Positions 1 through 64,000 of a stretch of DNA of 64,000 nucleotides are shown piece after piece. Source of the DNA: Bilabrum cf. latius. Its lineage: Eukaryota. How positions within the stretch are numbered: position 1 is the first letter of the stretch; each line of letters opens with the position of its first letter. Both the position numbers and the translations under genes were made by a program. The notes beneath the pieces are model-generated. The model was given only the letters and a program-made list of their open reading frames with translations, did not search any database and was not told the origin of the DNA. The stretch is from NCBI GenBank assembly GCA_965178125.1, contig OZ237746.1, positions 868,001 to 932,000 on the forward strand. The letters are read 5' to 3'.

Positions 1-3000
1 TGGACCTCGGACGGGCGGCCCCCGCTGGAGCTGGTGGAGGCAGAGGCCACGAGGGCGCTCTTCGTGCGGTTCCTCAGGGAACAAGAGGTCGAGCTGGCCG
101 AGACGGCGATGAGGAAATCCAGGGCAGCCAGCAGGCGGGCGGCATCCAGGGCGGGCGTGGGCGGGCCAGGGCCCGGATCCGTCTCAATGCCCAGGGCTCC
201 ATCTGCCGCCGCCTCCATGGTCTCGTCGTCGACGGTGAGGGGCGCCACCGCCACCGCAGCCGTGCAGCTGCCCGGGGGCCTGGCGCCGCGCGAGAGGGAC
301 GCACTCGTCAGGCGGCACGTGACCGGTCGGTTCGTGTGCGATCTGGGGGCGGCGCATCGGGGGTCGGGGCGGCGGCAGCGCACGATAGAGCTCAAGAACG
401 TGGGCGGGCGGGCGGCCAGTGTCACCGCCGACACGGGCCGGATGGCAGAGCTGGGCATGCGCATGGACCCCGGTAAGGTGGCCAGGCTGGCACCCGGCGA
501 CAGCGCCAGTGTGACGATTGCGTACCAGGTGCCCCGCCGCGCCAAGCTTGGCGTCCACGAGATCGAGGCCGTGCTGAGCTGCCCGGGGGGGCCCTCGGCC
601 GTGCTCGTGGTGAGGCTGCACGTGACGGAGCCCGCGCTGCAGGTGTACCCCAGGGTGCTGGACTTCGGGTGCATTGCACTGGAGCACGAGCGGATCGAGC
701 CGGTGCTGCTGATCAACCCGACCCCCCTGCCGGTGCAGTGGGAGAGGGGCCAGCTGACGACTCTGTCGCCGGACAAGAAGGAGGAGGGCGAGCTGTTCCA
801 GGTAGACCCCCCCGAGGGCGGCATCGTGCCGGCCAACGGGGCCTCACTCGTCACACTGAGGTTCGCGCCCACGCCCCGGCTGGCGATGAAGCCCCCGCCA
901 AAGGCGAAAAGCAGGGGGGCGCGCACCGCCAGCCGGGGAACACGTTCGGGGGGGGTAAGGGACGCGGCAAGCGGGCGCCACCGCCCTGCCGCTGTGGCGG
1001 GGATCTGCCTCCGGTTGCGACCGGTGGGCGCCCCCGCCGGGGCCGCCTCCCAGATGCCCAAGAAACTGACTCCCCCGAAGGAACTGACCACGGGCGGACA
1101 CGGGCCCACCGGCGGGCCGGGCCCCGGCGCCACCCAGGCTACCCCCCTCGTGACTGCTCCCCTCCTGTGGGCAAGGGGAGCCACCGAGCTGCTGTCCGTG
1201 CAGGTGGACCCCCCGCGCCTGGACCTCGGCCACGTGCTGCCTGCGGGCGGCAGGGTGGTCAAAGGCGAAGGTGGCGAGGGTGGTCCGTCCAGCGGTGCCG
1301 GCGGTCCGCCAGGAAGCGGGGAAGCGGCTTCCTCATCGTCCAGCGATGGATCCGCCCCTTCGCCTCCGGGGCCCTACGACGCACACGCGCTCGTCACACT
1401 GCGGAACCCCTCCGATTCCCGCTGGATGGAGGTGGCGGCGCCGCAGCTCGACGCTCAGCTCCAAGCGGAACAGGCTGTGCTGTACGCCGCGGGGCAGCTG
1501 CTGGCTCGCGGGGTGGACCTGTCCTCTGGTTTGGACGAGGACGACACGGCTGGGCTGGGCGTCGGTATGGGAGGGGGAGGTGGCGGCGGTGGGCTGTTTG
1601 GCGGGATGTTGGGCGGTGGCGTGCTGCGGCTGCCCCCCCACGTGCCCGGGGAGGGCCTTCCGCGGTGGCTGCTGCAGGCAGTGAGCCAGGCGGGGCAGGA
1701 ACAGGGGCAGGAGGCCGGGGGTGCTGGCGGGGGCATGGAGCCTCCTGCCTTCAGAGGAGCTGCTGAATAGGAGGATTAGCAGGTGCAGGAGCTATAGGCG
1801 GGTGACACAGGAAACCGGGGCTAGGGTCCTCCTCCCCGGTGGCCCGCCGGTCCACCGGTGGATCGGTCCCCCCGCGCCGCAAGCTCCGCACTCCGTATGC
1901 TGGGCAAGGCAGTGACCGTGGCCGTGTCGGCGCCCCCCTGCGGAGGGGAGGGGCAGGTGGCCGGGGCGCTTGCAGACAAGCTGTCCGGGCCTGTGCTCAC
2001 CATCGACGGCTGCGTCGAGTGGGCCTTCCGTGGTGGCGCTGGGGAACAATTCAGGAGGCAGCTGCAGGTGCTGCAGGAGGGACTGGTGGACGCCGCCCTG
2101 GAGACGGGAGAGGCCGCGGCCAGGGAACAAGCCAGGGGCAGGGAGGCCGAGGAGGCCGCCGCGGCGGGCAAGGGTGCCAAGGGGAAAGGCAAGGACAAGG
2201 GGAAAGACAAGGGCAAGGGCAAGGGCGGCAAGGCCCCTGCGAACGAGGGTGAGGGCGATGGGTCATCGAGTGACTCTGCGGCCCAGGAAGCGCGCGCCGC
2301 CCGCAGGCTCAAGCTGCTCTCGCTGCCCCCCGCGCTGCCCCCTGCAGCGGTGGCTGCCTGTGTGAGGGCTCGCCTCTTCGCGATGGACTGCAGTCGCGGC
2401 GCCGTGTTTAGCGGAACCTCCACTCGGTACGCCTACATCGGGCCCGAGGCTCCAGCACCAGCAGCAGACTCCCCAGCGCCCATGGAAGACGATGTCCCGC
2501 AGTAGGACGAGGGCAAGGGCAAGGGCAAGGGTGGCAAGTCCAAGGGCAAAGAAGGCAAAGAATCCCCCAGGGCAGGAGGGGACCAGCAGCAGGAGCTGGC
2601 CCGTGCTGCCACGCCTTTGACCACCCCCAGCGGCCCCTTTGGCCACTTCAAGATCGGCCTGGCCCAGTCGCCGGACCACGGGCCCGCCACGCCAGCAGAA
2701 GCTGCCGCCCAGCGCCGCGCCGGTGCCATGATCATCGCGGCTGCGGTGGGCTATCCCGGGCAGCTGGCAGGGATGGGGGGGCCCGGTTGCGCCGTGCATG
2801 TGCCTGGCGGTGCCGCTGGCGGCGCCCTTCGCTTGGTGCTGGATCTTCCAGGGAACAAGGAATTGGAGCCCGAGGGCAGGCCAGGCACCGGGGCACCCTA
2901 GTCAGCAGGCAGCAGCAGCAGCAGCAGCAACGCCGGGAAAGGGGGCAAGGGGAAGGACAAAGGTAAGGGGAAGTCACCCCGGGCCAGCGCCCGAGGGCAA

Positions 3001-6000
3001 GCAGCCGATGGGGACGAGGAAGAGAGCCAATCGGACAAGGCTCCCGCCCTCCCGTTCCGCCGAGAAGTGCCGCTCGACTGGCGATGCGCCTGGGTGCCTG
3101 CCGGCCCCTTGCGGGCCGTCCACGTCGCGATGCCGCGCGGCGCCTTGCGGAACCGAGCCGAGGACGCCCTGGACGAAGCGACTGCGGAGCTGGAAGAGCT
3201 GGAGGCCGAGCTCAGCCAGGCGGAGGCAGAGGCAGCGACTGCGGCAACAACTGGGGCTACGGGGGGTGCCATGGATGCCTCGGCAGGCAGCGCAGCAGCA
3301 GCAGCAGCAGGAGGTGCGGCCGGGGAGGGGCAGGGCGACTCATCCGGAGTCGAAAGTCCAGTCCTGGCATCGCTCAGGGCACGTCTGCAAGAGGCCAAGA
3401 GCAGGCGAGCCGACCTCGAGGCTCTCGCGCACTGGGCCGCAGGGGGGCTGGTGGCGGGTGCGGGGGGGGCCGGGGCGCAGGGAACAGGGCGAGAGGCGGC
3501 AGAGCGTGATGGCGAGGAGCAGCAGCCCGCTGTAGGCGGCGATGGGGAGCCCTCGGCTGCTCCAGTCCTCCCCTCTGTGGTGCTTTAGGCGATCGCATCG
3601 GAGTCGCTCCAGGAAGAGTGGCTGGACGCATGGCGCGTGGCGGTGGAGCGGGAGGCGGCCGCGAGAGGCTCCGTGCCTGCCCCCTTGCCTCCTTCTTCTT
3701 CTGCAATCGGAGCGGGGGAAGGCAAGGAACAGGACCACGGAGAGGACGAGGCGGGGGCCGGGGCATGGGCCGCTTCCGCTTCCTCCCAGCAGCGGTCCCT
3801 GGCCACATCTGCGGGTGCCTCCGCCGTGGTGCACGTGGATGGCGCCGACGACCTGCCCGTGGTGGCGGCAGAGGCCTGGAACTCGATGCCGGCCGCCTCT
3901 CGGTCGGGTCGGCTGTCCGACTCGACCGCACTGCCCACGCACACGAGGTACCCGCTGCCCCCGGGCAAGACGGTGAGGCTGGTCAGGACGGCGGAGCTGC
4001 TCCCGGCCGGGCCAAGGTCTTCCGTCCCGGCCCGCGTGCGGCTACTCAAGGTGCTGGACAGCCTCGCGGATCGCCGGGAGGACGACGACGAGAACGACGA
4101 AGATAGAGAGGTCGAGGCCAAGGCAGCAGACGCAACGGCAGCAGATGCATCGGGGGAGGGCGAGGGCAAGCAGGACGACGAGGAGGATGCAGGGGGCGAA
4201 GCAGGCGCAGGCAGGAGACACTCGCCGCACTCGTCACAACTGGAAGACATCGAGCCGGGCACGTTGCTATCCAGGGAACAAGTGGCCCTGCTGCTTGGGG
4301 AACAAGCAACGGCCTCTAGGGAGGGCGCGCCGCAGGGGCCCGCCCGATGGGTGCTCCCCCCGGGGGGCGAGGCCCGGGCGGTGCTCCGGTTCGAGTCGGC
4401 GGGGGAGGGGTCCTTCTCGGAGCAGCTGCCGCTGGAGGTGCTGGGGCAGCCGCGGGTGGGGACGGGCGGCGCCTCTGTTCTATCGGTGCGCGCGGATGTG
4501 AGCATGCCGCGGATCAGCGGAGACCCCCGTAACGTGTTCATGCGGCACGCGAGGTCCCTGCCCGGCCCGGGGAGGGCCCCCCTCAGGATGCGGTGGGTGC
4601 AGTCCGCGGGCGAGTACGCCTTTGGCCCCTGCGCCCTGGCGGTGGGCGCCCCCACAGAGGGGGGGGAATGGACCCCCGAGGCGGTGGCCAGGGCGAGGGA
4701 GGCAGCCCCCCACCGCTTCGAGACGGTGCGGATCACCAACACCGGATCTTTCCCCGCCCTAGTGAGGGCCTCGCTGGTGGCCAAAGAGGACGGGTACGGT
4801 TGCGACCGGGGGGCCGCTCCGGTGCCCGCGCTCGCCGGGGCGGCGGCCATCGTCCGTGCGGAACCGCCGTTGGTCCCGACCCCACTGCCGCAGGGCTGCG
4901 ATGGCGTGTTCCCTGGGGAACACGGGGCCCGGGTGGTGGTGCCCACGGGTGCCGACGAGGAGGAGAAGCAAGTGGGGAGCATGCTGCCTGCAGTGGCCGT
5001 GCTTGCGGACGGCAGGCCGGGTGCCCAGGCCGATGCTGCGGAGGCACAGGAAGGAGGGGCGGCTGATGGCGCGGCAGGGGGGGGAGGGCCCAGGGCAGAC
5101 GCGGGGCCGACCTGCTTCGTGCTGGACGCCCGGGCTCTCGAGGGCCGCCGGCTGGCACCAGGCGAGACCGCCGAGATCGGGCTGGGCTTCTTCCCGCAGC
5201 ACCCGCGGGTCTACTCCAACGCGCTGTGCCTGTCGGTGGAGGGAAATCCGGAGCCCGTTGTGTTCCCCGTGTCGGGGGAGGGGCACAGGCCCTCCATGCG
5301 GGCACAGGGGCCGTGGCTCGAGCGGGCCGTGCCGCAGGCTGGTGCTGCCGGCGAGGACGACGAGGCTTCTGCTGCTGGTGCTGCCGGTGAGGGCGGCGAG
5401 GGAGTCGCCCGCACGGAGGAGCAGAGGGCCGTGGATGATGCCCTGGCCAGGCGGAACCGCGCGGCGCCGCCGATGCTCCCGGGCCGCGTGCCGGTGCTGG
5501 ACCTCGGCTCCGTGAGGACGGGCCAGGCGAGCGACGACCGGCTCCAGATCCGCAACGACAGCCAGCTGGGTCTCCTGTGGCGGGTGGCGTAGTGGTCGCT
5601 CGCTGCCCTTGCGGAGGGGGTCCGTGTGACCCCACTCGGGGGGGAGCTGGCCCCGGGGAGGGAGGCCGTGGTGTCCGTTCAGTTCGACGGCTCCATGCCC
5701 TGCGAGGTGAGGCAGGCCGTGGTGCTTGAGTACTGCGACGCGGAGGGCGGGTGGGGCGCCGCGGAGCGAGACCGCGCCTCCAGGGAACAAGCGGACGGTG
5801 GTGTGGACCTGCACCTGGGTGGGGATGGTGAGGACGGGGTTGCCTCGAAGGGGGGCGTGCAGGAGGGGCCCTGGGGGCCCGTGCACACGCTCCTGTGGGC
5901 GGCCGAGGAGGCTGGGTCGGCAGGCGGCCCGGGTGAAAATGAAGATGATGGTTCGGGTGCAGGTGGAGGCCTGGCCTCTCTGCCTCCACCCTCCCTCCGA

Positions 6001-7854
6001 GCTCGGCTCAGCCTTGCGTCCAAGGGGCTGGAGACGTACATGGCCACAGGGGACGCGGGGGCGCTGCGGGAGCCCGGTGCGGGAGGCGACGGCGATGGTG
6101 CGGGCGGGGGCAAGGACGATAAAGGGGGCAAAGGCAAGGCGAAGAAGGGAGGGGCTAAGGACAAGGGCAAGGCGAAGGGCAAGGACAAAGGGGGCAAGAA
6201 ATCGCCCCGCCCCGGCACCTCGGGCACCGCGGAGGGAACCGCCGCCGGGGCAGAGGAACCTTCGCTGCCGCTCGTATACCGCGGCCCCAGGCGTATCCGT
6301 GCCCTCCCCTTCTTCGTCGTTGCAGAGGCCTATCCCATCGGGGGAGACGTCGCCGTGGACACCCCCCGGGCGCCTGGAGCTCTGCATTGCGACAGCTCGG
6401 AGGCCGTGCGTGCTGGGGCGCTGCAGGCCGATTTCGGGACTGTGCGGGTGTGCGAGCACGCCGACAGGCAGCTGAGGATGCGGAACCTGGGGAAGCACCC
6501 CCTCGTGTGGGAGGTGCTGCTGCCTCCCCAGGGAACAGCGGCGAGGTGCGTCCGGCTTGGCCCTGCGGCGCTGCGGCCCCGTGGGGAGGCAGACGGCAAG
6601 CAGCAGGAGCAGGAGCAGGCGCAAGGGGCAGAAGGAGGCCGCGTTGCGCTGGTGCAATTTCCCGCGCCCCCCGCCCCTCCTGCGAGCGTGGTGCTGGGAC
6701 CTTCAGGTATCTCTGGAGGTGAAGGGGCGTCTGGGGACGGGGACGAGGGCAAGGGCGGGGGCAAGGGGAAGAGCAAGGGGGGCAAGGACAAGGGCAAGGG
6801 CAAAGGGAAGGGGGGCAAGGGAGGAGCCGCGGAGGGAGACGCAGATGCGGCCGCGGCAGGTGCGGCCAATGTCGTGCCAGAGGACTGGGCCCAGGGAACA
6901 ACGCAGCTGCTCCCTGCCGGAGGGTCGGCCCGCGGGGTGGTGGGTCCCGGGCTGGAGGCGTGCCTCCCCCTGCGGTTCCTGAGCACAGAGGGCCCGGCGG
7001 ACATGGGGGCCCGGCGGGACACGATGGTGGTGCGTCTGCTGGACAGCAGCACCGGCGAACTCCTGTCTGTGGTGCGCGTGGGGCTGTCAGGGCGCGCGTC
7101 CAACGGCGGCCTGGAGCTGCGGCCTCCTCGCGGGGTGCACTTCGGGCCTCAGATGTACGATACGTTCCTGGATCGAGCTCTGGAGGTGCACTCGGAGGGC
7201 GGGCATTGGGGCGGGCCCGTGAGGATCGTGCCGGCGGGGTCGGAGGCGCACGCGGCTGCGGTCCGGGCGGCCCATGCAGCCGCGCGATGGTGCCGGTACA
7301 CGGGGCATGGGGCGGGCGCCAGCGTGGCGATGGCTGCGATCTCCGCGGTGGATGCGGCGCTGGGGCTGGCCGGGGGGGGTGAGAGCGGGGACAAGGGGAA
7401 GAAGGGGGGGGGCAAGGACAAGGGCAAAGGGAAGGACAAAGGGAAGGGCAAAGGTAAAAGTAGTGGTGCCGACGGTGGGGCGGGGGAGGGCGGGGCAGTC
7501 GCTGGGGAGCCCCTGGAGGGGGGCGTGGAGCAGGGTCCCTTCTCGCTGTTCCCTGGGGTGGTGGAGCGCGTGGACTCGGAATCGCACGCGTCGGTCAAGG
7601 TGCGGTACCTGGCCAGGGGCGAGGGCGCGCACCACGGGCAATTCGTCGTCGTGGCGCCGGGGCTGCCGCTGGAGAGCGAGCCGAGGTTCGGTCGCGGGGG
7701 TGCGGCGTCTTCCGGTGCGGGCGGTGGCGTGGCTGGAGAAGGCGAGGCGCTCGGGCCGGACCCGTTCCCTGTAGTGCACGTGAGCGGGGAGTCGTGCGTG
7801 CCGCAGATCCTGTGCGGGCCGCCCCCGGACCTCGGTGACGAGGATGGCATGTGA
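1..7854 (+). CDS. HYDIN: HYDIN-like axonemal central-pair protein (5'-partial, TAG read as sense)
   Basis: ORFs 34-1770, 1858-2505, 2617-2901, 3067-3588, 3637-5592 and 5626-7854 are all in frame +1 and separated only by TAG (1768, 1777, 1795, 1822, 2503, 2899, 3586, 5590); the first TGA is at 7852. Repeated ASH/Ig-like motifs (LKNVG, LDFGCI, ITNTGSFPA, DFGTVRV, VHFGP) and the Hydin-like PRISGDPRNVF...YAFGP segment. Confidence 0.7.
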
Positions 7855-8051
7855 CGTAGGCTTGTGGTGAAGCACGTTTGAACCCTTCAATTACGAACTC
7901 GAACTGATTTTGTCGAATCTGCCTGGCGGTCAACACGGTGTGTGTGATGATCCGATCGGATCGGCTCGCTGTATGTGTTGCTTAGGTGTGGTCCACGAAG
8001 CAAAGCCGAATCAGGCATCCACCATGCTGCCAACTTTGTAATAAGTTCGAC

Positions 8052-9663
8052 ATGAGAGCTTGCATCAGTGGGGCGAGGCGGCTGTAGAAACTGCGCCTAC
8101 TACCCGTGGTTCGATCGAAGTACGGGTGCAGGCGACACCTGAACTCTGTTGCTCCCATTGCTCCCGATTTCCTCGGTGACGTATCAAATCACACTATTGA
8201 TGCGCTGTATGATGTGAGGATTCACCTGGACTCACGAAGAGCCTCAATTGCGACCTCGTTGCTGACGTCATCTCGTGCCTCTTGGCTGTTTGAAACGATG
8301 TAGAACCCTAGCCCATGCGTCGCCCCCCACGACACAGATTCTGTTCCATCCAAGAGGCGCGATGGTTCTGTCGGGAGCCGGGATCAGTACGGCCAGTGGG
8401 ATTCCCGATTACAGGTCTCCCAATCGGCCGGCGTACAAGCCTCTCCAAAACGCCGATTTCTTCCGGAAAGAATCCGTTCGCCGCCGGTACTGGGCCCGCA
8501 GCTCGCTAGGATACCGTAGATTATCCGCCGCCGAGCCGAACGGGGCGCATTTCCTCGTGGCAGCTCTGGAGGCGGCCGGCTGCGTGCGCTCGGTCATCAC
8601 GCAGAACGTTGACCGCCTGCACCAGCGCGCCGGCAGCCGCAACGTGCTCGAGCTGCACGGAACCGTGCACGAGGTCGCTTGCATGGACTGCGGGCTGGTC
8701 CTCTCCCGCCAGCAGCTGCAGCGGCGCATGGAATCGGAGAACGCAGGCTGGCAGCGCGCCTTTGCTCCCTCCCAGGAAGCCCGCCCCGACGGTGACGTGG
8801 AGCTCCCCGAGAGGGCCTACGAGACCTTCGTGATGCCCTCCTGCGGCGGGGCCGTGCCGCATGCGGGAGCGCTGAGGGACCTCAGGGAACACGTCCTCTC
8901 TTCCTCTTCATCTTCGCCCTCGCCCTCCCACGCCATCGTGGCGCAGTCGGTGCTGTCCCCACCCGCGGGGCCCCAGCCGTGCCGGGGGTTCCTGAAACCG
9001 AGCGTGGTGTTCTTCGGCGGGTCCGTGCCCAGGCGTGTGACGAGTGCGGCGTCCGACCTGGTGTCGGACGCGGGGTCCGTTCTGGTGCTGGGCTCCACCC
9101 TGGCCGTGCACTCGTCATACCGGCTGGCCCGGGCCGCGGCCAAAGAGGGCAAGCCGGTGGGGGTGGTGACCTACGGAGAAACCAGAGCCGACGCGCTGGA
9201 AGAGGCGGGCCCCGGCTCTGGGGTGGTCAAAGCGGCGGCCAGCGCCAGCGCGGTGCTGGAGCGGCTGCTGCTCCTGGGCCTGAAGAGGGGGGAGGGGAGG
9301 GCTGCTCGGGCGCTGGAGTGGCTGCGGGGGCACAGCGAAGAGGGGCTACACCCCATCCTGGAGGCGGAAGGGGCCGTGCAGTGGGTGCAGTGCACGAAGG
9401 CGCGCACCGGCTCCTCCTCGCAGTGGCCCGCTGGCGGGGAGGCTGTGCCGCCGGGCGCCGGGCCCGAAGCAGCCGCGTCATCCAGCCGGGCCGCGGCCGC
9501 CTCTATCCAGCACCACGGCCCGGGTGCAGTGCACCCGCCGGCCCCTCCCACCCCCGGCACGGACCCCGCTGTGCTCAGGGGAACGGCCGGCGTGCTCCCG
9601 GATGATGACCCGCCGCCCGTGCCGCACCTCGAGATGCGGCCGCATCTGCCCTGGTGCGTGTGA
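8052..9663 (+). CDS. SIRT4: NAD-dependent sirtuin, SIRT4-like; exon 1 8052-8213, GT-AG intron 8214-8337, exon 2 8338-9663
   Basis: Motifs GAGISTASGIPDYRSP, RRRYWARS, ITQNVDRLH, LELHG, CxxC, ARPDGDVEL and LKPSVVFFG. The Arg-rich N-terminus resembles a mitochondrial transit peptide and contains one TAG. The inferred intron joins the frames. Confidence 0.88.
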
Positions 9664-9825
9664 TGAGATGAGATTATTTCAGGAATTGCAATGTGCGGGA
9701 AGGTGGTATTGACGCTGGTGCCATTCAATGCACGGTATGATTGCACCCAGGCAAATCGCACCAAAGAGTGCGACTGGCCAAGCATGCCAAACCAGACCGA
9801 ATGCATGCCTCGTGTTCGAGCCCCT

Positions 9826-10091
9826 TCACGTCTCCTTTGACTTGCGCGGCTTCGAACCCCGCCTCTTCCGTGGCTTGCCATCGCTCTCTTCGCTGGCAGC
9901 CCCCGAGCCCTCTCCTTCTCCTCCTCCTTCTCCCTTGCCAGTGCCAGTGCCTTTGGTTGCCGCTTTTTTTACGTTCCATTGGGCCGTCTCTGCGTACGGG
10001 GAGGCTTCCCTCCCCTCCGTACCCTCACCACTGGCAGAGAGCCCTTGTCTCTCTCCGTCTCCCTTTCGCTTGTTCTCGCCCTTGTCCTTGC

Positions 10092-10126
<35 letters not shown>

Positions 10127-10794
10127 TCCTCGTCCTCGCCCTGGGCACGCCCGCCTTCCAGCGGCTGCATCGAGTCCCTGAGTGTCGCAAGCTCTTCGTC
10201 CGAAGCAGACCACGCCCATCGCAGGAAAAGAAGCACGATTCCACAGATTGACAGCCCGTTGAGTGCGAGATGCCCGCAGATGAGGGACCACGAGATGGAG
10301 GCGACCTGCGGCCTCATCTCGTCCATGTTCGCCTCGCGGGGCAGCCGGGCGGCTGCCTGCTCCGGTGGCATGACGAATGCTACTAACACGGTGACTAGCA
10401 CGATAAGCTGCAGAAAGCCGCCGACCACGAGGGCAGACTGCGTCTTGGCAGGCCCTACCACCACGCCACGCACCAGCCTTGACGCATGCTTCCAAGCGTC
10501 CATCACCGGCACAATCACCAATGGTACGACGCACATGATAAGATGAGATATGATGGGAGCTGCAGGCTTCCAAACGAAAAATACGCGGAGCAGATCAAGT
10601 GCCAGCAACGCATCGCTCGACTCTGAGGTGCCTTCGGCCTGCTAGTACACGAAAATGGACACTGATAGATCCACGATGCTCCACCCGAGGAACAGTCCAT
10701 TCAATAGGCATGTTGCTGCCAGTTCAACGGGTTCAAGCCGGGCGGATTTGATGATCTCAGCAACCTCCTTTTCCTCGACTGTCGGCTTGGTCAT
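9826..10794 (-). CDS. Hypothetical multi-pass membrane protein with charged low-complexity tail
   Basis: ATG at 10794 (MTKPTVEEK); one in-frame TAG at 10642 joins two ORFs; about four hydrophobic segments; ends at TGA. Confidence 0.6.
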
Positions 10795-11465
10795 AGTTGA
10801 AGCAGGACTGCGTGATAACGCTCCACTTTTTACACACACTGGCGACTGATGACTGTTAAATACCACTCTGAACACTAAATAGGTTCGTGTAGTGGCTCTC
10901 GGGCCAGTATGCCTGATTTGTTCGCCATGGTGGAGCTGCAGCACGGGTGCAGCGCATGATAGCGATGGCCAGGACCCACTGCAGTCGCCAGAGTCCAGGG
11001 TGCACCCTGCAGCCCACGGGCGAGCAGCAGACCAGACCACTGATAGGACAGTAGGCTGCTGCCAAAGACGCTGCAGCTTGTGAGCGGTGCAAACTTGGGG
11101 CCAGCGGGACTGAGCCGGCCCACGCTCGCTCTCGGCTCCCCTTCACTAGCCTACTGTAAAATGTCTGGGCACCACCGTCCGCAACATTGAGGTATCTGGC
11201 CGAGCTGTAATAGCTATAGCAGAAGAGGCCAAGCCAATGGTACTCATACTGATGCGGATGCAGTGACAGCTCCAACTCGAAGAACTTGCGACCGGCCGTT
11301 TGCGACCAAGCCGGCTGCTGCGCTGCACACCAAAAAGCTCCTCGTGGATCGGCAAGCGCGGCCCTAGTCTGGTCGTGTCGTTATCGTTGCCGCTAGAGAA
11401 ATATTGATTCCTTGTTTGATGATCTTGCGCGCTTGAGATTATTGGAAGACTACCCCAACACCAAG

Positions 11466-14400
11466 ATGCGCTGGAGTGCTGCCAGTGGCGGAGTCTGTCT
11501 CCGTCGACCGAGTCAGCGAGCGTCCTGCAGTACGCACGTGACTCACAGGCTTCTTATGATGCTGACCTGCATCCAAATTTCGCATCAAACAGCTAGTGTA
11601 CCTCTTCCCGGTGCCCCGGGCAGCAACCGGCAGCAGTCGCTGCCATCGAGAATGCTGCAATCTTCGCCATCTCCCACGCCTCTGGTAGGCTACGGCGCTG
11701 CGAAGCCTATTTCTGACGTGTGGCCTCGTTCACCAATGGTCGAGGCCATGGGCCGTCTGTTTTTTTAGGGAGGGCACCCGCAAACTGGTGATGAGCTGTG
11801 GATGTCGGATGGAGAATCTGCCTCGCTCGTCCAAGACGCAGCCCCTGGACAGCTTAGCTCCTCTCCCACCGGCATGATAGAGTTCAATGGCCGCCTGTAC
11901 TTTGCAGCCACTGAACCTAGCTCGGTATCGTTCCCGCCGAGCGAGCTGTACTCGTATGACCTCGCTGCAGTGGTCCGGGGCGACGCGGTCAACGCCACGA
12001 GGGAGCCTAGCACCGGAAGAGATTTGGGAACCGATCCAAAATACATGTGTAGGTACAAGGGGCTGGGTCCAGATGCTCTCTACTTTGCAGGCCGGGAGGC
12101 ATCCTGGGCGACGTCGCTGTTTCGGTACAATGGGACCGGCCAGGCCCTGGAACTGGTCCGCGGCACGAGCGGTGTTAGCCCGAAGGAACTGACCGTGTTT
12201 GAAGGCAAGCTGTTCTTCGCAGCGTACGTGATTCAGCCCGAAGATCTCAACTGGGAGGTGTTCTGGTACAACGGCAACGGCACCATGCACCTCCTGGCGG
12301 ACATTGCCCCGGGGGGCGGCGATTCGAGGCCGGGCTGGCTCACCCCAGCCCCCGGGCTGGGCCTCTTCTTCAGTGCCACCATGGGCAGCGGCCAGCCGAC
12401 CCAGCTGTTCATTGTTCCTTCGGCCGGTACCGAGGTGGCTGGGGGCAGCAGCTCCGCATCCTCCGGGCCAGTGACCTCTCCAAAAGCCCCCATCCCAGTG
12501 TTTAAGCCGGGTGAGGGCATCCCTGTGCCGCGTGAATTTGTGCTGCTGCCGGACGGACGGACTCTCGTGTTTGCGGGTGACCCAGGGAACAACGATGACA
12601 ACACGGGACTGTTCAGGATCGACGTGGAAGGTGTGGGTACTCCTGGGTACAACGCCACGCCTGTCGAGACCCTGGCCCAAGGGAACAGATGGGAGTCTGT
12701 GAACATCCGATACACGGCCATCGGGCCGGGAGGCTCGCTCTACATGCAGGCAGGCATAGATAGGGACACGTACGGGACGGAGCTGTGGGTGTACGACCCG
12801 ACCGTGGCTTCCTTCGTGTTCCTTGCAGTGGACATCATCCCGGGGCCGAGCAGCTCCTACCCGGAGTATCTAAAGGGGTACACCAGGCCAGGATCTCCCA
12901 GGGAACAACTGTTCTTCGGGGCCGTGGATGGCAGGCCGGGCTCCCTGTCCCGGGTGGTGCTGTGGGCGTACAACGACACAGCCAGACCCACCCCCTCGCC
13001 CTCCACCACCAGCACGGCCACCGCCAGCCCCTCGCCCTCTAGCTCTGGGACACCATCCGCCTCAGGCACTCCGTCTTTTACGCCCTCGCCCACCCCGGAC
13101 ACCACCCCCACCGGCTCGCCCTCGCCCTCCTCTTTCCCCTGGGGGCAGGGCTCGGAAGGCTCTCCGGGGTACGATGCGGCATCGTTCTCGGGGTCGGTCT
13201 ACATGCAGGTATCAGTCCTGGGCTCACTCACCGCGTACCGTGATCCGGAATCAGAATCGATGCGGCCCCCCGAGCTAGAGATGCCCCGGCTGCAGCGGCT
13301 CGCGCCCGGGGCGGTGTCCGAGCTGGCTCAGCTGGAGGCCGTGAGGGGGCGGGCCTGGGCAGGGAACAACTCGTGGACGAGTCGATTCCGGGTCATGGGT
13401 GCCCGCCCCGAGATTGGCGTGGTGACTCGCACGGGCGTGCTGGTGGAGGTGCTGCGCGCAGAGGGGGCATTGGCGCAAGGCCAGGGCCAGGGTGAGACTA
13501 CTAGCAGGGTGGTGAGGGCCAGGGAACTGAGGCAGCTGGTGGACGAGCGACTGGTGGGCATGGCGGCCTCCGCGGGTGGGCTGGTGGGTAATAGCAGCAC
13601 GGGGCTGCAGGTGGTGCTGGCCCTGGGCGCACCCTCGGCTGTTCCCTGCCCTTGCTTCGAGGGCGCGTGGAGGGTGCCTCTGACGGATGACGAGTGTCCG
13701 TACAGGCAGGTGGACACCAGGATAATCACCGGGCTGGTGCTGGGGCTCGCTGCATGTGTGCCCCTACTAGCTGGAGGCTTGTTCTTTGGTGGGTTTGCGA
13801 CCTTCAGCGGTGCCGTGACGGTCGCAAGCGTGGGCCTTCAGGTGCTGGATGTGGTGAGTGACGCGAGCTTCACCTACCAGCTGGTGCGCGAGCGAGCCTG
13901 CGATGAACCCGCACTCGTCACACTGGCCGCGGTGTCCATTGCGGCCTCGATCACGGCGAACCTTCTCCTGTCGCTGTACCTCCTCCGCGGCTGGCCCGTC
14001 ACCGGCATGCCTCACCACGCGGGCAAGCACTGGAGCGACGTGTTCGGCGTGGCGTTTCTGTCCCTATTCGGCGTAAAGGCCATGGAGCTTCTGACCAGCC
14101 AGCTGTTCGGAAGGAGCGGCCTCAGCCTGTACCCAACCGACGAGCCAGTGGACCTGGCGAGGAAGCGAGAGCTCTCGCACCGCGTGCGGCTGCTGTCCGT
14201 GCCCCAGCTGGTGGTGGAGGACGCGGTGCAATTCGGAGTGCAGGTGTACGTTCTGGCCGTGGGGAGGAGAGGGAGGAGCAATCTGGCGGTGCTGGTGGCG
14301 CTCGTGTTCACGGGACTGAACGTGCTGAGGAACGTTCTCGGGGTGCTCATGAGTTCGCTGGGGCTGGAGGAGCTGGAGCTGGTGTCCAGGAGCACCCAGA

Positions 14401-15266
14401 TCGAGCAGGAGCAGGGGCATGGGCATGGGCATGGGCATGGACATGGACATGGGCGGGGGCGGGGAGGTGGCCGGGTTCAGGATGGTGGGCGTGGGCTCGT
14501 GCAAGGCGCGCCAGTGAGCAGGGCACTGGCCCTCGACAGGAGCGGAGACTCGTCTCTGGACTGGAGCAACCCCCTCCTGGCTATAGTGAGCTGGGTGTCG
14601 GGGGGCAGCCAGAGATCGGACGCGAGTTTTGGCTCCGAGTTGGCCCCTGTGGCGTGGGTCGGTGGTGCGGCAGCAGTCCCGGTGGAGTCGTCGTCGTTGT
14701 CGGCGAGCGGCAGCACCCGCACTGGGACCCTGGGAGCGTCGATCGCGAGCGGTTCGGATCAAGGCTTGGGTCGTGATTCAGCGTGCGCTCTGTCAGTGGT
14801 GCAGTCATAGGGTGGCACCACTGGGCCAAGAACAGCGGGGGCGTGCAGGGCAAGGCACGAGATCGAGCTGGCGGGGGTGCATGAAAGTGCCTCTTCGTGC
14901 TGCTCGCCCCTGTCGTCCTTATCCCCTGGGAGATCGCAGGATATTGCTGGCACGACTGCGGCGCGAGCGACAGGCGGTGCAGGTGAGGGCACCTGCGCTG
15001 GGCGCCGAGGGCCCCAACTGGGGTCCTCCACCATCAACCCGCTGCTGGGGGCAAGGTCTGAGGCGGCTTCCGACGCAGTGCACGAGCTGGAGGCAGAGGT
15101 GACTGCAAGTGCGGGCGGGAGGGGCCGGCGCGGTGCAATTCCCAGCGGAGGTTTATCCTTCGCTGCAGACGATGCGTTGGAGCAGAAGTAGATCGAACAG
15201 GGACAGGGACAGTAGGGACGAGGTGAATAGCGGGGCACGAAGGGTGGGGCAGGACAGGTTGTATGA
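11466..15266 (+). CDS. ELWxxDG(T)-repeat beta-propeller ectodomain, Ser/Thr/Pro stalk and multi-TM C-terminal region
   Basis: Motifs GDELWMSDG, GRLYFAA, GKLFFAA, DIAPG, GTELWVYD and DIIPGPSSSYP. The frame stays open across TAGs at 11766, 14808, 15189, 15213 and 15228 to TGA 15264. The start codon is uncertain. Confidence 0.75.
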
Positions 15267-16162
15267 GGCGCTGTGACCTGATCATGGGCGAAGAACGCGA
15301 GAGGCGTGCTCTGCTTCAGCAATTCGACTTGAGCACGAGTGCCAGTACTACCACTGGCAAGACAGAAAACTCACAGTCGGTCAAGATGAAGTGGTATATA
15401 TACCAGCACTTGTGTATTAAGTGTGGGAATGGGTTGCGATGCGCCTGGACGTAACGAAATGTCACGCTTTGCATGACTGGAGCACTTGCTCCAGATTGCG
15501 CAAGTGCCCGTGTGGTCTCATCTAGACTAAATTTGCATACTAGTAATACGGACCATTACTAGTAGTCACACAATCATTTCAAAAACGTGTGCAAGATGCG
15601 CACGCTCTCCTGCTAGCGCGGCGGTGCTAGAGCAGTGCTGCTCGTGCCTTGCGCATGTTTCTGTGCACTGGCTGCTTTGCAGGCCAAACACTTGTTTAAT
15701 CGCGAATAAAGATTGCACCACTCCTGCATTTATCGCGTACTCACTTTCGAGTATGCGGCCGACGCGAATATTGATGGTTGTCTGACTATACGATCGGTAC
15801 GACCCGCGGCTGACGGCAAATCACAGATCCGGTACATTTTGCGAGCCTGCCAAACCGGAACTAACAATCGTCGAGCGGGGTGCACCTCGACGAGAACTGC
15901 ATCCCAAGCCGAACCAAACAAACATTGTATACTCATAACATAGTAACGAGCACGTGTAAGTTATATGCTGAAGATGCTAACGCCATCATAATTCGAGCCG
16001 CTGTCGTCATTTTGGATGCCTGGCTACACGTTGAACCTGGAGATACCCAGTTCCAAGTTCGAACTCGCAGACGATCACGCTATCCCTGCAGATATTGCAG
16101 ATCCAGGGACATCTGTTGGCTAAATCGACATTATTAAAAGCTGACGCCTACGTAACTGCAGC

Positions 16163-18100
16163 ATGGGGCGGCGTCTGACCAAGCTACCGTCCCTGGAGGC
16201 GCTCTTGCTCGTAGCCATGCTCCTCATCCGATATTACCGAGCATGTGCTGATTCGAAGGGAACTGATGGGGATACCATTATCACATTTATGAGTCATTTG
16301 TATGCGCTGGCGTGTCCGCGCGGAGTGCTGCAAAACACCAAGTTGCCGGCAGTAGCGAGCTTTCACAAGCTGCGATCGAGGCAAGCCGAGAGCAGCACTC
16401 GCGGCAGGAAGGGCAAGAATACGGCGTTTGCCAACAAGTGCAAACAGATCGAGACGGAGCTATCTGCCCAGCTGGAGCTGACCAACACCAAGAAAAAGGC
16501 GAACGGATTCAAGGTCACGCACGAGCAGATCTCGGCCCTCATCACCTCGGTGCTGCCAGGCGCGTGGGAGAGCCCACCAGCCGTGGGCAAGCTGGACCCC
16601 ATCCTCGGCATGCCCCTGCACGAGTGGGCCAGTGCCGCGCTGAGCTGCCTGCAGGGGCGCCCAGCGGTCCAGGAGCAGGCGGCCATCGACCGCAGCACCG
16701 GGCGCGTGACCGCCCAGTGGCAGGCGAGGACGGCAGAGGTGGCGGCCATGCGGGCCAGGGCCAAGGAGGGCGGGGGGGACGAGGCCCCCACCACGGGGTC
16801 CACAGCGGCTAGTACCCCTGGCACCACCCTGCCACAGGGGGGGGCATGCGAAGGGGACGACACGAAGGAGGGGCCGGGGAGGAGCATGCGAAGGGGAGGG
16901 GCCAGGGCAGCAACTCAGAGGGCCGTCCCGGGAGGCGTCGTGCGAGCTGGATCTGGATCTAAGGCGGTGAATGCGAGGATGAGTTCAAGGGCGCGGGGGC
17001 GAAGGAGAAGCGAGGGGGTGGTTTCAACAAGGACACTGACGCGATCCAAGAAGAGGGGGAGGCAACAGGTGTCTAGGCGAAGCGCGCGCATGGCGACAAA
17101 GAGGCGCCAGGGGTGTGACGAGGACGAGGATGAGGACGAGGACGAGGTTGGGGCAGGGTCGGGACAGGGGTGGAGTGGCACCATGGGGGGCGATGCAGCC
17201 GAGCCTGCATCCAAGAGCGAGCAGGGACATGGGCAGGGGCACCCAGGCTCAGCCCCCTCCCCCTTTCCCTCCTCCTCCTCCTCCTCTTCGTCTGCTGCGA
17301 GCTCCTCCTCCTCCTCCTCCTCCTCCTCCTCTTCCTCTGCAGAGGGGGAGCTTACCCCCACCCCATGGGCCTATCCCGATGAGCTTCAACCGAGCAAGCC
17401 CGTGGGCATGGCCTCGCCCATGGGTCGCGCCCCCAGGAGCCCCCAAGGAACAGGGCTAGACCCCCACGTTGGTGACCCGTGGAGCTAGGGATGCGCCACC
17501 CCGGAGGGGGGAGTGACGAGTGGGGCGCCCCTGGGACCTGATGTGTGTGACGACGACGAGTGGGAAAACGGTGCTGGCGAGCATGCGGCCGAGGATGAGA
17601 AGGAGATGGAGAAGTAGGTTGCTCGCTTCAGCCAGCAGCCATGTGAACTCGAGGACGGCTGCGACTTTGAGCCATGGGTCCCATGGGGGCTGGAGCAGGC
17701 GACGGAGATGGCGATTGCGCTGCTACGTCAGAACTGCAAGCAGGAGGTAGACATGGATCTCGCGGGATTTGAGTAGATGCACACGCTGGGCGTGATGCCG
17801 ATCCCCATCCTGGGCCAGCACGCCATGAGGGGCTGCGGGCAGGTGTGGGCCGGCCGACTGCTGGGGGTGCCAATGGGCAAGGAGCACAAGGAGATGGGCC
17901 CGGGCGGGTGGGCGCTGGATGGCGAAGTGCGCCTGGACGTGCATGCGGATGAACAGGCGATCGAGGTGGTTGCAGTTTTGGGTAGCAAGCGGGATAGGGG
18001 CGCAGGCGAGGAGACAGTCGGCCCCGACGAAAGTGGCTCGTCAGGGGCTTGTGACGAGCGAGTATACTTTGCTCGGTCGCAAAAGAGGCACCGATATTGA
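16163..18100 (+). CDS. Hypothetical low-complexity protein (possible upstream exons)
   Basis: ORFs 16163-17488 and 17777-18100 share a frame bridged only by TAG codons; ends at TGA. Confidence 0.5.
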
Positions 18101-20184
18101 CAGTTTTTGATACATGTGTTTTTTTGCATTGCTAGGGTGTGCTTGATGACTACAAATGTTTTGGAACTCGGCGAACCTGAACCTGGTCCGAAGCACTTTA
18201 GTTGATCCGGATGGAATGCACCGGCATAGGCCTACACCAGGATCGCCAGGTTCATGCTACACCAACTTGAAGCGCCTGGAGACGGTCACGTGGGTCACAG
18301 GTGCTGTGATTGTATTGAGTGCTGTTCGGACGTGCAGAGGTGGCTGATGCTGACCACCCCTACCCCACACCCCCCCCCCCCCCTCCCCCCTACCAGGTAG
18401 AAGTGGTCCAGCGGATCAACGATGCGCTGGATGCAGACCGGAGGAAGTGGCCGGTGGAGGTTGGCAGGGGCGCTGGTGGGGGATAGACCAAAGTGAGAGG
18501 AGCCGCGGCGACTGCTTCGGTGGCGGGTGGAGGCGCGAGTGGACTTGGAGTTGCCCTTATGACCCCGAGGGTGTCCTCCTCTCAGTAGACTGACACTGGA
18601 ACTGAAGGGGAGGCATGGTTCCAGGCATAATGGCAATCTTCCGAAGGCCTAGTTAAGCATGAATGAGGTCCTGGGACTAGCTGAAGGCTAGCGGCGGATG
18701 GGAGAACACAGAGACAGCGGGGTGCAAGCTGTCACAAGCTGTATCGATGGCGTGCAATGCATACATGCTGCTGAGTTCGATCGTGCTTCTACCCTTCACA
18801 TTTCTGGTGTTGCGGCTTGGCGGTGGCATCACAGGGGCGTCCATCCCGGGGGATTGGGAGTTGCTCGTCTCGCTGCTGGCTGGCAACACGCTGGCCCACG
18901 GGGGTGCAGTGGGGCTCGGCGAGAGCAGTGAAGTGGGAGCGGGCGCGTCGTATGACGAGTGCCTGGGGGTGTCCTGGGTGACATGCAGCACGGTGGAGCT
19001 CTGACAACGAAACGAGTTGCGTGCGAATTGCTGGGGTGATGAAGATGAATAAGTACTTGCACCAGGGGTGGACCTGGGAGGGCCGTGCCTGAGGTGGGAT
19101 TGCCAGCCTCCCATGCTCCGGTTCTCCCATGACGGGCACACTGCCTGGCCCCGCCCCGCCCGCACAAGATTAGCAGCCATGGCACACAACGGCCATGCGA
19201 CCCGCCGCATGTTAGCCTCCAGCAAGCCTACACGCGTGTCATGCTCTGGAGCATGCTCTCCACCACCGATACATGCGGGAGTTCCGACGGCCGCAAAATA
19301 GCGGTTGTAACCTGCTCGTGTTGAACTTTCAAGTAGAAGATTAAAACCTGCTCGTCTAGAGGAACCGGTCGACACTCGCCAAGGCTTGGAGTGAGCATCT
19401 TTTCAGAGCTCACATGCAATGGTGGAGTATGCTTCTATGGGCTTGCATGGTATTCGTGCCATCACTTTCGTATGCAGCAGTCGTGATGGCGTAGAGAGAG
19501 GCCCTCCATCTGCCACGACTATCGAGCTCATCTATTGATGTTCGCTTCCATGGATGGAAGGATATGGGACAGACTGATGGTCTTCATCCGGATGGCTTCA
19601 TTCCGAACCTAGACGGATTATCTGGTGCTTTGCAGGTGGAGTAGGGGGAGACCAAACGTGCACGGCTGGACAGGAACGCAACGAGCCTGGGATTTGTACC
19701 AGTTCTAAAGATATTCGGGAAGATCCAATCATCAGAGGCACCTGTCAATCATAAAGCGAGTAATAATTAGGATGGTAGCACGAAAAACAGCCAATGCAGC
19801 CGGATTGGTCCAATCCGTGCGTTCGCCAAGGCCCTGCAGCTGGTACTGCAAGATCGCTCCCATGAACTGGCAAGTCTGGTCAAGCACCTGGGCAATTCAA
19901 CATCACTGCTGTTTGAGAATGAGGACGATGCACCAAGTCTCCTGGATCCCCTGAATACTCTCAGGTCGAATCGCAACGCCGGTTCCCCGGTTTGGAAGTA
20001 TGTTCTGACTAGCATGCCATCAATAGATAGCGCCGCCGCCACTTATATTGGCACTCCATTGCACCGCGCGCTCGATGTCGCAGCCCGACTGGGCATCGTG
20101 CGGGGTGCGGTCAGGCCGGCGGATCTGGTGCTAGACCTCTTGGACGCTGGCAGCTCCATCGCGACCTTCCACTAGTCCCCCGGT

Positions 20185-22719
20185 GTGTCAACGCCACAAG
20201 GAGGTGTGGGGATGCACGAAATATGTGCGCTGCTAGGACGGTCCGGTTCTCAGTGTGCCTTGCCAGCAGATAGGCCCGACCGAAGCAACGCATCCTCCCA
20301 CTGGCAGCTTGCAACCCCAACTGCTGCCTCCCGCGATGGTCCCGATGGTCCAATGCCAGCGGTTGGGCCACTCACGATGGAGACCAACACAACGATGCTG
20401 CAGGGGCATATAAGCAGCACGTGGCAGTCCATCCGTGAGCGCCGACGCTCCCGCTACACGGACAGGATCGTAGCGGCAAGGGGAGGTCGCCCCCCTACTG
20501 CTGCTAGCAGTAGTAGTAGTAGTAGTACTGGAGGTGGAGGTGGAGGTGGAGGTGGAGGTGCGGCTTCCATCGTCCCCCTAAGTGCAGCTGACGGTGGGTC
20601 CAAACGTAATGAAAGCGCTTTGTTGGAAGCGCTACGGGCCTATCAATTAGGCAAGGGGGTCGATCATCCCGGTGGCATGCTCCCCTACAGCGGGTTGATC
20701 GACCCAGCTGCGTTGCGAGTGAGCAGAGGGGCCGCGTACATGGCGACTGGGTCGTGGTTTTTGAGGTTAGCGGGGCATCAGATCACTCGTGTAGGTGATA
20801 ATGTAAGGGTGTATCAGGCAGGCGATGGGCCGTGGGGGCTGTTCAGGGGACTTGCAGGTGTCATTGGTGCAGTCAAGGAGGCGGAGCCAGGGGGTGGGGC
20901 AGGGGGACGAGGTGCCGGTGCCCCTGTAAAGAGTGGACCGGGCGGTGTTCAAAGGTCCATACGGATGCGCAGTGCCATACATAGGGAGAGAGCATTAGCG
21001 CGAATGATCGAGACGGAGGCCATGGGAGGAAGGCAGGCAAGGCGACTGGCTCAGCCGGACGCTTTGCCCACTGCCCTCGCACCATCAGCCATGATGCATC
21101 CTGACCAGTGGCCATCCATGATTCAGGGGTGGATTTCCGGCTTGTCAAGGGCAATACGCGCCTACGAGGCAGCCGAAGCCGACGAATCCTCGGCTCCCGG
21201 AGGGCTGCAGGCGGCGGACGAGGGGGTGCGTGCGGCAGTGCGAGGCATGTCCGTGCGGGTGCCAGCTGGCCACTGCCTGCAGGAGCCCTCCCCTAGTCCC
21301 TCCTCTGCCCGAGCAGATACAGGACCTGCGGATGCATCTCCTGGTGATTCCGATTTTGTTCCCTGGCAGCTGCAGCCGCCTGAACCGTAGGATGTGGCTG
21401 TGACGACGGACGCCACCCCCCTGGCATCCTACCTCGTGTGCAGGAGCAGGGAGGCGATGAATGGAGGGGCGCGTAGATTGGCATACGTCTTAAACGCACA
21501 GGCCCCGCCGATGGTGCCGCTGCGCGGACGCCTTGCCTCTCTCGATGGCCGGTTCTATGGTGTCCCAGGTGACCCACGTCACGTGACAGCCGAGGGGGTT
21601 GAGGCTGGGTGCATGGATCGATCAGCAGTCAGGAGAATGGAAATGGAAGGACACGGAAGGAGCGATTCAAGCAACGGGGTAGGTAGTGCAGGTGATACTG
21701 CCAATAAGGATGACAATGGAGGTAATAATGGTAGCAGTGGCAGTGATGGTGATGTCACCCCGCCACTATGGGGAGTGCTTGACCCCGTCCTCTATCGACT
21801 GAGCCAGGAACCCGGACCGTGGCATTCAGACTCCATGATGGACAGATGGATCATCGAGCACGTATTCCCTGGACTAGAGGGCGGATTTTTTGTGGAGGCA
21901 GGGGCGGTGGACGGCGTCACTTCAAGCACAACCAACGTGCTGGAGGACAGCTACAAGTGGAGGGGCGTGCTGGTGGAGAGCCGGACGGAGGGTTGCGAGG
22001 TGGCAAAGAGAAAGAGGCCGCGCAGCACTGTCATACAGGCCCTCCTCGGTCCATCCCCTCCACAGCGCCCAGCATGCCACAGTAAAGGCACCGCATCCCC
22101 TCAGGCTCTAGCAGCCGATGAATGCGTCGAGGAGAGCGGTAACAGGGAAGGCAACGCAGGAGGGCCGCAAGATGATGACTACGTGCTGCTGGTCCCCTAT
22201 GATCCCAGTGACAGCATCATGCTCACTGCTCGGTACGTACCCGCCGCCTCGGTTCGCGGGATGGAGGTCGTGATGGACGAGCTGGAGAGAGGGCTTGCAT
22301 GGAGACCTGCGTGGGATCGAGGGCTGGTCAAGTCCCGCCCGTTGGAGTCCATCTTGCGTGAGGCAGGCGCGCCAAGCTTCATCGAGTTTCTGACGCTGGA
22401 CGTGGAGGGCTTCGAGTGGGAGGTGCTGAAGAATTTCGATTTCTCGGCATTTGTGTTCGGGGCCATTGCGCTCGAGCACAACGGGGAGCAGCCGAAGAGG
22501 GCGCGGCTATCTAAGCTGCTGCTAGAAAACGGGTACGTGAGAGAGTTTGCATGGCATGCTGACGACCTTTGGCTGCATGGAGACGTGGCCAGGCGGCTGT
22601 GGGGGAGGGAACAGGAAGCTAGGAGGAGGAGGAGAGGCAGGGCAAGAAGGGCCGATTTCGCCGGTGGGCTCGATTGGTCAAGTCTGGTTGAGGTACACAC
22701 AGACCGCCTGCAGTGGTAA
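20185..22719 (+). CDS. Protein with C-terminal FkbM-family (Methyltransf_21) SAM-dependent methyltransferase domain; 5' exons unresolved
   Basis: Motifs GFFVEAGAVDG, WRGVLVE and IEFLTLDVEGFEWEVLKNFDF. ORFs 20185-21390 and 21394-22719 are joined by a TAG; ends at TAA. Upstream coding-like sequence at about 19.7-20.2 kb is probably additional exons. Confidence 0.75.
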
Positions 22720-23453
22720 CGTCTTTGAAGACGCAGGCTTCTGCGCAAAGTATGCGTGCCTAGACCGCACCACATACTTTTTCTTGCAGTATTGTTCATT
22801 CCACCTGCTCCTTGGGCTCCGACAAGACCTCCCCTCCGTCAAACCGCGAGCCCCACCCCGAGCGACAAGCAATTGCTCCACTCTGGCGGCGCAGCCGAAC
22901 CAGGTCTCGAGCTTGGCCCCGCCCACACGGCCGTTCCAGGAGTTATCCGCAATCTTGCTTCTAATATGTCTAAATCAACGTCCAGGCGCCCCAAAGTTGC
23001 CTCGACCTGCCCTGCGGCCGAGATACGCGACGGATGCGGTCGCAAGGCACCTCCTCACGCAGTGGGTGCGGCAGGTACGCGCCCTTCATAGCACCATCGC
23101 GCACTCAAGGGCCACCCACTCTAGCTCAATCGACACCTGTGCGCTGAATTCGCGGTGAGTGGGCCACTGGGCTGCATTGCGGGGCCGGTAGTTGCCGGCG
23201 AGGCCCGAGGCAGCGGCGGTGCGACCACAGGCGGCAGAGGTGCGCCCAGACAAAGAGGAAGCGATGCATGGGATGCAGTGCGCTGTCACAGGGTTTACAT
23301 CCGATCCGGATAGTGTGAGAACACAATTAAGATTTGGCCCTTTGAGCTCTCAAATCGCACGCGGCTAGTGAAATACATAACTTCTCCCTCATCTGCCTGT
23401 CCATTCGGAGCTGCCCACACACCCCACCTCAATCCCGCGTGCCACACCCCACC

Positions 23454-26400
23454 TCAGGTAGGGTCGAACAAATCCCGCGTGCCTCCGTCCTCGTCCACCA
23501 TCGTCAGCCGCCCCACACCCTCCTCCAGGTAGAGAGCTAGCACACCGCGCTGCAGCCCGAGCAATCCGAAACCATGCTTCCACACAGAATTGCCGTGCTT
23601 GTCCAGAATGTGAAGCTTCTTACTAGTGGACATGACAGCGAGCCTGAAGGGACCTTCATGGTCCTCGTGCAGATCCCAGGTGTCAGAGGCCCACAGGATC
23701 TCAAGCTCGCGCCCGTCGCTGATCGCCAACTTGCGAAGCACCACGTTGCCGTCCGACTGAAGATGCAGCGTGACCTTTTCGTTTTCACCGACGGCAGCCT
23801 CCATCAGGTCGTACTCGTGCAGACTGTAACCGATCGGAAGAACGTTCTTGGGAACCGAGTCAGGCCGCTGGGGACACACCGGCATGTCCTCGTCGCACGG
23901 TTGTGCCAAAGGCAGGTTGTCGTAGTCCTCGAAATCTTCCTGCCAGTTGCCCTCTTCGTCGCCGTCCGTATCCCAGTCCCAAGTGTCCGTGGTCCAGATG
24001 GATGCCCCGCTCTTCCGGTACAGGACCACGTTGCCATCGTCTTGCATCCTTAGTTCGCCGATCGCCCCGACTCGATCGGTCGCAGCGTGCCACTTCTCAT
24101 CCCCCCCTCGTTCTACGATCACTAGCCTCCCGCTGCCCTCGACCAAAAAGAAGCAGTGGCCGCCGCTGTCCGTCGCTGTGTTCCAAAGGGGTTTTCTGCC
24201 ATGTCCCTCACGCTCCTGGGCATACAACACGAGACTGCGGAGTACACGATATACGCACAAAAGATGAGCCGATGGAGGTGGTCGAAGCAACAACGCTGAT
24301 CTATAGTCTACGCCCAGTGCATACCAACTTATGTCACAAGTGGAATGTGCACGCAAAGATTATAACGGGGGAATACCATCATTCGATCTTTCATGGTAAG
24401 CAGTACGTCAGTGCAGGGCGTCATCCGATTCATTGATCTCACTTGCAGTCTCCTTGCATCGTCAGGTATCCGTCGTAGCCATGTCCATGTGACCGTAGGC
24501 TCCAAGGTGCCTCCAGGATCTGACCCGGCCGCATGGACCACCAGATGTCGCCATCTTCTGCTTCTTGGCACTTGTACCTGTCACTGGCTGTGCAGTGCAA
24601 GAACGAGGCGTCTCGGACGGCGCCATCATTCCACACGCCGCGGCTCTTCCACTTGCCCTGCTTCTTGCCATACGTGCCAGAGGACCACACGACCGAACCG
24701 GGCTTCTGATAGAGCACTAGGTTTCCATCCGGCTGCGAAAAGAAAAATGGAGGTACAGGCAAATATCAAGGCTAGTCTAGTACAAGGAATCAAGGTTCTG
24801 GATGGAAAGTGAGTTATGTCGTTTCTGCTTACCTGCTGCTTCAGCTCCAGCTCCGAAGGATCGTCACCTTCTCGCAAGGCCTTGGAGCCCATGATCATAA
24901 AATGCGTGTCACCGCTGTCATCAACCAAGAAAAGGTCGCCCTCATCGGTAAACACGAAAGCACACGCCTCCCCCTTGTCCTCGGTCTTGGAAGACCACAA
25001 GGGTGGATCGAAGTCCGGCTTGCCAGCGGGGCGGTATGCGACCTGGACCCCGCACTTCACGACGGCGAGCCGCATCGACCCGCCCCCGTCCGCACTGGTA
25101 ATCAGCGAAGACTGGCTCAGCAAGTACTGGCCCGGCTGCATCGAAGCCCCGCCGAGCCACGCACCGTCCAGCTAAACGCACTTCGAGAGGTCATCGGCGG
25201 TGCACTTGAGGTCGGGAGATGGCCGCAGGGATTTTGCAGGCACACCGTTGAAATGCAGATAGCTCCTGGACCTGTCGCCGTCCTTTCGGTTGCCAGGTGT
25301 ATACTGCTCCGCACCATGTCTGAACCCGTTCAGCAACGTGTAAGTGGTGGTCCCATCATCTCCAGCATCCGTCCAGTCATTCACTGCCCCACCGTTAGCC
25401 GTCGGGAACCTGAACATGCTGTCTACCCGCTCCGCTGGCAAGTCCATCTTGGCCAGGCGATCAGCGGCATCAAGTAGTGCCATCGTTACCTGCTTTGCTT
25501 GCCCCGCTGGCACGTCCATCGTGGCCAGGCGAGCAGCAGCATCCTCGAGCAGTGCTTTCTGGTGCTTCAGCTTGGTCATCTCTGTCTGGCCCGAAGTCTG
25601 AAACACGTACCGCATCAGGTCAGCGCCATTCATGCCCTCCTCTTGGGCCGCTTGTGCCATAGCCAGCCGATACTGATGCTCTGCAAACTGCAGGATATCG
25701 TCGGCTGCAGAGGCGGCCTCCCTGAGCTCATGCTGACCCTGGCTGTACACTGCATCCTCGAGCGCTTGGGTGGCCGCCCTGGCCTTGTCGAGCTGCTTCT
25801 TGGCCTGGTGTGCAAGCGGGCTCCTCTCCAGTTTGCCGAGCATGAAATCGCTGCGGCCCCCTCCCTTTTCCATGGATGCGGCCACGTCTGTGAGGCCCGA
25901 GTCGCCCGCCCGTTCAAGCGCCTCCTCCCACGTGAGGGTGCCGCCAAACTGAGCTGGAATTCCATCACGTCGGACCAGGGCCGCGGCGGCGTCAAGCGAA
26001 TCCTTGTTGATCTTGACCTGCTCGTATGACATACCAAAGGACTGCTTGAGCACCATGTCGGGGTTCTTGCCCTACTCCCTCGCTACCGTGGCCACCTCAT
26101 CAAGGAAATGTGCATAGCGTCGTTCAGACTCAAGGTGATAGATGGGAAACGTCCATCCGTCCACCATGCCCATGGCAACATTCGGGTCCTGCGACCGGAG
26201 CAGCGGCTAAATGTCCTTCTCGAAGCCCTTTATCGCCTTACTGAGCCTTTTCGAGGCCGCGGGATCAAGACCCGCCGCCTTACAGGCATCACCAAGGTTG
26301 CCCACGGCGATGTTGCCGTTGAGGACTTCGATGCCGTGCTGCCGCCCAAGGACTCCGTATGACACGTACATTTTGTCAATCCTGCTTTGCTGAACGAGGG

Positions 26401-29400
26401 GGTTGGAACGCACCCCATCGTTCCAGACCTTCTTGGCATCCGCTTTGAGCTAAGATAGCTTCTTGGGAGACAAGTCGTCTGGCCAGTCGTCGAAGGTAGT
26501 CAGGAAGCTGTCGAACGCCTTCTGCTTCTCAGCCAGATCCTTGGACAAGCCATACGTGGCAGCACCTGCAATGTTTGTGGATATAACTGCATCATCCATC
26601 ATCCCTGTCAGCTCGTGCATACCCATGCTCTCCAGGATTGCCATTGGGTCGCCAGCACCCGTAGAGTCGGCGGCATCAGCCATGGCGTGCCCCAGACGTC
26701 TCTGGGCGATCACTTCTTCACCTCTCAGCTTCGCGATTGCCGAGTGGACGAGCTCGTCATATTTCTTCCCGGCTTCTTCGACAAAATCTTTGAGGTCAGG
26801 GCTGACCTTGGTTCTTCCGGAAAACGGGTTCACGCGCCAATTCTTCTCCATCAGCTCGATCTGATCCCTGATCGCACGGAGGCTATCGACGTGCTGCTGC
26901 ACCACCTTGCCGCCCAACGCATCAGGAAGCTTCGCGTTGGACGGATAAAGCTGATGCCCACGCACGGAGATCCCCTCCATGAGTTGTCGCAGCTCTGGCG
27001 AAGCCACAGCCTGCTGCGCCTGCACAGATAGTTTCCAGTTGGCAACGCTCTGCTCCAGGCTCTCCACCGTGACACCATCGCCGTAAATATGCTGTACGAT
27101 GAGGTCACCATTCGCTGCGATGGCTTTGTCAGACTCTGCTGCTGCTCGGGTCGCGGCTAGCACCTCGTCGGCGTACACGATATCTCTCACTCGCATGGCC
27201 TACTGCTTGGCCTGGGCAACGTGCATTTGGCGAGTGATCTTGCCTGCGTCCATATCTTGCGCGACCTTGATGATCCTCTGCCTCGTCATGGGAGAAAGCT
27301 ATGTCCACGCGCCACCACTGAGCTGCTGCTCCACCATGCGAGCTGTCTGACCGTCCCGAAAATTATCTCGGAGTACGTAAACAAGATCATTCACGGGCTG
27401 TAAGGCCTCGTTTTCGGCATGTTTCAGTGCTGCCTGTGCCACCTCACGGTCAGCATCGTTGGTGGCTCTCCGAAGTGCCTCCTTAGCCTCCTTAACCGAG
27501 GATGGGTCGCTGATCTCCTTGAGCGCCGTCTCCGCTGCCTCAATCTCCGACCTGATGCGTTCCTTCTTGGCCCTTGTCAGGATGTGCACGAGATCGTTAG
27601 AACCCTTCAGCTCCAACGATGCCTGCAGCTTGGCCAGCTCCTGCTGCCTCTTCGCAAACTCTGCAAGCTTGGACTGGGCAGCGCCCTCGGGCAGCGTCCT
27701 CCTCCAGATCGACTCAAAGTCTTCCAGCCCAAGCTCCCGCCAAAGTACATCACGGGCATCCAAAACGTTAGCATAATTCGACGCGATGCGTGCTTGCTGT
27801 TCGCAGGACTCTGACAGCCTCCTGCTGACCACATCTTGCCAGAATGCCGAGTCAACACTTTGCTGCTTGGCGAGGGCCCTATCGGTGATCTCAGCGGCGC
27901 TCTCCCGAATCTTGCGCTCAGTTCTGACCCAGGCACTGTCAGTCTTAGGAACAGACACGCCACCCCATTCGATATCAGCTTGCCTTTCCAACACTTCCTC
28001 GGCTGTCGCACCGGCCCTGCGCAATTCGGTCAAGTCGTCTGCTGCTTGCTTTGCAATGGCCTCGATCTCCACCATGGCCTCCATTCGGGCAATCTCGCTC
28101 GCGTCGGCGTCGATGCCGCGCAGCTGCAGATTGGTCTTGATCTCATCCTCTGCGAGCTCACGATACTGGGCCAGGTGTTCATCTACCTTGGCTTTGTAAG
28201 GTGGGACGACATCACTGATGAAGTCGTCGGAGACCTTGTCCACTCCGAACGCATTGGTGAAATCGATTGCGTCCGGGTTGGGGTAGTTTTTCAGTAATTC
28301 GTCGGAAGTTGTTGCCCGCGCTCCCTTGACGAGCCTGCGCTAGACTTGTTCCCGACCCTCCTTGCTCATCCCCTTCAGAGCGAGGGCTGCGTCCTCCTTC
28401 AGCTAGGGCATGAGATTCTCCATGACCTTCCCATCCACTTCTCTGCGAACACTCATCACCTTCTGCGCTGTGGCGCTGTCCGGAATCCCTAAAGAATCGG
28501 ATATGGGAACGCTTGGACCTCCCTTCGCAGCCTTCAGCGCAGCGGAAGCTTGCTCCTAGGAGGAAAAGTGGGCTTCCTTGAGCTCCTTCTTGAGCCTGGC
28601 AATGCTGCTTTTCTGCAGGTCCTTGGCATCTGACCTCAAAATCTTGACCAGCTGCTCTTGCACGCCGCCAAGGTCTAGTTCCTGGTCTCCGATGCGCTTG
28701 GCGCATTTTTCGACAGCATCAGCAGCAGCCGCGTCCGCCCGGACCAGCTTACGCACCAGAGCATCACTTTCTACCTCTCCGAGAAGCTACTCAGGACTCA
28801 GCCCACGCTAGAATTCACTGTCCATGCGCACCACTCCGTGTGGCTGGATTGCAGCAGGCATGCTATCGAACTCAAGATCGGCACGCACCTCGACGTCGTC
28901 TGCTCGTATCGGTGCAGCTGGCACGTTGAGTTCGGTCGCGATGGCTTCATCCAGCTCGTCAAGGCTTGGCATGCGGTTGGCCTTGCCTTGAGCTGTCGCT
29001 GCAGCCGAGTCGGCAATATTGGCGTTGAAATCCTTCAAAGCCTACCGGTCCGAACCGAATGCCTTGGCCCGGAGTGACTTGAGGTCACCGGCATTCAGAC
29101 CAGGCAGCTCTGCTGGTGACACTCCCAGCTGCCGGGCCAGGGTGCCTTCCAGGATGCCACGCTGGATCTCGCCATCGACTTCCGCAATCAGCTTGCGGGC
29201 ACCATCAAGGTTCTCTGCCAGCTGCAGTCGCATGTCGAGCGCCGCTGCCAGGTTGGTGTGGTACCTCATGACCTCGTCGACAGCGGGCACGCCGTTCATG
29301 GCACGGGTGATGTCGGACGCCACCCCTCCGCTCAACTCGGCCGCATTCGCAATGGCCAGCGTTAGCTCGGATGTCGCAAGGTCGTGCTCGAGGAGCACAA

Positions 29401-32400
29401 GGTGGCCTAGCTCGTTGTCCAGGGCCGATTCCGGCGCATCGGCAAGCTTCTCGAGCCTCACGTAGGTCTCCTAAACTTTGTTGGAAGCCGCCTGCACTGC
29501 TGGATCGGCCGCAATCTGCATGGCGATTGGCCCATCGGTTGTCAGCAGCCCCTCGTCGATGTACTTGCCAATGTCGCCCAGGTCACCACGAAGTGACTTG
29601 CTGGCGCTGAGAGCGCCAAGCAGAGCCTCGTTAGCTTGCAGATCCGCTTGCAGTCGCCTGGCGTTCGTGCCGAAATGGAGCGCCATGAAGGTATCGGCTG
29701 CCTCCAGTCCGCCTTCCTCCGCAGCTTGCATGCTTGCATGGATGTCAAGGAGCGACTTGGCCTGATTGACCTTGTTGCTGGCTTCAAGTGCCTCTGAGGC
29801 CGCCAGCTGAGACGGTAGGGGTCCCGTGCTGTCAATCGACTTCACTGCTGCCTCAAACTTGGATTTGGCAGCCTCGCTGACCTGGTCGTGCTTCTTGAGC
29901 GCTGCGTGTGCCCTTCTCATGGCCGCCTCCACGTCGGATCCCAGCTGTCCGGCATCCTGCAACATCCACTCGGGCAAGTCCTTCAGCGTGCCGTCGCCCC
30001 GGAGCAGCGCGTCGTTCTTTCCGATGGCTGCCTGCACTCCAACGATCGGCTCCCCGGCCCACAGATCTCTCTTAATACCGTCGATCACCTTGGTCGATAG
30101 CAAATCATCGGACAGATCGTACACCTTGAACCAGTCATCGGGGCCTTTGAAGTGCGCCCTGGCTGCGTGGGAGGCTCTGGCAGCCGCATCGGCGGCTCCC
30201 TGCCTTGCCTGCGCAAGGGCCTCCTTTGTGACTGGGCTTCCGGCCAGCATCGTGGCGACGGCAGCCCCGTCGGCCCCTGATCGTTCGGCAGCGGTGGCGG
30301 CAGCAATAGCAGAGTCGATCGAGTGCAAGTCATCGGTAGCAGTAACGAAGGCATCCAGTGACCTGAGGACCTCTTCTGTTTCCTCTGTTCCCTGCTTTAA
30401 CCCGCCGCGGTACATTTCCCACTAGGTCGCCATCTCACGGCTGGCATCGAGGTGCCTGAGCGATTCGAGCAGCTCCTCCGTGGCCATGCGTGGGTTCTCG
30501 TAGAGCGCCTTGAAGGCACCCATGATGTTGTCCCCGTCTCGGATCACGGAATCAAGGACTCCGGCGGTCCGTGCGTCGACGGACATGGCACGCAAGGCGG
30601 TGCCCTTGGCCCGCATCGTCTTGACCTTGGCCGTGACGTGGCTGGGCAGCGTGTTGAAGTTCTAGATGCAGATTGCGTGAACGGCCTCATCCGGACCCAT
30701 CCCCTGCTTGACGAGGCGTCGAGTTCCGGCTTCTACCAGCTCCTCGATCGCGTCGGCCTCGGCCTCCCATTGCAGGCTGGCAAATACGAAGGCTGCATGC
30801 TGCCTGCCCTCGTCAGTCAGCTGTCCCAAGCCTTCGACCAGCTCCTTGCTGCGCATCACCTTGGATAGTTCGTCCAATTTGGCTTGCCGGCGGCCATACG
30901 CCACCATGGCGTCTTCGAAGTCCATGAGACGCAAGTCGGACGGGTCAACAGGCAACTCAAATGTTACCCTGCTGACCGCCTGCACGTCCGCCACCATGCC
31001 GGCAAAGGCCTTGTCCTAAAGCATTTGGGACGTCTCCTCTCGCACCACGGTCTGGCTGCGGCGTAGCTTGGCAGTCACATCACTTAAGCTGTCCTTGGAC
31101 CCGAAGCCAGGCTTTCCGCCGAAGGACCCGGAGTCCACGCGCTGGTACGATGGCCCGTCCACGATCTTCATCGACCCGTACCTTCGCAGCTCCATCGCCT
31201 CACCGAGGTCTGACCCAGCGATGCTGCCCCGAATATCAGCCATCAACGCGTCCTCAGGTCCCATGAACGACCGCTTGGTAGCATCAGATAGTAACTCGGA
31301 TGCTTCTTCCGAGATTGCCGCCAGATCAAGATTCCCGGTCTTTCCCAGCTTCGCACCCTGACCAAAGTGGAGTTTGCGCCACACCCCCGGTGCCTGCAGG
31401 AAGCCGTGCCGCGGCCTCCGCTTCCTCCGGCAGACTACGTTCTTCTTACACTCCAACACCCTGAGCTTCTACCGTTTGTAGCTGTCGACCTCTACCCTGG
31501 TTGATATATGGTCTATGTTCAGCTTCTTCGCACCGTCGCCCCCGTTCCTAAAGATGGGGTCCCTGGCAAGTCGTGACTCCATGAAGGACTGCCGTCTCGC
31601 ATTCATGTTCACTTCTGCCCTCACCCGCTTGAGGGGATCAACTACCTGCTTCTGCAACCGCTTCCGGCCCACCTAGCCGACGTAGTTGTCGAAGGCGGAA
31701 TCGTAGATGTGCTTCATGGCCTCGTGCTGCTCGACCGGAGTGGCTGTCTTGCCGTGCTTGACGAGCCATTTCTTGTACTCTGAGGCGGCCTCCTTGTTCA
31801 TCTTCTTGGAGATCTGAACCGCCTGTACCTCGATACCATCAAGGGCAGCTGCGGCCAGGAGCCTCTTACTAGTCGTCTTGGCCACCACATGCTCAGCCGT
31901 TTTGCCCAAGGCGGCATTTTTCGTGTAAAACAGCAGATTCCTGATGCCCTAGAAGCACTCTCCCAGCGTCATGGCAAAGTTCTTGACGGACTTCCACGCG
32001 AACTGGAAGGGGAACTTGACCGCACGCCATACGGTAAGCAACGGGTGTCTCACGGCGTACTTGAGCCCCTTCCAAGCCAGCTTGGCGCCTGCAACCACAA
32101 GGTGCTTCGCCCCCTTAGCGGCTGCAGCAAGTCCAGTCGTGATAGCACGCTTGGTGAACGCCCTGCCGATAGCTTTGCCTCCCTGTTTGTACGTCTACTT
32201 CGACAGCGCCTTCACGGTCATCTTGAGAGCGTTCTTCGCTGCCTGCTTGGCTGCCGCCTTTGCTGTAGCCACAGCGACTGCACCGCCCGCCTTTGCCGCT
32301 ATCTTAAGGCCGGCACTCGCACCGCCTGTGAGCATACCTAGCGCAATGTCACCGGGTAGTTCGACAGCGATCTGCGTCCAGAATCTCCCCCACTGAAACA

Positions 32401-34861
32401 TGGGGTCGTCCAGTCCGTTCCGAGGGTCGACGCGGGCCAGCTGCCCACCGTACGCTTCCTGCTTGTCAAGTATCCCCTTGGGATAATCTCTTGCCTCGTA
32501 GTCCCACGAGTTGGTCTCGAATAGGGGAGTTCCATGCATCCGTAATACGATGTTTCCGTCGTACTGCGTGCCAAACACCAGCTTGTTGAACTCGTACGGA
32601 GGCCGCATACCGATCCTGACCTGCTCCGGTCCAGTCCACGCCGCGCCTCCATACTTCGCAGTAGAATAGATAATCGTTGTTGGCGAGAGCGACAACAGCG
32701 TTGTGAACCAATCCACATCGTCGGGCTCCACCAGCGTTGACATGAGCGTCTCGGCGTCGGCGTAGTACGTGACCCGGCCAGTTCCATCCACGATCTCGAG
32801 TTCACCGATGGACGAAAAAATGAACGAGTACGGCCCCTCCTGCTTGACGGGAGTCTCGTCTTCCTTTCCCCAGCCGTCCTGGGTTTTAGAGGCAAACAGG
32901 ACCGCCCGACCCTGCACATATAGGACGAGGTTGCCATCCGCCTGCATTTTCAGCGAGATGACACCGTTCGTCACCTGTTCATTCGCGGTTGACGTAATAG
33001 CCTCACCGGGAACCATGTCTCCGCTACCCTCGGGAGGGGCAACGCAGTTGCCGAGGGTCATAGCGCTGCAGAAGGGGCGAGTCGGGTCGTCCATGCGCGC
33101 TCTATGGATCCGCAGCAGGGAGCCGTCATGGGCATCGTTGGGCGCGCTTGGTGCGGACACGGTGGTCCACACTACATCTGGACTTGTACGCGAGATGACC
33201 TCAATAGCCTCGGGGGAGGCGCAGTAGTCCAAAGGATGGAAGGAATCCAGCCGCAGGACGGCCATGTCCACCATGTGGAGGGGGTTGGCCCACTCGTCAT
33301 CGTCCTTCTTGCGGACGGCAACAAGGGCGGCGCACGTGATCGGACCCGCATCGCCCGTGGTCTGCTTCCACACCGTGGTCTTGCCTCCCTCTCCCAGGAC
33401 CATGAGGTCACCGGGGGTGGTGAGCACCAGAGAGTAGGGTCCCTTCGATTTACCATGCGTGCCGGAGGCCCACACGACCTTGAAGGGCTCGGCTTCGAGC
33501 CGTTCTTGAATCGCGGGAGAATCCATGCAGTCGCAGTGAGCGATGGGGTCGGCGCACGAGAGGTACTCTCTCTTGTCTTCGTCATCGAATTTCCCGCTCG
33601 CGTCCTTCTCGCACTGCGATCCGCGATACTCGAGGACCAGGTTGCCGTCTTCCTGCATGACAAGTTTGGCCTCGGACGCAATGATCTCCCGGTTGCCGAT
33701 GTTCTTGAAATGTCGGTTAACGACCTCGTACGTACTCTTCGAAGTGAGGGCCCTGCCTTGCGGCAGCTGCTCCCCGGGTCTGAGAAATTGCGCGCCATCG
33801 GCAACCACCTTGCACTTTTCAAGCGAGCGCTCGCCGCACCACGTCTCTGCCTCTTCCTAGCCCTAAAGCTCGGGCCTCCAGGAAGGAGCGTCCAGGAACC
33901 ACCCGGAGTACTCCCAACGGAGCTTGCGCAGGCGCTGCCAGCCGTCCAGATTGTCGTCTAGCCCAGGGTCGTCCTCCGGCCAGCCGTTGTCCTTCAGGAC
34001 CGCCAGAAGGTCGGTGTTGATGGCCGTCCTTGATTGTGCCACAAGGAGATCCGGGTCGTCCTTTCGCCGAACGACGAGGTTGCCGCCCTCGGTGATCTCG
34101 AGCTGCAGCAGGTCCTTGGCGCGGGAGATTTCGCCTTCCGATGTGAGCCCCATGGACGTCCGACTGATCCACTTGACGGCCGTATGATCATCTTTTTCGC
34201 TTGCCTCGTTCAGCGAATCGGCGTTAATTTCTGTGGAGTTCAGGCCAACTCGCACCAAAGCCAGGTCACCACCCGATGTGAAGACGAACAAATCACGCTT
34301 GTGCTCTCCCTGGGGCTCATCATGGGCGACAAGCTCGTTGCTAGTCTACCCTGGCAGGCGAGAAGCAGCACGGGCCCGCCAGATTATGTTAAATCCCTGG
34401 CGGTCCTTCGTGGACTCGGCCAGAAAGAGCCCTTCCTCCTTGTTGCACAGCTGAATCATGAAATCCTGCACTATCCTCTCCAAGCACTGCCCCGGCCTCA
34501 GCATCTGCGAAAAATTATAGAAATGAGACAAACATGGTCGCTATGGGTACTATGTCTGACGCGGTAGGTGGGCCTAGTGTGTTCCCATTGTACCTGACAG
34601 CCTCACCTGACCAGGCTGCAAGGTCGACCCATCGAGTGCAATGGCACAGTCACCCAAAGAATCAATGAAACATGATGAGGGAATTTCTTGCGACTCCAAG
34701 TGGGCAGCATTCCGTCGCCGAGAAGTCCGTAAACCAGCCGAGTTTACTCTCAGCAGCCGGCTTTCTTGCCTTCCGAGGCGCTGAGCACTGCCACGAAATT
34801 GCGTAGCCAACGAAGCTCCAAGAATAAATGAAGTAAATATCGCTAATACAGCGAATCGCAT
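23454..34861 (-). CDS. ~3,665-aa secreted protein with N- and C-terminal bulb-type (B-) lectin domains and a long helical core; exons 34861-34607, 34504-24833, 24732-24443, 24234-23454
   Basis: Signal peptide MRFAVLAIFTSFILGASLA. Repeated QxDGNLVLY motifs (MQEDGNLVL, MQADGNLVLY, QPDGNLVLY, MQDDGNVVLY, LQSDGNVVL). About 15 track ORFs lie in one frame separated only by TAG. Three GT-AG introns keep the frame, and the third rebuilds MQGDCNLVLY. Confidence 0.8.
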
Positions 34862-34964
34862 CGGCGGTACGAAATCTTGAAGTGCTGAAAAATAAGAGAA
34901 GAGCAGCTGGGCTGGGCGCGCCCTGAAATTTCTTATTTCGGTATCAACTCGTTACAATTTGAAT

Positions 34965-37159
34965 TAGGCGCCAGCACGGGCACCATCAAAGGATCGTGAC
35001 CGACACCGGACGATACGTTGAATGTGGACAAGTCGGGTACGCAGACGACTACGTGGCACTGACGTCGAACTGGAACGAAGCAGTGGCGGTCATGAAGCTA
35101 GTCAAGAGCCTGTTTGCACTTGCGGGCATGTAGCTGGGAATCAAGCCCCTGACAGCATCGGGCCAGGGAACCAAGACAGCGATCATGGCCTTTGGCTACG
35201 CTCGGGACTCAATTCCTGGGGACATGCCAGAGGGCGTCGCATGCAGAGCAGCGGACGCGGGAGAGACGGATGGGGAGTGGACCATCCCACTTGCCTCATC
35301 CTACCTGTACCTCGGTCTACTCATTTCGACCCAACCAGTACGGATCAGCCCAGATGAAGTAGCTGGGCTGACGCAGGCGAGAGACATCTGGGTAATTGAT
35401 ATGGCACCCCACGTACGCAGGAGGATTGCGATGGCGTACCGGGCGGCCAGGGACATCACACGAGCGGCGGTGAACGGCAACTGGGCGGTCTCCCTGCACG
35501 CCCAGCTGCTCCATGCAGGAGCAATCACGAGTGCATTCTACGGAGCAGAGGCAGCGGCATGTGCAACAGGATGGGACACCTTGTCAGGATTAGGATATGG
35601 TTCCCAAGTTTTCTACGGGATGGAACTGAACCTGGAAGTCCTCAAGATGCTGGACAAATTCCTGCTGGATACGCGCTGGATGATTGTCAGCGGATCGACA
35701 CAGGTAAGGCCCTTCACCATGGGCGGTCGATACGTGCCAAACCTTGCGATGGACACTGAGCTGCTGACGGCATCGGCAGCAGGGCGTGTTGCTATGGGCC
35801 TGCTGGACCTGATCGAGTGTCCCTCGAAGAAGGGCCTTGATGTTGCGGCCAGGTTCATCCACCAGGGCCGATTCCTGCAGGGACCACCAGTACAGACAGG
35901 CCCACTCGGGGCCGCGCTGGCACTGGGATTCAGGATCAAGATGGCAGGGTGGACCCACCGGATCGATGACGCGAAGGACTGGCTGGGATGCCAGGAGACT
36001 GCAAAAAAAGTCACAAAGTGGAGGAAATCCAAATCCGGAGCTGCTGACCGATCGTTCACAAGCCTGAGCCTGGGATGCTCGCACGATCCGGCACTGTCGG
36101 ATTGGGACCGGGAGAGAGCTGCGCTCGGAGTGGTCATGCTTAACCGGTACGCAACGAAGGGGCGGTATGCCTTCGGACCAGGAGCCATGCCAACAGCAGC
36201 GGTGGTGCAGGAATACGGCCACCAAGGAAGACGAATTCTGCGCATCCGAGCTGGACAATACCCGCAACAGGGCACGCCCAACCTTCAAGTGATGGGCACC
36301 GCGGTAGAGCAGATGGAGCGGGCCGAGCATGACCATCATGCCGGAACGAGACCGTGGCAACCCGATGATGCGGATCAGAATAGAGGGAGGTCCCCTGCCT
36401 CCCTCCGGAAAGCATGGGCGAAGACAGCTCTCGCTCAGGACCCTTGGGACGAGAAGCTGGAGCGCACCAGCAGGGCCAAGCCAATCGTCGAAGACGCACT
36501 CACTCGGATAGAGCGTACGATTGCGCGGTCATCGGAACGGACAGCTGTCAAGGAGCTGGCCAACCGAGTGGTGCAGGTGATCAGGAACCAGCTGCGCTAG
36601 CAGGAGTAGCTGACGTGCAGGCAGTGGATGCGAGGCGATGCGGCGGCTGCTCTTGCCGCCACGGCCACGCAAGAGCTGATAGCGGCAACCAATGCGAACG
36701 CTCGGCTACAGCGACGGATGTTTAAGCCCCACGGCTTGCTAAGGGACATAGAGAGGCAATGGGCCAAAGGCATGAGCGCGTGCATGCTAGCCTCTCTGAA
36801 GGATCGTGAGACGCAGAGACGGTCATGGAGGAGGAAATGGTGGGTCCCGGCAGGGGACCCTGATGTGGGACTGGACCGCGCTTTGTGCCGGGCACATGCT
36901 CCGCACCTGTATGCTTTCTCCCTGTGAAGGCATCAGGCTGAGGGCTTGTGGGGGACCACATTGATGGCGAATAAAGGGGACTCGGCGGTGTAGGCTGAGA
37001 TTGGGGGGCCTTTGGCCTGAAAGGGTCGGGGGTCTTGTAGTCCTTGTTTGAGGACTCCTCTGGATTCAGGTGATCACTCGAACTCCTTCGGGGGCAACGG
37101 TGCATCTGGGTGCTTGTGGAATCTTTACCCAACAATGTATTTCTGTATTTCTGTATTTC
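34965..37159 (+). mobile_element. 5'-truncated non-LTR retrotransposon (LINE) with (TGTATTTC)n 3' tail
   Basis: Frame +1 reads GQVGYADDYVAL (YADD at 35038), then KTAIMAF, YLYLG, RRRIAMA and FYGAEA. It stays open through TAGs to TGA 36927. Three TGTATTTC units lie at 37136-37159. No TSD was seen. Confidence 0.75.
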
Positions 37160-37189
37160 GCCGCGACAGCGGAACCTTCTAGAACAATA

Positions 37190-37220
37190 GAGTCTAGACT
37201 CTAGACTCTAGACTCTAGAG
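37190..37220. repeat. Short tandem repeat (TCTAGAC)n
   Basis: agagtctagactctagactctagactctagag. Confidence 0.8.
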
Positions 37221-37225
37221 TTGAG

Positions 37226-37437
37226 GACACGCATGCTGTGGCGGATGGCAGTGAGGGCACGGATGCTGTGGCGGATGGCAGTGAGGGCACGAATACTGTG
37301 GCGGATGGCAGTGAGGGCACGAATACTGTGGCAGATGGCAGTGAGGGCACGGATGCTGTGGTGGATGGTAGTGAGGGCACGGATGCTGTGGCAGATGGCA
37401 GTGAGGGTACGGATGCTGTGGCAGATGGCAGTGAGGA
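37226..37437. repeat. 30-bp minisatellite, about 7 copies
   Basis: Unit approximately CACGGATGCTGTGGCRGATGGCAGTGAGGG, repeated head to tail with few substitutions. Confidence 0.95.
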
Positions 37438-38250
37438 TCAGGATTGAAGCGACGGGGAGCATAGGTGAGCTGGAAGAGAGCCGGGCGCTGGCCGACTGGA
37501 GGCGGAGAGGAACAAGAGGGGGGCACCGGCACTGGCGACGATAGTGTGGTGTGAATAGGGAGAACACAACGGGAAGAAGGGGGCTCCAGGTGCCAGGCAC
37601 CAGGGAGACCCGAGTGGCACCTGCTGCGTGGCCAGCAGCGCGCAGAGGGCCAACAGGCTGGTGGATAGACGGAGCGCACGGCAGGTCGGCCAGGACCTGC
37701 ACGTGCAAGCTGAGTGGATAGAAGGTGGCGATCAGGGAGCAGCGCACACGGTCCCTAGGGCGGGGAACAGAAACAAGTAGCCATGTAGCGACGAGGCCAG
37801 CCGACGTGCGTTGGGAAAGTGGCATCCAAAGGATGTACATTCGTGGTATCAGAGGAATACCGCATTCATGGGGGCTGGTGAAGAACAGTCGTTCGGGGTG
37901 GAACTCCAGTGGGTCCGCGGGACCGGGGGCAGGAATTCTTCACTTTTCTTTTTGGTGGATGCCAACCAGTGGGGATTGCAGCAGCCGTGAAGATGAGCCA
38001 ACGGGTGTGGTTGAAGGAACAAATCTGATCTGTAGTCAAGGTTCAATGGCAGTGTCGGCATCCAGGGCACGCAGGCTGTGATCAGGTCCCGATTTGTTAT
38101 AATACGAAGGCATAATTAATCGGGGACGGGGTGAGCTGGCCCGCACCAGCCTCACCCAAGGGCTGCCCGCCTTGGCAGCCCCACACCATATTGATGCCAC
38201 TCGGACGGGAGGGGCGCCCGTCCGTTGTCCTCTCGCCATTCTGACTCATA

Positions 38251-39042
38251 TCATGCCTTAGAGCTTCGTGTGTGCCTGCGTGAATCCATGGATGCTAAGG
38301 CCACGCCCACCACCCTGGTCAAGTGGTCCTTGCTCAGGTAGTACACGGCAGTCTCCAACGACTTCCAGTCGGCTTGCTTGCAGAGGTCCTCCACTGACAT
38401 ACCACCCACGGCGGCGAATGTTGCGCCCGTTCGCCTGCACGAGTGCATGGTGAAGAAATCCGTGATCTCTCTCGTGCCCGTGCAGTACGCCTCCATCATC
38501 CTCCTGATGGCTGTCGTCGATCTTGTTTGCCTGCTTTTTCTTTGGCGTCCGGATTCGCAGCGGTGCAGTCGGGCCCATTGGGATGAGCACTGCCTACGGT
38601 GTGTCCCTTGGAGCTGTTGTCTAGATGATGGGGCACGCTCCTTCCGGCTGCCCAGGTCGTGCAGCATCTTGTCCCTGCCCACCACCATCGCGTTGGCCGT
38701 GGTCCGGATGTGCCGGGGGATGGAGCTGCAGTACGTCCCTTAGGTGTGTCTCGACACGTGGATAAGATCGACTTGAGCATGGAGCCCTTGAGTTTGCCGC
38801 GCTCTATCCGCAGCACCGTATCCGGATTCCGGATAGGCAAGGATCCGGTCAAGATTCTTGGTCACCCCCGCAGTCGTGGTGCCGTTTTGGGGCGCGGTCT
38901 ATCGGATCAACAGTCTACCTACTAGACGACGCGAAGCAGCCCAAGGGAAGTGCCTCGGGAGCACAAACCATGACCCGAACGACTCGGAATCAGTCGGGCC
39001 TGATCCCAAGTCTTACCGACACCTGGCCAGGGGTCCTGCCAT
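38251..39042 (-). pseudogene. Degenerate tyrosine recombinase (DIRS/Ngaro/Crypton-type), frameshifted and 5'-truncated
   Basis: Catalytic HSCRRTGAT...WKSLETAVYY segment in ORF 38251-38688; upstream fragments (LGIRP, TVLRIERGK) lie in other frames. Confidence 0.7.
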
Positions 39043-39310
39043 TTAAGGTCTCAAGTGCCAAAATCGGTAACTGGTACTTAACTGGTAACCAGTTAAGGTC
39101 TGAAAATGCGTGAAAATTTTACCAGTTACCGTTCAAATTTCAAAAAAATCTTCTAGGCTCCTGCGAGCTCACATTCACGCACAAAACAACCCCAAGGTGG
39201 CTATACTGGGCGTTCATGGCCAGACCATGCCTCCCACGGGCTACAAGACGTGTAAAGGCGGCTCAGCCCAGCTGTGCTAGCCCGTCAACGACTCGACGCA
39301 GTATGGGGTA
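39043..39310. mobile_element. Probable end of a TTAA-target DNA transposon (Kolobok-like), interrupted by the virophage
   Basis: Composition changes abruptly at TTAA|GGTCT (39043), followed by nested palindromes at 39065-39131. The matching end is not in the window. Confidence 0.35.
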
Positions 39311-39320
39311 AGTAGTATAT

Positions 39321-39371
39321 AAAGTGATATTGTGTACCTCAATCAAAGATTGAGCTACACAATATCACTTT
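39321..39371. other. Subterminal hairpin of the virophage TIR
   Basis: AAAGTGATATTGTGTAcCTCAATC-aaa-GATTGAGcTACACAATATCACTTT: 24-bp stem, one mismatch, 3-nt loop, starting 10 nt from the terminus. Confidence 0.9.
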
Positions 39372-39987
39372 TCCCCCAGCTAATACTGGACATTTCTTCA
39401 ATATTTCTTTAGGTTTTGGTTTTCCGTGAATATATCTAAAATTTTCAAATCAATTTTTAAGAATTCCCAAGAATTCCCGATGCCCCCTACAAATACTGGA
39501 CTTCTCCGTTCAATTTTTCATAGAATGTCATTTTCATGAATATATCTAACTTTTTCACACTTTCTCCCAGCATATGAGTTTTGAGGTAGCAGGTTCACGC
39601 TTTTAAAGGGTTTTACTGGACGATTTCCCACGAACCCGAAAAAGGGGTAGGGCTGAACGGCTCAAATCCACTCCAAAAATTCCTCAAAATCCATGGTCAT
39701 CGGCGTTGTATCGCAAAACCCTTAGTTGGATAAACAGGGGGTTTTCCAAACTTTTCCAACGATTTCCCCTACTTTTCCCAGATAAGGGCAAATCCGCTGG
39801 AAATCCTTAGTAGGGCTTACAAGGCCTTCCTGATATTTTCCAATCAATTTTTAAGGATTAACAAGGGTGTGTATTCGTTTTCTCGGTGGATTGGAAAAGT
39901 CCCCAAGATGCTCGGGCTTTGCCCTCCGCTCTTTTGATATCTTTTTCAAAGATTAAAATTGAGAGATTTGGTCGGTCGAATAAAGGA

Positions 39988-42900
39988 ATGATAAATATAT
40001 GTGATTCAAACTACACGCTACCCAGGCTAAGAAGTCACCCGAAGGCTACTTCGACCGGGAGGAAACATCTCACTGACCAGCTCAAGCCATGGGGGCTGCC
40101 AGCTGTGCTGCTTCTCCGTGGAGGTTCTGCACATCTGGAGCTCCCACCACAAGTGCTGGGGGATGTATAAGACCGGCATGGTCAGGGTCAAGGCCATCTA
40201 CCTCGTCCCCAGCGCCTCCAACCCCTTCAGCTGGTAGCACTCCTGCCGGGTTCGCAGCCTGCACTACCTACGCTTGTGCTGCCGCTTGCGCCGCCTCGGG
40301 GGCCACAGCTCCTGCTGGACCCGCTCCCTGCACCACTCTCGCTTCCCGTAGCCCTGACATGTTCCGCAACTTAAGGTTGAATTGAATCGTGCGGCATGCG
40401 CTCAGCATGGAAACTCCTTTGGCGATCACTCGCGCCCAGATCCTGACCTGGGCCTCCACCGACCTGCTGCGGGCCACCCCCAGCCTCTTGCGTCGGATTC
40501 GGGCCAACAGGCGTAGCAGTCCGCGTGCCCCGTTGCCCAAGCGTCCTGTCGCCAGGACAACAAAGTCCTGGAAAACGACCTGGTTCCTGTTCTTGATGGA
40601 CTTGACCCTCTCCGTGGCCGTTCCGGGTGCCATTCGCCCTCCCATCAGCCGATGGGGAGGGATGGGCTCATTGATCTCTCGCCACTTCCTCCCGGCTGCT
40701 CGTGCTCCCGCTGCTTCGTCCTGATGATCCGACCCCACTGGTTTACTGGGAAAGTGCCTGTCCCCATTATCCGTCCGCCTATTGATCTGAGACAGTCCGC
40801 ACTTGGCATGCGGGTCCGCAGTTGTCACGTCAACATAGATTGGCTTCGCACCCTCTCTCGGGATGATGATGTCCATCGAGTAGTTCCCTTCCTCATTGTA
40901 CACCCCTCTGATCTCCTTCAGTGCCTCTCGTCCGGTCGCCTCCTGTGCGATTTTCAGAAGTCTCCGCTCCACATGATAGTGCAACCCTGTCATCCTCCTC
41001 TTGTCGTCCTCCCTGATCAGCCGATCTCCGCAGTAGCTCAAGTGAGCACACTGGTGCAGGTAGCCTTCTGCTCGGGCGCACCCGGGCATCGGGCACCTCT
41101 CTGCCATCTCCGCCTCAAAGTCACATGTCCCGTTCTCCTTTTTCAGGCGCTACTGCACCTCCAGTGTAGGCCTACTGGATGGGTTGGGGACTCCCATGCG
41201 TCTACACATCTCAAACCTGAACCCATCGTTAGGGGGCACGTGTCCCTCCTGCACCGCCGATTTCGCTGTGTACGTCGTCCGTAAAATCTCGGCTGCATCT
41301 GCCGATCGGGTGTTGTGGATGATCGTCCTTATCTCCTGCATCACTTCCCGGGCCCTGTCCGCCCACTCTTGGTCATCTCCCATGAGGCGTTCCAAAAATC
41401 CACTGATCCGCCGATACGGGTGCACTGCGAATATCTGCGAATCCGCTCTGGCTGCTGCCGCTCCAAACAGACTCTGATGGTTCCCGCCGAACTTCGGGGG
41501 CTTCTCCCCTGCCTGACGTGCTCGCATCCCCGTGAAGGACTTGAGCCCCTTCGCCTCCTGCACCCAGGGTGCGGGGTTGTGAGCTGACCTCTTCCGAACC
41601 GACATCGGGTCCATTGGTTGAACGTTGATGAACACTCCCTCTGCCTTCTTGACCTTCACCACCTCAATGCGGTTGGGTGTCTCAAGCTCGTTATCCTTGC
41701 ACTTCACCCTCGCCTCCAATGCTGCTCTGACACTCGGTATCGCCCTCATAGCCTGGAACCGTACCGGATCCCAAACCTTCTTCATGAACTGCGGTAGGCT
41801 CGCGTGCGGGACAGGCTGGTGCTTGCACACGTACTTGTCCAGCGTGAGCGGATCCTCCTTCTCCGCCGTGATCAACCCCCGCAATTGGTCCGTTACCCAG
41901 CGGACCGCCCAGTCAGCCAGCACCAACGGGGACTCACTCTGCACTCCAAACGCGTCTGTTCTCCCATTTACGGGTCCTGGCACTGTGTCTACCACTGCGC
42001 TCAGCCCGTCCATGAAATCCAGGTTGTACTCCTTCGCCAGCCCAACCAAACCTGGCACCACGTCAAGGGCCATGCCAGCAAACCGTGCCACCATCGGGAG
42101 CTTGTTGGGGATAAGCGCCAACCCTGCTCCTCCCTGAGCTAGAGGTGCCTTGCGCTAATGTCTCGTGATCTCCGCGCGCAACATGTCTCCGTTCATCCCG
42201 TAGATCCGGGAGTCGAAGCGAGTGACGGTGTCCGCGAACACCACCTCGAGTCGTTCCAGCCTCTTCATCTTGCCTCCCTCCTGCATCCCTAGCAAACTGC
42301 CTGATCTCCACAGGTGTTCCCACATGGGCTGTATGCATGACCTGTAGATGGCGACCGCCACCGAGGGCTGCAGCTGAATCACCCTCGCGATAAGATCCGC
42401 CGTGTTCTCGATCCTTTTCTCCACAAAGGCCTCGGTGAAGCCTCTGGTGCGAGCCACAGGGATGCCAGCCACCACCATACCCTCTGTCTGCACCTTGCCG
42501 TCGAGTCTCCCTCCTGCTGCATCAATCTGCAGAGCCAACGTCGTCGCGGGGTCTGGTGAGTAGTACTCCGTCTTGGTGGGCTGCAGCTGAAAGTTGTCTT
42601 TCGCCACCTCCTTCGCGAGTGTTGCCATACACGCCGCCACTACTTCCTTCGTCCCCAGCAAGAAGGCGTCGTCTGCGATGCACAGTATCGTGCACAGCGG
42701 GTGCGCTGCCCTTGTTGCCTTCAGTGCCCTATTGAACCCCAGGCAGAACAGGGCGGGACTAAGGGGCGAGCCCTGCACCACACCCTGCCTGTTCTTCAAA
42801 ATCCCAATCTTGCCGTCCGAACCCACGATTCCAGCGATGCCAGCTGACCTGAACATCGCCGCTACGAGTGGCAGTGCCTCGGACTTGTTCTGCCGCAGAG

Positions 42901-43683
42901 CCGCCATGATCGTCTGCCTCTCAATCGACCCGAATGCCACCTTCATGTCTGCATGTGCCGCCACATGCTGCGGGTGAGCGCTAAGGTACACTCTAACATA
43001 AAACGCAATAGCATCAGCCCCGCATGGTAACCCTCCCCCAAACTGCTCCGGTTTGCACGTCTCCTCCACTGCCGGTACCACCCCCTTCAGTACATACTTC
43101 AGGAGCGGCAGTAGCATGTTCGAACCCATCCCTAGGGCACGAGGTTCCACTTTTCCCGGCTTCTCGATGCCAATCCCCCTACCCAGGATAAGGAAATCCC
43201 GAGCCAGCGGAGGTACCCAACCGGATCCAACGGTCCTGTACAGTGCCATCATCTGGTCCGGTGCCTTCTCCGTGAACTTCGCCACTGCTTCCCTTGAGAT
43301 CCCCAGAAGGTCCACCCCCCTGTTCTGTTTGAATTGCTGGGTGCTGGGGATCGATTTACCCTTGCTGTCCACCTGCATCATCCCTTGGATGTCCAGGGGC
43401 GAGTCCAGATCCCGCACCTCGTCATCTTGCACTGGGCCCATCTTGCCCGAGTGCTCATCAACCAGCTGACTCTGCAGCTCCGCCTGGAGGATCGCCATGG
43501 GCTTCGCCGCAACTCCATGTCCCCCCAGCTTGGATAAGGCAGACTTGTGCTTCCCTTTCCTGGCCATCTGCTCGGCACATCGAACATCCTCCTCCGAGCT
43601 GTCCGGTAGAATCACCCCTGGGTGAATTGCCTGGATGCGCTCGATTGCCCTGTCCTCATACACCCACGTGGCATCTCTGCCTT
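39988..43683 (-). mobile_element. 5'-truncated RLE-type non-LTR retrotransposon (CRE-like) inserted in the left TIR
   Basis: TSD GAATAAAGGA at 39978-39987 and 43684-43693. It is a GC-rich block, and removing it restores a TIR subrepeat. Confidence 0.9.
40082..43683 (-). CDS. Reverse transcriptase, Zn knuckle and restriction-like endonuclease polyprotein (5'-truncated)
   Basis: Motifs QFGGG, ADMKVAFGSIER, GVVQGSPLSPALF, IADD, APLAQGGAGL, CPMPGC..H...C and MDIII...YVDVT. Four ORFs are joined by TAG at 42155, 41150 and 40268; ends at TGA. Confidence 0.85.
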
Positions 43684-44309
43684 GAATAAAGGAGACTATG
43701 AAAGAATAAATAAATTTTCCTATTAAAAATATATGTTGTAATTCCTATGATGATACCATAAAAATTAAAAGGAAAATAAAAATTAATTAGTAATTGTATT
43801 TTAAGTCCCTTTGGAAAAGTCCCCCAAAAATTGAGAGATTTGACAGGTCAATTATAAGAGACTATGAAAGAATAAATAAAATTTTCCAATTAAAATATAT
43901 GTTGTAACTCCTATGATAACACCATAAAAATTAAAAGGAAAATAAAAAAACAAATTATAATTGTTTTCTAACTCCCCAATTAAAAACACAAAAATTGATT
44001 GAAAATTTTGGACAATATAGGATACAAAGAAATATTAAAATTAAGTTCCCAATTAAAATTAAATGTTGTAATTCCAATGATGATACCATAAAAATTAAAA
44101 AAGGAAATGAAAAATCAATTAGTAATTGTATTTTAAGTTCCTTTGGAAAAGTCCCCCAAAAATTGAGAGATTTGACAGGTCAATTATAAGAGACTTAGAA
44201 AGAATAAATAAAATTTTCCAATTAAAATTTAATGTTGTAATTCCCATGATGACACCATAAAAATCAATCTATTAGTTGATTGGTCGGTATCCAACTGTTA
44301 TGCGAAGCA

Positions 44310-47300
44310 TCATACCCCACCCATTTCACAAAACGAATTTATTCTGTAGTGTCCGTGCGCAAGAGTAGAATATCCATCATCCAATACATACCTTTTATCA
44401 TCGTGTGCGGACAAACCGGTTTTCGTGCTACAAATGGTATGAATACTATGGTCAAATGAGCGAATACTTGTTTGTTTTACTGAATGTTTTTCACCAAACA
44501 AGGCGTCCCTGTATTGGTCAAACCTCAAATCTCGGATATGCTATTTCTAAATTCCTTTCGCTGTTGCTTTTGCTTTTCCACCCATATTTAAGCAATACAT
44601 TTTACTGCGTAGTCCAATGAATTCTTCAATCTAATTATCACCCGTTTCGTCCTTGAAAGCTCCAACAACCTTTTTAAGTGTTAAATCCTTCATTTGAGTA
44701 CCGCTCAAAGAATATAACCTTGAATACGCACTAAAATCAAATAATCCCTCTTTTCCCGTAACGCCCTTGATATCCCCTTTCATTGCCTTCATATCCTAGT
44801 AAAAATCCTTAGTCGTGATGTGATAACATAGACTATCTGTGTCGGTAAATAACAATTTAGACTTTCCCCCATATTCCTTTTTCATCACGTTGTAGTGGAA
44901 ATCATACATAAGCGTCTTGGAAATGTCAAGAATACACATACCAATAATAATAGGTTTATTGAAGAGTATCATAGTCTTTCCCATTTCTATCTGACATAAT
45001 TTTTCACTAATAATAGTGGCATTCTTGAAGTTGGGTTTTCTCACTGCTTTTATCAATTGTGTTTCACTGGTAATCATACGGAAATTCCTATAGTTCTAAA
45101 CATCTTCCATAGTTTTCCCAAACACGGAATTATTCATCAGCTTGTAATAATCCTTTTCAAAATCACTTTTAGCGTGTAGACGCTTGTTGCTATTGAATTC
45201 AATATATTTCCTCAGGAAATCTTCCTATTGAAACTCTAATACACGGTGGATTTTAGTAATTTTAATTCCCAAAGACGCATACAACTATAGGTTTTTGATA
45301 TGACAAATATATTTCTTTCCCCCATACAAGTTAGGTGTAAGCTTTTTGAAATCGCTATGTTTCAAATTGTTCTTTTCCATCATTTTCCCAATGTAAGGGG
45401 AAGGTTTGAAACTCGCTTTTTCCGGACACAGGGGGTATTCATTATGAGCGTCGTGTATTTCCTATGGATAATCATAGTCAAACTCTACAATACAACCCTT
45501 TTCCCCTTCAACGTCATATTTTAATAATTCGTCCAAAGACTTTTCCACCCACTCAAATTTTCCAATTGGTAGTTTCTACATCATAGCCCAGCCATATAGA
45601 TTGTTCGCATCCAAATAGGAAATGTATGAAGTTTCCTAAGATTTATCATAACCGGAAATATAAGGGTTATTGGCTTTCGCATACCGATGGGTAATCATAG
45701 AAATCCCCCCTCGCATTCCCTACTAAACCATAGTCAACATATCTCGCTATTCTTTATTAAATAATTCAATCTCAACTCCAGTATATTTTAGCATACAATT
45801 CCACGATAAACCAGGTGATGTAGAAAATCGCAAGGCTTCCACCCCAAAATCCCGCCACACGTTCTCTCGGTGTTTCTCAAAGATGTCCGCCAACAATAAC
45901 ACATCTACTTTTAAGTAGAGTTTAACATAGTCGTCGAAGGTTTTACAATTGAATGTTTTCCACATGTCTTGAGCGTAATCATAGTTTTCCTATGTAATCC
46001 CAGAGTTGGATAATCCACTGTAAAAATCATCTTTAGAAGGCAACTTAGAAGTCCTTAGTTTTGTAATATTATCATACCATTCATAAGGAAAAACTCCTTT
46101 CTTCTTCACCATAAAGGACTTATCACCATACATCTTATTAATGATTTTGAAATCATTTGTATGAAGTGATTTACCCAACCTATCTAAAGAAGAAGACAAG
46201 TGCTAATATGTATCAATAAAACGCAAATTCTTAAAGGTTAGAGTAGTAAACTTCTCACTATTCTTAGCAATGACAGAAAGTGTATCGCTTGCTTTGGAAA
46301 GGTTGGAAATTGCTTTCGTAATAAACTGTCCATCATAGGCGGAAAAATTATGAAAGCAAACCACATATTCATTTTCCTTATCCTTTGTCAAGAATTCAAT
46401 AAATTGTTCCACGCAATCTTTTTCCTCAAATACCTTATATGATTTACGAAATGTATCATACATTCCAAGGTGGGTAGCAACGTGGACATTCTCAACACTT
46501 GTTTTATCACCTCTACGGGTTTTCTTGGGAACTAAACAGGCTTCAATATCCGCATACACTACGTAGGAATGTTTGGTTTCAATCTACTATCTTCTTTTTT
46601 TACCAATAGAACAATAACTGATTATACTATCCTCGTTTTCTGGAAGAACTTTTTTCGCATACGGAGCAACAGAATATTCATTACACCTATTTTTTTTGGA
46701 ATGTTCCAAAAATGATTTCTTCAATCTAAAACTCTATAGGCACTTCTAACACAAGTAGATGGTCTATTTATTCTTATAGAAGGCATTAATATTCTTAATT
46801 AAAGCAAAATGTTGTTTTCCATCTTCTTCCAACAATAGAAGGGAAATGATGTGCTTAACTTTTCCTCTGTTACAAGGTGGGGAAGCCCGATGAAGACACT
46901 TCTCTCCATCCACAAAGGTGTAAATATCCAAGGCAAAGTCGTTCAGCTTTTCCAGTGTTTGGTAATTCTCTTCTGTATCTTGGAATGGAAATTTGATATT
47001 TCCATAGAGAATAGGAAAAATTCCTGAGTTGTATTCACTATTTTCTAAGGTATAGCTCGTTGGTCTATCTCTGTTTTTCTTCGGAAGATTAAAGTATCCA
47101 CGCAAAGCGTATTTCATACAAAGCTCATCTTTATTTTTCACGTTAATAATACATTTTTTTACCGCTAATTCTTTGGGTGTTGGGATATAACTACCAACAG
47201 ACATAGGGTTATATCTAAATGGTTTTAAATAAGACCGTTTTACTTCAATAACGCGCCAACCTGAGCCCTCCGTGGTAAAGATTTCCAAAGCCTTCTAAAG

Positions 47301-48017
47301 CGTAGTAAATAATTCATTTAGTGATAGATTAATGTTGTTTTGAGTAGCAATTACATTTGTAGAGTGTAATCTAAATTCCTATCGTTTCTTGTCTGTAATC
47401 CTTTCCATAAGAGCAATCACGTCCAATTTTACTTTCCAAGACTTGGATTTCTCAGTGAGTTCCTCCAAAGTTTTCTTAAGGTCTGGTTTGATGACAAACA
47501 AATAACCTACAAGGTCTGGTAGTGGTTCTGTCGTATCAATCACGTATTCATTTGTTTCTTTACCAAATTTCGTAGCTTTCCTCATATCCACCTCAATATC
47601 TTCCTTGATATTGCTTGTATCAACGTTGGAAAGCGTATCTGTTTGTTCCAGTTCATAATAAGTCTTTTCCAAGATTTCTGTTTTGCTTCTAAGTGATGGG
47701 ATTTCATTTCCAAGCGCTCTGTATCGTTTCAAAGCCGCCACTAAATCTTTTCTGGGAAGTCTCTTCTACAGAGTATTAATCTGCTCATACCACTCATTTA
47801 CGTTCTTCTTGGATTTCAAAGACACTGGGATAAAATATCCTTCCTATTTCATCTTAGAAAGTGCTAATTGTTTTTCCTTGAAGGTGGGCTCTGGGCTTTC
47901 CGCCGTTTCCTCCTTTTCCTCAACGAGTTCGTTTTCCAATTCTTTCTCGATAAGTTGTTGTTCAATCTTTTCCTGAAGGCTTTTCAACTATTCTGGCGTC
48001 AATTTTGAGATGTCCAT
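44310..48017 (-). CDS. polB: Protein-primed family B DNA polymerase (pPolB), 1,235 aa
   Basis: Motifs YADIE, FHNFSAYD, KKKGVFPYEW, DANNLYGWAM, KLMNNSVFGKT, FTDTDSL and DDKRY. Seven track ORFs lie in one frame interrupted only by TAG; ends at TGA. Confidence 0.95.
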
Positions 48018-48076
48018 TTTGATGTTATACTATAGTGTGAGATAATACTTAAGCCACGGATGACGTGAGCCAGCCA

Positions 48077-48084
48077 TCAATTTT
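48077..48084 (-). promoter_or_regulatory. AAAATTGA mimivirus-type early promoter motif upstream of pPolB
   Basis: Exact octamer on the sense strand about 60 nt before the ATG; the same motif occurs at 51308-51315 (GIY-YIG) and 61842-61849. Confidence 0.6.
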
Positions 48085-48133
48085 TCATATCAAAAGGGGT
48101 TTAAAACAAACATTAATTATATAATAATAAACG

Positions 48134-48328
48134 ATGAAAACTCCATAGTTTATAAGTAAGTATATGAAAGAAATTGTGTTGGAAGATTTAGTTTCTAAGA
48201 TAAATCCTAAGATATGGAAAAAATTAAGTGATAAACTTAAAATGTTCAAACATTTCAACAAGCAAACATAGATGAAAGCACAAAAGACTTACAAAAAGGG
48301 TCTCAAATATACACCTTATAAGTGGTGA
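48134..48328 (+). CDS. Small Lys-rich hypothetical viral protein (64 aa)
   Basis: ATG to TGA with two internal TAGs; fills an intergenic gap. Confidence 0.45.
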
Positions 48329-48362
48329 CCCTTTTTTAAAGATTTTACTTTCCAAATACGAT

Positions 48363-49430
48363 TTAGTCATACGCAAACATTTTCCAAGCCTGTTTTAGGG
48401 CATTCTTCTTGGATATTCCTTTTCCTCTTAAAATGGACGCCATTTTCATAACTCTTGAACGTTTGGTTTCACACTGACATTGACCTCCAAATAATTCCAG
48501 ATACATCCCCGATACTGGGTCATTCGTATGCGAATGGATTTCTTTCATAATTGGTTTTCCAACTGTTTTAGTTGCTAAATCCCAACCTTCTTTAAAATCT
48601 TGTCCAAAATCCCTTTCTGTGTTCTACTTATGTTTTTCCTAATTTTTCATTAAGGCGTTTCTGACATCTTCCGGTAAATCATCTAAACCTCTCCCAAACC
48701 ATTTGGAAAAATAACCAGCCACATCAGTAGCAGCATTAGCCACTCTCTTAGTAAATCCCGATACGTTCTTAGCAATACTTTCCACATCCTACATAATGAA
48801 GTCATTTACTTTAGGAGTTAAGAAGCCGTTCGCTCTAAGTACATCTTGAATGAATTTTTGACAATTCAACGAGAAGGCACGATACTAATAAAAATTGTAT
48901 TCTCCTATTTTCTTTAAAGTGGTCTCATATAATTCCCTAACTGTTTTCTAAGGTTTTCCATTAATATTTACTTCCATAGTTTGAGTTTTTTTATTCATGG
49001 AAAATCTTGGGGACAAATTCACCCTCTCATTTTTTTCTAAATATATTTTCCTACCACCTCCAAGGTTCAACTCTAAGGCTAAATGAAAAAAATCATTGTA
49101 TCCGTGTTTATTCTTTAACTTTTTCATTTTTCCCAAGGTTATCCAGTTGAGCAATCTATTTATCGCACCACTAATAGGGGTTCTAATTACTTTCATAGCT
49201 ATAATTGTTCTATCCCCGTATTGCTGTAGTGTTCTCTAGACTTCGTTTGAATTCCCATACACAACCCCACCCTTAAGCTGTTGCGCCAGCTAACTGCGCC
49301 GAGAGGGGGTGCTTCGCAAACCATCTTTTAATTTATCTTGTTTCCTCATATATTCCTCAACCTTTTTAATAATATCTTCGTGAGTGGTTTTCTTTTTCTT
49401 TTTCCCAACCAACTAAGAGAAACTCTACAT
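48363..49430 (-). CDS. Conserved virophage protein with FFHL...LEKN...NCQ motifs (permuted papain-like; possibly Sputnik V21-like)
   Basis: 355-aa frame open except for TAG; the His...Asn-Cys arrangement suggests a permuted NlpC/P60-like fold; ends at TAA. Confidence 0.6.
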
Positions 49431-49523
49431 TTAATATAGAATAAGCTTTTAAAAGCTTGACCAAAATAACTATTTGTCCGTTTGGGGTATGACCCCATAA
49501 ATATAGAAGTCTATTTTATACAA

Positions 49524-49817
49524 ATGACAAAAAGGAAGCACACCTATGAATTTGTAAATGAATTAGAAGGGTTTATATTCAAAGCACCGAGTAGAAGGAA
49601 AGGGAAAAAATATGATGTTTTCGATGGGAATACTGGGAAATACATTGCGTCATTTGGAAGTAAAAACCATCATCAATTTTTTGACAGAATAGGATATTAT
49701 TCTAACAAAGACCACAAAGATATAAATCGTTTATCTTCTTATTACAAACGACACGGATTAGAGTTTTCCCCAAGAAGTCCTAAGTTCTTTTCACACTTCT
49801 ACCTTTGGGCTTTGTGA
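49524..49817 (+). CDS. Tlr6F-like protein
   Basis: SRRKGKKYDV...SFG...DHKD..R..SYYKRH...SPKFFSHFYLW pattern, typical of Tlr6F proteins in PLVs and virophages. Confidence 0.75.
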   Translation: MTKRKHTYEFVNELEGFIFKAPSRRKGKKYDVFDGNTGKYIASFGSKNHHQFFDRIGYYSNKDHKDINRLSSYYKRHGLEFSPRSPKFFSHFYLWAL

Positions 49818-49820
49818 TAC

Positions 49821-50438
49821 TCATAGACGAGAACCAAGACCAAATGTTTTACGGACGAATTCCTCCAGTTGCTAAAAGGATGAATAAACACAATACTAAC
49901 TCTAATGTAACCCAGCGATTAGATTAGTTCTTGAGCGTTCCACAGACAATAAGTCCCCCGATTTTTTACCCTCACGGATTTCCTCAAAAAGACTGTGAGA
50001 AGGCACACACACAAAAATTGAACTTTCCTTAAATAAATCTTTCGCTAATTCCAACGAACCAACCATAACTATCAGACGTCTTGATTTCTTCGTGAGCCAA
50101 TCCGCTTTAATTTTTTCATACACTAATCTTGATTGGGAATAATAAAAGAGACGATGTGTGCTCTCATCACCGTCAACCAACATCTTCTCCATTTTCTATT
50201 TTTCCTGTCCTGAGATTTGAGCATTTACGCATTCGTCTAAATCAATAATTAGCGTGTCCTTATCCACCGCTTCTAGGGAGCGACACAAAGTAGTTTTCCC
50301 AGAGCCTTTTGGAACAACCACGCAGGATTTCTGTTTCTAAGTTCCGTCTTTCGTCCACCAAGAATATAGACACTTGCTTCCTGTATAAGCTAAAGGGGCT
50401 AAAGTCCCAGCAACCATTACAGCAGTTGATACTGACAT
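49821..50438 (-). CDS. Small P-loop NTPase/kinase-like protein (205 aa)
   Basis: Walker A PKGSGKTT followed by IIDLD; open only with TAG read-through; ends at TGA. Confidence 0.7.
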
Positions 50439-50501
50439 TGTTTTGATATACTATATACCAAGACAAATATTTATTGGTTTACCCTTTTCATACTCCTGAC
50501 T

Positions 50502-51260
50502 TCAATATTTCTCCACACATTCCCTGAACTTTTCCATAGTCTTAAGAAGTTCATCAACAGACCGTTTGTAGTTTTCCATAGATTTCAAAGTGTCTGTTGG
50601 AGTTTCCTTTTGTTTCTATTCAATCAAATATTTGTGTCTAATCGTTCTTTCGTGTCTGCGTATATCTCCTCTACGGACATCACAACCACACTCACATTTT
50701 ACTCTTTGCTTTGCCCAAGTCTAGTGTTTATCTTTGTTCAAATAGTAGTATTTTTGCTACATATTTCTTATTGTAACTACATTATTCAATCTATACATTC
50801 TATTGTCTTCACGAAGTTTTTTACGGTTCTACATTCTGTAGTTGTGTTGGTACTCCCGAATTTTATCGATGTTTTCTAATTGGTATTGCTTAGTTCTCTC
50901 AAGAATTTTTCCGCGGTTCTGTTTATAGTGTTGCTTTCTTTCTTTAAGTACGAATTCTCGGTTCTATTGGTAATGCTCTCTCCTTGTTCTTCCTGCGACA
51001 ATTTTATTCACGCAATCACTTTTCTGTATGAATTCACCCTCTCTGCGATTTAATGCCTCTTTCGATTTACAAGGGTGGTTCTCAATTAAAATAATTCGTG
51101 CGTCTCCACATTTAAGAACTCTTTGCGAAGTACAGTTGTCTGTCATTAAACGATGTTTGGACATTCTCTTACTCAAAGATTGAGTAGTAGAACCAATATA
51201 CGTTAATCCTGTAGAAGGAGACCAAATTTTATATATTTTCCCCTTTGAATAATCAGGCAT
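50502..51260 (-). CDS. GIY-YIG endonuclease with C-terminal CECG...H...H zinc finger (252 aa)
   Basis: KIYKI...YIGSTTQSLSKRMSKH; extends past the TAG at 50964 to TGA 50502. Confidence 0.85.
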
Positions 51261-51321
51261 TCGCTTTTCTACGCTTTTCTACTCTTTTCTATTCCCTTAC
51301 ACTTAAATCAATTTTTCATAC

Positions 51322-51798
51322 TCAAGCTTGGAGCATAGCGAGTAGTTGGTTACGAGAAAGAGATTTACCACCTGTTAAGCCCGAGCCTAACTTGGCACCT
51401 GTTAAGCCCTTGCCTTTCTTGGTAGTTTTTCGGGGTTTCCTTTGGCGTCCCATACCAGCCATTTCACCCACCATTTTAGCGGTGTCAAATACCTACTTAC
51501 CATCCTTTAATACTTTTTTGAGATTGCCTTTCTTTACCCAATCAGCGGTTTTGTGTGCGAACTTTTTTAAGGCGTGTCTAATCTTTTTCCCAAGACCGCG
51601 ACCATGTAATCCTGATAATTGACTTTCATATACAACGGGTAGTTTAGAGGCGGAAAGAACATCTGCCCTTGAGATGACACCCTGCTAATACTCAATCTTA
51701 GAACCATCAATCACATTCATTACTCCTTCGTACAATCCCACAACCACACACTACACATTTTGGTAATCTACAACATCATTATTCTTCACTCGTAGGGT
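51322..51798 (-). CDS. MCP: Major capsid protein, 3' part (basic, Gly-rich C-terminal tail)
   Basis: TLRVKN...YEGVM...GVISRADVLSA...KGKGLTGAKLGSGLTGG; joins the 5' part in frame. Confidence 0.88.
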
Positions 51799-54700
51799 TA
51801 ACATAAATAGTAATATTAGAACGAGTCGGGGCGGGATCTGGGATCGGGGGCTTGCGGGCCGGGGCCCGCTCCGGCGCGGGGCGGAGAACTTAGTTTAGTT
51901 CATTACTATCATACAGAATGTGCGCGCGCGCCGCCATCGCAATCGCGCGGGGCGCGAGCGGCGGCGGGAAGTGCCTGCCACCCCGAGTTGTCCGTTCGGC
52001 TACCACGTTTCGAAAAGTATCTCGACTAAAACGCAAGGGATCGCTTATTCCATGCTTATTGCTACGCTCCGATAGCAGTTAAATGAAACGCTGCCGGTGG
52101 AATTTCCATGCACCCTCGAAACAAAAAGCCTTAGGGATTCGCGCGCCCGGATAAACTCCTCCCTGCCGCGCCCTGATCCGATCCCTTTCGCGCTCCACTC
52201 GATCCGATTCATTCCACCCCTCGAATGCGCCGGTAAGCGACAACATTGTTTGATTTGCATTATAACATCATGATTTCTGCTAGCCGATCGGCGGCCCATG
52301 TCGTGCCCGGCTCTGGAGGAGCACTGAGGTGGCGCGCAAACGCTGTCATCTCCAATCGTGAGCCCAATCCCCGCAGCATCCATGCAACGAGCAACGAAAT
52401 ATTACTTGATTGAATACCAAACATGCAATTCCATGGCGTGATAGGCGTCAGAGCATTGGTGAGTCGAGTGAGCGGACCAACGGCAGCTTCCAACGCCACG
52501 AGCCTCGAGGCACAACGCGTCCACGCTCCAGTCAGTTCCCATCGCAGATGCAAGAGCGCTTTAAACAAAATCAAGTAAGACATAGATTCGATTGCCTGCG
52601 TGTGCTGCTGCTTTGATCGGGGAGGGAGGGCTCCAAGCGGCCGGCTCGCCCTCCCTCCGCCTTGCCGCTGCTGAATCCGACCGCGGGAGCAATCCAAGCT
52701 TCAGGAAGACGACGACGCGCCGGCACAATGGACTCTATGAAGCTATTCATGGCAAATTGCATCGCCGCCGCCGACCGCCGGCAGGCGTTCTGTACCTCGT
52801 GAGCTCATTCAATGCTGACATCTGCGAACTAGCGCCTCCAGCACCCCATCAGCAGCACCGCGTAGCGCCACGGCGGCAGCCAGTGGCATCCTACGGCTCT
52901 CATGCATCTCCTGACTCTGCATTGCCTCCATCGTGGCGGGCACGCCCATTGTGCCTGACGCTCTCCTGCTTGCGACCATCGGCATCGCTGGCGCCTGGCT
53001 GCGACCCCCCGGCACGCGACGGCAGCTCTCCACTCCCGCTACCCGGCCCGCCACCCACTCCCATCTACAAACCCATGGGGGGCGGGCTTAGGTCCTTTCC
53101 CTCTTGTTAACATAAACAGTAATATTAGAACGAGTCGGGGCGGGATCCGGGATCAGGGGCTTGCGGGCCGGGGCCCGCGCCCGCACCGAGCGGAGAACTT
53201 AGTTTAGTTCTATGAGATAACATTCAATGGGCGCGCGCGCCGCCATCGCAATCGCGCGGGGCGCGAGCGGCGGCGGGAAGTGCCTGCCACCCCGAGTTGT
53301 CCGTTCGGCTACCGCGTTTCGGAAAGTATCTCGACTAAAACGCAAGGGATCGCTTATCCCTGACCAATTAGTATGATCATCAATAAAGGAATAAGGTAGC
53401 CCTTGGTGCCTGTTGGATTCTCCCACGAAACAAAAAGCCTTAGGGATTCGCGCGCCCGGATAAACTCCTCCCTGCCGCGCACTGATCCGATCCCTCTCGC
53501 GCTCCACTCGATCCGATTCATTCCACCCCTCGAATGCGCCGGTAAGCCAATAGATTGTTGTATTTGCATTATGACATCATGATTTCTGCTGGCCGATCGG
53601 CTGCCCATGCCGTGCCCGGCTCTGGAGAAGCACTGAGGTGGCGCGCAAATGCTGTCACCTCCAACCGCAAGCTCAATCCCCGCAGCATCCATGCCACGAG
53701 CAACGAAATGTTACTTGATTGAATATCAATCACGCAATTCCACGGTGAGGTAGGCGTGATAGCATCGATGAGTCGAGTGAGCGGACCAACAGCAGCTTCC
53801 AACGCCACGAGCCTCGAGGCACAACGCGTCCGCGCTCCAGTCAGCTCCTATCGCAGATGCAACAGCGCTTTAAAACAAAATCAAGTAAGGCATAGATTCG
53901 ATTGCCCGCGTGCGCTGCTGCTTTGATTGGGGAGGGAGGGCTCCAAGCGGCCGGCTCGCCCTCCCTCCGCCCCGCCGCTGCTGAATCCGACCGCGGGAGC
54001 GATCTAGGCTTCAGGGAGACGACGACGCGCCGGCACAATGGACTCTATGGAGCTATTCATGGCAAATTGCATCGCCGCCGCCGACCCCCGGCAGGCACTC
54101 TGTACCTCGTGAGCTCATATCGCGCTGACATCTGCGAGCTAGCGCCCTCCAGCGCCCCGGCTGCAGCACCGCGAAGCACCACGGCGGCAGCCAGTTGCAT
54201 CTCACGGCTCACCTGCATCTCCTGACTCTGCGTTGCCTCCATCGTGGCGGGCACGCCCATTGTGCCTGACGCTCCCCTGCTTGCGACCATCATCATCGCT
54301 GGCGGCAGGCTGCGACCCCCCGGCACGCGACGGCAGCTCGCCACTCCCGCTACCCGGCCCGCCACCCACTCCCATCTCCAAACCCATGGGGGGCGGGCTT
54401 AGGTCCTTTCCCTCTTGTTAACATAAACAATAATATTAGAACGAGTCGGGGCGGGATCCGGGATCGGGGGCTTGCGGGCCGGGGCCCGCTCCCGCACCGA
54501 GCGGAGAACTTAGTTGAATGCTGTAAGATTACATTCAATGGGCGGGCGCGCCGCTGCCGCAATCGCGCGGGGAGCTTGCGGCGGCGGGAAGTGCCTGCCA
54601 CCCCGAGTTGTCCGTTCGGCTACCGCGTTTCGGCTCTTATCTCTGCGATCGGGACATATCTCGCTAATCCGGCGGGTAACTTTGTGCTACCATGCCAGCG

Positions 54701-55729
54701 AATCCGAACGCAACGGTATGCTCGGCGATTCTCACTCGAAACAAAAAGCCTTAGGGATTCGCGCGCCCGGATAAACTCCTCCCTGCCGCGCCCTGATCCG
54801 ATCCCCCTCGCGCTCCACTCGATCCGATTCATTGCACCTCTCGAATGCGCCGGTAAGCCAATAGATTGTTGTATTTGCATTATAACATCATGATTTCTGC
54901 TAGCCGATCGGCGGCCCATGTCGTGCCCGGCTCTGGAGGAGCACTGAGGTGGCGCGCAAACGCTGTCACCTCCAATCGTGAGCTCATTCCCCGCAGCATC
55001 GATGCCACGAGCAACGAAATCTTACTTGATTGAATATCAAACACGCAATTCCATGGCGGGGTAGCCGTGCTAGCATCGGTGAGTCGAGTGAGCGGACCAA
55101 CAGCAGCTTCCAACGCCACGAGCCTCGAGGCACAACGCGTCCGCGCTCCAGTCAGCTCCCATCGCAGATGCAACAGCGCTTTAAAACAAAATCAAGTAAG
55201 AAATAGATTCGATTGCCTGCGTGCGCTGCTGCTTTGATTGGGGAGGGAGGGCTCCAAGCGGCCGGCTCGCCCTCCCTCCGCCCTGCCACTGCTGAAATCG
55301 ACCGCGGGAGCGATCTAGGCTTCAGGGAGACGACGACGCGCCGGGACAATGGACTCTATGAAGCTAATCATGGCAAATTGCATCGCCGCCGCCGACCGCC
55401 GGCAGGCACTCTGTACCTCGTGAGCTCATATAATGCTGACATCTGCGAGCTACCGCCCTCCAGCACCCCGACAGCAGCACCTCGAAGCACCACGGCGGCA
55501 GCCAGTGGCATCCTACGGCTCACGTTCATTTCCCGACTCTGCGATGCCTCCATCGTGGCGGGCACGCCCATTGTGCCTGACGCTCTCCTGCTTGCGACCA
55601 TCGGCATCGCTGGCGCCTGGCTGCGACCCCCGGGCACACGACGGCAGCTCTCCACTCCCGCTACCCGGCCCGCCACCCACTCCCATCTCCAGACCCATGG
55701 GGGGCGGGCTTAGGTCCTTTCCCTCTTGT
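51799..55729. mobile_element. Head-to-tail trimer of a GC-rich, apparently non-coding ~1.31-kb element inserted in the MCP gene (units 51799-53107, 53108-54418, 54419-55729)
   Basis: Each unit runs TAACATAAA...GGTCCTTTCCCTCTTGT; lengths are 1309, 1311 and 1311. A GT is shared at the junctions, and exact removal restores the MCP frame. Confidence 0.9.
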
Positions 55730-57052
55730 GATAGACAATTGGTTAGAACCGTTTGAACCATTTGTCTAATCTACATCTAGGCTCAAATCCTTGGCGGGGT
55801 CGATGGAGAGAATTGCGCCTGATAGCACCCTTTGTTGATATCCAGGCTATTCAGGCTATATTCCATTATCGAAGCGTCGCATAGCCCATTCCGCGTATTG
55901 CTATTCAAGTCCGTTGCTTCTGGATAAGTCCCATAGCTATTGAGGTGATGCGTCGGCGAGTAATCCAGATTGGTTATTCATTTCGATACTTATTCCCTCA
56001 ATTCCAAGGAATGTGTTTCCCTAATCTACTGAGACGCTGGTAGGTGAGCGTCGGGCAAACACAAATAGACGAGATGGAACTGAATTGCTAAGTTTAATAT
56101 TGTTGTTCGTAAGAGTTGCTGTTGTTCCTGCGCTGATTGTTGCACCATAGCTTTGAGTATATGAAGTCATTTCAAAAATATCATAGGAGACCTGTTTTGG
56201 AAGGACAAACCCTGTTTTAGGGGTAATCTATTCAAGGTATAAATAGGGGTTCTTGACATCTACCGACTAAACGGAAGCAGTTAAGTCCTATTGTGGAATA
56301 CGAGACCACACGGTTCTACTCAGTTGTGACCAATTGATATCTAAGGAAAGAGTTTCTAAACCGAAAATGGCTGGTTGTTCCTATTTACTTTCGTAATGGA
56401 AAGGTGGGCAAAGAACCGCCTCAGTACATTCAAAGACAAGAACACGATTTTGCGTTTGACCTGCGGGCACTGGAGTGTTATCCATTTGAACCAAGTTATA
56501 AAATCCACTTCCTCTTGCGGGTTGGTCCTAAAGCACGTCTTCATACGAAGCAAGAGCGTTATTTGTAGCCTAACTCATCATCGCGTATGAAGGCACATTG
56601 TCGCGTCTATACACACTATCAAGGCAATTCACACGATGAACATCATCATCTAAGCAATGGGACACTACGTCCATTATTTCCGCGTTATTCTAAGTAAAGC
56701 GAATGTTATTGATACCAACTGTCTGTGTTGCAATGGAGCGATTAAGTGGATATGAGCGTGGAGCATCGTAATCTGGTGTAAATGGTACGAGAGCACCTGC
56801 GGTTTGATTATTCACGGAAAAGGTAATGGAAAAACGGCAAGACACGTATGCGCGGCGGCATAAACCTACACCTGAAGGCATACTAATATTCCAATTCACA
56901 CCTGAATTATAATTACCGGCTGAACCAGATGGAGCGTATCTGCGAAACGTTCGGTTCTCATAACCTTCTTGAACTTCATACGGCTTCGGTTGTACATCTA
57001 ATGTAGCGGGTGATACTTTGACTGGCTGAAGGGCAAAGGTATTCAATGACAT
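55730..57052 (-). CDS. MCP: Virophage major capsid protein, 5' part (441 codons; 599 aa when joined)
   Basis: The N-terminus (YEVQEG...NWNISMPS...LCRRAYV...ITF...DAPRSYPL...INN) follows the Sputnik-type MCP pattern; many in-frame TAGs. Confidence 0.88.
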
Positions 57053-57130
57053 TTTTGTTTTCCTTGTATATTATATACAACGAATAAAATTCTATGGGGT
57101 CGCGTCCCCATCCGACGAATTATCTTTTTT

Positions 57131-58246
57131 TCAAAGTCCTTTCCGTTTCTTAAATAAAAACTTCACACTCACACTTCCGTGGCGTAAATAAAGAGGTCTT
57201 AGATTTGAATAATTGTCTTTCCAATATAGATTAAACTAAATCCTATCTACTGAATGTGTATCTAAAAAATCAATTTCGTGGAGAATATGGGGCTGGTATT
57301 GAAGAACCTACTAATTAACTGTTTCAGTGTCATCTAATACACAATCCATATCCACTAATAAACTCTCGGTTCCTGAACCTGAATTTTGAACTGTATTAGT
57401 GGATTGTCCATAGGCGGATTTCTAGGATATTGCCTCACTCCTCACTGGAAGACTTGAAGATGTGAAAACTATTCCACGGAAAACCTAAAACTACACTAAA
57501 CTCCCTCGTTCCTAGGTCATCATTAATCTGTAGTCTCCTGATGGATTTCCCTCGAAGTATGCCTAAGGTTCATATTTTCCAACAGAACTGCCATCATCAA
57601 ATAAAACATTCGTTCCTAAGGATTTGAATAGAATACTGGCGTATAAGTCGTCATCTTGGATATCCATTCGTTCCATAGGAAAACCCGTCATCAGTTCGTT
57701 AAGGGCTTCATTCAACACTAATTTAAATTTTTGTCCTGAGTTTTCCTCGTCGTAATCGGGGTTTGCTACTAAACTGAACTTTCCATCTTTGAATAGTAAA
57801 ACCGGAACTGATGTAATATCCGCTGATAAAGCGTTCTATAGGGTTTCGTTGAATAAATCAACAAAATGCTACACGGAATACATATAATAATAAGGAACAA
57901 ACTACATAGGATTGGAAAAAGATGGTTGGTTTTCCCCTGTTAACTAGGGTCTCCATATAATACTTTCCGTCCATAATTGTACTCCACTTTCATCTGTAAT
58001 GCTTATTCTATACACCGTTTGATTAGGATTTGAAGATGGATTTTTCACTTTATCGGTTTCTATGTGTGGAACCCATAAAGGTATTGAATTGGTGCTTATG
58101 GAAAACCGGAATACTGACATCGTATAATCACCAACATCCTTATCTAATAATGGCTACTTGCGGGTTTCGCTATAGGTCGCTGGTTGGAAAGTATCTTCGT
58201 TATTTCGTATGTTTGCGGTAATGTAAAATCGGTCTGGAGAACTCAT
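57131..58246 (-). CDS. Virophage minor capsid (penton) protein, 371 aa
   Basis: FYITANIRN...ATYSETR..PL...DYTMSVFRFSISTNSIPLW at the N-terminus and VKFLFKK at the C-terminus; lies directly upstream of MCP; absent from the track because of TAGs. Confidence 0.85.
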
Positions 58247-58297
58247 TTTACTATAAGCTTATATTTAAGATGGTTTGATTACTTTTCTAAAGTATAA

Positions 58298-58789
58298 TTA
58301 AGATGGTGTGATGAGTGAACCTGACACTAAGGACTTCCAACTAGATGTTGAAGAACTTCCAATCGCCACATAGACATCGTTGTCGCTTCCATTATACACT
58401 AAAGCCCCCTTGAACTTTCGCTCTGGTGACGTATTAATTGGGACAGAAGCATCAGCAAGCGTTGCTCCAGCAACCTCACTCAGCCCAACAACACCCTCTT
58501 GAGAAGTCTTGAATGAACCAACTAGTGAAATATCGCATCTTTCTCCTTCTTCGCTCATACTCATTTGACAACCCGCAGACGCTCCGTTTTTCCCAAATCG
58601 TAAAACTGTGTCTCCCCACGCCATATATGGTTCTCCGTCCGTGAACTCAATACTTGGATTGCCTATGACTGCTCCCGTAGAGTTAGTAATTGCGGACACT
58701 TTAATTGCGTCGCTACTCACAACATTACACGTAATAGTTTGAGACATCAGGTCTAGGCTGTTCTTAGATAGAAGATTGGAAACTGACAT
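58298..58789 (-). CDS. Hypothetical virion/fibre-like protein (163 aa)
   Basis: Complete ORF next to the penton, rich in predicted beta strands; function is inferred from position only. Confidence 0.6.
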   Translation of the reverse strand: MSVSNLLSKNSLDLMSQTITCNVVSSDAIKVSAITNSTGAVIGNPSIEFTDGEPYMAWGDTVLRFGKNGASAGCQMSMSEEGERCDISLVGSFKTSQEGVVGLSEVAGATLADASVPINTSPERKFKGALVYNGSDNDVYVAIGSSSTSSWKSLVSGSLITPS

Positions 58790-58829
58790 TTTATAGTATA
58801 TCCACAGAAATAATTTTTATCAGGTTGCC

Positions 58830-58915
58830 AAAAGATGTAAATAAGAGGTTTTGGTCAATCTTTTCCTAAAAGATGTATATAAGAGGTTTTGGTTAATCTT
58901 TTCCTAAAAGATGTA
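58830..58915. repeat. 38-bp tandem repeat (about 2.2 copies) with an ATCTTTT-cct-AAAAGAT hairpin
   Basis: aaaagatgtaWataagaggttttggtYaatcttttcct occurs twice and overlaps the stop of the upstream gene. Confidence 0.8.
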
Positions 58916-60155
58916 ATAGTTCCATAGCAACCTAATGGTGAATATCTTTAGTGCTTCCTTTTACTTTCTTGGCTACATTCATTGCTGTATCATAGATAAT
59001 CCTTTTTCCACCTCGTAATCCTTTTCCGGTCTTCTTCTTCTTTTTCCCTCTTGGTTTTCCTATCGGTATTCTACTTTCTTTTACAGACATAGAACCAGGT
59101 TGTGCTATTCCGTGCGGTGGAGAAAATCCGGTAAAACGTTCTACAGGTTTGCTTGCCCGTTTTCCCAAGTCCATTTTCGGCCTTTCCGTTGGACCTCCCT
59201 CGGGTCTGTATCGTTTTCCCTCTCTTTTTTTAAACATCGGCGAACCTTCCCAAAACCCGGGTGGTCTTGCGGGACTTTTCCAAGCAACTGAGGTGACTTT
59301 TTCTGTTGTTGTGTCGTCGTCGTCAATAGCTTGCCCCCTTTCTTCTCCTTGTATGCTCCTTAATAAATCATCCACTTCGCTAGTTTTACTTTTGGATGAC
59401 CCACTCTGTTCTGGAAAATGTTGAAGTAAAGATTGTTGTCCATCAGTTCTCCGTGAGAACTATTGTCCCTATTCTTCTTTTAATATCCTACTTTGTTGCT
59501 ATGAAAGTGGTTGTCCTTTGAAAATCCTTTCGCGTGCTCGTCGTAAAATTTGACCTCTCTATCTCTTGTTTAAACTCTCTGTAGAATTTTCTAATTCTCC
59601 AAAATCTTCTTGAAATGTGTTAGTTGTTGGTGTTCTCATAGGTGTTTGCTGGAAATCAATTCCCAACATTCCCTACGGTATTCTTTTTCCGGATGCGTCC
59701 TAAATAACTTTTCCTAATTCTAAGAGTTGTTTTCTATCCTCAGTTGGAACTCTCTACAGTCCTTCGTATCCTTTCCTTTGAAATCTCTCAATATTTACAT
59801 ATTGTCGGGCGAGTTGTTGCTTCATTTGTGGGGACATATTGATATTACCAACAAAATCCTTTAATGCTTTAATTGCTGGGCTTACATTTTTACCCTCAAT
59901 AATACCTTTCATTATACCAGATATTGATTTAGATATGATTTCCTCGTTGCTTTGGTCTGCCTATTTTCTCTACGCTGGAGTTCCATACCTTCCACTTTCT
60001 TTTAATCGTTCAATTTTTGCCCTTTTCCTTATAAAATCACTATATTCTGTTTCTAAATCTACGTCGTCCCTTGCCTGTAAATCTAACATTTTAGCATTGT
60101 CCAGTTCCCTCTCTAGGGCTTGCTGAATAAGAGCATTCACTTTAGCAGTTTTCAT
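58893..60155 (-). CDS. Hypothetical basic virophage protein (420 aa)
   Basis: ORFs 59970-60155 and 58932-59375 form one frame with TAG read-through; ends at TAA. Confidence 0.7.
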
Positions 60156-60217
60156 TTACTATAAGCTTTTATAAAAAGCTTGACCAAAAAATAAAAAAAG
60201 TGTTTGTGTATAGTATA

Positions 60218-60454
60218 ATGGATATTGATAAGTGGATTATATAGAGAACCAAACAACTCGCGCTATAGAAAGAACAAGACGCTTTAAATAGAGTTAAAAA
60301 CCATCATATTAAAGTTGGAAAAGGTTTAAAGCCCAAACGAAAAGTTTCTGAGAAAATGAAACGCCGCAATAAACTTGTAAAAATGGTGATGTAGTAGACT
60401 GGTATGAGTTTACCTCAAGCAAGTCGGTATATACGAGAATAGAATATTATTTAA
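60218..60454 (+). CDS. Small basic protein with RNKLVKMVM..TGMSLPQASRYIRE motif (virophage core-protein-like)
   Basis: 78 aa with five TAGs, ending at TAA; the motif resembles one recurrent in virophage basic proteins. Confidence 0.6.
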
Positions 60455-60483
60455 AGAAACTTTTATAAAAAGTTTGACCAAAA

Positions 60484-61389
60484 TTATAGAAGGTATGCCT
60501 ACTTCTCTCCAATTAAATACCTCGGGTAATTCCTGTGGACACAGACCCACCTGGAAGGCATTTTTAAGACTTTAGAGATTTCTTGTTTCTCAAGTCCTAT
60601 ATAATTCTTTAACAAATACCTTAGAGAATGTGCGGATGAACACTAAGGGAATATAACGAACTTATGACTTTCCGCAAGAATAATTCGGGTACTTTTATAA
60701 TTTGTGGATAAATGAGAAGTCATTAGAATTGACGTATTTGAGTGGCGACCAACTTGTAAAATATCGTCCTATAAATCTATCAAAGCCTTTTTTACGTCTT
60801 TATCTCTTACTGTATCTATATCGTCTAAAATAACTAAACAATCCTTTAATTCTGTGTGGCAATCAATAGGGTTTTCCACTAATTCCTAATTTAATTCAAT
60901 TCTACTTAGGTTCTTCAAATCATCTAAGGCCTTATCTACCCCAACCCTAGAAAATAAAATAATACGTCGGTCTGGAAATAATCTATTGTAATTCTTAGCG
61001 TATTTACCCACCCAAGTACTTTTCCCACTTCCTGCTGGAGCTGTGATATATACCACTTCCCTTTGAATATCTGGATTTGGAAGACACTAAAATTCACCCT
61101 ATTTTAATGTAATCTCTTTATGTTTCTTTTCCTATGCTTTCTCATATAAATATTTTATGTCTTCATCTAGGGGTTCGACCTGTTTGATAAGGTGACGTGC
61201 CAATAAATCCATTTTCCTCTGGGGAAATCTTTTCCCGGTAAGTGATGATACTTGAAAATCCTAGAATGTAACACTATCATCTCCAAATTGGTTGTCTGTG
61301 TTTTCCGCTGTGTATAAAATACGTTTTCCGTGTGTGTCATATGCAATAGGAGTTGATTTTGTAGTTTCCTTCCAAGAAAAATGTGCCAT
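60484..61389 (-). CDS. FtsK/HerA-family (A32-like) genome packaging ATPase, 301 aa
   Basis: Walker A APAGSGKST, Walker B LVILDDID, and GRH, TSH and SRWV motifs; ends at TAA. Confidence 0.92.
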
Positions 61390-61464
61390 TTTAGTGTATT
61401 TACTATATGTTTTTATTTTTTCTAAAGTGTTTTGTCTTTTTGTTGAAAACTTATTTTGAATGAC

Positions 61465-61803
61465 TTAAACAGTTTCTAGATTTTGTGGGGACTTTTCCAT
61501 TTCCTCTAGAACCTATGTTTGTAACTCTTTCCTTCGTTTTGGATTAATAGAATTCCGCAATACTCTTACATCACTTGACAACAATTTCCACTAAGTATAT
61601 ATTTTACCTCCATTCACCGGACAAATCTGTTGTCCTATCTCAAGCAATAATTCTATGTGCTCCTCAGTTTCTTCCTTTTTGGTTTTGAGTAGATTATACT
61701 ACTTCTTAAGGTCATAATATGCTTTCCTTGCTATTAAATAATCTTTATATACTTCCATATACCTTTTCCAATTACCATATTTCCTTGGTCGTCCTGCTGA
61801 CAT
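61465..61803 (-). CDS. Hypothetical viral protein (112 aa) starting MSAGRPRKY
   Basis: Open with TAG read-through; AT-hook-like GRPRK; upstream AAAATTGA. Confidence 0.6.
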
Positions 61804-61980
61804 TTTTTTAATTGTGTCTGTGTATCGTTGGGGAAAATGTATCAATTTTTCTTGGGGACTTTTTAATAGCGATTTGTTTTCCACAAATTCCAAAACGGAT
61901 TTTGTAGAAATACTTCTACGCTTAAATAGTGGTTAAGAGATGCTTTTATCTCCCCCAATATATCATTCTATAATAAATCT

Positions 61981-62535
61981 ATGGATTATGCTCTTAGCGA
62001 TAGTGATATTCGTGTTCTCCTCCAAACTCCACCAAATATTAAGGGGTTTCTTCCTACGTCGGTAAACATCGTTCCATATACAGAATTAGGATAGTACAAT
62101 AGTATTGATGGATTATTTAGTCGTTGTAATTGTTGTATCATTCTATACCAAGAAGAAATAAACTCTGGTCATTGGGTTTGCTTATTTAAGCGTAATAAAA
62201 CAATATACTTCTTTGACAGTTACGGAATTCGTCCTGATAGGCAATAGAGTACGATGAGTGACGCCGTCCGGAAACGTTTTTATGAAGACCCTGAACTAAT
62301 ACATTTAATGTATCATTCTCCGTATAAGATTGACTATAACCCATATTAGTTTTAGGCGGATGGAATGGATATAGCAACCTGCGGGAGACATTGTATAGTT
62401 CGTCTTTGGAATAGGGGAAAAAACGCTGATTAGTATAAAAAGTGGGTGGATAAGGTTTGTAAGAAACATACATTAAATCCTGATGAATTAGTGTATTTAT
62501 TGACGTATCATCTTAATGATATTAAGTCCCCATAA
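61981..62535 (+). CDS. Virophage maturation cysteine protease (adenain/Ulp1-like), 184 aa
   Basis: YALSDSDI, GHWVCL, YFFDSYG..PD and NPY*F*...TCGRHC, with TAGs at the expected Gln positions. Confidence 0.92.
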
Positions 62536-62683
62536 AATGCTGATGCTTCTTGCTGTTAATATGGTGTGATTTATTGTATACTTTATATTTCCCACCACAA
62601 GGGCAAAGAATTGTTTGCTTTAAAGTATCTTTATTTTTCTTGTAATATTCTTGATTATATTCCTGTGTATTTCTCACGGGCAT
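62522..62683 (-). CDS. Small zinc-finger protein (CPCGG...HH...H)
   Basis: YYKKNK...CPCGGKY...NKSHHINSKKH pattern, common in virophages and NCLDVs. Confidence 0.6.
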   Translation of the reverse strand: MPVRNTQEYNQEYYKKNKDTLKQTILCPCGGKYKVYNKSHHINSKKHQHFMGT

Positions 62684-62715
62684 ATCTCTGTTATATACTA
62701 AGAACAAAGTACTTA

Positions 62716-63639
62716 ATGGAAAAGTATTTTGACGAAGTTCATACTCCTAGAAACCCTGAGCGGTCATATAGAAAAGTTTAGGCCTATGGAAATGCGGATA
62801 TTTACTCTGCAGATTTAATTGACCTCTCAAGATTTGCTGAGTATAATGATAATTATAAATGGATACTCTCATTAATTGATATTATTTCAAGAAAAGGGAT
62901 TGCTATACCACTCAAGAATAAACTAGCGACTACTGTGTTAAAAGGCTACAAATAGATTGTGGAAGGCTTGGGAAAACAACCTAATAAACTGTGGACTGAC
63001 TAGGGAAAAGAGTTCTATAATAAAACGTTTAAGAAATATCTTTCCAAACACAATACTCACCTGTACTCAACTTTTTCCGGAAAAAAGGCGGTTGTTGTGG
63101 AACGCTTCAATAGAACTATTTTAACCAAATTATTTAAGTCGATGGCTAAGAATAAGACACGACGATGGATTGATTTATTAACTGATGTTATTGTTTCCTA
63201 TAATAATACTGAACATAGCACCATTAAGATGACACCTAACGAATTGTGGGAAAAGGAAAAAGATTTCCAACCAAGTATTAAACGTCACTAGAAAAGCCCT
63301 ATTAAATTCAAGAAGGGCGATATCGTACGAGTAATGTACCCTAAGAAAACATTTGATAAAGGGTATTTACCTAATTGGAGTTGGGACGTCTTCAAAATTA
63401 ATAAGGTATTCTTGACAAATCCAACAACCTATACTTTGACGAATGGGGAAAAGAAGAAATTAGAGGGGAAATACTATGATTGGCAATTAAAGAAAACCGT
63501 GTAGCCTTTTGGGGTCTATAACATCGAAAGAGTTGTAGATACTGAAATGAAAGATGGAATTGAGTATAGTTTTGTGAAATGGGTGGGGTATGATGCTTCG
63601 CATAACAGTTGGATACCGACCAATCAACTAATAGATTGA
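62716..63639 (+). CDS. Polinton-type rve (DDE) integrase with C-terminal chromodomain, 307 aa
   Basis: SADLID, IDIISR, WTD*GKEFYN, VERFNRT, YNNTEHSTIKMTP, KGYLPNWS and VKWVGYDASHNSWIP. Confidence 0.95.
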
Positions 63640-63708
63640 TTTTTATGGTGTCATCATGGGAATTACAACATTAAATTTTAATTGGAAAATTTTATTTATT
63701 CTTTCTAA
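63569..63708. repeat. Inner part of the right TIR
   Basis: Reverse complement of 44195-44334; the match stops abruptly at 63709. Confidence 0.9.
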
Positions 63709-64000
63709 TAATGCTAACGCCGAATGGGGTTCGGGGTTGATGTGGCGATGCGTTCGAGACTCGAACACAGGCTCCGGTCTACCAACGCGAGGTTGCAACC
63801 GCCAGTGCGACCAGCAGCTTGCGAGGCATTCCCTCGTCTCCTTCCTTAGGGAAGGGGGCGGGGCAGCGCGGCAGTGGCCGTTCCGGCTCATGCCGTTGTT
63901 TTGTTTAGTATTTATGTTCGGTTTGGTGCTCACACGGGTAGTGCTTAACGCCGTGTCAACTATCGCGCGTGTCCATGTGGGTCCGTTCGGCCTACATCGT
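63709..64000. mobile_element. Unidentified GC-richer insertion interrupting the right TIR (runs off the window)
   Basis: TIR identity is lost and GC rises at 63709. Confidence 0.55.

Follow-up and report, generated by a model that had tools for sequence, protein, structure and literature searches.

In-frame TAG read as sense, most likely as glutamine, with TAA and TGA as stops in GC-rich eukaryotic DNA carrying an integrated virophage-like element

In nuclear genetic codes UAA and UAG are almost always reassigned as a pair, and the cases in which UAG alone has changed inform how the two codons become uncoupled. Such cases are few; those listed in PMC11687900 are a rhizarian, Iotanema, Scotinosphaera, Protocruzia and some phyllopharyngean ciliates. 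In the fornicate Iotanema spirale, UAG encodes glutamine and UAA is kept as a stop (Panek et al. 2017, PMC5304391). Among the ciliates of PMC11687900, UAG alone is read as glutamine in Protocruzia tuzeti and in two phyllopharyngean lineages. The other nuclear codes restricted to UAG that are given there assign it to leucine (the rhizarian exLh) or to serine (Scotinosphaera). A tRNA-Gln(CUA) is known in organisms that read both UAA and UAG as glutamine (UAR=Gln), according to PMC5304391. UAG as glutamine with UAA as a stop is already a known, rare code type, of which the present case is a further member.

The window analyzed here, a 64-kb stretch of DNA, very probably comes from the nuclear genome of a GC-rich flagellate in which UAG is a sense codon, most likely for glutamine, and UAA and UGA are the terminators. 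An arrangement with these sense and terminator codons is of the NCBI table 15 type. When TAG is read as sense, the longest frames of the window reach 3441 and 2617 codons without an in-frame TAA or TGA; the longest frame with TAA as sense has 1013 codons, and that with TGA as sense 1597. Before the terminal codon, neither TAA nor TGA occurs in frame in 3666 + 2618 + 1235 host-like codons. The same holds throughout the roughly 12,000 codons covered; 3550 of these are AT-rich codons of the integrated element, in which the other frames often contain TAA (up to 52 in one frame of the DNA polymerase gene). The 15 frames considered end in TGA (11/15) or TAA (4/15), as they must by construction, save for two genes whose ends can be checked independently, and both of these end in TGA: a lectin-like gene (from RNA) and the polymerase gene (from the ends of its homologues, which lie at median distances of 0 and 6.5 residues from its TGA). 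That TAA and TGA remain stops, as claimed in a preliminary description of this DNA, is thus supported by their absence in frame and by the coincidence of the polymerase TGA with homologue ends. The main features of the window are collected in Table 1.

Table 1. Features of the window, with positions counted from its first nucleotide.
Feature	Position	Strand	Remarks
HYDIN/CFAP65-like frame	1..7854	+	open at 5' end; 8 in-frame TAG; ends TGA; PF22544, PF24507, PF15780
115-nt GT..AG intron of a plus-strand gene	15956..16070	+	X5 only
FkbM methyltransferase-domain frame	19345..22719	+	TAG 21388-21390 joins two standard ORFs; ends TAA
Lectin-like giant gene	23454..34861	-	4 exons; spliced CDS 3665 codons; ATG at 34861, TGA at 23456-23454
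Exons of lectin-like gene	34607-34861, 24833-34504, 24443-24732, 23454-24234	-	joints in contigs of X5, X6, X7
208-nt GT..AG intron	24235..24442	-	seen in 3/3 RNA-like runs
100-nt GT..AG intron	24733..24832	-	seen in 3/3 RNA-like runs
9672-base exon, lectin-like gene	24833..34504	-	23 in-frame TAG, no TAA/TGA
102-nt GT..AG intron	34505..34606	-	holds 3 TAGs, clustered in the unspliced reading (X126, X134, X137)
GC-rich reverse-transcriptase (RT) frame	40082..43786	-	RVT_1; 4 TAG
AT-rich integrated virophage/polinton-like element, ~20 kb	43687..63708		TIRs; GC 0.33-0.40; gene content
Protein-primed family B DNA polymerase (pPolB)	44310..48089	-	26 in-frame TAG; ends TGA; PF03175 E 1.1e-21, above cut-off
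GC-rich 1310-bp tandem repeat, ~3 copies	51797..55756		families D1, D2, D3, D5; inside element, abuts truncated MCP
Sputnik-type major capsid protein (MCP)	55526..57070	-	14 TAG; PF21915 E 3.6e-21, PF22031 E 4.8e-25
Minor capsid (penton) protein	57131..58258	-	13 TAG; PF21507 E 1.2e-8
Putative packaging ATPase	60484..61464	-	8 TAG; ends TAA; weak AAA and Pox_A32 matches below Pfam cut-offs
rve integrase with chromodomain	62560..63639	+	5 TAG; PF00385 25.2 (cut-off 25.1); PF00665 30.6, below 32.6

On the host side, the reading of TAG as sense can be followed into transcripts of the lectin-like giant gene, which under the standard code would end after 167 of its 3665 codons. The transcript contigs come from three runs in two studies (X5 and X6 in study P2, X7 in study P3), taken as RNA because of their spliced joints, the automatic labels being an 'RNA?' guess and, for X5, 'probably DNA'. 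Contigs of all three skip the three introns, which appear as CT..AC on the plus strand and hence as GT..AG on the strand of the gene, while the DNA-like run X1 is collinear with the genome here, has no joints and agrees with the window. With the plus-strand intron added, GT..AG borders are found at 4/4 joints seen, bearing out the GT-AG introns of the preliminary description. Its statement that a 9.67-kb exon is interrupted only by TAG is exact (Table 1), and the long frame itself is real: the wrong frames of the spliced coding sequence contain many TAA/TGA (9/75 and 22/105), whereas the right frame has 0 before its terminal TGA. Record 14 of X5 spans the exon without a gap or a deviating letter. 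Records of X6 cover it up to 33750 and again from 34072, and those of X7 up to 34484, taking in all 23 TAGs, in both cases with no difference. Since the contigs, over the length of the exon, show neither differences nor gaps, the 23 in-frame TAGs are kept in the mRNA, and a loss of TAGs through tiny introns or editing, which had been named as a possible refutation, was not found in the contigs of the three runs. The contigs stop 118-132 nt downstream of the terminal TGA. The B_lectin match of the protein is weak, and further bulb-lectin-like repeats lie in the C-terminal exons. Among 1.84 billion representatives the protein has one homologue (P0243), which has K at two of the three TAG positions that it covers and E, within a gapped stretch, at the other.

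The 7.85-kb HYDIN-like frame with eight TAGs and no in-frame TAA or TGA was also found as described earlier; its TAGs start at 1768, 1777, 1795, 1822, 2503, 2899, 3586 and 5590. The first four form a cluster (1768-1824) in the lowest-GC 90-nt window of the frame and could be intronic. TAG 5590-5592 lies inside an ASH/HYDIN-type Ig domain match that reaches both sides of the codon in all 20 readings tried; at this column ASH favors V and I and PF22544 favors T, K and Q, all within about 2 bits. The 23 TAGs in spliced transcripts and the domain match across TAG 5590 support TAG as sense in host nuclear genes. The glutamine-rich string EQK*IEQGQGQ*GRGE* of the preliminary description lies at 15180-15232, in a frame (11253-15266) with three TAGs in its final 22 codons and with a standard ORF that ends at TAG 14808-14810. 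The TAG of the FkbM frame is crossed without a joint by record 13 of X5 and record 21 of X7, a gene that taken alone is not decisive. The nearest named protein matches, all at low identity, are to stramenopiles.

The preliminary description had two retrotransposons using TAG. Only one reverse-transcriptase element was confirmed, the RT frame of Table 1, whose first TAG falls within AT-rich terminal-repeat sequence of the adjoining element. The AT-rich element is not a retrotransposon, its gene content being virophage/polinton-like. A further frame (34963-36927) matched neither reverse transcriptase nor any other family in the profile search. The AT-rich element is bounded by terminal inverted repeats (TIRs) with arms of 140 nt (44195-44334 and 63569-63708) that are 100% complementary, and repeats of about 166 nt lie at 43687-44281. 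It carries mavirus-type hallmarks, with a Sputnik-type double jelly-roll MCP and a minor capsid protein together with pPolB and an rve integrase, TIR-flanked; of two further hallmarks, a packaging ATPase is suggested by weak matches (Table 1), and for a maturation cysteine protease no protease family was matched. The MCP has 13 of its 14 TAGs in 55721-57070, its C-terminus having been replaced by repeat DNA. In seven genes of the element (3550 codons) the glutamine-type codons are TAG (84), CAA (81) and CAG (18), so that TAG makes up 84/183 (46%) and is the most used putative glutamine codon, and TAA and TGA occur at terminal positions only. A code with UAR=Gln (NCBI table 6) was rejected for the element on 0 in-frame TAA vs 84 TAG. 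The pPolB homologues are 41-47% identical to the protein, and within the aligned part none of 29 IMG/VR relatives carries TAG in frame. TAG is therefore not a trait of the pPolB family and, given its share of the glutamine codons, the element evolved long inside this code. An integrated virus-like element has adopted the rare code of its host.

Which residue does TAG specify? The pPolB was aligned with 120 homologues and a likelihood computed over 21 of its 26 TAG columns, giving Q +8.5 bits, K -27.2, E -28.7, S -44.9 and L -69.5. As a control, the method recovered 49/51 standard codons with at least five columns. The homologues have Q more often than any other residue at TAG columns 452 (52/107), 629 (97/119), 838 (104/120), 935 (71/120) and 955 (116/120). 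Other residues lead elsewhere: D at 781 (95/120), E at 789 (92/120), R at 998 (97/120), P at 1153 (87/120) and K at 1181 (92/119). When the MCP was scored with TAG as each of the 20 residues, Q came top in 2/2 Pfam domains (93.4 vs 92.2 for K and T; 80.4 vs 78.7 for M), a lead of only about 4 bits summed. Columns favoring another residue had been the other possible refutation, and Q is best in both proteins of the element. The claim that TAG encodes glutamine therefore stands for the element (pPolB and MCP columns), while the columns of host genes are uninformative. Glutamine is the supported candidate for the residue of TAG, on sequence comparisons within the integrated virophage-like element only.

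Decoding would depend on a tRNA-Gln(CUA) that differs from tRNA-Gln(CUG) by a single mutation and would pair with UAG and not with UAA; alongside it, eRF1 would have become a poor competitor at UAG. TAG codons may arise from CAG via C-to-T transitions and would build up most strongly in the mobile element, which is AT-rich. Since host and element share one cytosolic translation system, TAG would mean the same residue in the genes of both. These decoder, eRF1, CAG-to-TAG and shared-residue steps are drawn from established knowledge, as represented by Panek et al. 2017 (PMC5304391). The 64-kb window yielded 0 tRNA genes and 0 Rfam matches and holds no eRF1 gene.

Could TAG instead be a plain stop, with pseudogenes, assembly errors, edited sites or introns that went unrecognized behind the frames that bear it? 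An intron does hold three of the TAGs in the lectin-like frame before splicing, and the cluster of four where the HYDIN frame is poorest in GC would suit the same explanation. This reading is disfavored and barely credible given the 23 TAGs in spliced contigs of three runs, identical to the DNA, the absence of TAA and TGA over 3665 codons, the agreement of the DNA-like run X1 with the window in the lectin-like gene, and the conserved domains and 41-47% homologue identity that run across TAGs. A subtler form is that TAG is ambiguous, translated within genes and yet terminating some of them by context. Context-dependent stop codes occur in Condylostoma and Blastocrithidia. Every gene end in the window would allow such ambiguity, the frames having been cut at TAA or TGA by definition, and the three late TAGs of frame 11253-15266, with the TAG that ends its standard ORF, would fit. 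It is nevertheless unlikely: TAG supplies 46% of the putative glutamine codons of the element and recurs 23 times along one expressed host coding sequence, efficient termination at TAG would truncate the products of the element and of the lectin-like gene, and the two checkable ends are TGA.

If TAG is sense in host genes, it might still stand there for another polar residue (Lys or Glu), with glutamine confined to the element, for example through a giant-virus suppressor tRNA. The K, K and E of the sole lectin-like homologue point that way, and the host domain column at TAG 5590 is uninformative. K and E opposite Q are, however, ordinary substitutions at 43% identity, both residues fall about 36 bits behind Q in the pPolB test, and neither the element nor the rest of the window has a tRNA gene. 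With one cytosolic translation system serving host and element, two meanings of TAG are very unlikely, and glutamine in both is the preferred reading.

The locus adds a data point of very different base composition, with genomic DNA, spliced transcripts, a GC-rich host and TGA as the main stop. Gene calling with the standard code would leave many proteins of this genome truncated or split. It is possible, though on balance doubtful, that UAG-only glutamine arose independently here, in a lineage without a described variant nuclear code, and that the virophage and, by implication, the giant virus on which it would depend have co-adapted to the point where TAG leads among the glutamine codons of the element. 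The hint as to lineage consists of weak protein affinities towards stramenopiles. If independent origin and co-adaptation were true, the locus would give a first view of a eukaryotic DNA-virus and virophage system tracking a code change of its host, and a co-adapted virophage would bear on code change as a barrier to viruses.

Compared with the described systems, the likeness is to Iotanema, where UAG alone has changed, becoming a glutamine codon, and where the predicted decoder is a tRNA-Gln(CUA) derived from tRNA-Gln(CUG). UAA is the dominant stop in the taxa treated in PMC5304391, however, whereas here TGA ends 11/15 frames; moreover, the present matches are stramenopile-leaning and of low identity, and the DNA is genomic, with an integrated virophage-like element. 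Formally, the organism might still be Iotanema. Protocruzia and the phyllopharyngean lineages, as described, share both codon and amino acid, UAA not being glutamine. In contrast to these ciliates, the window is GC-rich (57-73% over 1-38 kb), with an RT element and a 20-kb viral element. Such GC-rich DNA with RT and viral elements is regarded as unlike typical ciliate macronuclear DNA. In exLh and Scotinosphaera, as reported, UAG is likewise uncoupled from UAA, but the pPolB columns here give L -69.5 and S -44.9 vs Q +8.5 bits. The UAR=Gln codes of NCBI table 6, used by many ciliates, by hexamitin diplomonads and by others, share the change from stop to glutamine, but here TAA is never in frame and is terminal in 4/15 frames.

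For the element, the parallel is with the endogenous mavirus-like elements (EMALEs) of Cafeteria burkhardae (Hackl et al. 2021, PMC8547959). These are likewise low-GC virophages with TIRs in a high-GC flagellate genome, and they resemble the present element in having genes for pPolB, rve integrase, ATPase, penton and MCP. 'Genetic code' occurs 0 times in the text of PMC8547959, whereas the present element holds 84 in-frame TAGs. The host itself was rejected as a Cafeteria, its sirtuin being only 45% identical to the Cafeteria protein. TAG-recoded bacteriophages (code 15), as described, are similar in being mobile or viral genomes with TAG as glutamine; here, however, the genes of the host use TAG too.

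TAG is almost certainly a sense codon in the host of this window, across which GC content is 70-73% (1-8 kb), about 57-65% (8-38 kb) and 33-40% (44-52 and 56-64 kb). With the standard code, no frame in the whole window is longer than 1013 codons from stop to stop, and 24 frames reach at least 300 codons. When TAG is read through, 44 frames do so, the largest being 24626-34951 on the minus strand (3441 codons, 26 TAG) and 1-7854 on the plus strand (2617 codons, 8 TAG). The maximum stays at 1013 codons with TAA as sense and reaches 1597 with TGA, the commonest of the three stop triplets in the window, as sense. The terminal codon is TGA in 11 and TAA in 4 of 15 frames, most of which are bounded by TAA/TGA by construction. 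No tRNA genes (ARAGORN) and no Rfam matches are found in the window. All-against-all comparison of 140 window frames detects paralogy only in the 1310-bp tandem repeat, and no second copy of the RT element. A region without a recognisable gene carries a 30-nt tandem repeat of ~9 units (37192-37466), preceded by short (TCTAGAC)n-like repeats.

Domains and repeats located in the window
Feature	Position	Strand	Basis or detail
HYDIN/CFAP65-type Ig and ASH domains	1-7854	+	Pfam
Sir2	8266-9663		Pfam
FkbM methyltransferase domain	19345-22719		Pfam
Bulb-lectin match, weak	giant (lectin-like) frame	-	Pfam
RVT_1	40082-43786		Pfam
~166-nt terminal subrepeats, four on left side	from 43687, within 43687-44334
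Inverted repeat arms	44195-44334 and 63569-63708		140 nt, 100% complementary
GIY-YIG nuclease domain protein	50505-51260	-	PF01541, E 3.6e-7; 5 in-frame TAG
Tandem repeat, 1310-bp unit, ~3 copies	51797-55756		GC ~58-59%, copies 81-94% identical

Could the in-frame TAGs be removed from the messages by small introns or editing, the outcome that the preliminary description named as a refutation? A run search with 25000-34900 gave eight matching sequencing runs from four studies, with RNA on record for none of the eight, and the contigs of four runs (X1, X5, X6 and X7) were aligned to 15001-35000. Two stretches, 24235-24442 (208 nt) and 24733-24832 (100 nt), are missing from the contigs of X5 and X6 (study P2) and of X7 (study P3); a third, 34505-34606 (102 nt), is missing from those of X5 and X6. 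Each of the three is bounded by CT..AC on the plus strand, that is, GT..AG for a minus-strand gene. None of these joints occurs in X1, one contig of which is collinear over 23240-35000. X5-X7 are treated as transcript assemblies because the spliced joints are present in them and absent from X1; the automatic label marks their RNA status only tentatively, and X5 as “probably DNA.” A fourth joint, at 15956-16070 on the plus strand and in X5 only, is likewise GT..AG, and the GT-AG introns claimed for this host are thus seen at all four joints.

The spliced lectin-like CDS runs from an ATG at 34861 to a TGA at 23456-23454 (3665 codons), with contig ends 118-132 nt past this TGA. It contains 23 in-frame TAGs, all within the 9672-base exon, and no TAA or TGA before its end, in agreement with the earlier claim that this exon is broken only by TAG. 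One X5 contig (record 14) spans the entire exon (24833-34504) with no other letters and no gaps, and the X6 and X7 pieces over it likewise show no differences and no gaps. All 23 TAGs are therefore kept in the X5-X7 contigs, a negative result for removal by introns or editing. The 102-nt intron does contain three TAGs (X126, X134, X137) that lie close together toward the 5′ end of the unspliced frame. In the spliced CDS, TAG/TAA/TGA counts are 23/0/1 in the coding frame, the single TGA being terminal, and 23/9/75 and 9/22/105 in the wrong frames; TAG therefore shows no avoidance in the coding frame, from which TAA and TGA are excluded.

Coverage in the RNA-like runs is highest for the lectin-like gene. 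Its 3665-codon protein has a hydrophobic N-terminus resembling a signal peptide and bulb-lectin-like repeats at both ends, to which the two 3′ exons add more; no Pfam family matches its central region. Directly downstream, a 543-base X1 contig at 22737-23269 has a depth of 643, against about 10-13 around it, and this stretch is therefore a multi-copy repeat. A GAC/GAG-rich stretch near 17117-17145 (in the interval 17117-17345) draws many unrelated contigs in all four runs. Run X8 (organism D, from a fourth study) contains only 42% of the sampled words of 25000-34900 and may represent a related strain or a mixed sample.

The HYDIN-like frame was described as holding eight TAGs and no TAA or TGA, and the counts agree: 8/0/1 for TAG/TAA/TGA in frame, again with a terminal TGA, and 5/1/29 and 4/6/16 out of frame. 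Within 5470-5760, the matches to ASH and HYDIN-type Ig domains cross the TAG at 5590 under all 20 residue readings tried. Introns were sought in this frame by GTRAG...YGCAG motifs. Four of the eight TAGs (1768-1824) cluster in its lowest-GC 90-nt window, and these four may be intronic.

That TAA and TGA remain stops is upheld by their lack of in-frame use before gene ends. Seven genes of the AT-rich virophage-like element (3550 codons, 34-43% GC) use TAG 84 times, CAA 81 times and CAG 18 times, with TAA and TGA only as last codons. If TAA also encoded Gln, its use would be predicted in such an AT-rich element; in-frame TAA is absent, and TAA therefore stays a stop. In the gene for its protein-primed polymerase (pPolB), the two wrong frames hold 19 and 52 TAAs. 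This polymerase terminates at TGA where its homologues do (median overhang 0 and 6.5 residues).

Which residue does TAG encode? Glutamine is very probably the answer, as had been proposed, and the evidence comes from the element genes. pPolB carries 26 in-frame TAGs, and its many homologues share 41-47% identity with it. When 120 of them are aligned with it, Q is more frequent than any other residue at TAG columns 452, 629 (97/119), 838 (104/120), 935 and 955 (116/120), and other TAG columns are led by D, E, K, R, P or N (e.g., D in 95/120 at 781 and R in 97/120 at 998). A Codetta-like log-likelihood restricted to columns with at least 90 homologue residues gives, for TAG (21 columns), Q +8.5 bits, K -27.2 and E -28.7. 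Applied to the 51 codons with at least five columns, this procedure assigns the standard residue to 49, and for CAA (10 columns) it gives Q +3.9. As an independent check, each of the 20 residues in turn was put at TAG in the major capsid protein (MCP) and the result scored against Pfam. Both domains score highest with Q (PF22031, 93.4 vs. 92.2 for K and T; PF21915, 80.4 vs. 78.7 for M), with a summed lead of about 4 bits. Searches with the MCP against viral contigs and metagenome contigs find nothing. Among 29 IMG/VR loci encoding pPolB relatives (30-44% identity, 21-57% GC), none has an in-frame TAG in the aligned part and one is broken by TAA and TGA; TAG is therefore not a family trait of the polymerase.

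As judged by sequence comparison, the columns of the host genes in the window do not decide the residue at TAG. Residues 1800-2999 of the lectin-like protein (unspliced frame, 1200 residues) have one homologue among 1.84 billion representative proteins (P0243, 284 aa, 43-45% identity), with E (in a gapped stretch), K and K at the three covered TAG positions; P0243 has no match among metagenome contigs. At the HYDIN-domain TAG column one profile favours V and I and the other T, K and Q, all within about 2 bits, and the C-terminal part of that frame has a single match, from Heterosigma akashiwo (30% identity over 19% of the query). The Gln-rich context invoked earlier is present at 15180-15232; it is not a clean CAG repeat with TAG substitution, and is therefore anecdotal. 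TAG in the host would encode the same residue as in the element, because one translation system is common to both. We consider it quite likely that the reassignment is full and not ambiguous.

The element spans ~20 kb bounded by inverted and terminal repeats, and encodes pPolB, a GIY-YIG nuclease, MCP, penton, a putative ATPase and an rve-chromo integrase. Within the AT-rich part, Pfam recognises a protein-primed PolB, the major and minor capsid proteins (both Sputnik-type), an integrase of the rve type that carries a chromodomain and, weakly, an AAA ATPase. The MCP C-terminus is replaced by the GC-rich 1310-bp repeat, so this copy is probably defective. The pPolB and integrase genes each run at their 3′ ends into one of the perfect inverted repeat arms, and the GC-rich RT element directly abuts the left terminal repeat at about 43.69 kb.

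The sirtuin of the window has its best match at 48% identity (P0123); Cafeteria is ruled out as the host, its protein being only 45% identical, and Halocafeteria by its reported genome GC of 46.8% (preprint 10.64898/2026.06.25.734631). A predicted tRNA-Gln(CUA) would read UAG and not UAA, and would be accompanied by an eRF1 with weakened UAG recognition, both as argued for Iotanema (Panek et al., 2017, PMC5304391). UAG=Gln with UAA as a stop is reported for Iotanema spirale, Protocruzia tuzeti and two phyllopharyngean ciliate lineages, and the code type is therefore already known; other organisms have UAG=Leu and UAG=Ser codes (PMC11687900). Our literature search, which covered main texts, found no paper that describes this UAG=Gln code for a stramenopile, a flagellate or a virophage. 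One virophage survey, on the basis of an ochre-suppressor tRNA, only infers that the host may be recoded (PMC6905037). Two things may be new here: the lineage, and the deep adaptation of a virophage-like element to the code. As the sequencing runs date from 2025 and come from four studies, other groups may already be describing this organism. The architecture of the element is similar to that reported for the endogenous mavirus-like elements of Cafeteria burkhardae (PMC8547959).

Follow-up and report, generated by a model that had tools for sequence, protein, structure and literature searches.

Positions 44195-63708 of the 64,000-nt stretch of DNA analysed here (the window) very probably hold an endogenous virophage in the nuclear DNA of a flagellate in which TAG is a sense codon and TAA and TGA are stops; this is the best explanation of the region. 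The sequence-only reading, which had proposed an endogenous virophage with genes in a TAG=Gln code, was confirmed: reading the AT-rich block with TAG=Q recovered 14 ORFs (112-1255 aa) whose in-frame stops are TAG only.

Location and gene content of the element

The element (about 35% GC; about 17 kb without its insertions) is surrounded by eukaryotic DNA of 57-72% GC, and the GC content falls at 39300, just before the left terminal region (Table 1). Its ends are perfect inverted repeats of 140 nt with 100% complementarity (44195-44334 and 63569-63708), and these repeats, together with the host-type insertions within the element, bear on its integration and age. A candidate 7-bp target duplication, ATGGGGT (39303-39309 and 63723-63729), was not accepted, because the sequences next to its two occurrences do not form inverted repeats; the element is cut off at 63708 on the right, and its outer boundary on the left is uncertain.

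The virophage gene set comprises a family B DNA polymerase of the protein-primed type (pPolB), a major capsid protein (MCP) of Sputnik type, a penton, a putative packaging ATPase, a putative cysteine protease, a GIY-YIG nuclease and an rve-chromodomain integrase. Both pPolB (PF03175) and the rve integrase (PF00665 with a chromodomain) lie between the terminal inverted repeats (140 nt). Among the core genes named beforehand, pPolB, MCP, penton and integrase were borne out by Pfam (PF03175, PF21915/PF22031, PF21507 and PF00665, respectively). Maveriviricetes is the class of Sputnik/mavirus-type virophages.

Table 1. Features of the virophage and its insertions (window positions)
Feature	Position	Strand	Description
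Left terminal region	39311..39987	.	Degenerate terminal repeat copies; 39955-39987 matches the 166-bp unit; three AAAAATTGA motifs and a 51-nt palindrome (39321-39371)
Retroelement	39988..43683	-	RVT_1 E 5e-11; RT ORF with 4 in-frame TAG; GC 57-64%; inserted in a terminal repeat unit; 10-bp direct duplication GAATAAAGGA at 39978-39987 and 43684-43693
Left terminal repeats	43684..44334	.	Units of ~166 bp, 4 copies; final stretch 44195-44334 is the left inverted-repeat arm
pPolB	44310..48077	-	1255 aa; 26 TAG; stop TGA; PF03175 E 1e-23
orf355	48363..49430	-	9 TAG; conserved virophage protein; 52% identity to L034-L036
orf205, P-loop protein	49821..50438	-	5 TAG; weak AAA_24 match; 55% identity to L034-L036
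GIY-YIG nuclease	50502..51260	-	5 TAG; PF01541 E 4e-7
MCP, C-terminal part	51322..51796	-	3 TAG; stop TGA; aligned to the C-termini of P0001, P0002 and P0004, also L034-L036 and L039
MCP-splitting insertion	51797..55727	.	Three tandem units of ~1310 bp, 88-90% alike; GC 53-66%
MCP, N-terminal part, Sputnik V20 type	55728..57052	-	14 TAG; PF21915 E 2e-22; PF22031 E 1.5e-26
Penton (minor capsid)	57131..58246	-	13 TAG; PF21507 E 2e-10; Sputnik 3j26_N E 2e-13
orf163	58298..58789	-	0 TAG; no Pfam match
orf420, basic and Gln-rich	58893..60155	-	10 TAG; N-terminal 156 aa with 55-56% identity to L035 and L036
Putative packaging-type ATPase	60484..61389	-	8 TAG; Walker A GSGKST; Walker B ILDD
orf112, accessory	61465..61803	-	Missing in some sibling copies
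Putative cysteine protease	61981..62535	+	5 TAG; His (GHW), Asp (FDSYG), Gln (FQ, as TAG), Cys (TCG)
orf116	62522..62872	-	1 TAG; C-terminal half with 42-44% identity to L035 and L036
rve integrase, C-terminal chromodomain	62716..63639	+	5 TAG; PF00665, PF00385
Inverted repeat, right arm	63569..63708	.	Copy stops at 63708

For pPolB, 27421 library matches were obtained, the best with 49% identity and a length of ~1250 aa. Against known structures, the MCP matched Sputnik 3j26_A (V20) with E 3e-26 and mavirus 6g43 with E 5e-7. The Pfam AAA matches of the ATPase were weak and sub-threshold; the Walker A and B motifs can be seen, and homologues adjoining capsid genes were found both in the metagenome contigs L035 and L036 (58% identity) and in five IMG/VR virophage-like loci (up to 43%). 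A tblastn search with the ATPase against the 'phages' collection returned 0 matches. The protease had no Pfam match, and its PDB sequence search gave only spurious WD40 matches; its His, Asp, Gln and Cys are kept in 5/5 homologous HSPs (four IMG/VR loci and L036). Integrase homologues were found in 21 of 33 IMG/VR loci, and orf355 had no Pfam match.

In-frame stop codons and decoding of TAG

The core genes had been described as broken by TAG, never by TAA or TGA, and as ending in TAA or TGA, and the counts agree: the 14 ORFs (4709 codons) contain 107 in-frame TAG, 0 TAA and 0 TGA, and terminate in TAA (7) or TGA (7). In-frame TAG is present in 13 of the ORFs, orf163 being the sole exception. 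Read in their two off-frames, these ORFs contain 155 TAG, 290 TAA and 274 TGA, TAA and TGA together being 3.6 times commoner than TAG. No frameshift is required in the reading of any gene, and gene lengths agree with those of the homologues.

In-frame stops might also be damage in a decayed provirus, or errors from the collapse of multiple copies during assembly. Insertions do inactivate the window copy, several copies of the family occur in public runs, and spurious stops were seen by Bellas et al. in collapsed endogenous-virus assemblies (PMC10120064). However, all of the in-frame stops are TAG despite the off-frame excess of TAA and TGA, the frames are unbroken, TAG aligns with Gln, and independent metagenome contigs share the TAG-only pattern; a truly decayed pPolB locus (L032) looks different, with TAA and TGA standing at Y, L, M and E positions as well as frame breaks. 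Decay or artefact is close to refuted already.

The residue read at TAG was scored over 83 TAG columns in alignments with homologues. At these columns Gln ranked first (mean BLOSUM62 1.12, compared with 1.06 for CAA and 1.37 for CAG) and stayed first in 1991 of 2000 bootstraps, the controls were correctly decoded for 59/59 codons, and the mean Gln fraction was 0.228 at TAG columns versus 0.03 elsewhere. A sense codon for another residue (Glu, Lys, Tyr or Leu) would draw on the runners-up, Glu (0.71) and Lys (0.39), and on those TAG columns of pPolB that lie opposite a conserved E (90/108 homologues, aa 785), R (86/108, aa 994) or K (64/107, aa 1177). It is very improbable in view of the bootstraps, of a score equal to that of the canonical Gln codons, of the low scores of Tyr (-1.4) and Leu (-1.7), and of 21 sites at which TAG is swapped with CAA or CAG between the window and L036.

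Among the five sites quoted in the sequence-only reading as TAG in place of Gln, three stood, namely pPolB aa 834 (nt 45578; Gln in 63/108 homologues), pPolB aa 951 (nt 45227; 87/107) and the second TAG of the protease (aa 125, the catalytic-type Gln; Gln in 4/4 IMG/VR homologues and in L036). The other two are not conserved Gln: the first TAG of the protease (aa 123) faces K, H, D and K (Gln 0/4), and integrase aa 96 faces Gln in only 2/21 homologues. By comparison with homologues, TAG in the element is read as Gln. TAA and TGA remain stops, with 0 in frame in 4709 viral and 9753 host codons.

Genetic code of the host

Five long host ORFs flanking the element (9753 codons) contain 50 in-frame TAG, 0 TAA and 0 TGA, and the retroelement inserted in the element likewise has TAG in frame but neither TAA nor TGA. 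In the host, TAG is a sense codon, as its in-frame presence demonstrates; its likely identity as Gln comes from the comparison made for the element. The pattern is that of NCBI table 15 (TAG sense, TAA and TGA stops), and host code and endogenous virophage, taken jointly, are very probable. A tRNA scan and an Rfam scan of the whole window gave no match, with no tRNA in the element either, and no release-factor gene was found in the window.

Recoding owned by the virus, as in TAG-recoded phages, would have the virus supply its own suppressor in a host on the standard code. The TAG share of Gln codons, 43% in the element versus 12% in the host ORFs, would fit such a virus, and PMC6905037 describes a virophage that carries an ochre tRNA. 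The scans for tRNA and the TAG-only host ORFs and retroelement speak against this possibility, which is highly unlikely. Under the preferred explanation, a host that reads TAG as sense, the virus would rely on the ribosomes of its host, on a host UAG tRNA and on a release factor of the host that passes over UAG. Drift by C-to-T change, which turns CAG into TAG, would then be silent in an AT-rich virus, and TAG may in this way have grown to its present share of the Gln codons. Since a cell on the standard code would produce shortened proteins from 13 of the 14 ORFs, the lineage would be tied to hosts with a TAG-sense code.

Relatives in metagenomes

Related copies were found in metagenomes: seven contigs (L034-L040, from six records) encode relatives, with an MCP identity of 62%, and their in-frame stops are TAG only, often opposite CAA or CAG in the window. 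The contig L036 has 28 in-frame TAG, 0 TAA and 0 TGA. Gln or TAG stands in L036 at 23 of 55 window TAG sites, and in the window at 14 of 28 L036 TAG sites. This metagenomic sister clade carries TAG codons of its own that interchange with CAA and CAG, and the TAG-only pattern of the relatives marks the code as a trait of the lineage, not decay. The environmental relatives appear, from their codons, to use the same code as the integrated virophage. The earlier view of a code-adapted rather than decayed virus is supported by the lack of in-frame TAA and TGA, the Gln decoding, the TAG-only host ORFs and the TAG-only sister clade.

Eight TAG positions common to the window and L036 were considered as a sign of ancestral recoding and rejected, as the odds ratio of ~1.8 (Gln-Gln counts 8/15/6/20) is compatible with independent codon choice. 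The database proteins P0001 (identity 88%) and P0002 show Gln at every TAG site; this was dropped as decisive proof, since the DNA of L035, to which P0002 is 98.6% identical, carries TAG at 6/6 of the sites. The two are not independent evidence, because a gene caller aware of the code probably produced their translations. Searches of IMG/VR for close MCP relatives, among them one with P0001 as query, gave no match. That result, and the gene fragments that are all the standard code leaves of the element, are consistent with the expectation that standard-code gene calling would miss the virophage.

Inactivation of the window copy and sibling copies

Three lesions are present in the window copy: a GC-rich tandem-repeat insertion of 3931 bp (51797-55727) that splits the MCP gene, a retroelement in the left end, and a shortened right end, none of which the sequence-only reading had mentioned. 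This copy is inactivated, and no capsid can be made from it. The family is multi-copy in public runs. In contigs of runs X1 and X2 (two organisms), 55728 is joined directly to 51796, giving an uninterrupted MCP; in those of runs X1, X2 and X6, 61463 is joined to 61880 and orf112 is absent. Contigs of runs X1, X2, X4 and X6 extend past 63708 into the left 166-bp repeat in reverse complement, and the end of the inverted repeat at 63708 is due solely to truncation of the window copy. Intact sibling copies could be capable of reactivation.

Helper virus and promoter motif

The motif AAAAATTGA, the core of the Mimiviridae early promoter (PMC6163669), occurs 12 times in the window, always inside the element. 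In the element body it occurs 6 times versus 1.18 expected, a count reached in 2 of 500 shuffles, and it lies upstream of pPolB, the GIY-YIG nuclease gene and orf112. This modest enrichment suggests replication with a giant virus, which would have to be UAG-tolerant; the helper would probably be a mimivirid able to tolerate UAG read-through. Stop-reassigned codes occur in nucleocytoviruses, among them an Imitervirales genome with code 6 (PMC13524828), which makes a helper of this kind plausible. The cases described in that paper are giant viruses, not virophages, and its account of them does not mention a TAG-only Gln code.

A self-sufficient Polinton/Maverick-like virus would need no giant virus, and 'virophage' would then describe capsid ancestry only. 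The full Polinton set is present (pPolB, rve integrase, inverted ends, two capsid proteins, ATPase and protease), no helper was seen, and the metagenomic relative L036 showed no AAAATTGA enrichment. Self-sufficiency is nevertheless unlikely, as MCP and penton match virophage-specific Pfam families and Sputnik structures, and the promoter motif is in excess and upstream of genes as described above. For the virophage preferred here, the capsid module is of Sputnik type and the pPolB and rve-integrase module of mavirus/Polinton type.

Comparison with known systems

Sputnik uses the standard code and is not known to have a pPolB or an rve integrase. Its MCP V20 and penton (PDB 3J26) are recognisably homologous to those of the present element.

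The endogenous mavirus-like elements (EMALEs) of Cafeteria burkhardae (PMC8547959, PMC10945749), as they are described there, resemble the present element in being AT-rich virophages in a high-GC flagellate genome, with inverted ends, pPolB and rve integrase, and in being multi-copy with variants and invaded by retrotransposons. The retroelement found here is not assigned to Ngaro, as it showed RVT_1 only and no tyrosine recombinase. Unlike in EMALEs, the capsid proteins are closer to those of Sputnik (E 3e-26) than to those of mavirus (E 5e-7), and the genes use TAG=Gln; in the text of PMC8547959 the term 'genetic code' occurs 0 times.

Endogenous Polinton-like viruses that share the code of a recoded host are already published: those of Streblomastix strix use the host TAA/TAG=Gln code, as reported in PMC10120064, whose authors read the shared code as a sign of long association. 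The two cases are alike in that an endogenous double-jelly-roll virus and its host have a non-standard nuclear code in common. The Streblomastix viruses belong, according to that report, to the Metamonada Maverick/Polinton MCP group, with TAA and TAG both reassigned, whereas here the MCP is of virophage type, only TAG is reassigned, TAA stops 7 of the 14 ORFs, and gene-dense environmental relatives occur in the same code.

A hint of virophages in recoded hosts was also given by a clade 22 virophage with an ochre-suppressor tRNA (anticodon TTA, for TAA) (PMC6905037). As presented, that report rests on the tRNA, with no in-frame stops demonstrated; in contrast, the present element has no tRNA, and its TAG recoding is seen directly in the coding sequences.

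Implications

Virophages rely on two other genomes, that of the cell and that of the giant virus. A virophage with a reassigned stop is a natural experiment on a code change spreading through nested parasites, and it predicts giant viruses living in UAG=Gln hosts. A three-partner UAG=Gln system, made up of the flagellate, a mimivirid-type giant virus to which UAG is tolerable or a sense codon, and a virophage clade, both endogenous and free, that its drift into the code (43% of Gln codons) has locked to such hosts, is possible and is put forward tentatively; in it the code would act as a host-range barrier, and intact copies may serve as an inducible defence against giant viruses, as in Cafeteria. 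Ordinary gene calling fragments such elements as well as their relatives from the environment, so that standard pipelines would miss them, and the genetic code offers a clean marker linking environmental virophage contigs to a host lineage.

Sequence comparisons

The pPolB alignment was built from 108 library representatives of 1100-1400 aa, taken from the 150 listed (42 were dropped by length). For the decoding of TAG, alignment columns were pooled from three sources, namely pPolB columns filled by 54 residues or more, standard-code tblastn HSPs of the other proteins to the IMG/VR loci L001-L033, and HSPs to L036 and L040, two metagenome loci with a related MCP; five further metagenome loci, being near-duplicates or fragmentary, did not enter, and neither did TAG codons of the subject sequences. 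Logan contigs from four public sequencing runs (X1, X2, X4 and X6; two organisms, two studies) were compared with the window over 54417-64000.

Gene content and in-frame TAG codons of the virophage

Under the TAG=Gln reading the AT-rich DNA holds 14 ORFs, and under the standard code only fragments. Within these ORFs (4709 codons) TAG occurs in frame 107 times, TAA and TGA not once, and their two off-frames contain 155 TAG, 290 TAA and 274 TGA. TAG is present in 13 of the 14 ORFs and makes up 43% of the putative Gln codons (107/251); TAA and TGA terminate seven ORFs each. The TAG-only in-frame pattern is real and far beyond chance. So read, pPolB is 1255 aa long, against about 1250 aa for its best library matches, and metagenomic relatives match penton, ATPase, orf205 and protease over their full length. 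Among solved structures, Sputnik V20 (E 3e-26) was a stronger match to MCP than was mavirus MCP (E 5e-7); the match to penton was the minor virion protein of Sputnik (E 2e-13). TATAGTA or TATATA-like boxes lie within 25 nt before the ATG of several capsid-module genes and may be a late-type promoter.

Features of the window and protein matches of the virophage genes
Feature	Position	Observation
GC-rich DNA	left of ~39.3 kb	GC 57-72%
30-bp tandem repeat	37192-37466	7 copies, within a GC-rich ORF immediately left of the element
AT-rich stretch	~39.3-63.7 kb	GC about 31-40%, broken by two GC-rich blocks
Palindrome, 51 nt	39321-39371	near-perfect (90%), at the far left edge of the AT-rich stretch
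Retroelement, 3696 bp	39988-43683	within the left terminal repeats, flanked by 10-bp direct duplications
Inverted repeat, 140 nt	44195-44334, 63569-63708	perfect; arms enclose the virophage genes
MCP-splitting insert, 3931 bp	51797-55727	exactly three tandem units of ~1310 bp, GC 53-66%; junction with 2-bp ambiguity only
MCP insertion, ~11 residues (NGIQPEQPGYQQ)	55850-55885 (aa 396-407)	includes two TAG codons; absent in 6/6 database homologues
38-bp units, two in tandem	58825-58900	intergenic, upstream of orf163
DNA right of the element	63709-64000	summed depth ~600-1000 in X2 and X4, with joints and loose ends of its own; probably not unique flank but a repeated element of the host
Protein-primed PolB (pPolB)		PF03175, E 1e-23 (Pfam)
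Virophage major capsid protein (MCP)		PF21915, E 2e-22; PF22031, E 1.5e-26 (Pfam)
Sputnik-type penton		PF21507, E 2e-10 (Pfam)
GIY-YIG nuclease		Pfam match
rve integrase with chromodomain		Pfam match
ATPase		Walker A and Walker B motifs; Pfam AAA matches sub-threshold only
Protease		His, Asp, Gln and Cys kept in 5/5 homologous HSPs; no Pfam match

Residue encoded by TAG

Homologue residues were available for 83 of the 107 TAG codons. In these columns Gln had the highest mean BLOSUM62 score (1.12), followed by Glu (0.71) and Lys (0.39); the Gln score at the canonical codons was 1.06 for CAA and 1.37 for CAG columns. Gln ranked first in 1991 of 2000 bootstraps, and as a control each of the 59 sense codons represented by 15 or more columns decoded to its true residue. 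The mean Gln fraction was 0.228 in TAG columns, 0.239 for CAA, 0.292 for CAG and 0.03 elsewhere.

The sequence-only reading had placed particular TAG codons at Gln positions of homologues. Both pPolB sites that it quoted were borne out, Gln being the commonest residue at aa 951 (87/107) and aa 834 (63/108), as it also was at aa 625 (32/108); some other pPolB TAG codons stand opposite a conserved E (aa 785, 90/108), R (aa 994, 86/108) or K (aa 1177, 64/107). For the two protease TAG codons the claim stood at the second (aa 125, Gln in 4/4 homologues) and failed at the first (aa 123, 0/4), and the integrase TAG (aa 96), said to fall where homologues have Gln, faced Gln in only 2 of 21.

TAG outside the virophage body

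Outside the virophage body, five long ORFs (9753 codons) have TAG in frame 50 times and neither TAA nor TGA, with 74 TAA and 359 TGA in their off-frames, and TAG accounts for 12% of their putative Gln codons. They comprise a HYDIN/CFAP65-like ciliary protein, an FkbM-type methyltransferase, proteins of 3441 and 1337 aa, and the reverse-transcriptase ORF of the retroelement, which lies in the virophage left end and not in flanking host DNA. Since these ORFs carry in-frame TAG and no TAA or TGA, the recoding belongs to the cell, a flagellated eukaryote. In host proteins TAG is a sense codon by its in-frame presence and putatively Gln, the residue given by the virophage comparison. No tRNA gene was found in the whole window.

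Environmental relatives

A metagenome scan with an MCP alignment gave seven loci in six metagenome records (55-62% MCP identity, 44-48% GC), and all in-frame stops in the relatives' homologues of MCP, penton, ATPase, protease, orf355, orf205 and orf420 were TAG. The locus L036, gene-dense throughout, has 28 in-frame TAG, no TAA and no TGA, with TAG in 21 of its 23 listed ORFs, including every gene-sized one. Among 55 window TAG codons aligned to L036, 15 face Gln and 8 face TAG; conversely, of its own 28 TAG sites, 6 face CAA/CAG-Gln and 8 TAG in the window. Its replication module (L036 118-3662) is unlike that of the window and consists of a DUF5906/VapE-like helicase and a short pPolB (613 aa); an integrase was not found in the 13.8 kb of it that were covered. 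The reading as a code-adapted virophage, extending to an environmental clade, is well supported.

Decay looks different where it occurs. In 30 of the 33 pPolB-related IMG/VR loci the pPolB match was free of in-frame stops, and in the one clearly damaged locus, L032, pPolB (L032 8172-9567) is broken by TAA, TGA and frame shifts, the two stop codons facing Y, L, M and E. L032 is a decayed or low-quality copy, and its pattern differs from the TAG-only pattern of the window.

Two database MCP proteins, P0001 (88% identical) and P0002, show Gln at each TAG site; a TAG=Gln model was probably used to call them. The metagenome locus L035 (6039-7799) is 98.6% identical to P0002 and its DNA reads TAG at those 6 sites, so the Gln residues of both proteins were discounted as evidence for the code. 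A full-length P0002 with Gln where L035 has TAG indicates that some entries of its large protein collection seem to be TAG=Gln-called.

State of this copy and its siblings

The copy in the window is dead. Its MCP gene is split, the N-part stopping at 55728 and the C-part restarting at 51796. The units of the intervening insert are 88-90% identical to each other, multi-copy in the public runs and without an Rfam match, and their 10% divergence implies that they arrived already diverged. In the retroelement the reverse-transcriptase ORF (RVT_1) carries 4 in-frame TAG and stays open into the flanking virophage repeat; its C-terminal Cys/His cluster and PD..D..K-like stretch may mark a restriction-like-endonuclease non-LTR element. 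Given a perfect inverted repeat and other virophage genes free of TAA/TGA stops and frameshifts, the integration is young relative to neutral decay.

In contigs of X1 and X2, position 55728 is joined directly to the MCP C-part, restoring ...S-I-T-L-R-V..., so there are copies whose capsid gene is uninterrupted. Other joints showed siblings without orf112, siblings differing in orf420, and a further GC-rich junction within the penton gene. Exact-match depth in X2 and X4 was ~30, versus 400-600 for contigs diverged by 2-5%. This difference hints at a multi-copy family, although depth is not equal to copy number. Past 63708, contigs of all four runs go on into the left 166-bp repeat in reverse complement, so the right end is either truncated or interrupted by multi-copy GC-rich DNA beyond.

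Candidate promoter motif

The motif AAAAATTGA contains the AAAATTGA core, reported as the Mimiviridae early-promoter motif (PMC6163669); in the Phaeocystis virophage-like PgVV this core also lies upstream of the polymerase (bioRxiv 10.1101/2022.07.28.501842). It is present 12 times in the window, in each case within 39450-61850, against 0.48 in whole-window shuffles, the composition of the window being heterogeneous. In the virophage body there are 6, where a first-order Markov model gives a mean of 1.18; a count of 6 was reached in 2 of 500 simulations. Three copies are found a short distance upstream of pPolB, GIY-YIG and orf112, and six in the terminal repeats; no enrichment was found in L036. 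The motif offers a lead to a possible mimivirid helper.

Discussion

The closest biological parallel in the material consulted is the Cafeteria EMALE (Hackl et al. 2021, excerpts of PMC8547959), likewise an AT-rich virophage in a GC-rich flagellate with retrotransposon insertions. As far as the excerpted sources go, Polinton-like endogenous viruses of Streblomastix strix use the host TAA/TAG=Gln code (Bellas et al. 2023, PMC10120064), Paez-Espino et al. 2019 (PMC6905037) took the ochre tRNA of one virophage clade to hint at reassignment in the host, and a 2026 giant-virus catalogue includes genomes best called with alternative codes, among them an Imitervirales genome with code 6 (PMC13524828). 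A full-text literature search, with supplementary host lists outside it, found no description of a virophage written in TAG=Gln.

Code-aware calling of database proteins matters when such proteins serve as evidence for a code. The principle of a virus sharing the changed code of its host has already been published for another virus group and code; what this case adds is a virophage written with TAG as Gln, with an environmental clade in the same code.

Follow-up and report, generated by a model that had tools for sequence, protein, structure and literature searches.

Three head-to-tail units of a GC-rich mobile element interrupt the capsid gene of an endogenous virophage

The major capsid gene of an endogenous virophage in Bilabrum cf. 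latius is interrupted by three units of a low-copy, non-coding, GC-rich mobile element family, which has fixed termini and is resident in the host genome. As a whole, the observations are best explained by a trans-acting enzyme that would break and join DNA at the unit boundary, the units arriving, already diverged, from an array; we give this reading a probability of about 0.5. Protection of protists against giant viruses is attributed to endogenous virophages, and how long it lasts depends on the agents that inactivate them. The present insert adds to the known cases of host transposons lodged in such virophages, the element itself being unclassified. All coordinates refer to the window, i.e. 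the whole 64,000-nt stretch analysed (contig OZ237746.1, positions 868,001 to 932,000, forward strand).

Results

The interrupted gene encodes a Sputnik V20-type virophage major capsid protein (MCP). Its N-terminal piece matches two jelly-roll domains in Pfam (Sputnik_MCP_1st, E 1.4e-22; MCP_V20_C, E 1.6e-26) and aligns with Sputnik V20 over residues 25-441 (E 4.3e-27), the alignment stopping at the break, while the C-terminal piece weakly matches the C-terminus of the mavirus MCP (E 0.058). Once the insert is removed, the capsid frame rejoins to the base as ...GSNQLSI/TLRVKN... and encodes 599 aa, as an earlier note on this sequence had stated, given that TAG is sense: the gene contains 16 in-frame stops, all of them TAG, and the 599-aa frame is open only under this reading. 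TAG is read as glutamine by both host and virophage, and the full adaptation of the virophage to this host code bears on viruses and parasites following host code changes. With the insert in place, the capsid protein is truncated after residue 441, and the frame of the N-terminal piece continues into the insert for 67 codons, to position 55526, which would yield a truncated product of 508 aa; this virophage copy therefore cannot make its own capsid. A search of viral contigs returned no relatives of the capsid protein.

The insert spans 3931 bp (51799-55729), a frame-breaking length (3931 mod 3 = 1), and is made up of three whole units in head-to-tail order (1309 + 1311 + 1311 bp; u1, u2 and u3 in Table 1). 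All boundaries were re-read, and the exact geometry described in the earlier note held at 4/4 of them: CTCTTGT/TAACAT between units, flank/TAACAT at the left and CTCTTGT/flank at the right. GGGT closes the left flank and TTGT the insert, leaving a boundary ambiguity of 2 nt (GT) and nothing longer; apart from this GT overlap there is no target duplication (none >2 nt). The overlap sits off-centre in the 8-bp palindrome TGTTAACA that spans both internal junctions.

Pairwise identity of the units is 88.7-89.6% overall and 92.7-94.0% without two hypervariable patches, so that the three differ by 6-7% in addition to unalignable stretches, identity in the worst 50-column window of patch 2 being 34-48%. 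Which unit is the odd one out changes along their length in a mosaic pattern (60 runs vs 74 expected, p 0.003). The GC content of the family is 60%. At the left end, where a compound hairpin is predicted, the first 120 nt of the unit fold better than 200 shuffles (z -3.57 for the plus strand, -4.07 for the minus strand), whereas no such gain over shuffles is seen in the last 120 nt (z 0.15 and 0.06). Folding of the first 402 nt predicts a long-range helix common to all three units, with the variable patches placed in loops, at z values against shuffles of just -1.35 to -2.14 and with covariation uninformative for three sequences.

Table 1. Positions of the interrupted gene, the three units and associated features in the window
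Feature	Position	Strand	Basis or description
Virophage major capsid gene, N-terminal 441 codons	55730..57052	-	Pfam and Sputnik V20 match
Virophage major capsid gene, C-terminal 158 codons and TGA stop	51322..51798	-	Weak mavirus MCP match
Unit 1 (u1)	51799..53107	+ (nominal)	1309 bp, 5'-TAACAT...CTCTTGT-3'
Unit 2 (u2)	53108..54418	+ (nominal)	1311 bp
Unit 3 (u3)	54419..55729	+ (nominal)	1311 bp
Hypervariable patch 1, smaller	about nt 96-125 in each unit		Unit comparison
Hypervariable patch 2	u1 52013..52116; u2 53322-53425; u3 54633-54736		Unit comparison
8-bp perfect palindrome TGTTAACA	53105..53112 (across u1 and u2); 54416-54423 (across u2 and u3)		Read from sequence
Left subterminal compound GC-rich hairpin	54442..54503 in u3 (unit nt 24-85)		Folding
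Right subterminal inverted repeat GCCCGCCACCCA / TGGGGGGCGGGC	55668..55709 in u3		11-12 bp, stops 20 nt before unit end
Left terminal inverted repeat of virophage, inner 140 nt	44195..44334		100% complementary (140/140) to 63569-63708
5'-truncated non-LTR retrotransposon (LINE, RVT_1) in left terminal repeat region of virophage	39988..43683	-	

No coding capacity was recognised in the units. Pfam returned no family for any of the 20 open frames of at least 102 aa in the insert, no transposase was found, and variable sites show no coding periodicity (44/31/40 by codon position). A protein search restricted to near lengths gave no match for the plus-strand frame at 55030-55728, and the single match of the minus-strand frame at 54296-55021 (E 8.3e-4 among 1.84 billion representatives) was taken as noise. 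Among the 25 longest inverted pairs listed (of 92 found), none links the two termini, in agreement with the earlier note, which had reported neither terminal inverted repeats nor a recognisable transposase. Rfam, which divergent HDV-like folds can evade, gave no match at gathering score across the window and none at E<=1 over 51700-55830, and no HDV-like P1 pairing was seen by eye at either unit end. The window holds no further unit copy (blastn with word size 7, best E 0.24), nor a partner with the same termini that carries RepHel, Rep or a tyrosine or serine recombinase, and its LINE, 3' end included, has no sequence similarity to the units. Viral contigs contained no match to a 26-mer of the unit, and metagenome contigs none to the 26-mer or to a 31-mer from the right end.

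The earlier note had proposed a comparison with empty-site copies of the virophage, and public sequencing runs contain such copies. In two organisms, contigs skip exactly 3931 bases (51796 to 55728 and 51799 to 55731) and read ...AGGGT^GATAG... across the site. One contig each comes from run X1 (depth 328 and 284; unique-flank depth 37) and run X5 (16 and 11; unique-flank depth 3.8), the shorter side of 26-27 nt being under the 31-nt bridging rule. Among the public-run contigs listed, none was shown to bridge an occupied MCP-unit junction. Other copies of the unit stop at identical TAACAT and CTCTTGT termini and adjoin unrelated DNA, the opposite of the variable ends by which an ordinary satellite would have been recognised. 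Their right ends correspond to 53107/8, 54418 and 55729 (X1, X7 and X8), and all right-end loose ends listed start directly after CTCTTGT, one of them at +1. Left ends correspond to 51799 (X7) and, as GT+TAACAT, to 53106 (X5, X7 and X8). The target rule T.GGGT rests on three non-self left flanks, two of which read T-N-G-G-G-T, the remaining one (..ATAC) lacking GT. The empty site, combined with identical ends beside unrelated DNA, therefore indicates that the sequence is mobile, rather than an ordinary satellite or a misassembly, and bears out the non-autonomous element with exact ends that the note had postulated.

The copies also differ between organisms. Segments of u1 with 0 differences occur in contigs of runs X7 and X8. 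Among 10 runs, none was listed as an RNA source of the sequence; X7 and X8, tentatively labelled RNA, look like DNA. In organisms C and D the right end of the u1-identical copy is not continued by u2, which counts against a conserved u1-u2-u3 donor array. A u2-like copy in organisms B, C and D has unique flanks, not the neighbours seen in the trimer. The u2 type has the highest word depth in X1 and X5, about 5 times that of the unique flank, word depth in these public runs being no copy number; gaps in contig cover (e.g. 52019-52669 in X1) carry no evidential weight.

The virophage that bears the trimer is mavirus-like and recently integrated, and its frames are otherwise intact. They extend over 13,608 nt without a stop or frameshift; under simulated random change, they stayed stop-free in 1 of 300 runs at 1% and in 0 of 300 at 3.3%. 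Since the units differ by 6-7% and yet 13.6 kb of virophage frames are intact, the units must have diverged before they arrived in the capsid gene; they are not a fresh duplication, as had been argued from the sequence. The earlier claim that the MCP is the only viral gene disrupted stands for the reading frames, but not for the virophage ends, where a LINE occupies the left terminal repeat and a break at 63708/63709 interrupts the right one. This LINE lies 8 kb from the trimer and is flanked by a 10-bp target duplication (GAATAAAGGA, at 39978-39987 and 43684-43693); the trimer, in contrast, has neither such a duplication nor a 5' truncation. C-terminal Cys/His and D..D..K motifs of the LINE were read by eye. 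A separate frame of 611 aa (35092-36927) gave no Pfam family and no match to the LINE protein.

Discussion

Eukaryotic elements that move in the style suggested by this insert are few, namely Helitrons, Replitrons and Cryptons. Helitrons have 5'-TC...CTRR-3' termini, insert between A and T (T and T in Helitron2/Helentron) and carry a hairpin 10-20 nt before the 3' end. The termini of the unit, 5'-TAACAT...CTCTTGT-3' (ACAAGAG...ATGTTA on the other strand), do not conform even when shifted by 2 nt, and the target GGGT^GATAG is neither A^T nor T^T, although the absence of a duplication does fit. The counterpart of the Helitron 3' hairpin would be the right subterminal inverted repeat (11-12 bp, 20 nt before the end; z 0.15 and 0.06). 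Like the unit, Helitrons and Helentrons lack terminal inverted repeats and a target duplication and have non-autonomous copies, head-to-tail arrays and orientation-specific insertion, and the portion of one report available to us attributes non-autonomous tandem arrays to rolling-circle replication (PMC12001565). The units of the trimer, however, have diverged and hence are not a concatemer of a single template.

Replitrons, according to the accessible part of their description, are eukaryotic copy-and-paste elements with non-autonomous partners of ~0.9 kb, whose insertions lie 3' of the dinucleotide RG, mostly lack a duplication and have a palindrome at the right end; their hallmark is a short direct repeat placed at, or close to, each terminus, and Replitron-1 only has fuzzy right ends and variable duplications (PMC10288648). 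Set beside this partial account, the unit is likewise eukaryotic and non-autonomous, with insertion 3' of a dinucleotide, a palindrome and mostly no duplication. Yet TAACAT and its neighbouring bases do not recur near the right end of the unit, which thus lacks the terminal direct repeat given in that account; the right ends at the loose ends listed are exact (one at +1), unlike the fuzzy ends it ascribes to Replitron-1; and a Rep gene was not seen with the units. The Helitron/Replitron-like label of the earlier note was therefore abandoned, as both the Helitron termini and target and the Replitron direct terminal repeats are absent.

Full-length DIRS/Ngaro elements were rejected on the absence of a reverse transcriptase, RNase H or tyrosine recombinase ORF (0/20 frames) and of the A1-[ORFs]-B1A2B2 arrangement, the insert being a plain trimer. 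Against a non-LTR retrotransposon or SINE stand a duplication of <=2 nt, no LINE similarity and exact 5' ends at the loose ends listed, and against a DNA transposon with terminal inverted repeats or a MITE, the missing inverted repeats (25 longest of 92 pairs) and duplication. Rfam recognised no self-cleaving motif or intron core that would indicate a retrozyme or a group I or group II intron.

The closest parallels in working come from IS200/IS605 and IS91 (HUH) and IS607 (serine recombinase), which have no inverted repeats and no duplication, carry subterminal hairpins, recognise a short fixed motif and form circular junction intermediates. IS91 yields multimeric tandem insertions, and IS607 has only a 2-bp core in common with its target. 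These elements occur in bacteria, archaea or giant viruses and encode their own transposases, and the likeness of the unit to IS200/IS605 and IS91, in the absence of inverted repeats and duplication, is one of working and not of membership. Of the features expected by analogy with IS200/IS605, a significant hairpin is found at the left end but not at the right, and the motif T.GGGT precedes 2 of the 3 non-self left ends. In contrast to the HUH and IS607 elements, no such enzyme was seen here, and GT lies off-centre in the junction palindrome.

On the explanation that we favour, the three units would have been 6-7% diverged and mosaic already on arrival, most likely because a single event lifted an integer number of units from an older tandem array. 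Alternatively, units may have inserted repeatedly, directly beside an existing right end, which is conceivable because the unit's own end (..TTGT) resembles the target (..GGGT). We lean towards the array piece, on grounds of parsimony and the mosaic pattern. An enzyme provided in trans would cut and join the DNA precisely at the unit boundary. It would be either an IS200/IS605- or IS91-like HUH single-strand nuclease that engages the subterminal hairpins ('peel/roll and paste') or a recombinase acting on a circle, the closed junction of which would be the palindrome TGTTAACA. Both would account for exact ends, integer unit multiples and the lack of a duplication, with insertion in a specific orientation 3' of a short motif. 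Against this explanation count the lack of a visible transposase or partner and of a second full copy read with both flanks; moreover, a serine recombinase site would need a central GT, which the palindrome has off-centre, and for a tyrosine recombinase the 2-bp identity is short.

An RNA-mediated origin appears unlikely to us. The units would then be non-autonomous retroelements, either a long repeat module of DIRS/Ngaro type ('solo AB'-like) or the outcome of a LINE reverse transcriptase jumping across three transcripts. Template jumping occurs with R2-type enzymes and, end to end, would account for exactly joined diverged units, just as DIRS/Ngaro integration, which leaves no target duplication, would agree with the junctions; a reverse-transcriptase element also lies 8 kb off in the same virophage. 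GC-rich Ngaro and solo AB repeats are, in the part of the Cafeteria study available, known invaders of endogenous virophages (PMC8547959). However, the units and the neighbouring LINE have no sequence in common, 3' end included, and only the LINE has a 10-bp duplication and a 5' truncation. Remnants of reverse transcriptase, RNase H or tyrosine recombinase are absent from 20/20 frames, Rfam and inspection for P1 pairing revealed no ribozyme or RNA family to trim unit-length RNAs, and fresh Ngaro repeats would be expected to be near-identical, not 6-7% apart.

Growth of the trimer in place by three separate insertions, each at the end of the previous one, would differ from the favoured explanation in history, not in enzyme, and we regard it as somewhat less probable again than a passage through RNA. 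It would require a low-copy family to strike one spot three times in a recently integrated virophage; joints of 1- or 2-unit intermediates are missing from those listed in X1 and X5, where absence from contigs is weak evidence; and the mosaic blocks fit long co-residence in an array. In its favour, the right end TCTTGT resembles the left flanks T.GGGT of independent copies, the u1-identical (C, D) and u2-like (B, C, D) copies have unique flanks, and the word depth of u2, albeit no copy number, is ~5 times that of the unique flank.

Repair of a double-strand break in the capsid gene with a piece of a 1.3-kb host satellite, through 2-nt microhomology, is improbable. Such capture at random would begin and end anywhere in the repeat, whereas both ends of the insert lie on the same unit boundary, at which copies at several loci in four runs end as well; the short junction homology of just 2 nt, a tandem structure typical of satellites and the occurrence of virophage insertions in repeat-rich DNA, both in our window and in the accessible part of a Halocafeteria preprint (bioRxiv 10.64898/2026.07.28.741278), are what speak for it. 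Least credible of all is that the insert is an assembly chimera joining virophage reads to repeat reads, or an intron-like segment spliced from the capsid mRNA: no contig listed was shown to bridge the occupied junctions, and assembly is difficult for multi-copy virophages and repeats according to the portion of the Cafeteria study at hand (PMC8547959), but a chimera would not set whole units between flanks that restore the frame to the exact base, and the insert lacks GT..AG or AT..AC ends on the capsid gene strand, matches no group I or group II intron and, as a trimer that is antisense or sense-neutral, closes the MCP frame by stops after 67 codons.

More speculatively, and at long odds, the unit might be the cis module of an undescribed class of eukaryotic mobile elements that moves in integer multiples through a circular or single-stranded junction (TGTTAACA) with an HUH enzyme or a small recombinase, the hypervariable patches, in loops with invariant closing stems, serving as exchangeable specificity or guide segments. 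If this were true, such elements could preferentially disable virophage capsid genes and so tilt the balance between host, virophage and giant virus. Because its termini and empty site are known and polymorphic copies exist in several relatives that have been sequenced, the transposition chemistry of the element can be tested directly.

Besides Ngaro in Cafeteria and MULE and LINE elements in Halocafeteria, the trimer represents a third kind of invader of endogenous virophages, one that has exact ends without inverted repeats or duplication, probably arrives as a ready-made array and disables the capsid gene. In Halocafeteria seosinensis, the available part of the preprint places MULE DNA transposons and LINEs in virophages and polinton-like viruses (bioRxiv 10.64898/2026.07.28.741278). 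As in that account, host transposons invade endogenous virophages and in some cases knock out a viral gene, and here too a LINE lies in the terminal region; the trimer, however, has neither terminal inverted repeats nor a duplication, and so is neither MULE nor LINE. In Cafeteria burkhardae, GC-rich Ngaro retrotransposons and solo AB repeats lie inside endogenous mavirus-like elements, as far as the accessible part of the study goes (PMC8547959). Within that scope, the two systems agree in that GC-rich host elements break AT-rich virophages, genes and terminal repeats included, and in the occurrence of ORF-less remnants. They differ in that coding capacity for reverse transcriptase, RNase H and tyrosine recombinase is missing here, and that a 1.31-kb unit forms an exact, pre-diverged trimer. 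The present host is also a different organism, in which TAG is sense and sirtuin matches reach at most 51% identity, that to Cafeteria being 45%.

A three-unit insert in the virophage capsid gene

The insertion into the virophage major capsid gene is real and well delimited, and the inserted element is unclassified and non-autonomous. At 60% GC inside an AT-rich virophage, the insert is made up of three units (1309, 1311 and 1311 bp) in head-to-tail order, and each junction reads CTCTTGT/TAACAT; only GT overlaps, the flank having GGGT at its end and the insert TTGT. Its length of 3931 bp leaves a remainder of 1 on division by 3, and the capsid frame runs 67 codons into it before a stop. The two capsid pieces (441 codons upstream and 158 downstream) join as ...GSNQLSI/TLRVKN.... 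The upstream piece matches both Sputnik capsid Pfam domains and aligns with Sputnik V20 over residues 25–441, reaching exactly to the break, and the downstream piece weakly matches the mavirus capsid tail. The earlier note, which had described this arrangement from the sequence, was correct in every particular, including insert length, junctions, GT overlap, frame break and rejoined halves.

Features of the virophage, its insertions and its surroundings (window positions)
Feature	Coordinates	Strand	Remark
611-aa open frame	35092–36927	+	No Pfam family, no similarity to the LINE protein
30-bp repeat	37222–37436		7.2 copies
166-bp repeat, left of LINE	39955–39987		One partial copy
LINE	39988–43683	-	Reverse-transcriptase element, 5′-truncated; Pfam RVT_1, E 5e-11
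LINE target duplication	39978–39987; 43684–43693		10 bp, GAATAAAGGA
166-bp repeat	43692–44264		About 3.5 copies, AT-rich
Protein-primed polymerase	44310–48077	-	Virophage gene set
GIY-YIG nuclease gene	50502–51260	-	E 3.6e-7; directly downstream of capsid gene
Major capsid protein gene	Split around 51799–55729	-	Virophage gene set
Insert	51799–55729		u1 51799–53107, u2 53108–54418, u3 54419–55729
Penton protein	57131–58246		Virophage gene set
Packaging-type ATPase	60484–61389		Virophage gene set
rve integrase with chromodomain	62716–63639		Virophage gene set

Empty sites and other copies in public sequencing runs

Parts of the stretch were found in ten public runs, four of which (X1 from organism A, X5 from organism B, X7 and X8 from further organisms) were compared with the window at 85% likeness. 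Two different contigs in each of X1 and X5 skip exactly 3931 bases (51796 to 55728 and 51799 to 55731), with a shorter side of 26–27 nt, under the 31-nt bridging rule. Intact copies of the same capsid gene thus exist. The depth of these contigs (284–328 versus 37 for the unique flank in X1; 11–16 versus 3.8 in X5) hints that intact copies outnumber the interrupted one, summed word depth being no copy number. No contig bridging the occupied capsid–unit junctions was shown in the four runs.

Among the loose ends listed, beyond which 14 more exist, unit copies adjoin unrelated DNA exactly at unit ends: right ends at 53107/8 (X7, X8), 54418 (X7, two contigs) and 55729 (X1, two contigs; X7), and a left end at 51799 (X7). 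A further left end at 53106, with GT then TAACAT, has an identical flank in X5, X7 and X8. Two of the three non-self left flanks among them end in T-N-G-G-G-T, and the third in ATAC. Because these copies stop exactly at unit ends, the ordinary satellite with variable ends, named in the earlier note as a refutation, falls away; the element is mobile and exact-ended, and leaves no duplication. Neither further unit copies in the 64-kb window nor the element in viral and metagenome contig collections were found.

Structure and age of the units

The unit is non-coding and non-autonomous, since it matches no Rfam family even at E ≤ 1, and has no detectable tRNA-like part or terminal inverted repeat; frames open in one unit are not preserved in others, being closed or shifted there, and the 115 variable core sites spread 44/31/40 across the three codon positions. 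None of the 20 frames of at least 102 aa belongs to a Pfam family, and two large protein searches gave no credible hit.

Compared with shuffled sequences, the first 120 nt have a clearly stronger fold (z −3.6 and −4.1), owing to a compound GC hairpin at nt 24–85. An 11–12-bp inverted repeat at the right end stops 20 nt before the terminus and folds no better than chance; the closed junction is an 8-bp palindrome, TGTTAACA. Outside two patches (about nt 96–125 and 215–318), unalignable between units yet of constant length, the units are 93–94% identical. A consensus fold of the three sequences (z −1.35 to −2.14) only hints that both patches may lie in loops closed by invariant stems. Judged by the odd-one-out pattern, which is clustered along their length (60 runs versus 74 expected, p 0.003), the units are mutual mosaics. 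Family members in X7 and X8 have internal blocks (52658–54070 and 54147–54214) deleted, or exchanged for unrelated sequence of comparable length, so block-wise replacement seems to be a general trait of the family.

The unit cores differ by 6–7%, whereas the virophage frames run for 13,608 nt without any stop or frameshift and the inner part of the terminal inverted repeat is identical between left and right (140/140). When random change was simulated, the frames escaped stops in 1 of 300 runs at 1% and in 0 of 300 at 3.3%. Taken together, these comparisons show that the divergence predates the insertion, unless sister copies repair the viral genes, and agree with the earlier view that this is no fresh tandem duplication.

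Mechanism of insertion

Whether it arrived complete or grew in place, the trimer comprises a whole number of units that had already diverged. We infer, with a probability of about 0.5, that a trans-supplied enzyme cuts and joins at the DNA level, exactly where units meet. This could proceed by an HUH-type single-strand route, via the subterminal hairpins and with insertion 3′ of a short motif mimicked by the element's own end, or through a circle and a recombinase; either would explain the exact ends, the integer units and the 2-nt overlap. The HUH or recombinase part of the earlier proposal is thereby kept as a candidate, and its Helitron/Replitron likeness is not: the termini and target lack Helitron hallmarks, and the insert has neither the direct terminal repeats nor the fuzzy ends given for Replitrons in the consulted part of PMC10288648. 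Hallmarks of LINEs or SINEs, TIR elements, and ribozymes or introns are likewise lacking, and the element fits none of the families tested. Presumably its closest functional parallels are prokaryotic end-specific HUH or small-core recombinase elements, a likeness rather than membership; its transposition mechanism is directly testable.

Transfer of three units at once out of an older array would be the simplest history and agrees with the mosaic pattern. The alternative, serial end-targeted insertion of units, is favoured to some extent by other organisms in which u1-identical and u2-like copies have different neighbours. RNA-mediated routes are less probable, as the insert shows no duplication, truncation or ribozyme and no similarity to the adjacent LINE, which itself carries a 10-bp duplication and a 5′ truncation. 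The use of the identical unit boundary at other loci makes break-repair capture and misassembly unlikely.

Host transposons inside endogenous virophages are already known: Cafeteria has Ngaro elements together with solo AB repeats (PMC8547959), and in Halocafeteria there are MULEs as well as LINEs (preprint 10.64898/2026.07.28.741278), according to the consulted parts of both sources. The present insertion, of an unclassified element, adds a further variety.

The surrounding virophage and TAG as a sense codon

Near 39 kb, the GC content switches from 58–72% to about 35%. Under the standard code the AT-rich part lacks any long reading frame; with TAG as a residue, a full set of mavirus-type genes emerges there. 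Host and virophage genes throughout the window use TAG as a sense codon, e.g. in 24626–34861 (minus strand) and the polymerase gene. The capsid gene has 16 in-frame 'stops', every one a TAG; long host frames carry 3–26 TAGs, and virophage genes use TAG more than CAG (e.g. 26 versus 4), with TGA or TAA as terminators. At four polymerase alignment columns with TAG, the conserved glutamine occurs in 51, 57, 58 and 40 of 60 homologues. No tRNA genes were found within the window, and on stop codon reassignment with a virophage the consulted part of PMC6905037 offers only an ochre tRNA hint.

The LINE lies among the 166-bp repeats that form the outer part of the left virophage terminal repeat, and its C-terminus, read by eye, shows a Cys/His and D..D..K nuclease-like motif. 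Left and right terminal inverted repeats match over 140 nt, after which the right one breaks off at 63708/63709; the GC-rich DNA beyond, beginning TAATGCTAACGCC, is cut by the window end at 64000. The break marks either a truncated end of the virophage or a further, third insertion. The 611-aa frame and the 30-bp repeat following it may be another repeat or transposon relic beside the virophage.

Follow-up and report, generated by a model that had tools for sequence, protein, structure and literature searches.

What kind of element is a tandem array of three 1.31-kb repeats that interrupts the capsid gene of a virophage, and what is the short segment in which these repeats cease to resemble one another? 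A mobile element with 1.2 kb that is nearly constant, and with one 103-nt segment that is saturated yet fixed in length, is unusual. Nested parasitism of host, virophage and transposon has so far been described mainly for Cafeteria; at this locus, the host is a flagellate whose genetic code is altered, and the nested element is purely non-coding. Here, we focus on the array, its insertion site and its variable window within a stretch of 64,000 nucleotides (the 64-kb stretch), which is the whole of the DNA analysed, together with matching contigs from public runs.

An array inserted into a capsid gene

The array is hosted by an endogenous mavirus-like virophage (43687..63708), which has 33-40% GC outside the array. 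The terminal inverted repeats of the virophage (44195-44334 and 63569-63708) have 140-nt arms that are 100% complementary, and a 166-nt repeat is present in four copies at its left end. With TAG as sense, the virophage ORFs are open and densely packed; 13 are open, and seven have a Pfam match at E<=0.01. The perfect inverted repeats, the open genes and a nearly identical copy with an empty site show that the virophage is young and recently integrated. Its major capsid gene, on the minus strand, is severed by the insertion. The N-terminal 441 codons (55728..57052) are recognized, with TAG as sense, by the Pfam profiles Sputnik_MCP_1st (E 2e-22) and MCP_V20_C (E 1.5e-26, profile positions 3-146 of 171), while the C-terminal remainder (51322..51796) is placed by its reading frame. 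Both parts fall in one frame when the 3931 nt of the array (1 mod 3) are taken out. The knockout of a capsid gene by the array bears on virophage reactivation as a defence against giant viruses.

The array consists of three head-to-tail units on the plus strand (1309 + 1311 + 1311 nt), each of which is one copy of a mobile element. Unit 1 (51797..53105) has about 90% identity with unit 2 (53106..54416), window counted, and is followed by unit 3 (54417..55727). The earlier sequence-only reading had described near-identical repeats of about 1.31 kb around a hypervariable window, and the counts bear this out: the three units differ from each other at 6-8% of positions, and the window at 38-58%. 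Single-nucleotide indels between units are present in the MAFFT alignment. No copies beyond the array occur in the 64-kb stretch (three matches, all inside the array), such that full copies of the unit number three. Contigs from the public runs cover parts of the array: in run X1, one contig of 435 nt (53231-53665) spans the window of unit 2 with one difference and another of 248 nt (54233-54480) bridges the junction of units 2 and 3 with four, and run X3 has depth over the window of unit 3.

The array was inserted with precise ends, and its target is not duplicated past GT. The joint of the empty site (51796>55728) omits exactly 3931 nt, and two letters, GT, fit either side. This joint occurs in three of the four public runs, in one contig each of X1, X2 and X3, with a shorter-side overlap of 104 nt in X1 and 27 nt in each of the others; the empty-site contig differs from the flanks in the stretch at 1/133 and 5/104 positions. 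The sequence and the empty-site joint place the GT common to target and element at 55728..55729, where it represents a crossover core or a 2-bp duplication. Such a joint is what tyrosine-recombinase-type integration leaves (crossover in a short common sequence, no target duplication); a 2-bp target duplication is formally possible, and is indistinguishable here from a 2-bp crossover. The target reads GG-GT-GA and the element ends are GTTAACA... and ...CTCTTGT, the unit termini being TAACATAAA... and ...CCCTCTTGT. Each unit starts with the same GT (51797-51798, 53106-53107 and 54417-54418), and the junction between units, CTCTT-GT-TAACA, holds the 8-bp palindrome TGTTAACA.

The units are mobile, as shown by the empty site and by the recurrence of their ends at other loci. 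Of the 23 loose-end rows listed, eight lie at unit boundaries (51799, 53106, 53108, 54418, 54419 and 55729), and unit ends adjoin at least six different foreign flanks under three organism labels. All five right junctions seen retain ...CTCTTGT, and one left junction, in run X7 (which is probably DNA), reads ...ATAC-TAACA, without GT. Four of six foreign flanks exceed 50% GC, while one is AT-rich and one has 48%; insertion is therefore not limited to virophage DNA. An antiviral role had been suggested from the location of the array, and these flanks do not support it; in the virophage studied here, the array merely splits a capsid gene.

The 103-nt variable window

In all three units, exactly 103 nt lie between the constant sequences ...CGTTTCG[A/G] and CGAAACAAAAAGCCTTAGGG, as the sequence-only reading had claimed. 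The windows are termed v1 (52014..52116, 46% GC), v2 (53323..53425, 43% GC) and v3 (54634..54736, 53% GC). Windows v1 and v2 had been said to share their first 31 nt; they do share their start, and the identical segment is in fact 35 nt long. The 33/72 identity reported over their last 72 positions was obtained again on recounting, giving 64/103 overall. Window v3 is unlike the other two throughout, again as reported, with identities of 48/103 to v1 and 43/103 to v2. The three pairs of units have 39, 55 and 60 mismatches per 103 positions in the window versus 99, 96 and 77 per 1212 outside it (Fisher p from 7e-15 to 1e-37).

The windows are homologous in register, because their in-register identity exceeds that of every circular shift and is matched by only 7, 0 and 0 of 5000 dinucleotide shuffles; the earlier statement that identity is above random thus stands. 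Its companion, that the window contains no indels, stands in part: the MAFFT alignment has zero gaps in the window, but a gapped pairwise aligner gains slightly from four compensating gap columns in two of the three window pairs, and small compensated indels may therefore be present. Changes involve all four bases, as had been noted, and transversions dominate. Transition to transversion counts are 12:27, 16:39 and 12:48 within the window and 58:39, 47:47 and 41:36 outside it; the windows are saturated and transversion-rich, whereas their flanks are normal and transition-rich. Of the 33 columns conserved across all three windows, nine are A.

The blocks on either side of the window are constant. 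The left anchor, GGCT...GTTTCGG (53307..53322 in unit 2, with counterparts at 51998-52013 and 54618-54633), can pair with the right anchor. The right constant block starts CGAAACAAAAAGCC (53426..53525 in unit 2, with counterparts at 52117-52216 and 54737-54836), and mismatch counts of 2, 3 and 3 per 100 columns, versus 58-76 over the 895 columns beyond, place these 100 nt among the best conserved of the unit. The right edge of the window is sharp, with 54-62% mismatch in alignment columns 260-327 and 2-3% across the next 100 columns. A second, smaller variable patch, which is AT-rich, occupies alignment columns 98-131 (53196..53229 in unit 2, with counterparts at 51887-51920 and 54507-54540) and has 10, 12 and 6 mismatches over 34 columns in the three unit pairs.

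Two observations bear on how the windows came to differ. Units 1 and 2 have a block in common that is nearly identical (3/128 mismatches) and stops inside the window, beyond which 39/68 positions differ, in agreement with the proposal of an exchangeable cassette. A window of the unit 2 type recurs at another locus under another organism's label, in a contig of run X7 that matches unit 2 at 53106-53480 before entering foreign flank, with at most 10 differences over 375 nt; this recurrence accords with stable old alleles better than with ongoing mutation. Localised hypermutation, the other proposal made from the sequence, sits poorly with that stability and with windows that are saturated and transversion-rich. 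To all appearance, the windows are long-standing alleles that have reached saturation under a constraint on length; they do not look like a site of live hypermutation. The units had also differed before they arrived, since they are 6-8% apart in a virophage that is young.

Coding, folding and guide potential of the units

The units are non-coding. GC content is level across the three codon positions in each of the six frames (0.56-0.61), the GC3 of host genes is 0.60-0.81, and pN/pS is 0.6-2.0 in every frame tested. The sequence-only reading had proposed a non-coding mobile unit, and it is right on both counts: coding signal is absent, and the empty site and the recurrent ends attest to movement. 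An ORF on the minus strand (52045-52401, 53354-53710 and 54620-55021) ends in the window and was rejected as a gene; it has no GC3 excess and a pN/pS of about 1, lacks a start in unit 3, and its 'stop' in unit 3 is TAG, which is sense here. In units 1 and 2, it ends with a TAA one codon ahead of the point where v1 and v2 diverge. Spurious gene calls on other copies of the unit were sought by searching this ORF against a set of 5.8 billion proteins, which gave six candidates, none of them significant.

The left and right anchors can pair through GGCU/AGCC and GUUUCG/CGAAAC in all three units; these pairs are invariant and therefore provide no evidence of covariation. The check for covariation or RNA structure that had been recommended finds little else: consensus folds on both strands have nothing in common except the invariant closing pairs, and the folds of single windows are unlike one another, with z-scores of 0.0 to -3.2. 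An RNA role is consequently without positive support. Between the window and other parts of its unit, the second patch included, no pairing specific to that unit is found. Rfam gives no match at gathering score across the 64-kb stretch, and of ten matches at E<=10, none has an E at or below 3 and all score far under their cutoffs; the units contain no hammerhead or other catalogued RNA motif by Rfam, and no tRNA.

The suggestion that the window is guide-like fares no better. No window has a match of at least 8 nt, on either strand, to the junction of the element or the flanks of the insertion; a single 7-mer recurs in the empty-site flanks, and two 6-mers recur in the junction, which is estimated to be at or below chance. 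A BLAST search of the windows against the rest of the 64-kb stretch yields, as its best result, a 13-nt match (E 0.07). Inversion between inverted anchors was considered and rejected, since the windows have no reverse-complement relation (26-44/103 positions match). The earlier judgement that the locus fits neither CRISPR nor a diversity-generating retroelement (DGR) is upheld by homology in register and by changes that are not adenine-specific. CRISPR arrays have repeats of about 21-48 nt and unrelated spacers of similar length; in the array, what would be the repeats measure about 1.2 kb, and what would be the spacers share homology in register. With respect to DGRs, transversions, spread over all bases, make up most of the changes, the stretch holds no invariant template copy, and there is no adjacent reverse transcriptase. 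No evidence is found for a guide or antiviral function of the window.

Mechanism, relatives and rival explanations

On balance, with moderate confidence, we regard the unit as a non-coding, non-autonomous element that moves by a tyrosine-recombinase-type reaction, the array as its insertion into the capsid gene and the window as a polymorphic module. A circular or multimeric intermediate would carry the element, and its closed junction, ...CTCTT-GT-TAACA... with the palindrome TGTTAACA, would recombine with the GT of the target. The recombinase would act in trans and would most likely be the tyrosine recombinase of a Crypton or a DIRS/Ngaro-type element. Arrays could form through the integration of multimers, or through further insertions at the terminus of a copy already in place. 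The window would constitute the polymorphic module of the family, located between well conserved blocks with anchors able to pair, and would be shuffled among copies via recombination or template switching rather than mutated in place. As a weak suggestion, the window may be the variable portion, closed by a stem, of a cis-acting signal in the DNA or transcript of the element, where length outweighs sequence, or it may mark sub-families with different trans partners. This explanation does not account for a fixed window length at about 55% divergence, and the fact that only GT, not GTT, is common with the target counts against it, as do the X7 left junction that has no GT and the lack of a linked recombinase or reverse transcriptase in the 64-kb stretch. 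Examination of all genomic copies would reveal the window as a sub-family recognition module, a length-only spacer or something programmable.

Searches for an enzyme partner or for relatives of the locus return little. No recombinase or reverse transcriptase linked to the units is found in the 64-kb stretch. Its sole tyrosine-recombinase-like ORF (38251-38739, minus strand) has a Pfam E of 0.001 and 19 bits, with a cutoff of 27.1, and has no homologue, no PDB match and no sequence in common with the units. The nearest reverse transcriptase ORF is 8 kb from the units, and none is within or adjoining them; the reverse transcriptase element beside the virophage was rejected as a partner, having no sequence in common with the units and no PDB relative. 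Two conserved motifs of the unit have no match in IMG/VR, where the capsid protein also finds no related locus, and the only JGI metagenome match (L001) is a chance 20-mer within unrelated sequence.

Known tyrosine recombinase elements resemble the units in part. In DIRS-order elements, a 3-bp junction (NTT, often GTT) recombines with a genomic copy of the same sequence, and the target is not duplicated; in the portion of PMC3266345 considered here, the junction of DIRS1-like elements is NTT, with GTT in several families, and that of the units can be read as CTCTT-GTT-AACA. The units are unlike DIRS1-like elements in that they have no inverted terminal repeats, internal complementary region or ORFs, and the target shares GT only. 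Cryptons, according to the portion of PMC3212892 considered here, are without terminal inverted repeats and have short terminal direct repeats that are recombination substrates, a circular intermediate has been proposed and non-autonomous derivatives exist; in all of these features they are like the units, for which a circle is likewise proposed. However, the terminal repeats of Cryptons are 4-6 bp and the array shares 2 (once 3) nt, the same portion makes no mention of tandem arrays or an internal cassette, and the units have no autonomous partner in the stretch.

Several other explanations can be weighed against a trans-mobilized element. We consider a programmable specificity module very unlikely as an account of the window; in such a module, a guide or barcode of RNA or DNA would be held by constant flanks acting as scaffold and would be actively diversified. 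Just as improbable is its extension to an exchangeable cassette that guides a trans-acting recombinase or interferes with virophages or giant viruses, with arrays as a eukaryotic cassette store. The observations in its favour are a variable segment of fixed length between conserved blocks able to pair, the location in a virophage, and a dinucleotide core that the target has in common with the donor and that IS110-type elements also possess. IS110/IS1111 elements with bridge RNA have no terminal inverted repeats, a circular junction and such a core; they are, however, prokaryotic and encode their own recombinase, and no guide-target or guide-donor matches are found for the array. The windows have no beyond-chance match in the stretch, are homologous in register, unlike independently acquired spacers, and include a unit 2 type that is stable across organism labels, while the units contain no enzyme gene and no known RNA family, and no window is complementary to the remainder of its unit in a unit-specific way. 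Still less credible is a rolling-circle element (Helitron-like or other HUH, non-autonomous). Such elements insert without duplicating their target and often form tandem arrays, and the lack of duplication and of terminal inverted repeats is compatible with one, as is an 8/9 match to the nick-site motif TAATATTAC about 20 nt inside the unit start. Helitrons have 5'-TC...CTRR-3' ends and a 3' hairpin, and insert between A and T; the units end in GTTAACA... or TAACA... and ...CTCTTGT, and their target is GG-GT-GA. Moreover, the nick-like motif is away from the unit boundaries, chance alone is estimated to yield about 0.3 such 8/9 matches over both strands of 1.3 kb, and rolling-circle copying would produce identical units, not units 6-8% apart. 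The CRESS-like nick motif TAATATTAG by the unit start is considered a chance occurrence. Least probable of all is that the array is an assembly artefact, or else a plain satellite or a tandem duplication made locally, with a hot spot of mutation. Although the units are head-to-tail and of one length, and v1 has no cover among the contigs listed, the exact empty site in three of four runs and the same unit ends at other loci oppose in-place duplication, contigs support v2 and the junction of units 2 and 3, and the units are too divergent for duplication within a virophage with perfect inverted repeats. A conserved body with a sub-family module is also seen in SINEs with exchangeable partner-derived modules and in LTR U3 regions, where mosaics arise via template switching; such modules are of variable length and sit at an RNA end, whereas the window of the array has a fixed length.

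Possible, but in our view unlikely, is that the units are the terminal 'AB' repeats of a Ngaro-like retrotransposon, left singly or in tandem when the coding part was lost through recombination, with the window and second patch as a fast-evolving U3-like region. This overlaps with the favoured explanation of a trans-mobilized element and differs in that the units would be remnants and not an element that moves itself. Cafeteria virophages harbour GC-rich Ngaro elements and solo AB repeats (PMC8547959, PMC10945749); in the portions of these sources considered here, solo AB repeats occur across Cafeteria genomes and within five named endogenous virophages (PMC8547959), and AB-repeat reads are seen in reactivated virophages (PMC10945749). 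The signature of insertion also agrees, with a GT(T) core and without duplication, and the array could derive from Ngaro-type split repeats. On the other hand, the split direct repeats of Ngaro are A1-[gag, RT/RNase H, YR]-B1A2B2, and their remnant, A1-B1-A2-B2, would yield two units, not three different ones; the array has three full units and no internal coding region, and an ORF-bearing copy with these repeats is absent from the 64-kb stretch. The 6-8% difference between units in a young virophage favours independent arrivals over in-place decay. Compared by description only, and within those portions, the array is like the Ngaro elements and AB repeats of Cafeteria burkhardae virophages in being GC-rich host-type mobile DNA within an AT-rich virophage of a GC-rich flagellate, in occurring as repeat-only copies and in an integration expected to lack target duplication. 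It is unlike the AB repeats in having three different 1.31-kb tandem units and no reverse transcriptase or recombinase ORFs. The same portions of PMC8547959 and PMC10945749 make no mention, for Cafeteria, of a fixed-length hypervariable window in AB repeats or of TAG as sense, which is a trait of the host of the array. At the locus described here, TAG is sense in both host and virophage, where it probably encodes Gln.

Endogenous virophage and the TAG codon

The 64-kb stretch combines a GC-rich part (1-43.7 kb, 50-72% GC) with an AT-rich block (43.7-63.7 kb, 33-40% GC outside the array), which looks wrecked under the standard code and becomes a series of dense open genes when TAG is read as sense. 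The in-frame stops of the capsid and polymerase genes comprise 13 and 12 TAG codons, respectively, and no TAA or TGA. TAG is a sense codon in the GC-rich host part as well as in the virophage, as exemplified by 1-7854 (+), 24626-34951 (-) and 44310-48089 (-). Host ORFs of 2617, 3441, 1337 and 1124 codons contain 8, 26, 6 and 6 internal TAG codons, and with TAG read through every ORF terminates at TGA or TAA. When the virophage polymerase is aligned with 20 homologues, 11 TAG codons occupy well-conserved columns, five of them glutamine (in 20/20, 19/20, 17/20, 13/20 and 12/20 homologues); at the nine columns where glutamine is conserved, the query has TAG in five and CAA or CAG in none. The placement of TAG at conserved glutamine columns argues that it likely encodes glutamine. 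The literature searched gave no report of endogenous virophages in hosts with a recoded TAG; the term 'stop codon reassignment' appears in a virophage metagenome survey (PMC6905037).

The AT-rich block is an endogenous mavirus-like virophage (43687-63708), complete-looking and, apart from a split capsid gene, seemingly intact. Pfam matches at E<=0.01 were obtained for 7 of its 13 ORFs (TAG as sense) and include protein-primed DNA polymerase B, a GIY-YIG nuclease, the Sputnik-type major capsid, a penton protein, an AAA-type ATPase and a chromodomain-bearing rve integrase. In IMG/VR the capsid protein is without close relatives. The terminal inverted repeats are 140 nt long and 100% complementary. 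At the left end (43687-44334) a 166-nt repeat occurs four times in tandem; the repeats contain AAAAATTGA, an early-promoter motif of giant viruses. The right end (63569-63708) holds less than one copy and gives way abruptly to GC-rich sequence at 63709, indicating that the right arm is truncated or interrupted.

The array and its insertion

Near its C-terminus the major capsid gene is interrupted by an array of three head-to-tail units (51797-55727; 1309, 1311 and 1311 nt), and by arithmetic a single frame is regained on removing 3931 nt. A BLAST search of the 64-kb stretch with unit 2 matched the three array units only. GC at codon positions 1-3 is flat in all six unit frames (0.59-0.61), compared with a GC3 of 0.60-0.81 in host genes. 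The units are non-coding. Of a sequence-only reading, the half that had proposed a non-coding mobile unit carrying a cassette is upheld. A minus-strand ORF of 112-133 codons that terminates within the variable window was rejected as a gene: its pN/pS (0.7-1.35) is similar to that of the remaining frames, and in unit 3 the start is missing and the 'stop' is TAG. Its TAA in units 1 and 2 lies one codon ahead of the point where their windows diverge, a proximity taken as chance. Each unit also carries a strong GC hairpin, GGGGAGGGAGGGC...GCCCTCCCTCC (52614-52666, 53924-53976 and 55235-55287), for which Rfam returned weak miRNA-model noise only.

Short Logan contigs from four public sequencing runs (X1, X2, X3 and X7) were placed on 50800-56800. 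One contig each in X1, X2 and X3, and none in X7, joins 51796 directly to 55728, skipping exactly 3931 nt with two letters (GT) that fit both sides; an array-free version of the virophage therefore exists. Among the 23 loose contig ends listed, eight fall exactly on unit boundaries and lead to six different foreign sequences, found in two of three organism labels (B and C); four of these flanks exceed 50% GC, one has 48% and one is AT-rich. All five right junctions among them retain ...CTCTTGT; of the three left junctions, two have GT-TAACA... and one has ...ATAC|TAACA. The unit ends are thus fixed, several loci are occupied and there is no duplication beyond GT. Where unit meets unit, the junction CTCTT-GTT-AACA includes the palindrome TGTTAACA.

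The empty-site contig differs from the array flanks at 1/133 and 5/104 positions, and the units differ from one another outside the variable window at 99, 96 and 77 of 1212 columns (6-8% divergence; three full copies compared). Columns 98-131 (about 34 nt) form a second variable patch. Since the virophage looks young (perfect terminal inverted repeats, open genes, near-identical empty site), units this far apart acquired their differences elsewhere, and what inserted was either three distinct members of the family or a heterogeneous trimer in a single piece.

The 103-nt variable window

The windows of units 1, 2 and 3, termed v1 (52014-52116), v2 (53323-53425) and v3 (54634-54736), lie between ...CGTTTCG[A/G] and CGAAACAAAAAGCCTTAGGG and measure exactly 103 nt in 3/3 units, bearing out the equal length first noticed. 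The shared start of v1 and v2 was also correctly seen, although it extends over 35 nt rather than 31; identity beyond it is 29/68, and the original boundaries reproduce the reported 33/72. Identity is 48/103 for v1/v3 and 43/103 for v2/v3. Its mismatches (39, 55 and 60 per 103) set the window apart from the remainder of the unit (Fisher p = 7e-15 to 1e-37), confirming the hypervariable window noted inside otherwise near-identical units. Mismatch falls abruptly at the right edge, from 54-62% at columns 260-327 to 2-3% over the following 100 columns, which rank among the best conserved parts of the unit. The observed identity was attained by 7, 0 and 0 of 5000 dinucleotide shuffles and by no circular shift; it is above random, as had been stated, and the windows are homologous in register. 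The described lack of indels holds in a gap-free MAFFT alignment, although for two of the three pairs a gapped aligner does slightly better when it introduces four compensating gap columns. Transition:transversion counts inside the window (12:27, 16:39 and 12:48) are transversion-rich, as expected at saturation; those outside are 58:39, 47:47 and 41:36.

Several explanations of such a window can be weighed. A diversity-generating retroelement (DGR) was rejected, there being no adenine bias, template copy or adjacent reverse transcriptase (RT), as was a CRISPR-like array, the repeats being 1.2 kb and the 'spacers' mutually homologous; both exclusions had been anticipated. Nor are the windows inversions of each other. 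Rfam yielded no family at gathering score and only noise (E>3) in a permissive search, and a tRNA search of the sequence found none. A guide-like function had been suggested, with comparison against insertion flanks as its check: on both strands, neither the empty-site flanks nor the element junction has a run of at least 8 nt in common with any window, the best BLAST match of the windows in the 64-kb stretch is 13 nt (E 0.07), and complementarity specific to a unit was found neither with the second patch nor with any other unit part. The proposed antiviral role is likewise without support. Localised hypermutation, too, is unsupported. An X7 contig, from a different organism label and locus, spans 53106-53480 including all of v2 and differs at 10 of 375 nt, and an X1 contig spans v2 with one difference, so that an individual allele changes no faster than the sequence around it. 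Among the contigs listed from the four runs, none covers v1. Units 1 and 2 share a near-identical block (columns 132-259, 3/128 mismatches) that ends within the window, after which 39/68 positions differ; this end marks a breakpoint of recombination or template switching. Taken together, the comparisons suggest old, saturated alleles of constant length, set in conserved sequence and reshuffled among copies.

The anchors flanking the window can pair (GGCU/AGCC and GUUUCG/CGAAAC) and these pairs are invariant across units, while the interior folds differ from unit to unit. One guess is that the window serves as a cis signal closed by a stem, its length being more important than its sequence; another is that it is a module specific to sub-families. 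The literature searched contained no description of such a window in Ngaro or DIRS repeats, which is not proof of absence. X7 contigs also carry a more diverged family member; in one, unit positions 40-534, including both variable regions, are replaced by 27 other letters, and others show length differences of 66 and 100 nt, so the family includes deletion variants.

Possible relatives and neighbouring elements

Fixed ends without terminal inverted repeats or target duplication, a 2-3-nt shared core and a palindromic junction fit tyrosine-recombinase elements, and the units are best read as a putative non-autonomous member, or repeat-only derivative, of such a family. They resemble DIRS-order elements in having a 2-3-nt core in common with the target and no duplication; a passage of PMC3266345 describes a 3-bp NTT junction in these elements (GTT in several families) that recombines with identical genomic sequence. 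They resemble Cryptons in lacking terminal inverted repeats; Cryptons are described, in part of PMC3212892, as having short terminal direct repeats, thought to move as circles and known to have non-autonomous derivatives. In Cafeteria burkhardae, according to sections of PMC8547959, GC-rich Ngaro elements split about a quarter of endogenous virophages, and solo 'AB repeats', the terminal repeats of these retrotransposons, occur in five named ones; AB-repeat reads were detected from reactivated virophages (excerpt of PMC10945749). No recombinase tied to the units was found within the 64-kb stretch. The one candidate ORF there (38251-38739, -) combines a weak Phage_integrase match (E 0.001, below the Pfam cutoff) with the pattern H-x-x-R ... 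Y. Neither a homologue among longer proteins nor a PDB match was found for it, and it is possibly a tyrosine recombinase gene that has decayed.

Adjoining the outermost 166-nt repeat at the left virophage end is a GC-rich RT element (40020-43686, -) that has no sequence in common with the units. Its 1205-codon RT ORF matches RVT_1 only, contains three internal TAG codons and has no PDB relative; by eye, its C-terminal part shows a CCHC knuckle and a PD...D/E.K-like motif, like those of restriction-like-endonuclease LINEs. Beyond it, an AT-rich patch (39100-40020) holds virophage-terminal-repeat-like sequence, such as GGGGACTTTTCCAA and AAAAATTGATTG, and the element therefore seems to lie within an extended virophage arm. 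A 654-codon ORF (34963-36927, +) starts with GYADD, a motif characteristic of reverse transcriptases, and has no Pfam match; it is possibly what is left of a second, truncated retroelement. Between this and the recombinase-like ORF, in GC-rich sequence, lie seven copies of a 30-nt tandem repeat (37192-37466). A host gene at 1-7854 (+) encodes HYDIN/CFAP65-type Ig domains (E 6e-12), which identifies the host as a flagellated eukaryote, and the uninterrupted ORFs of 2617 and 3441 codons suggest that it has few introns.
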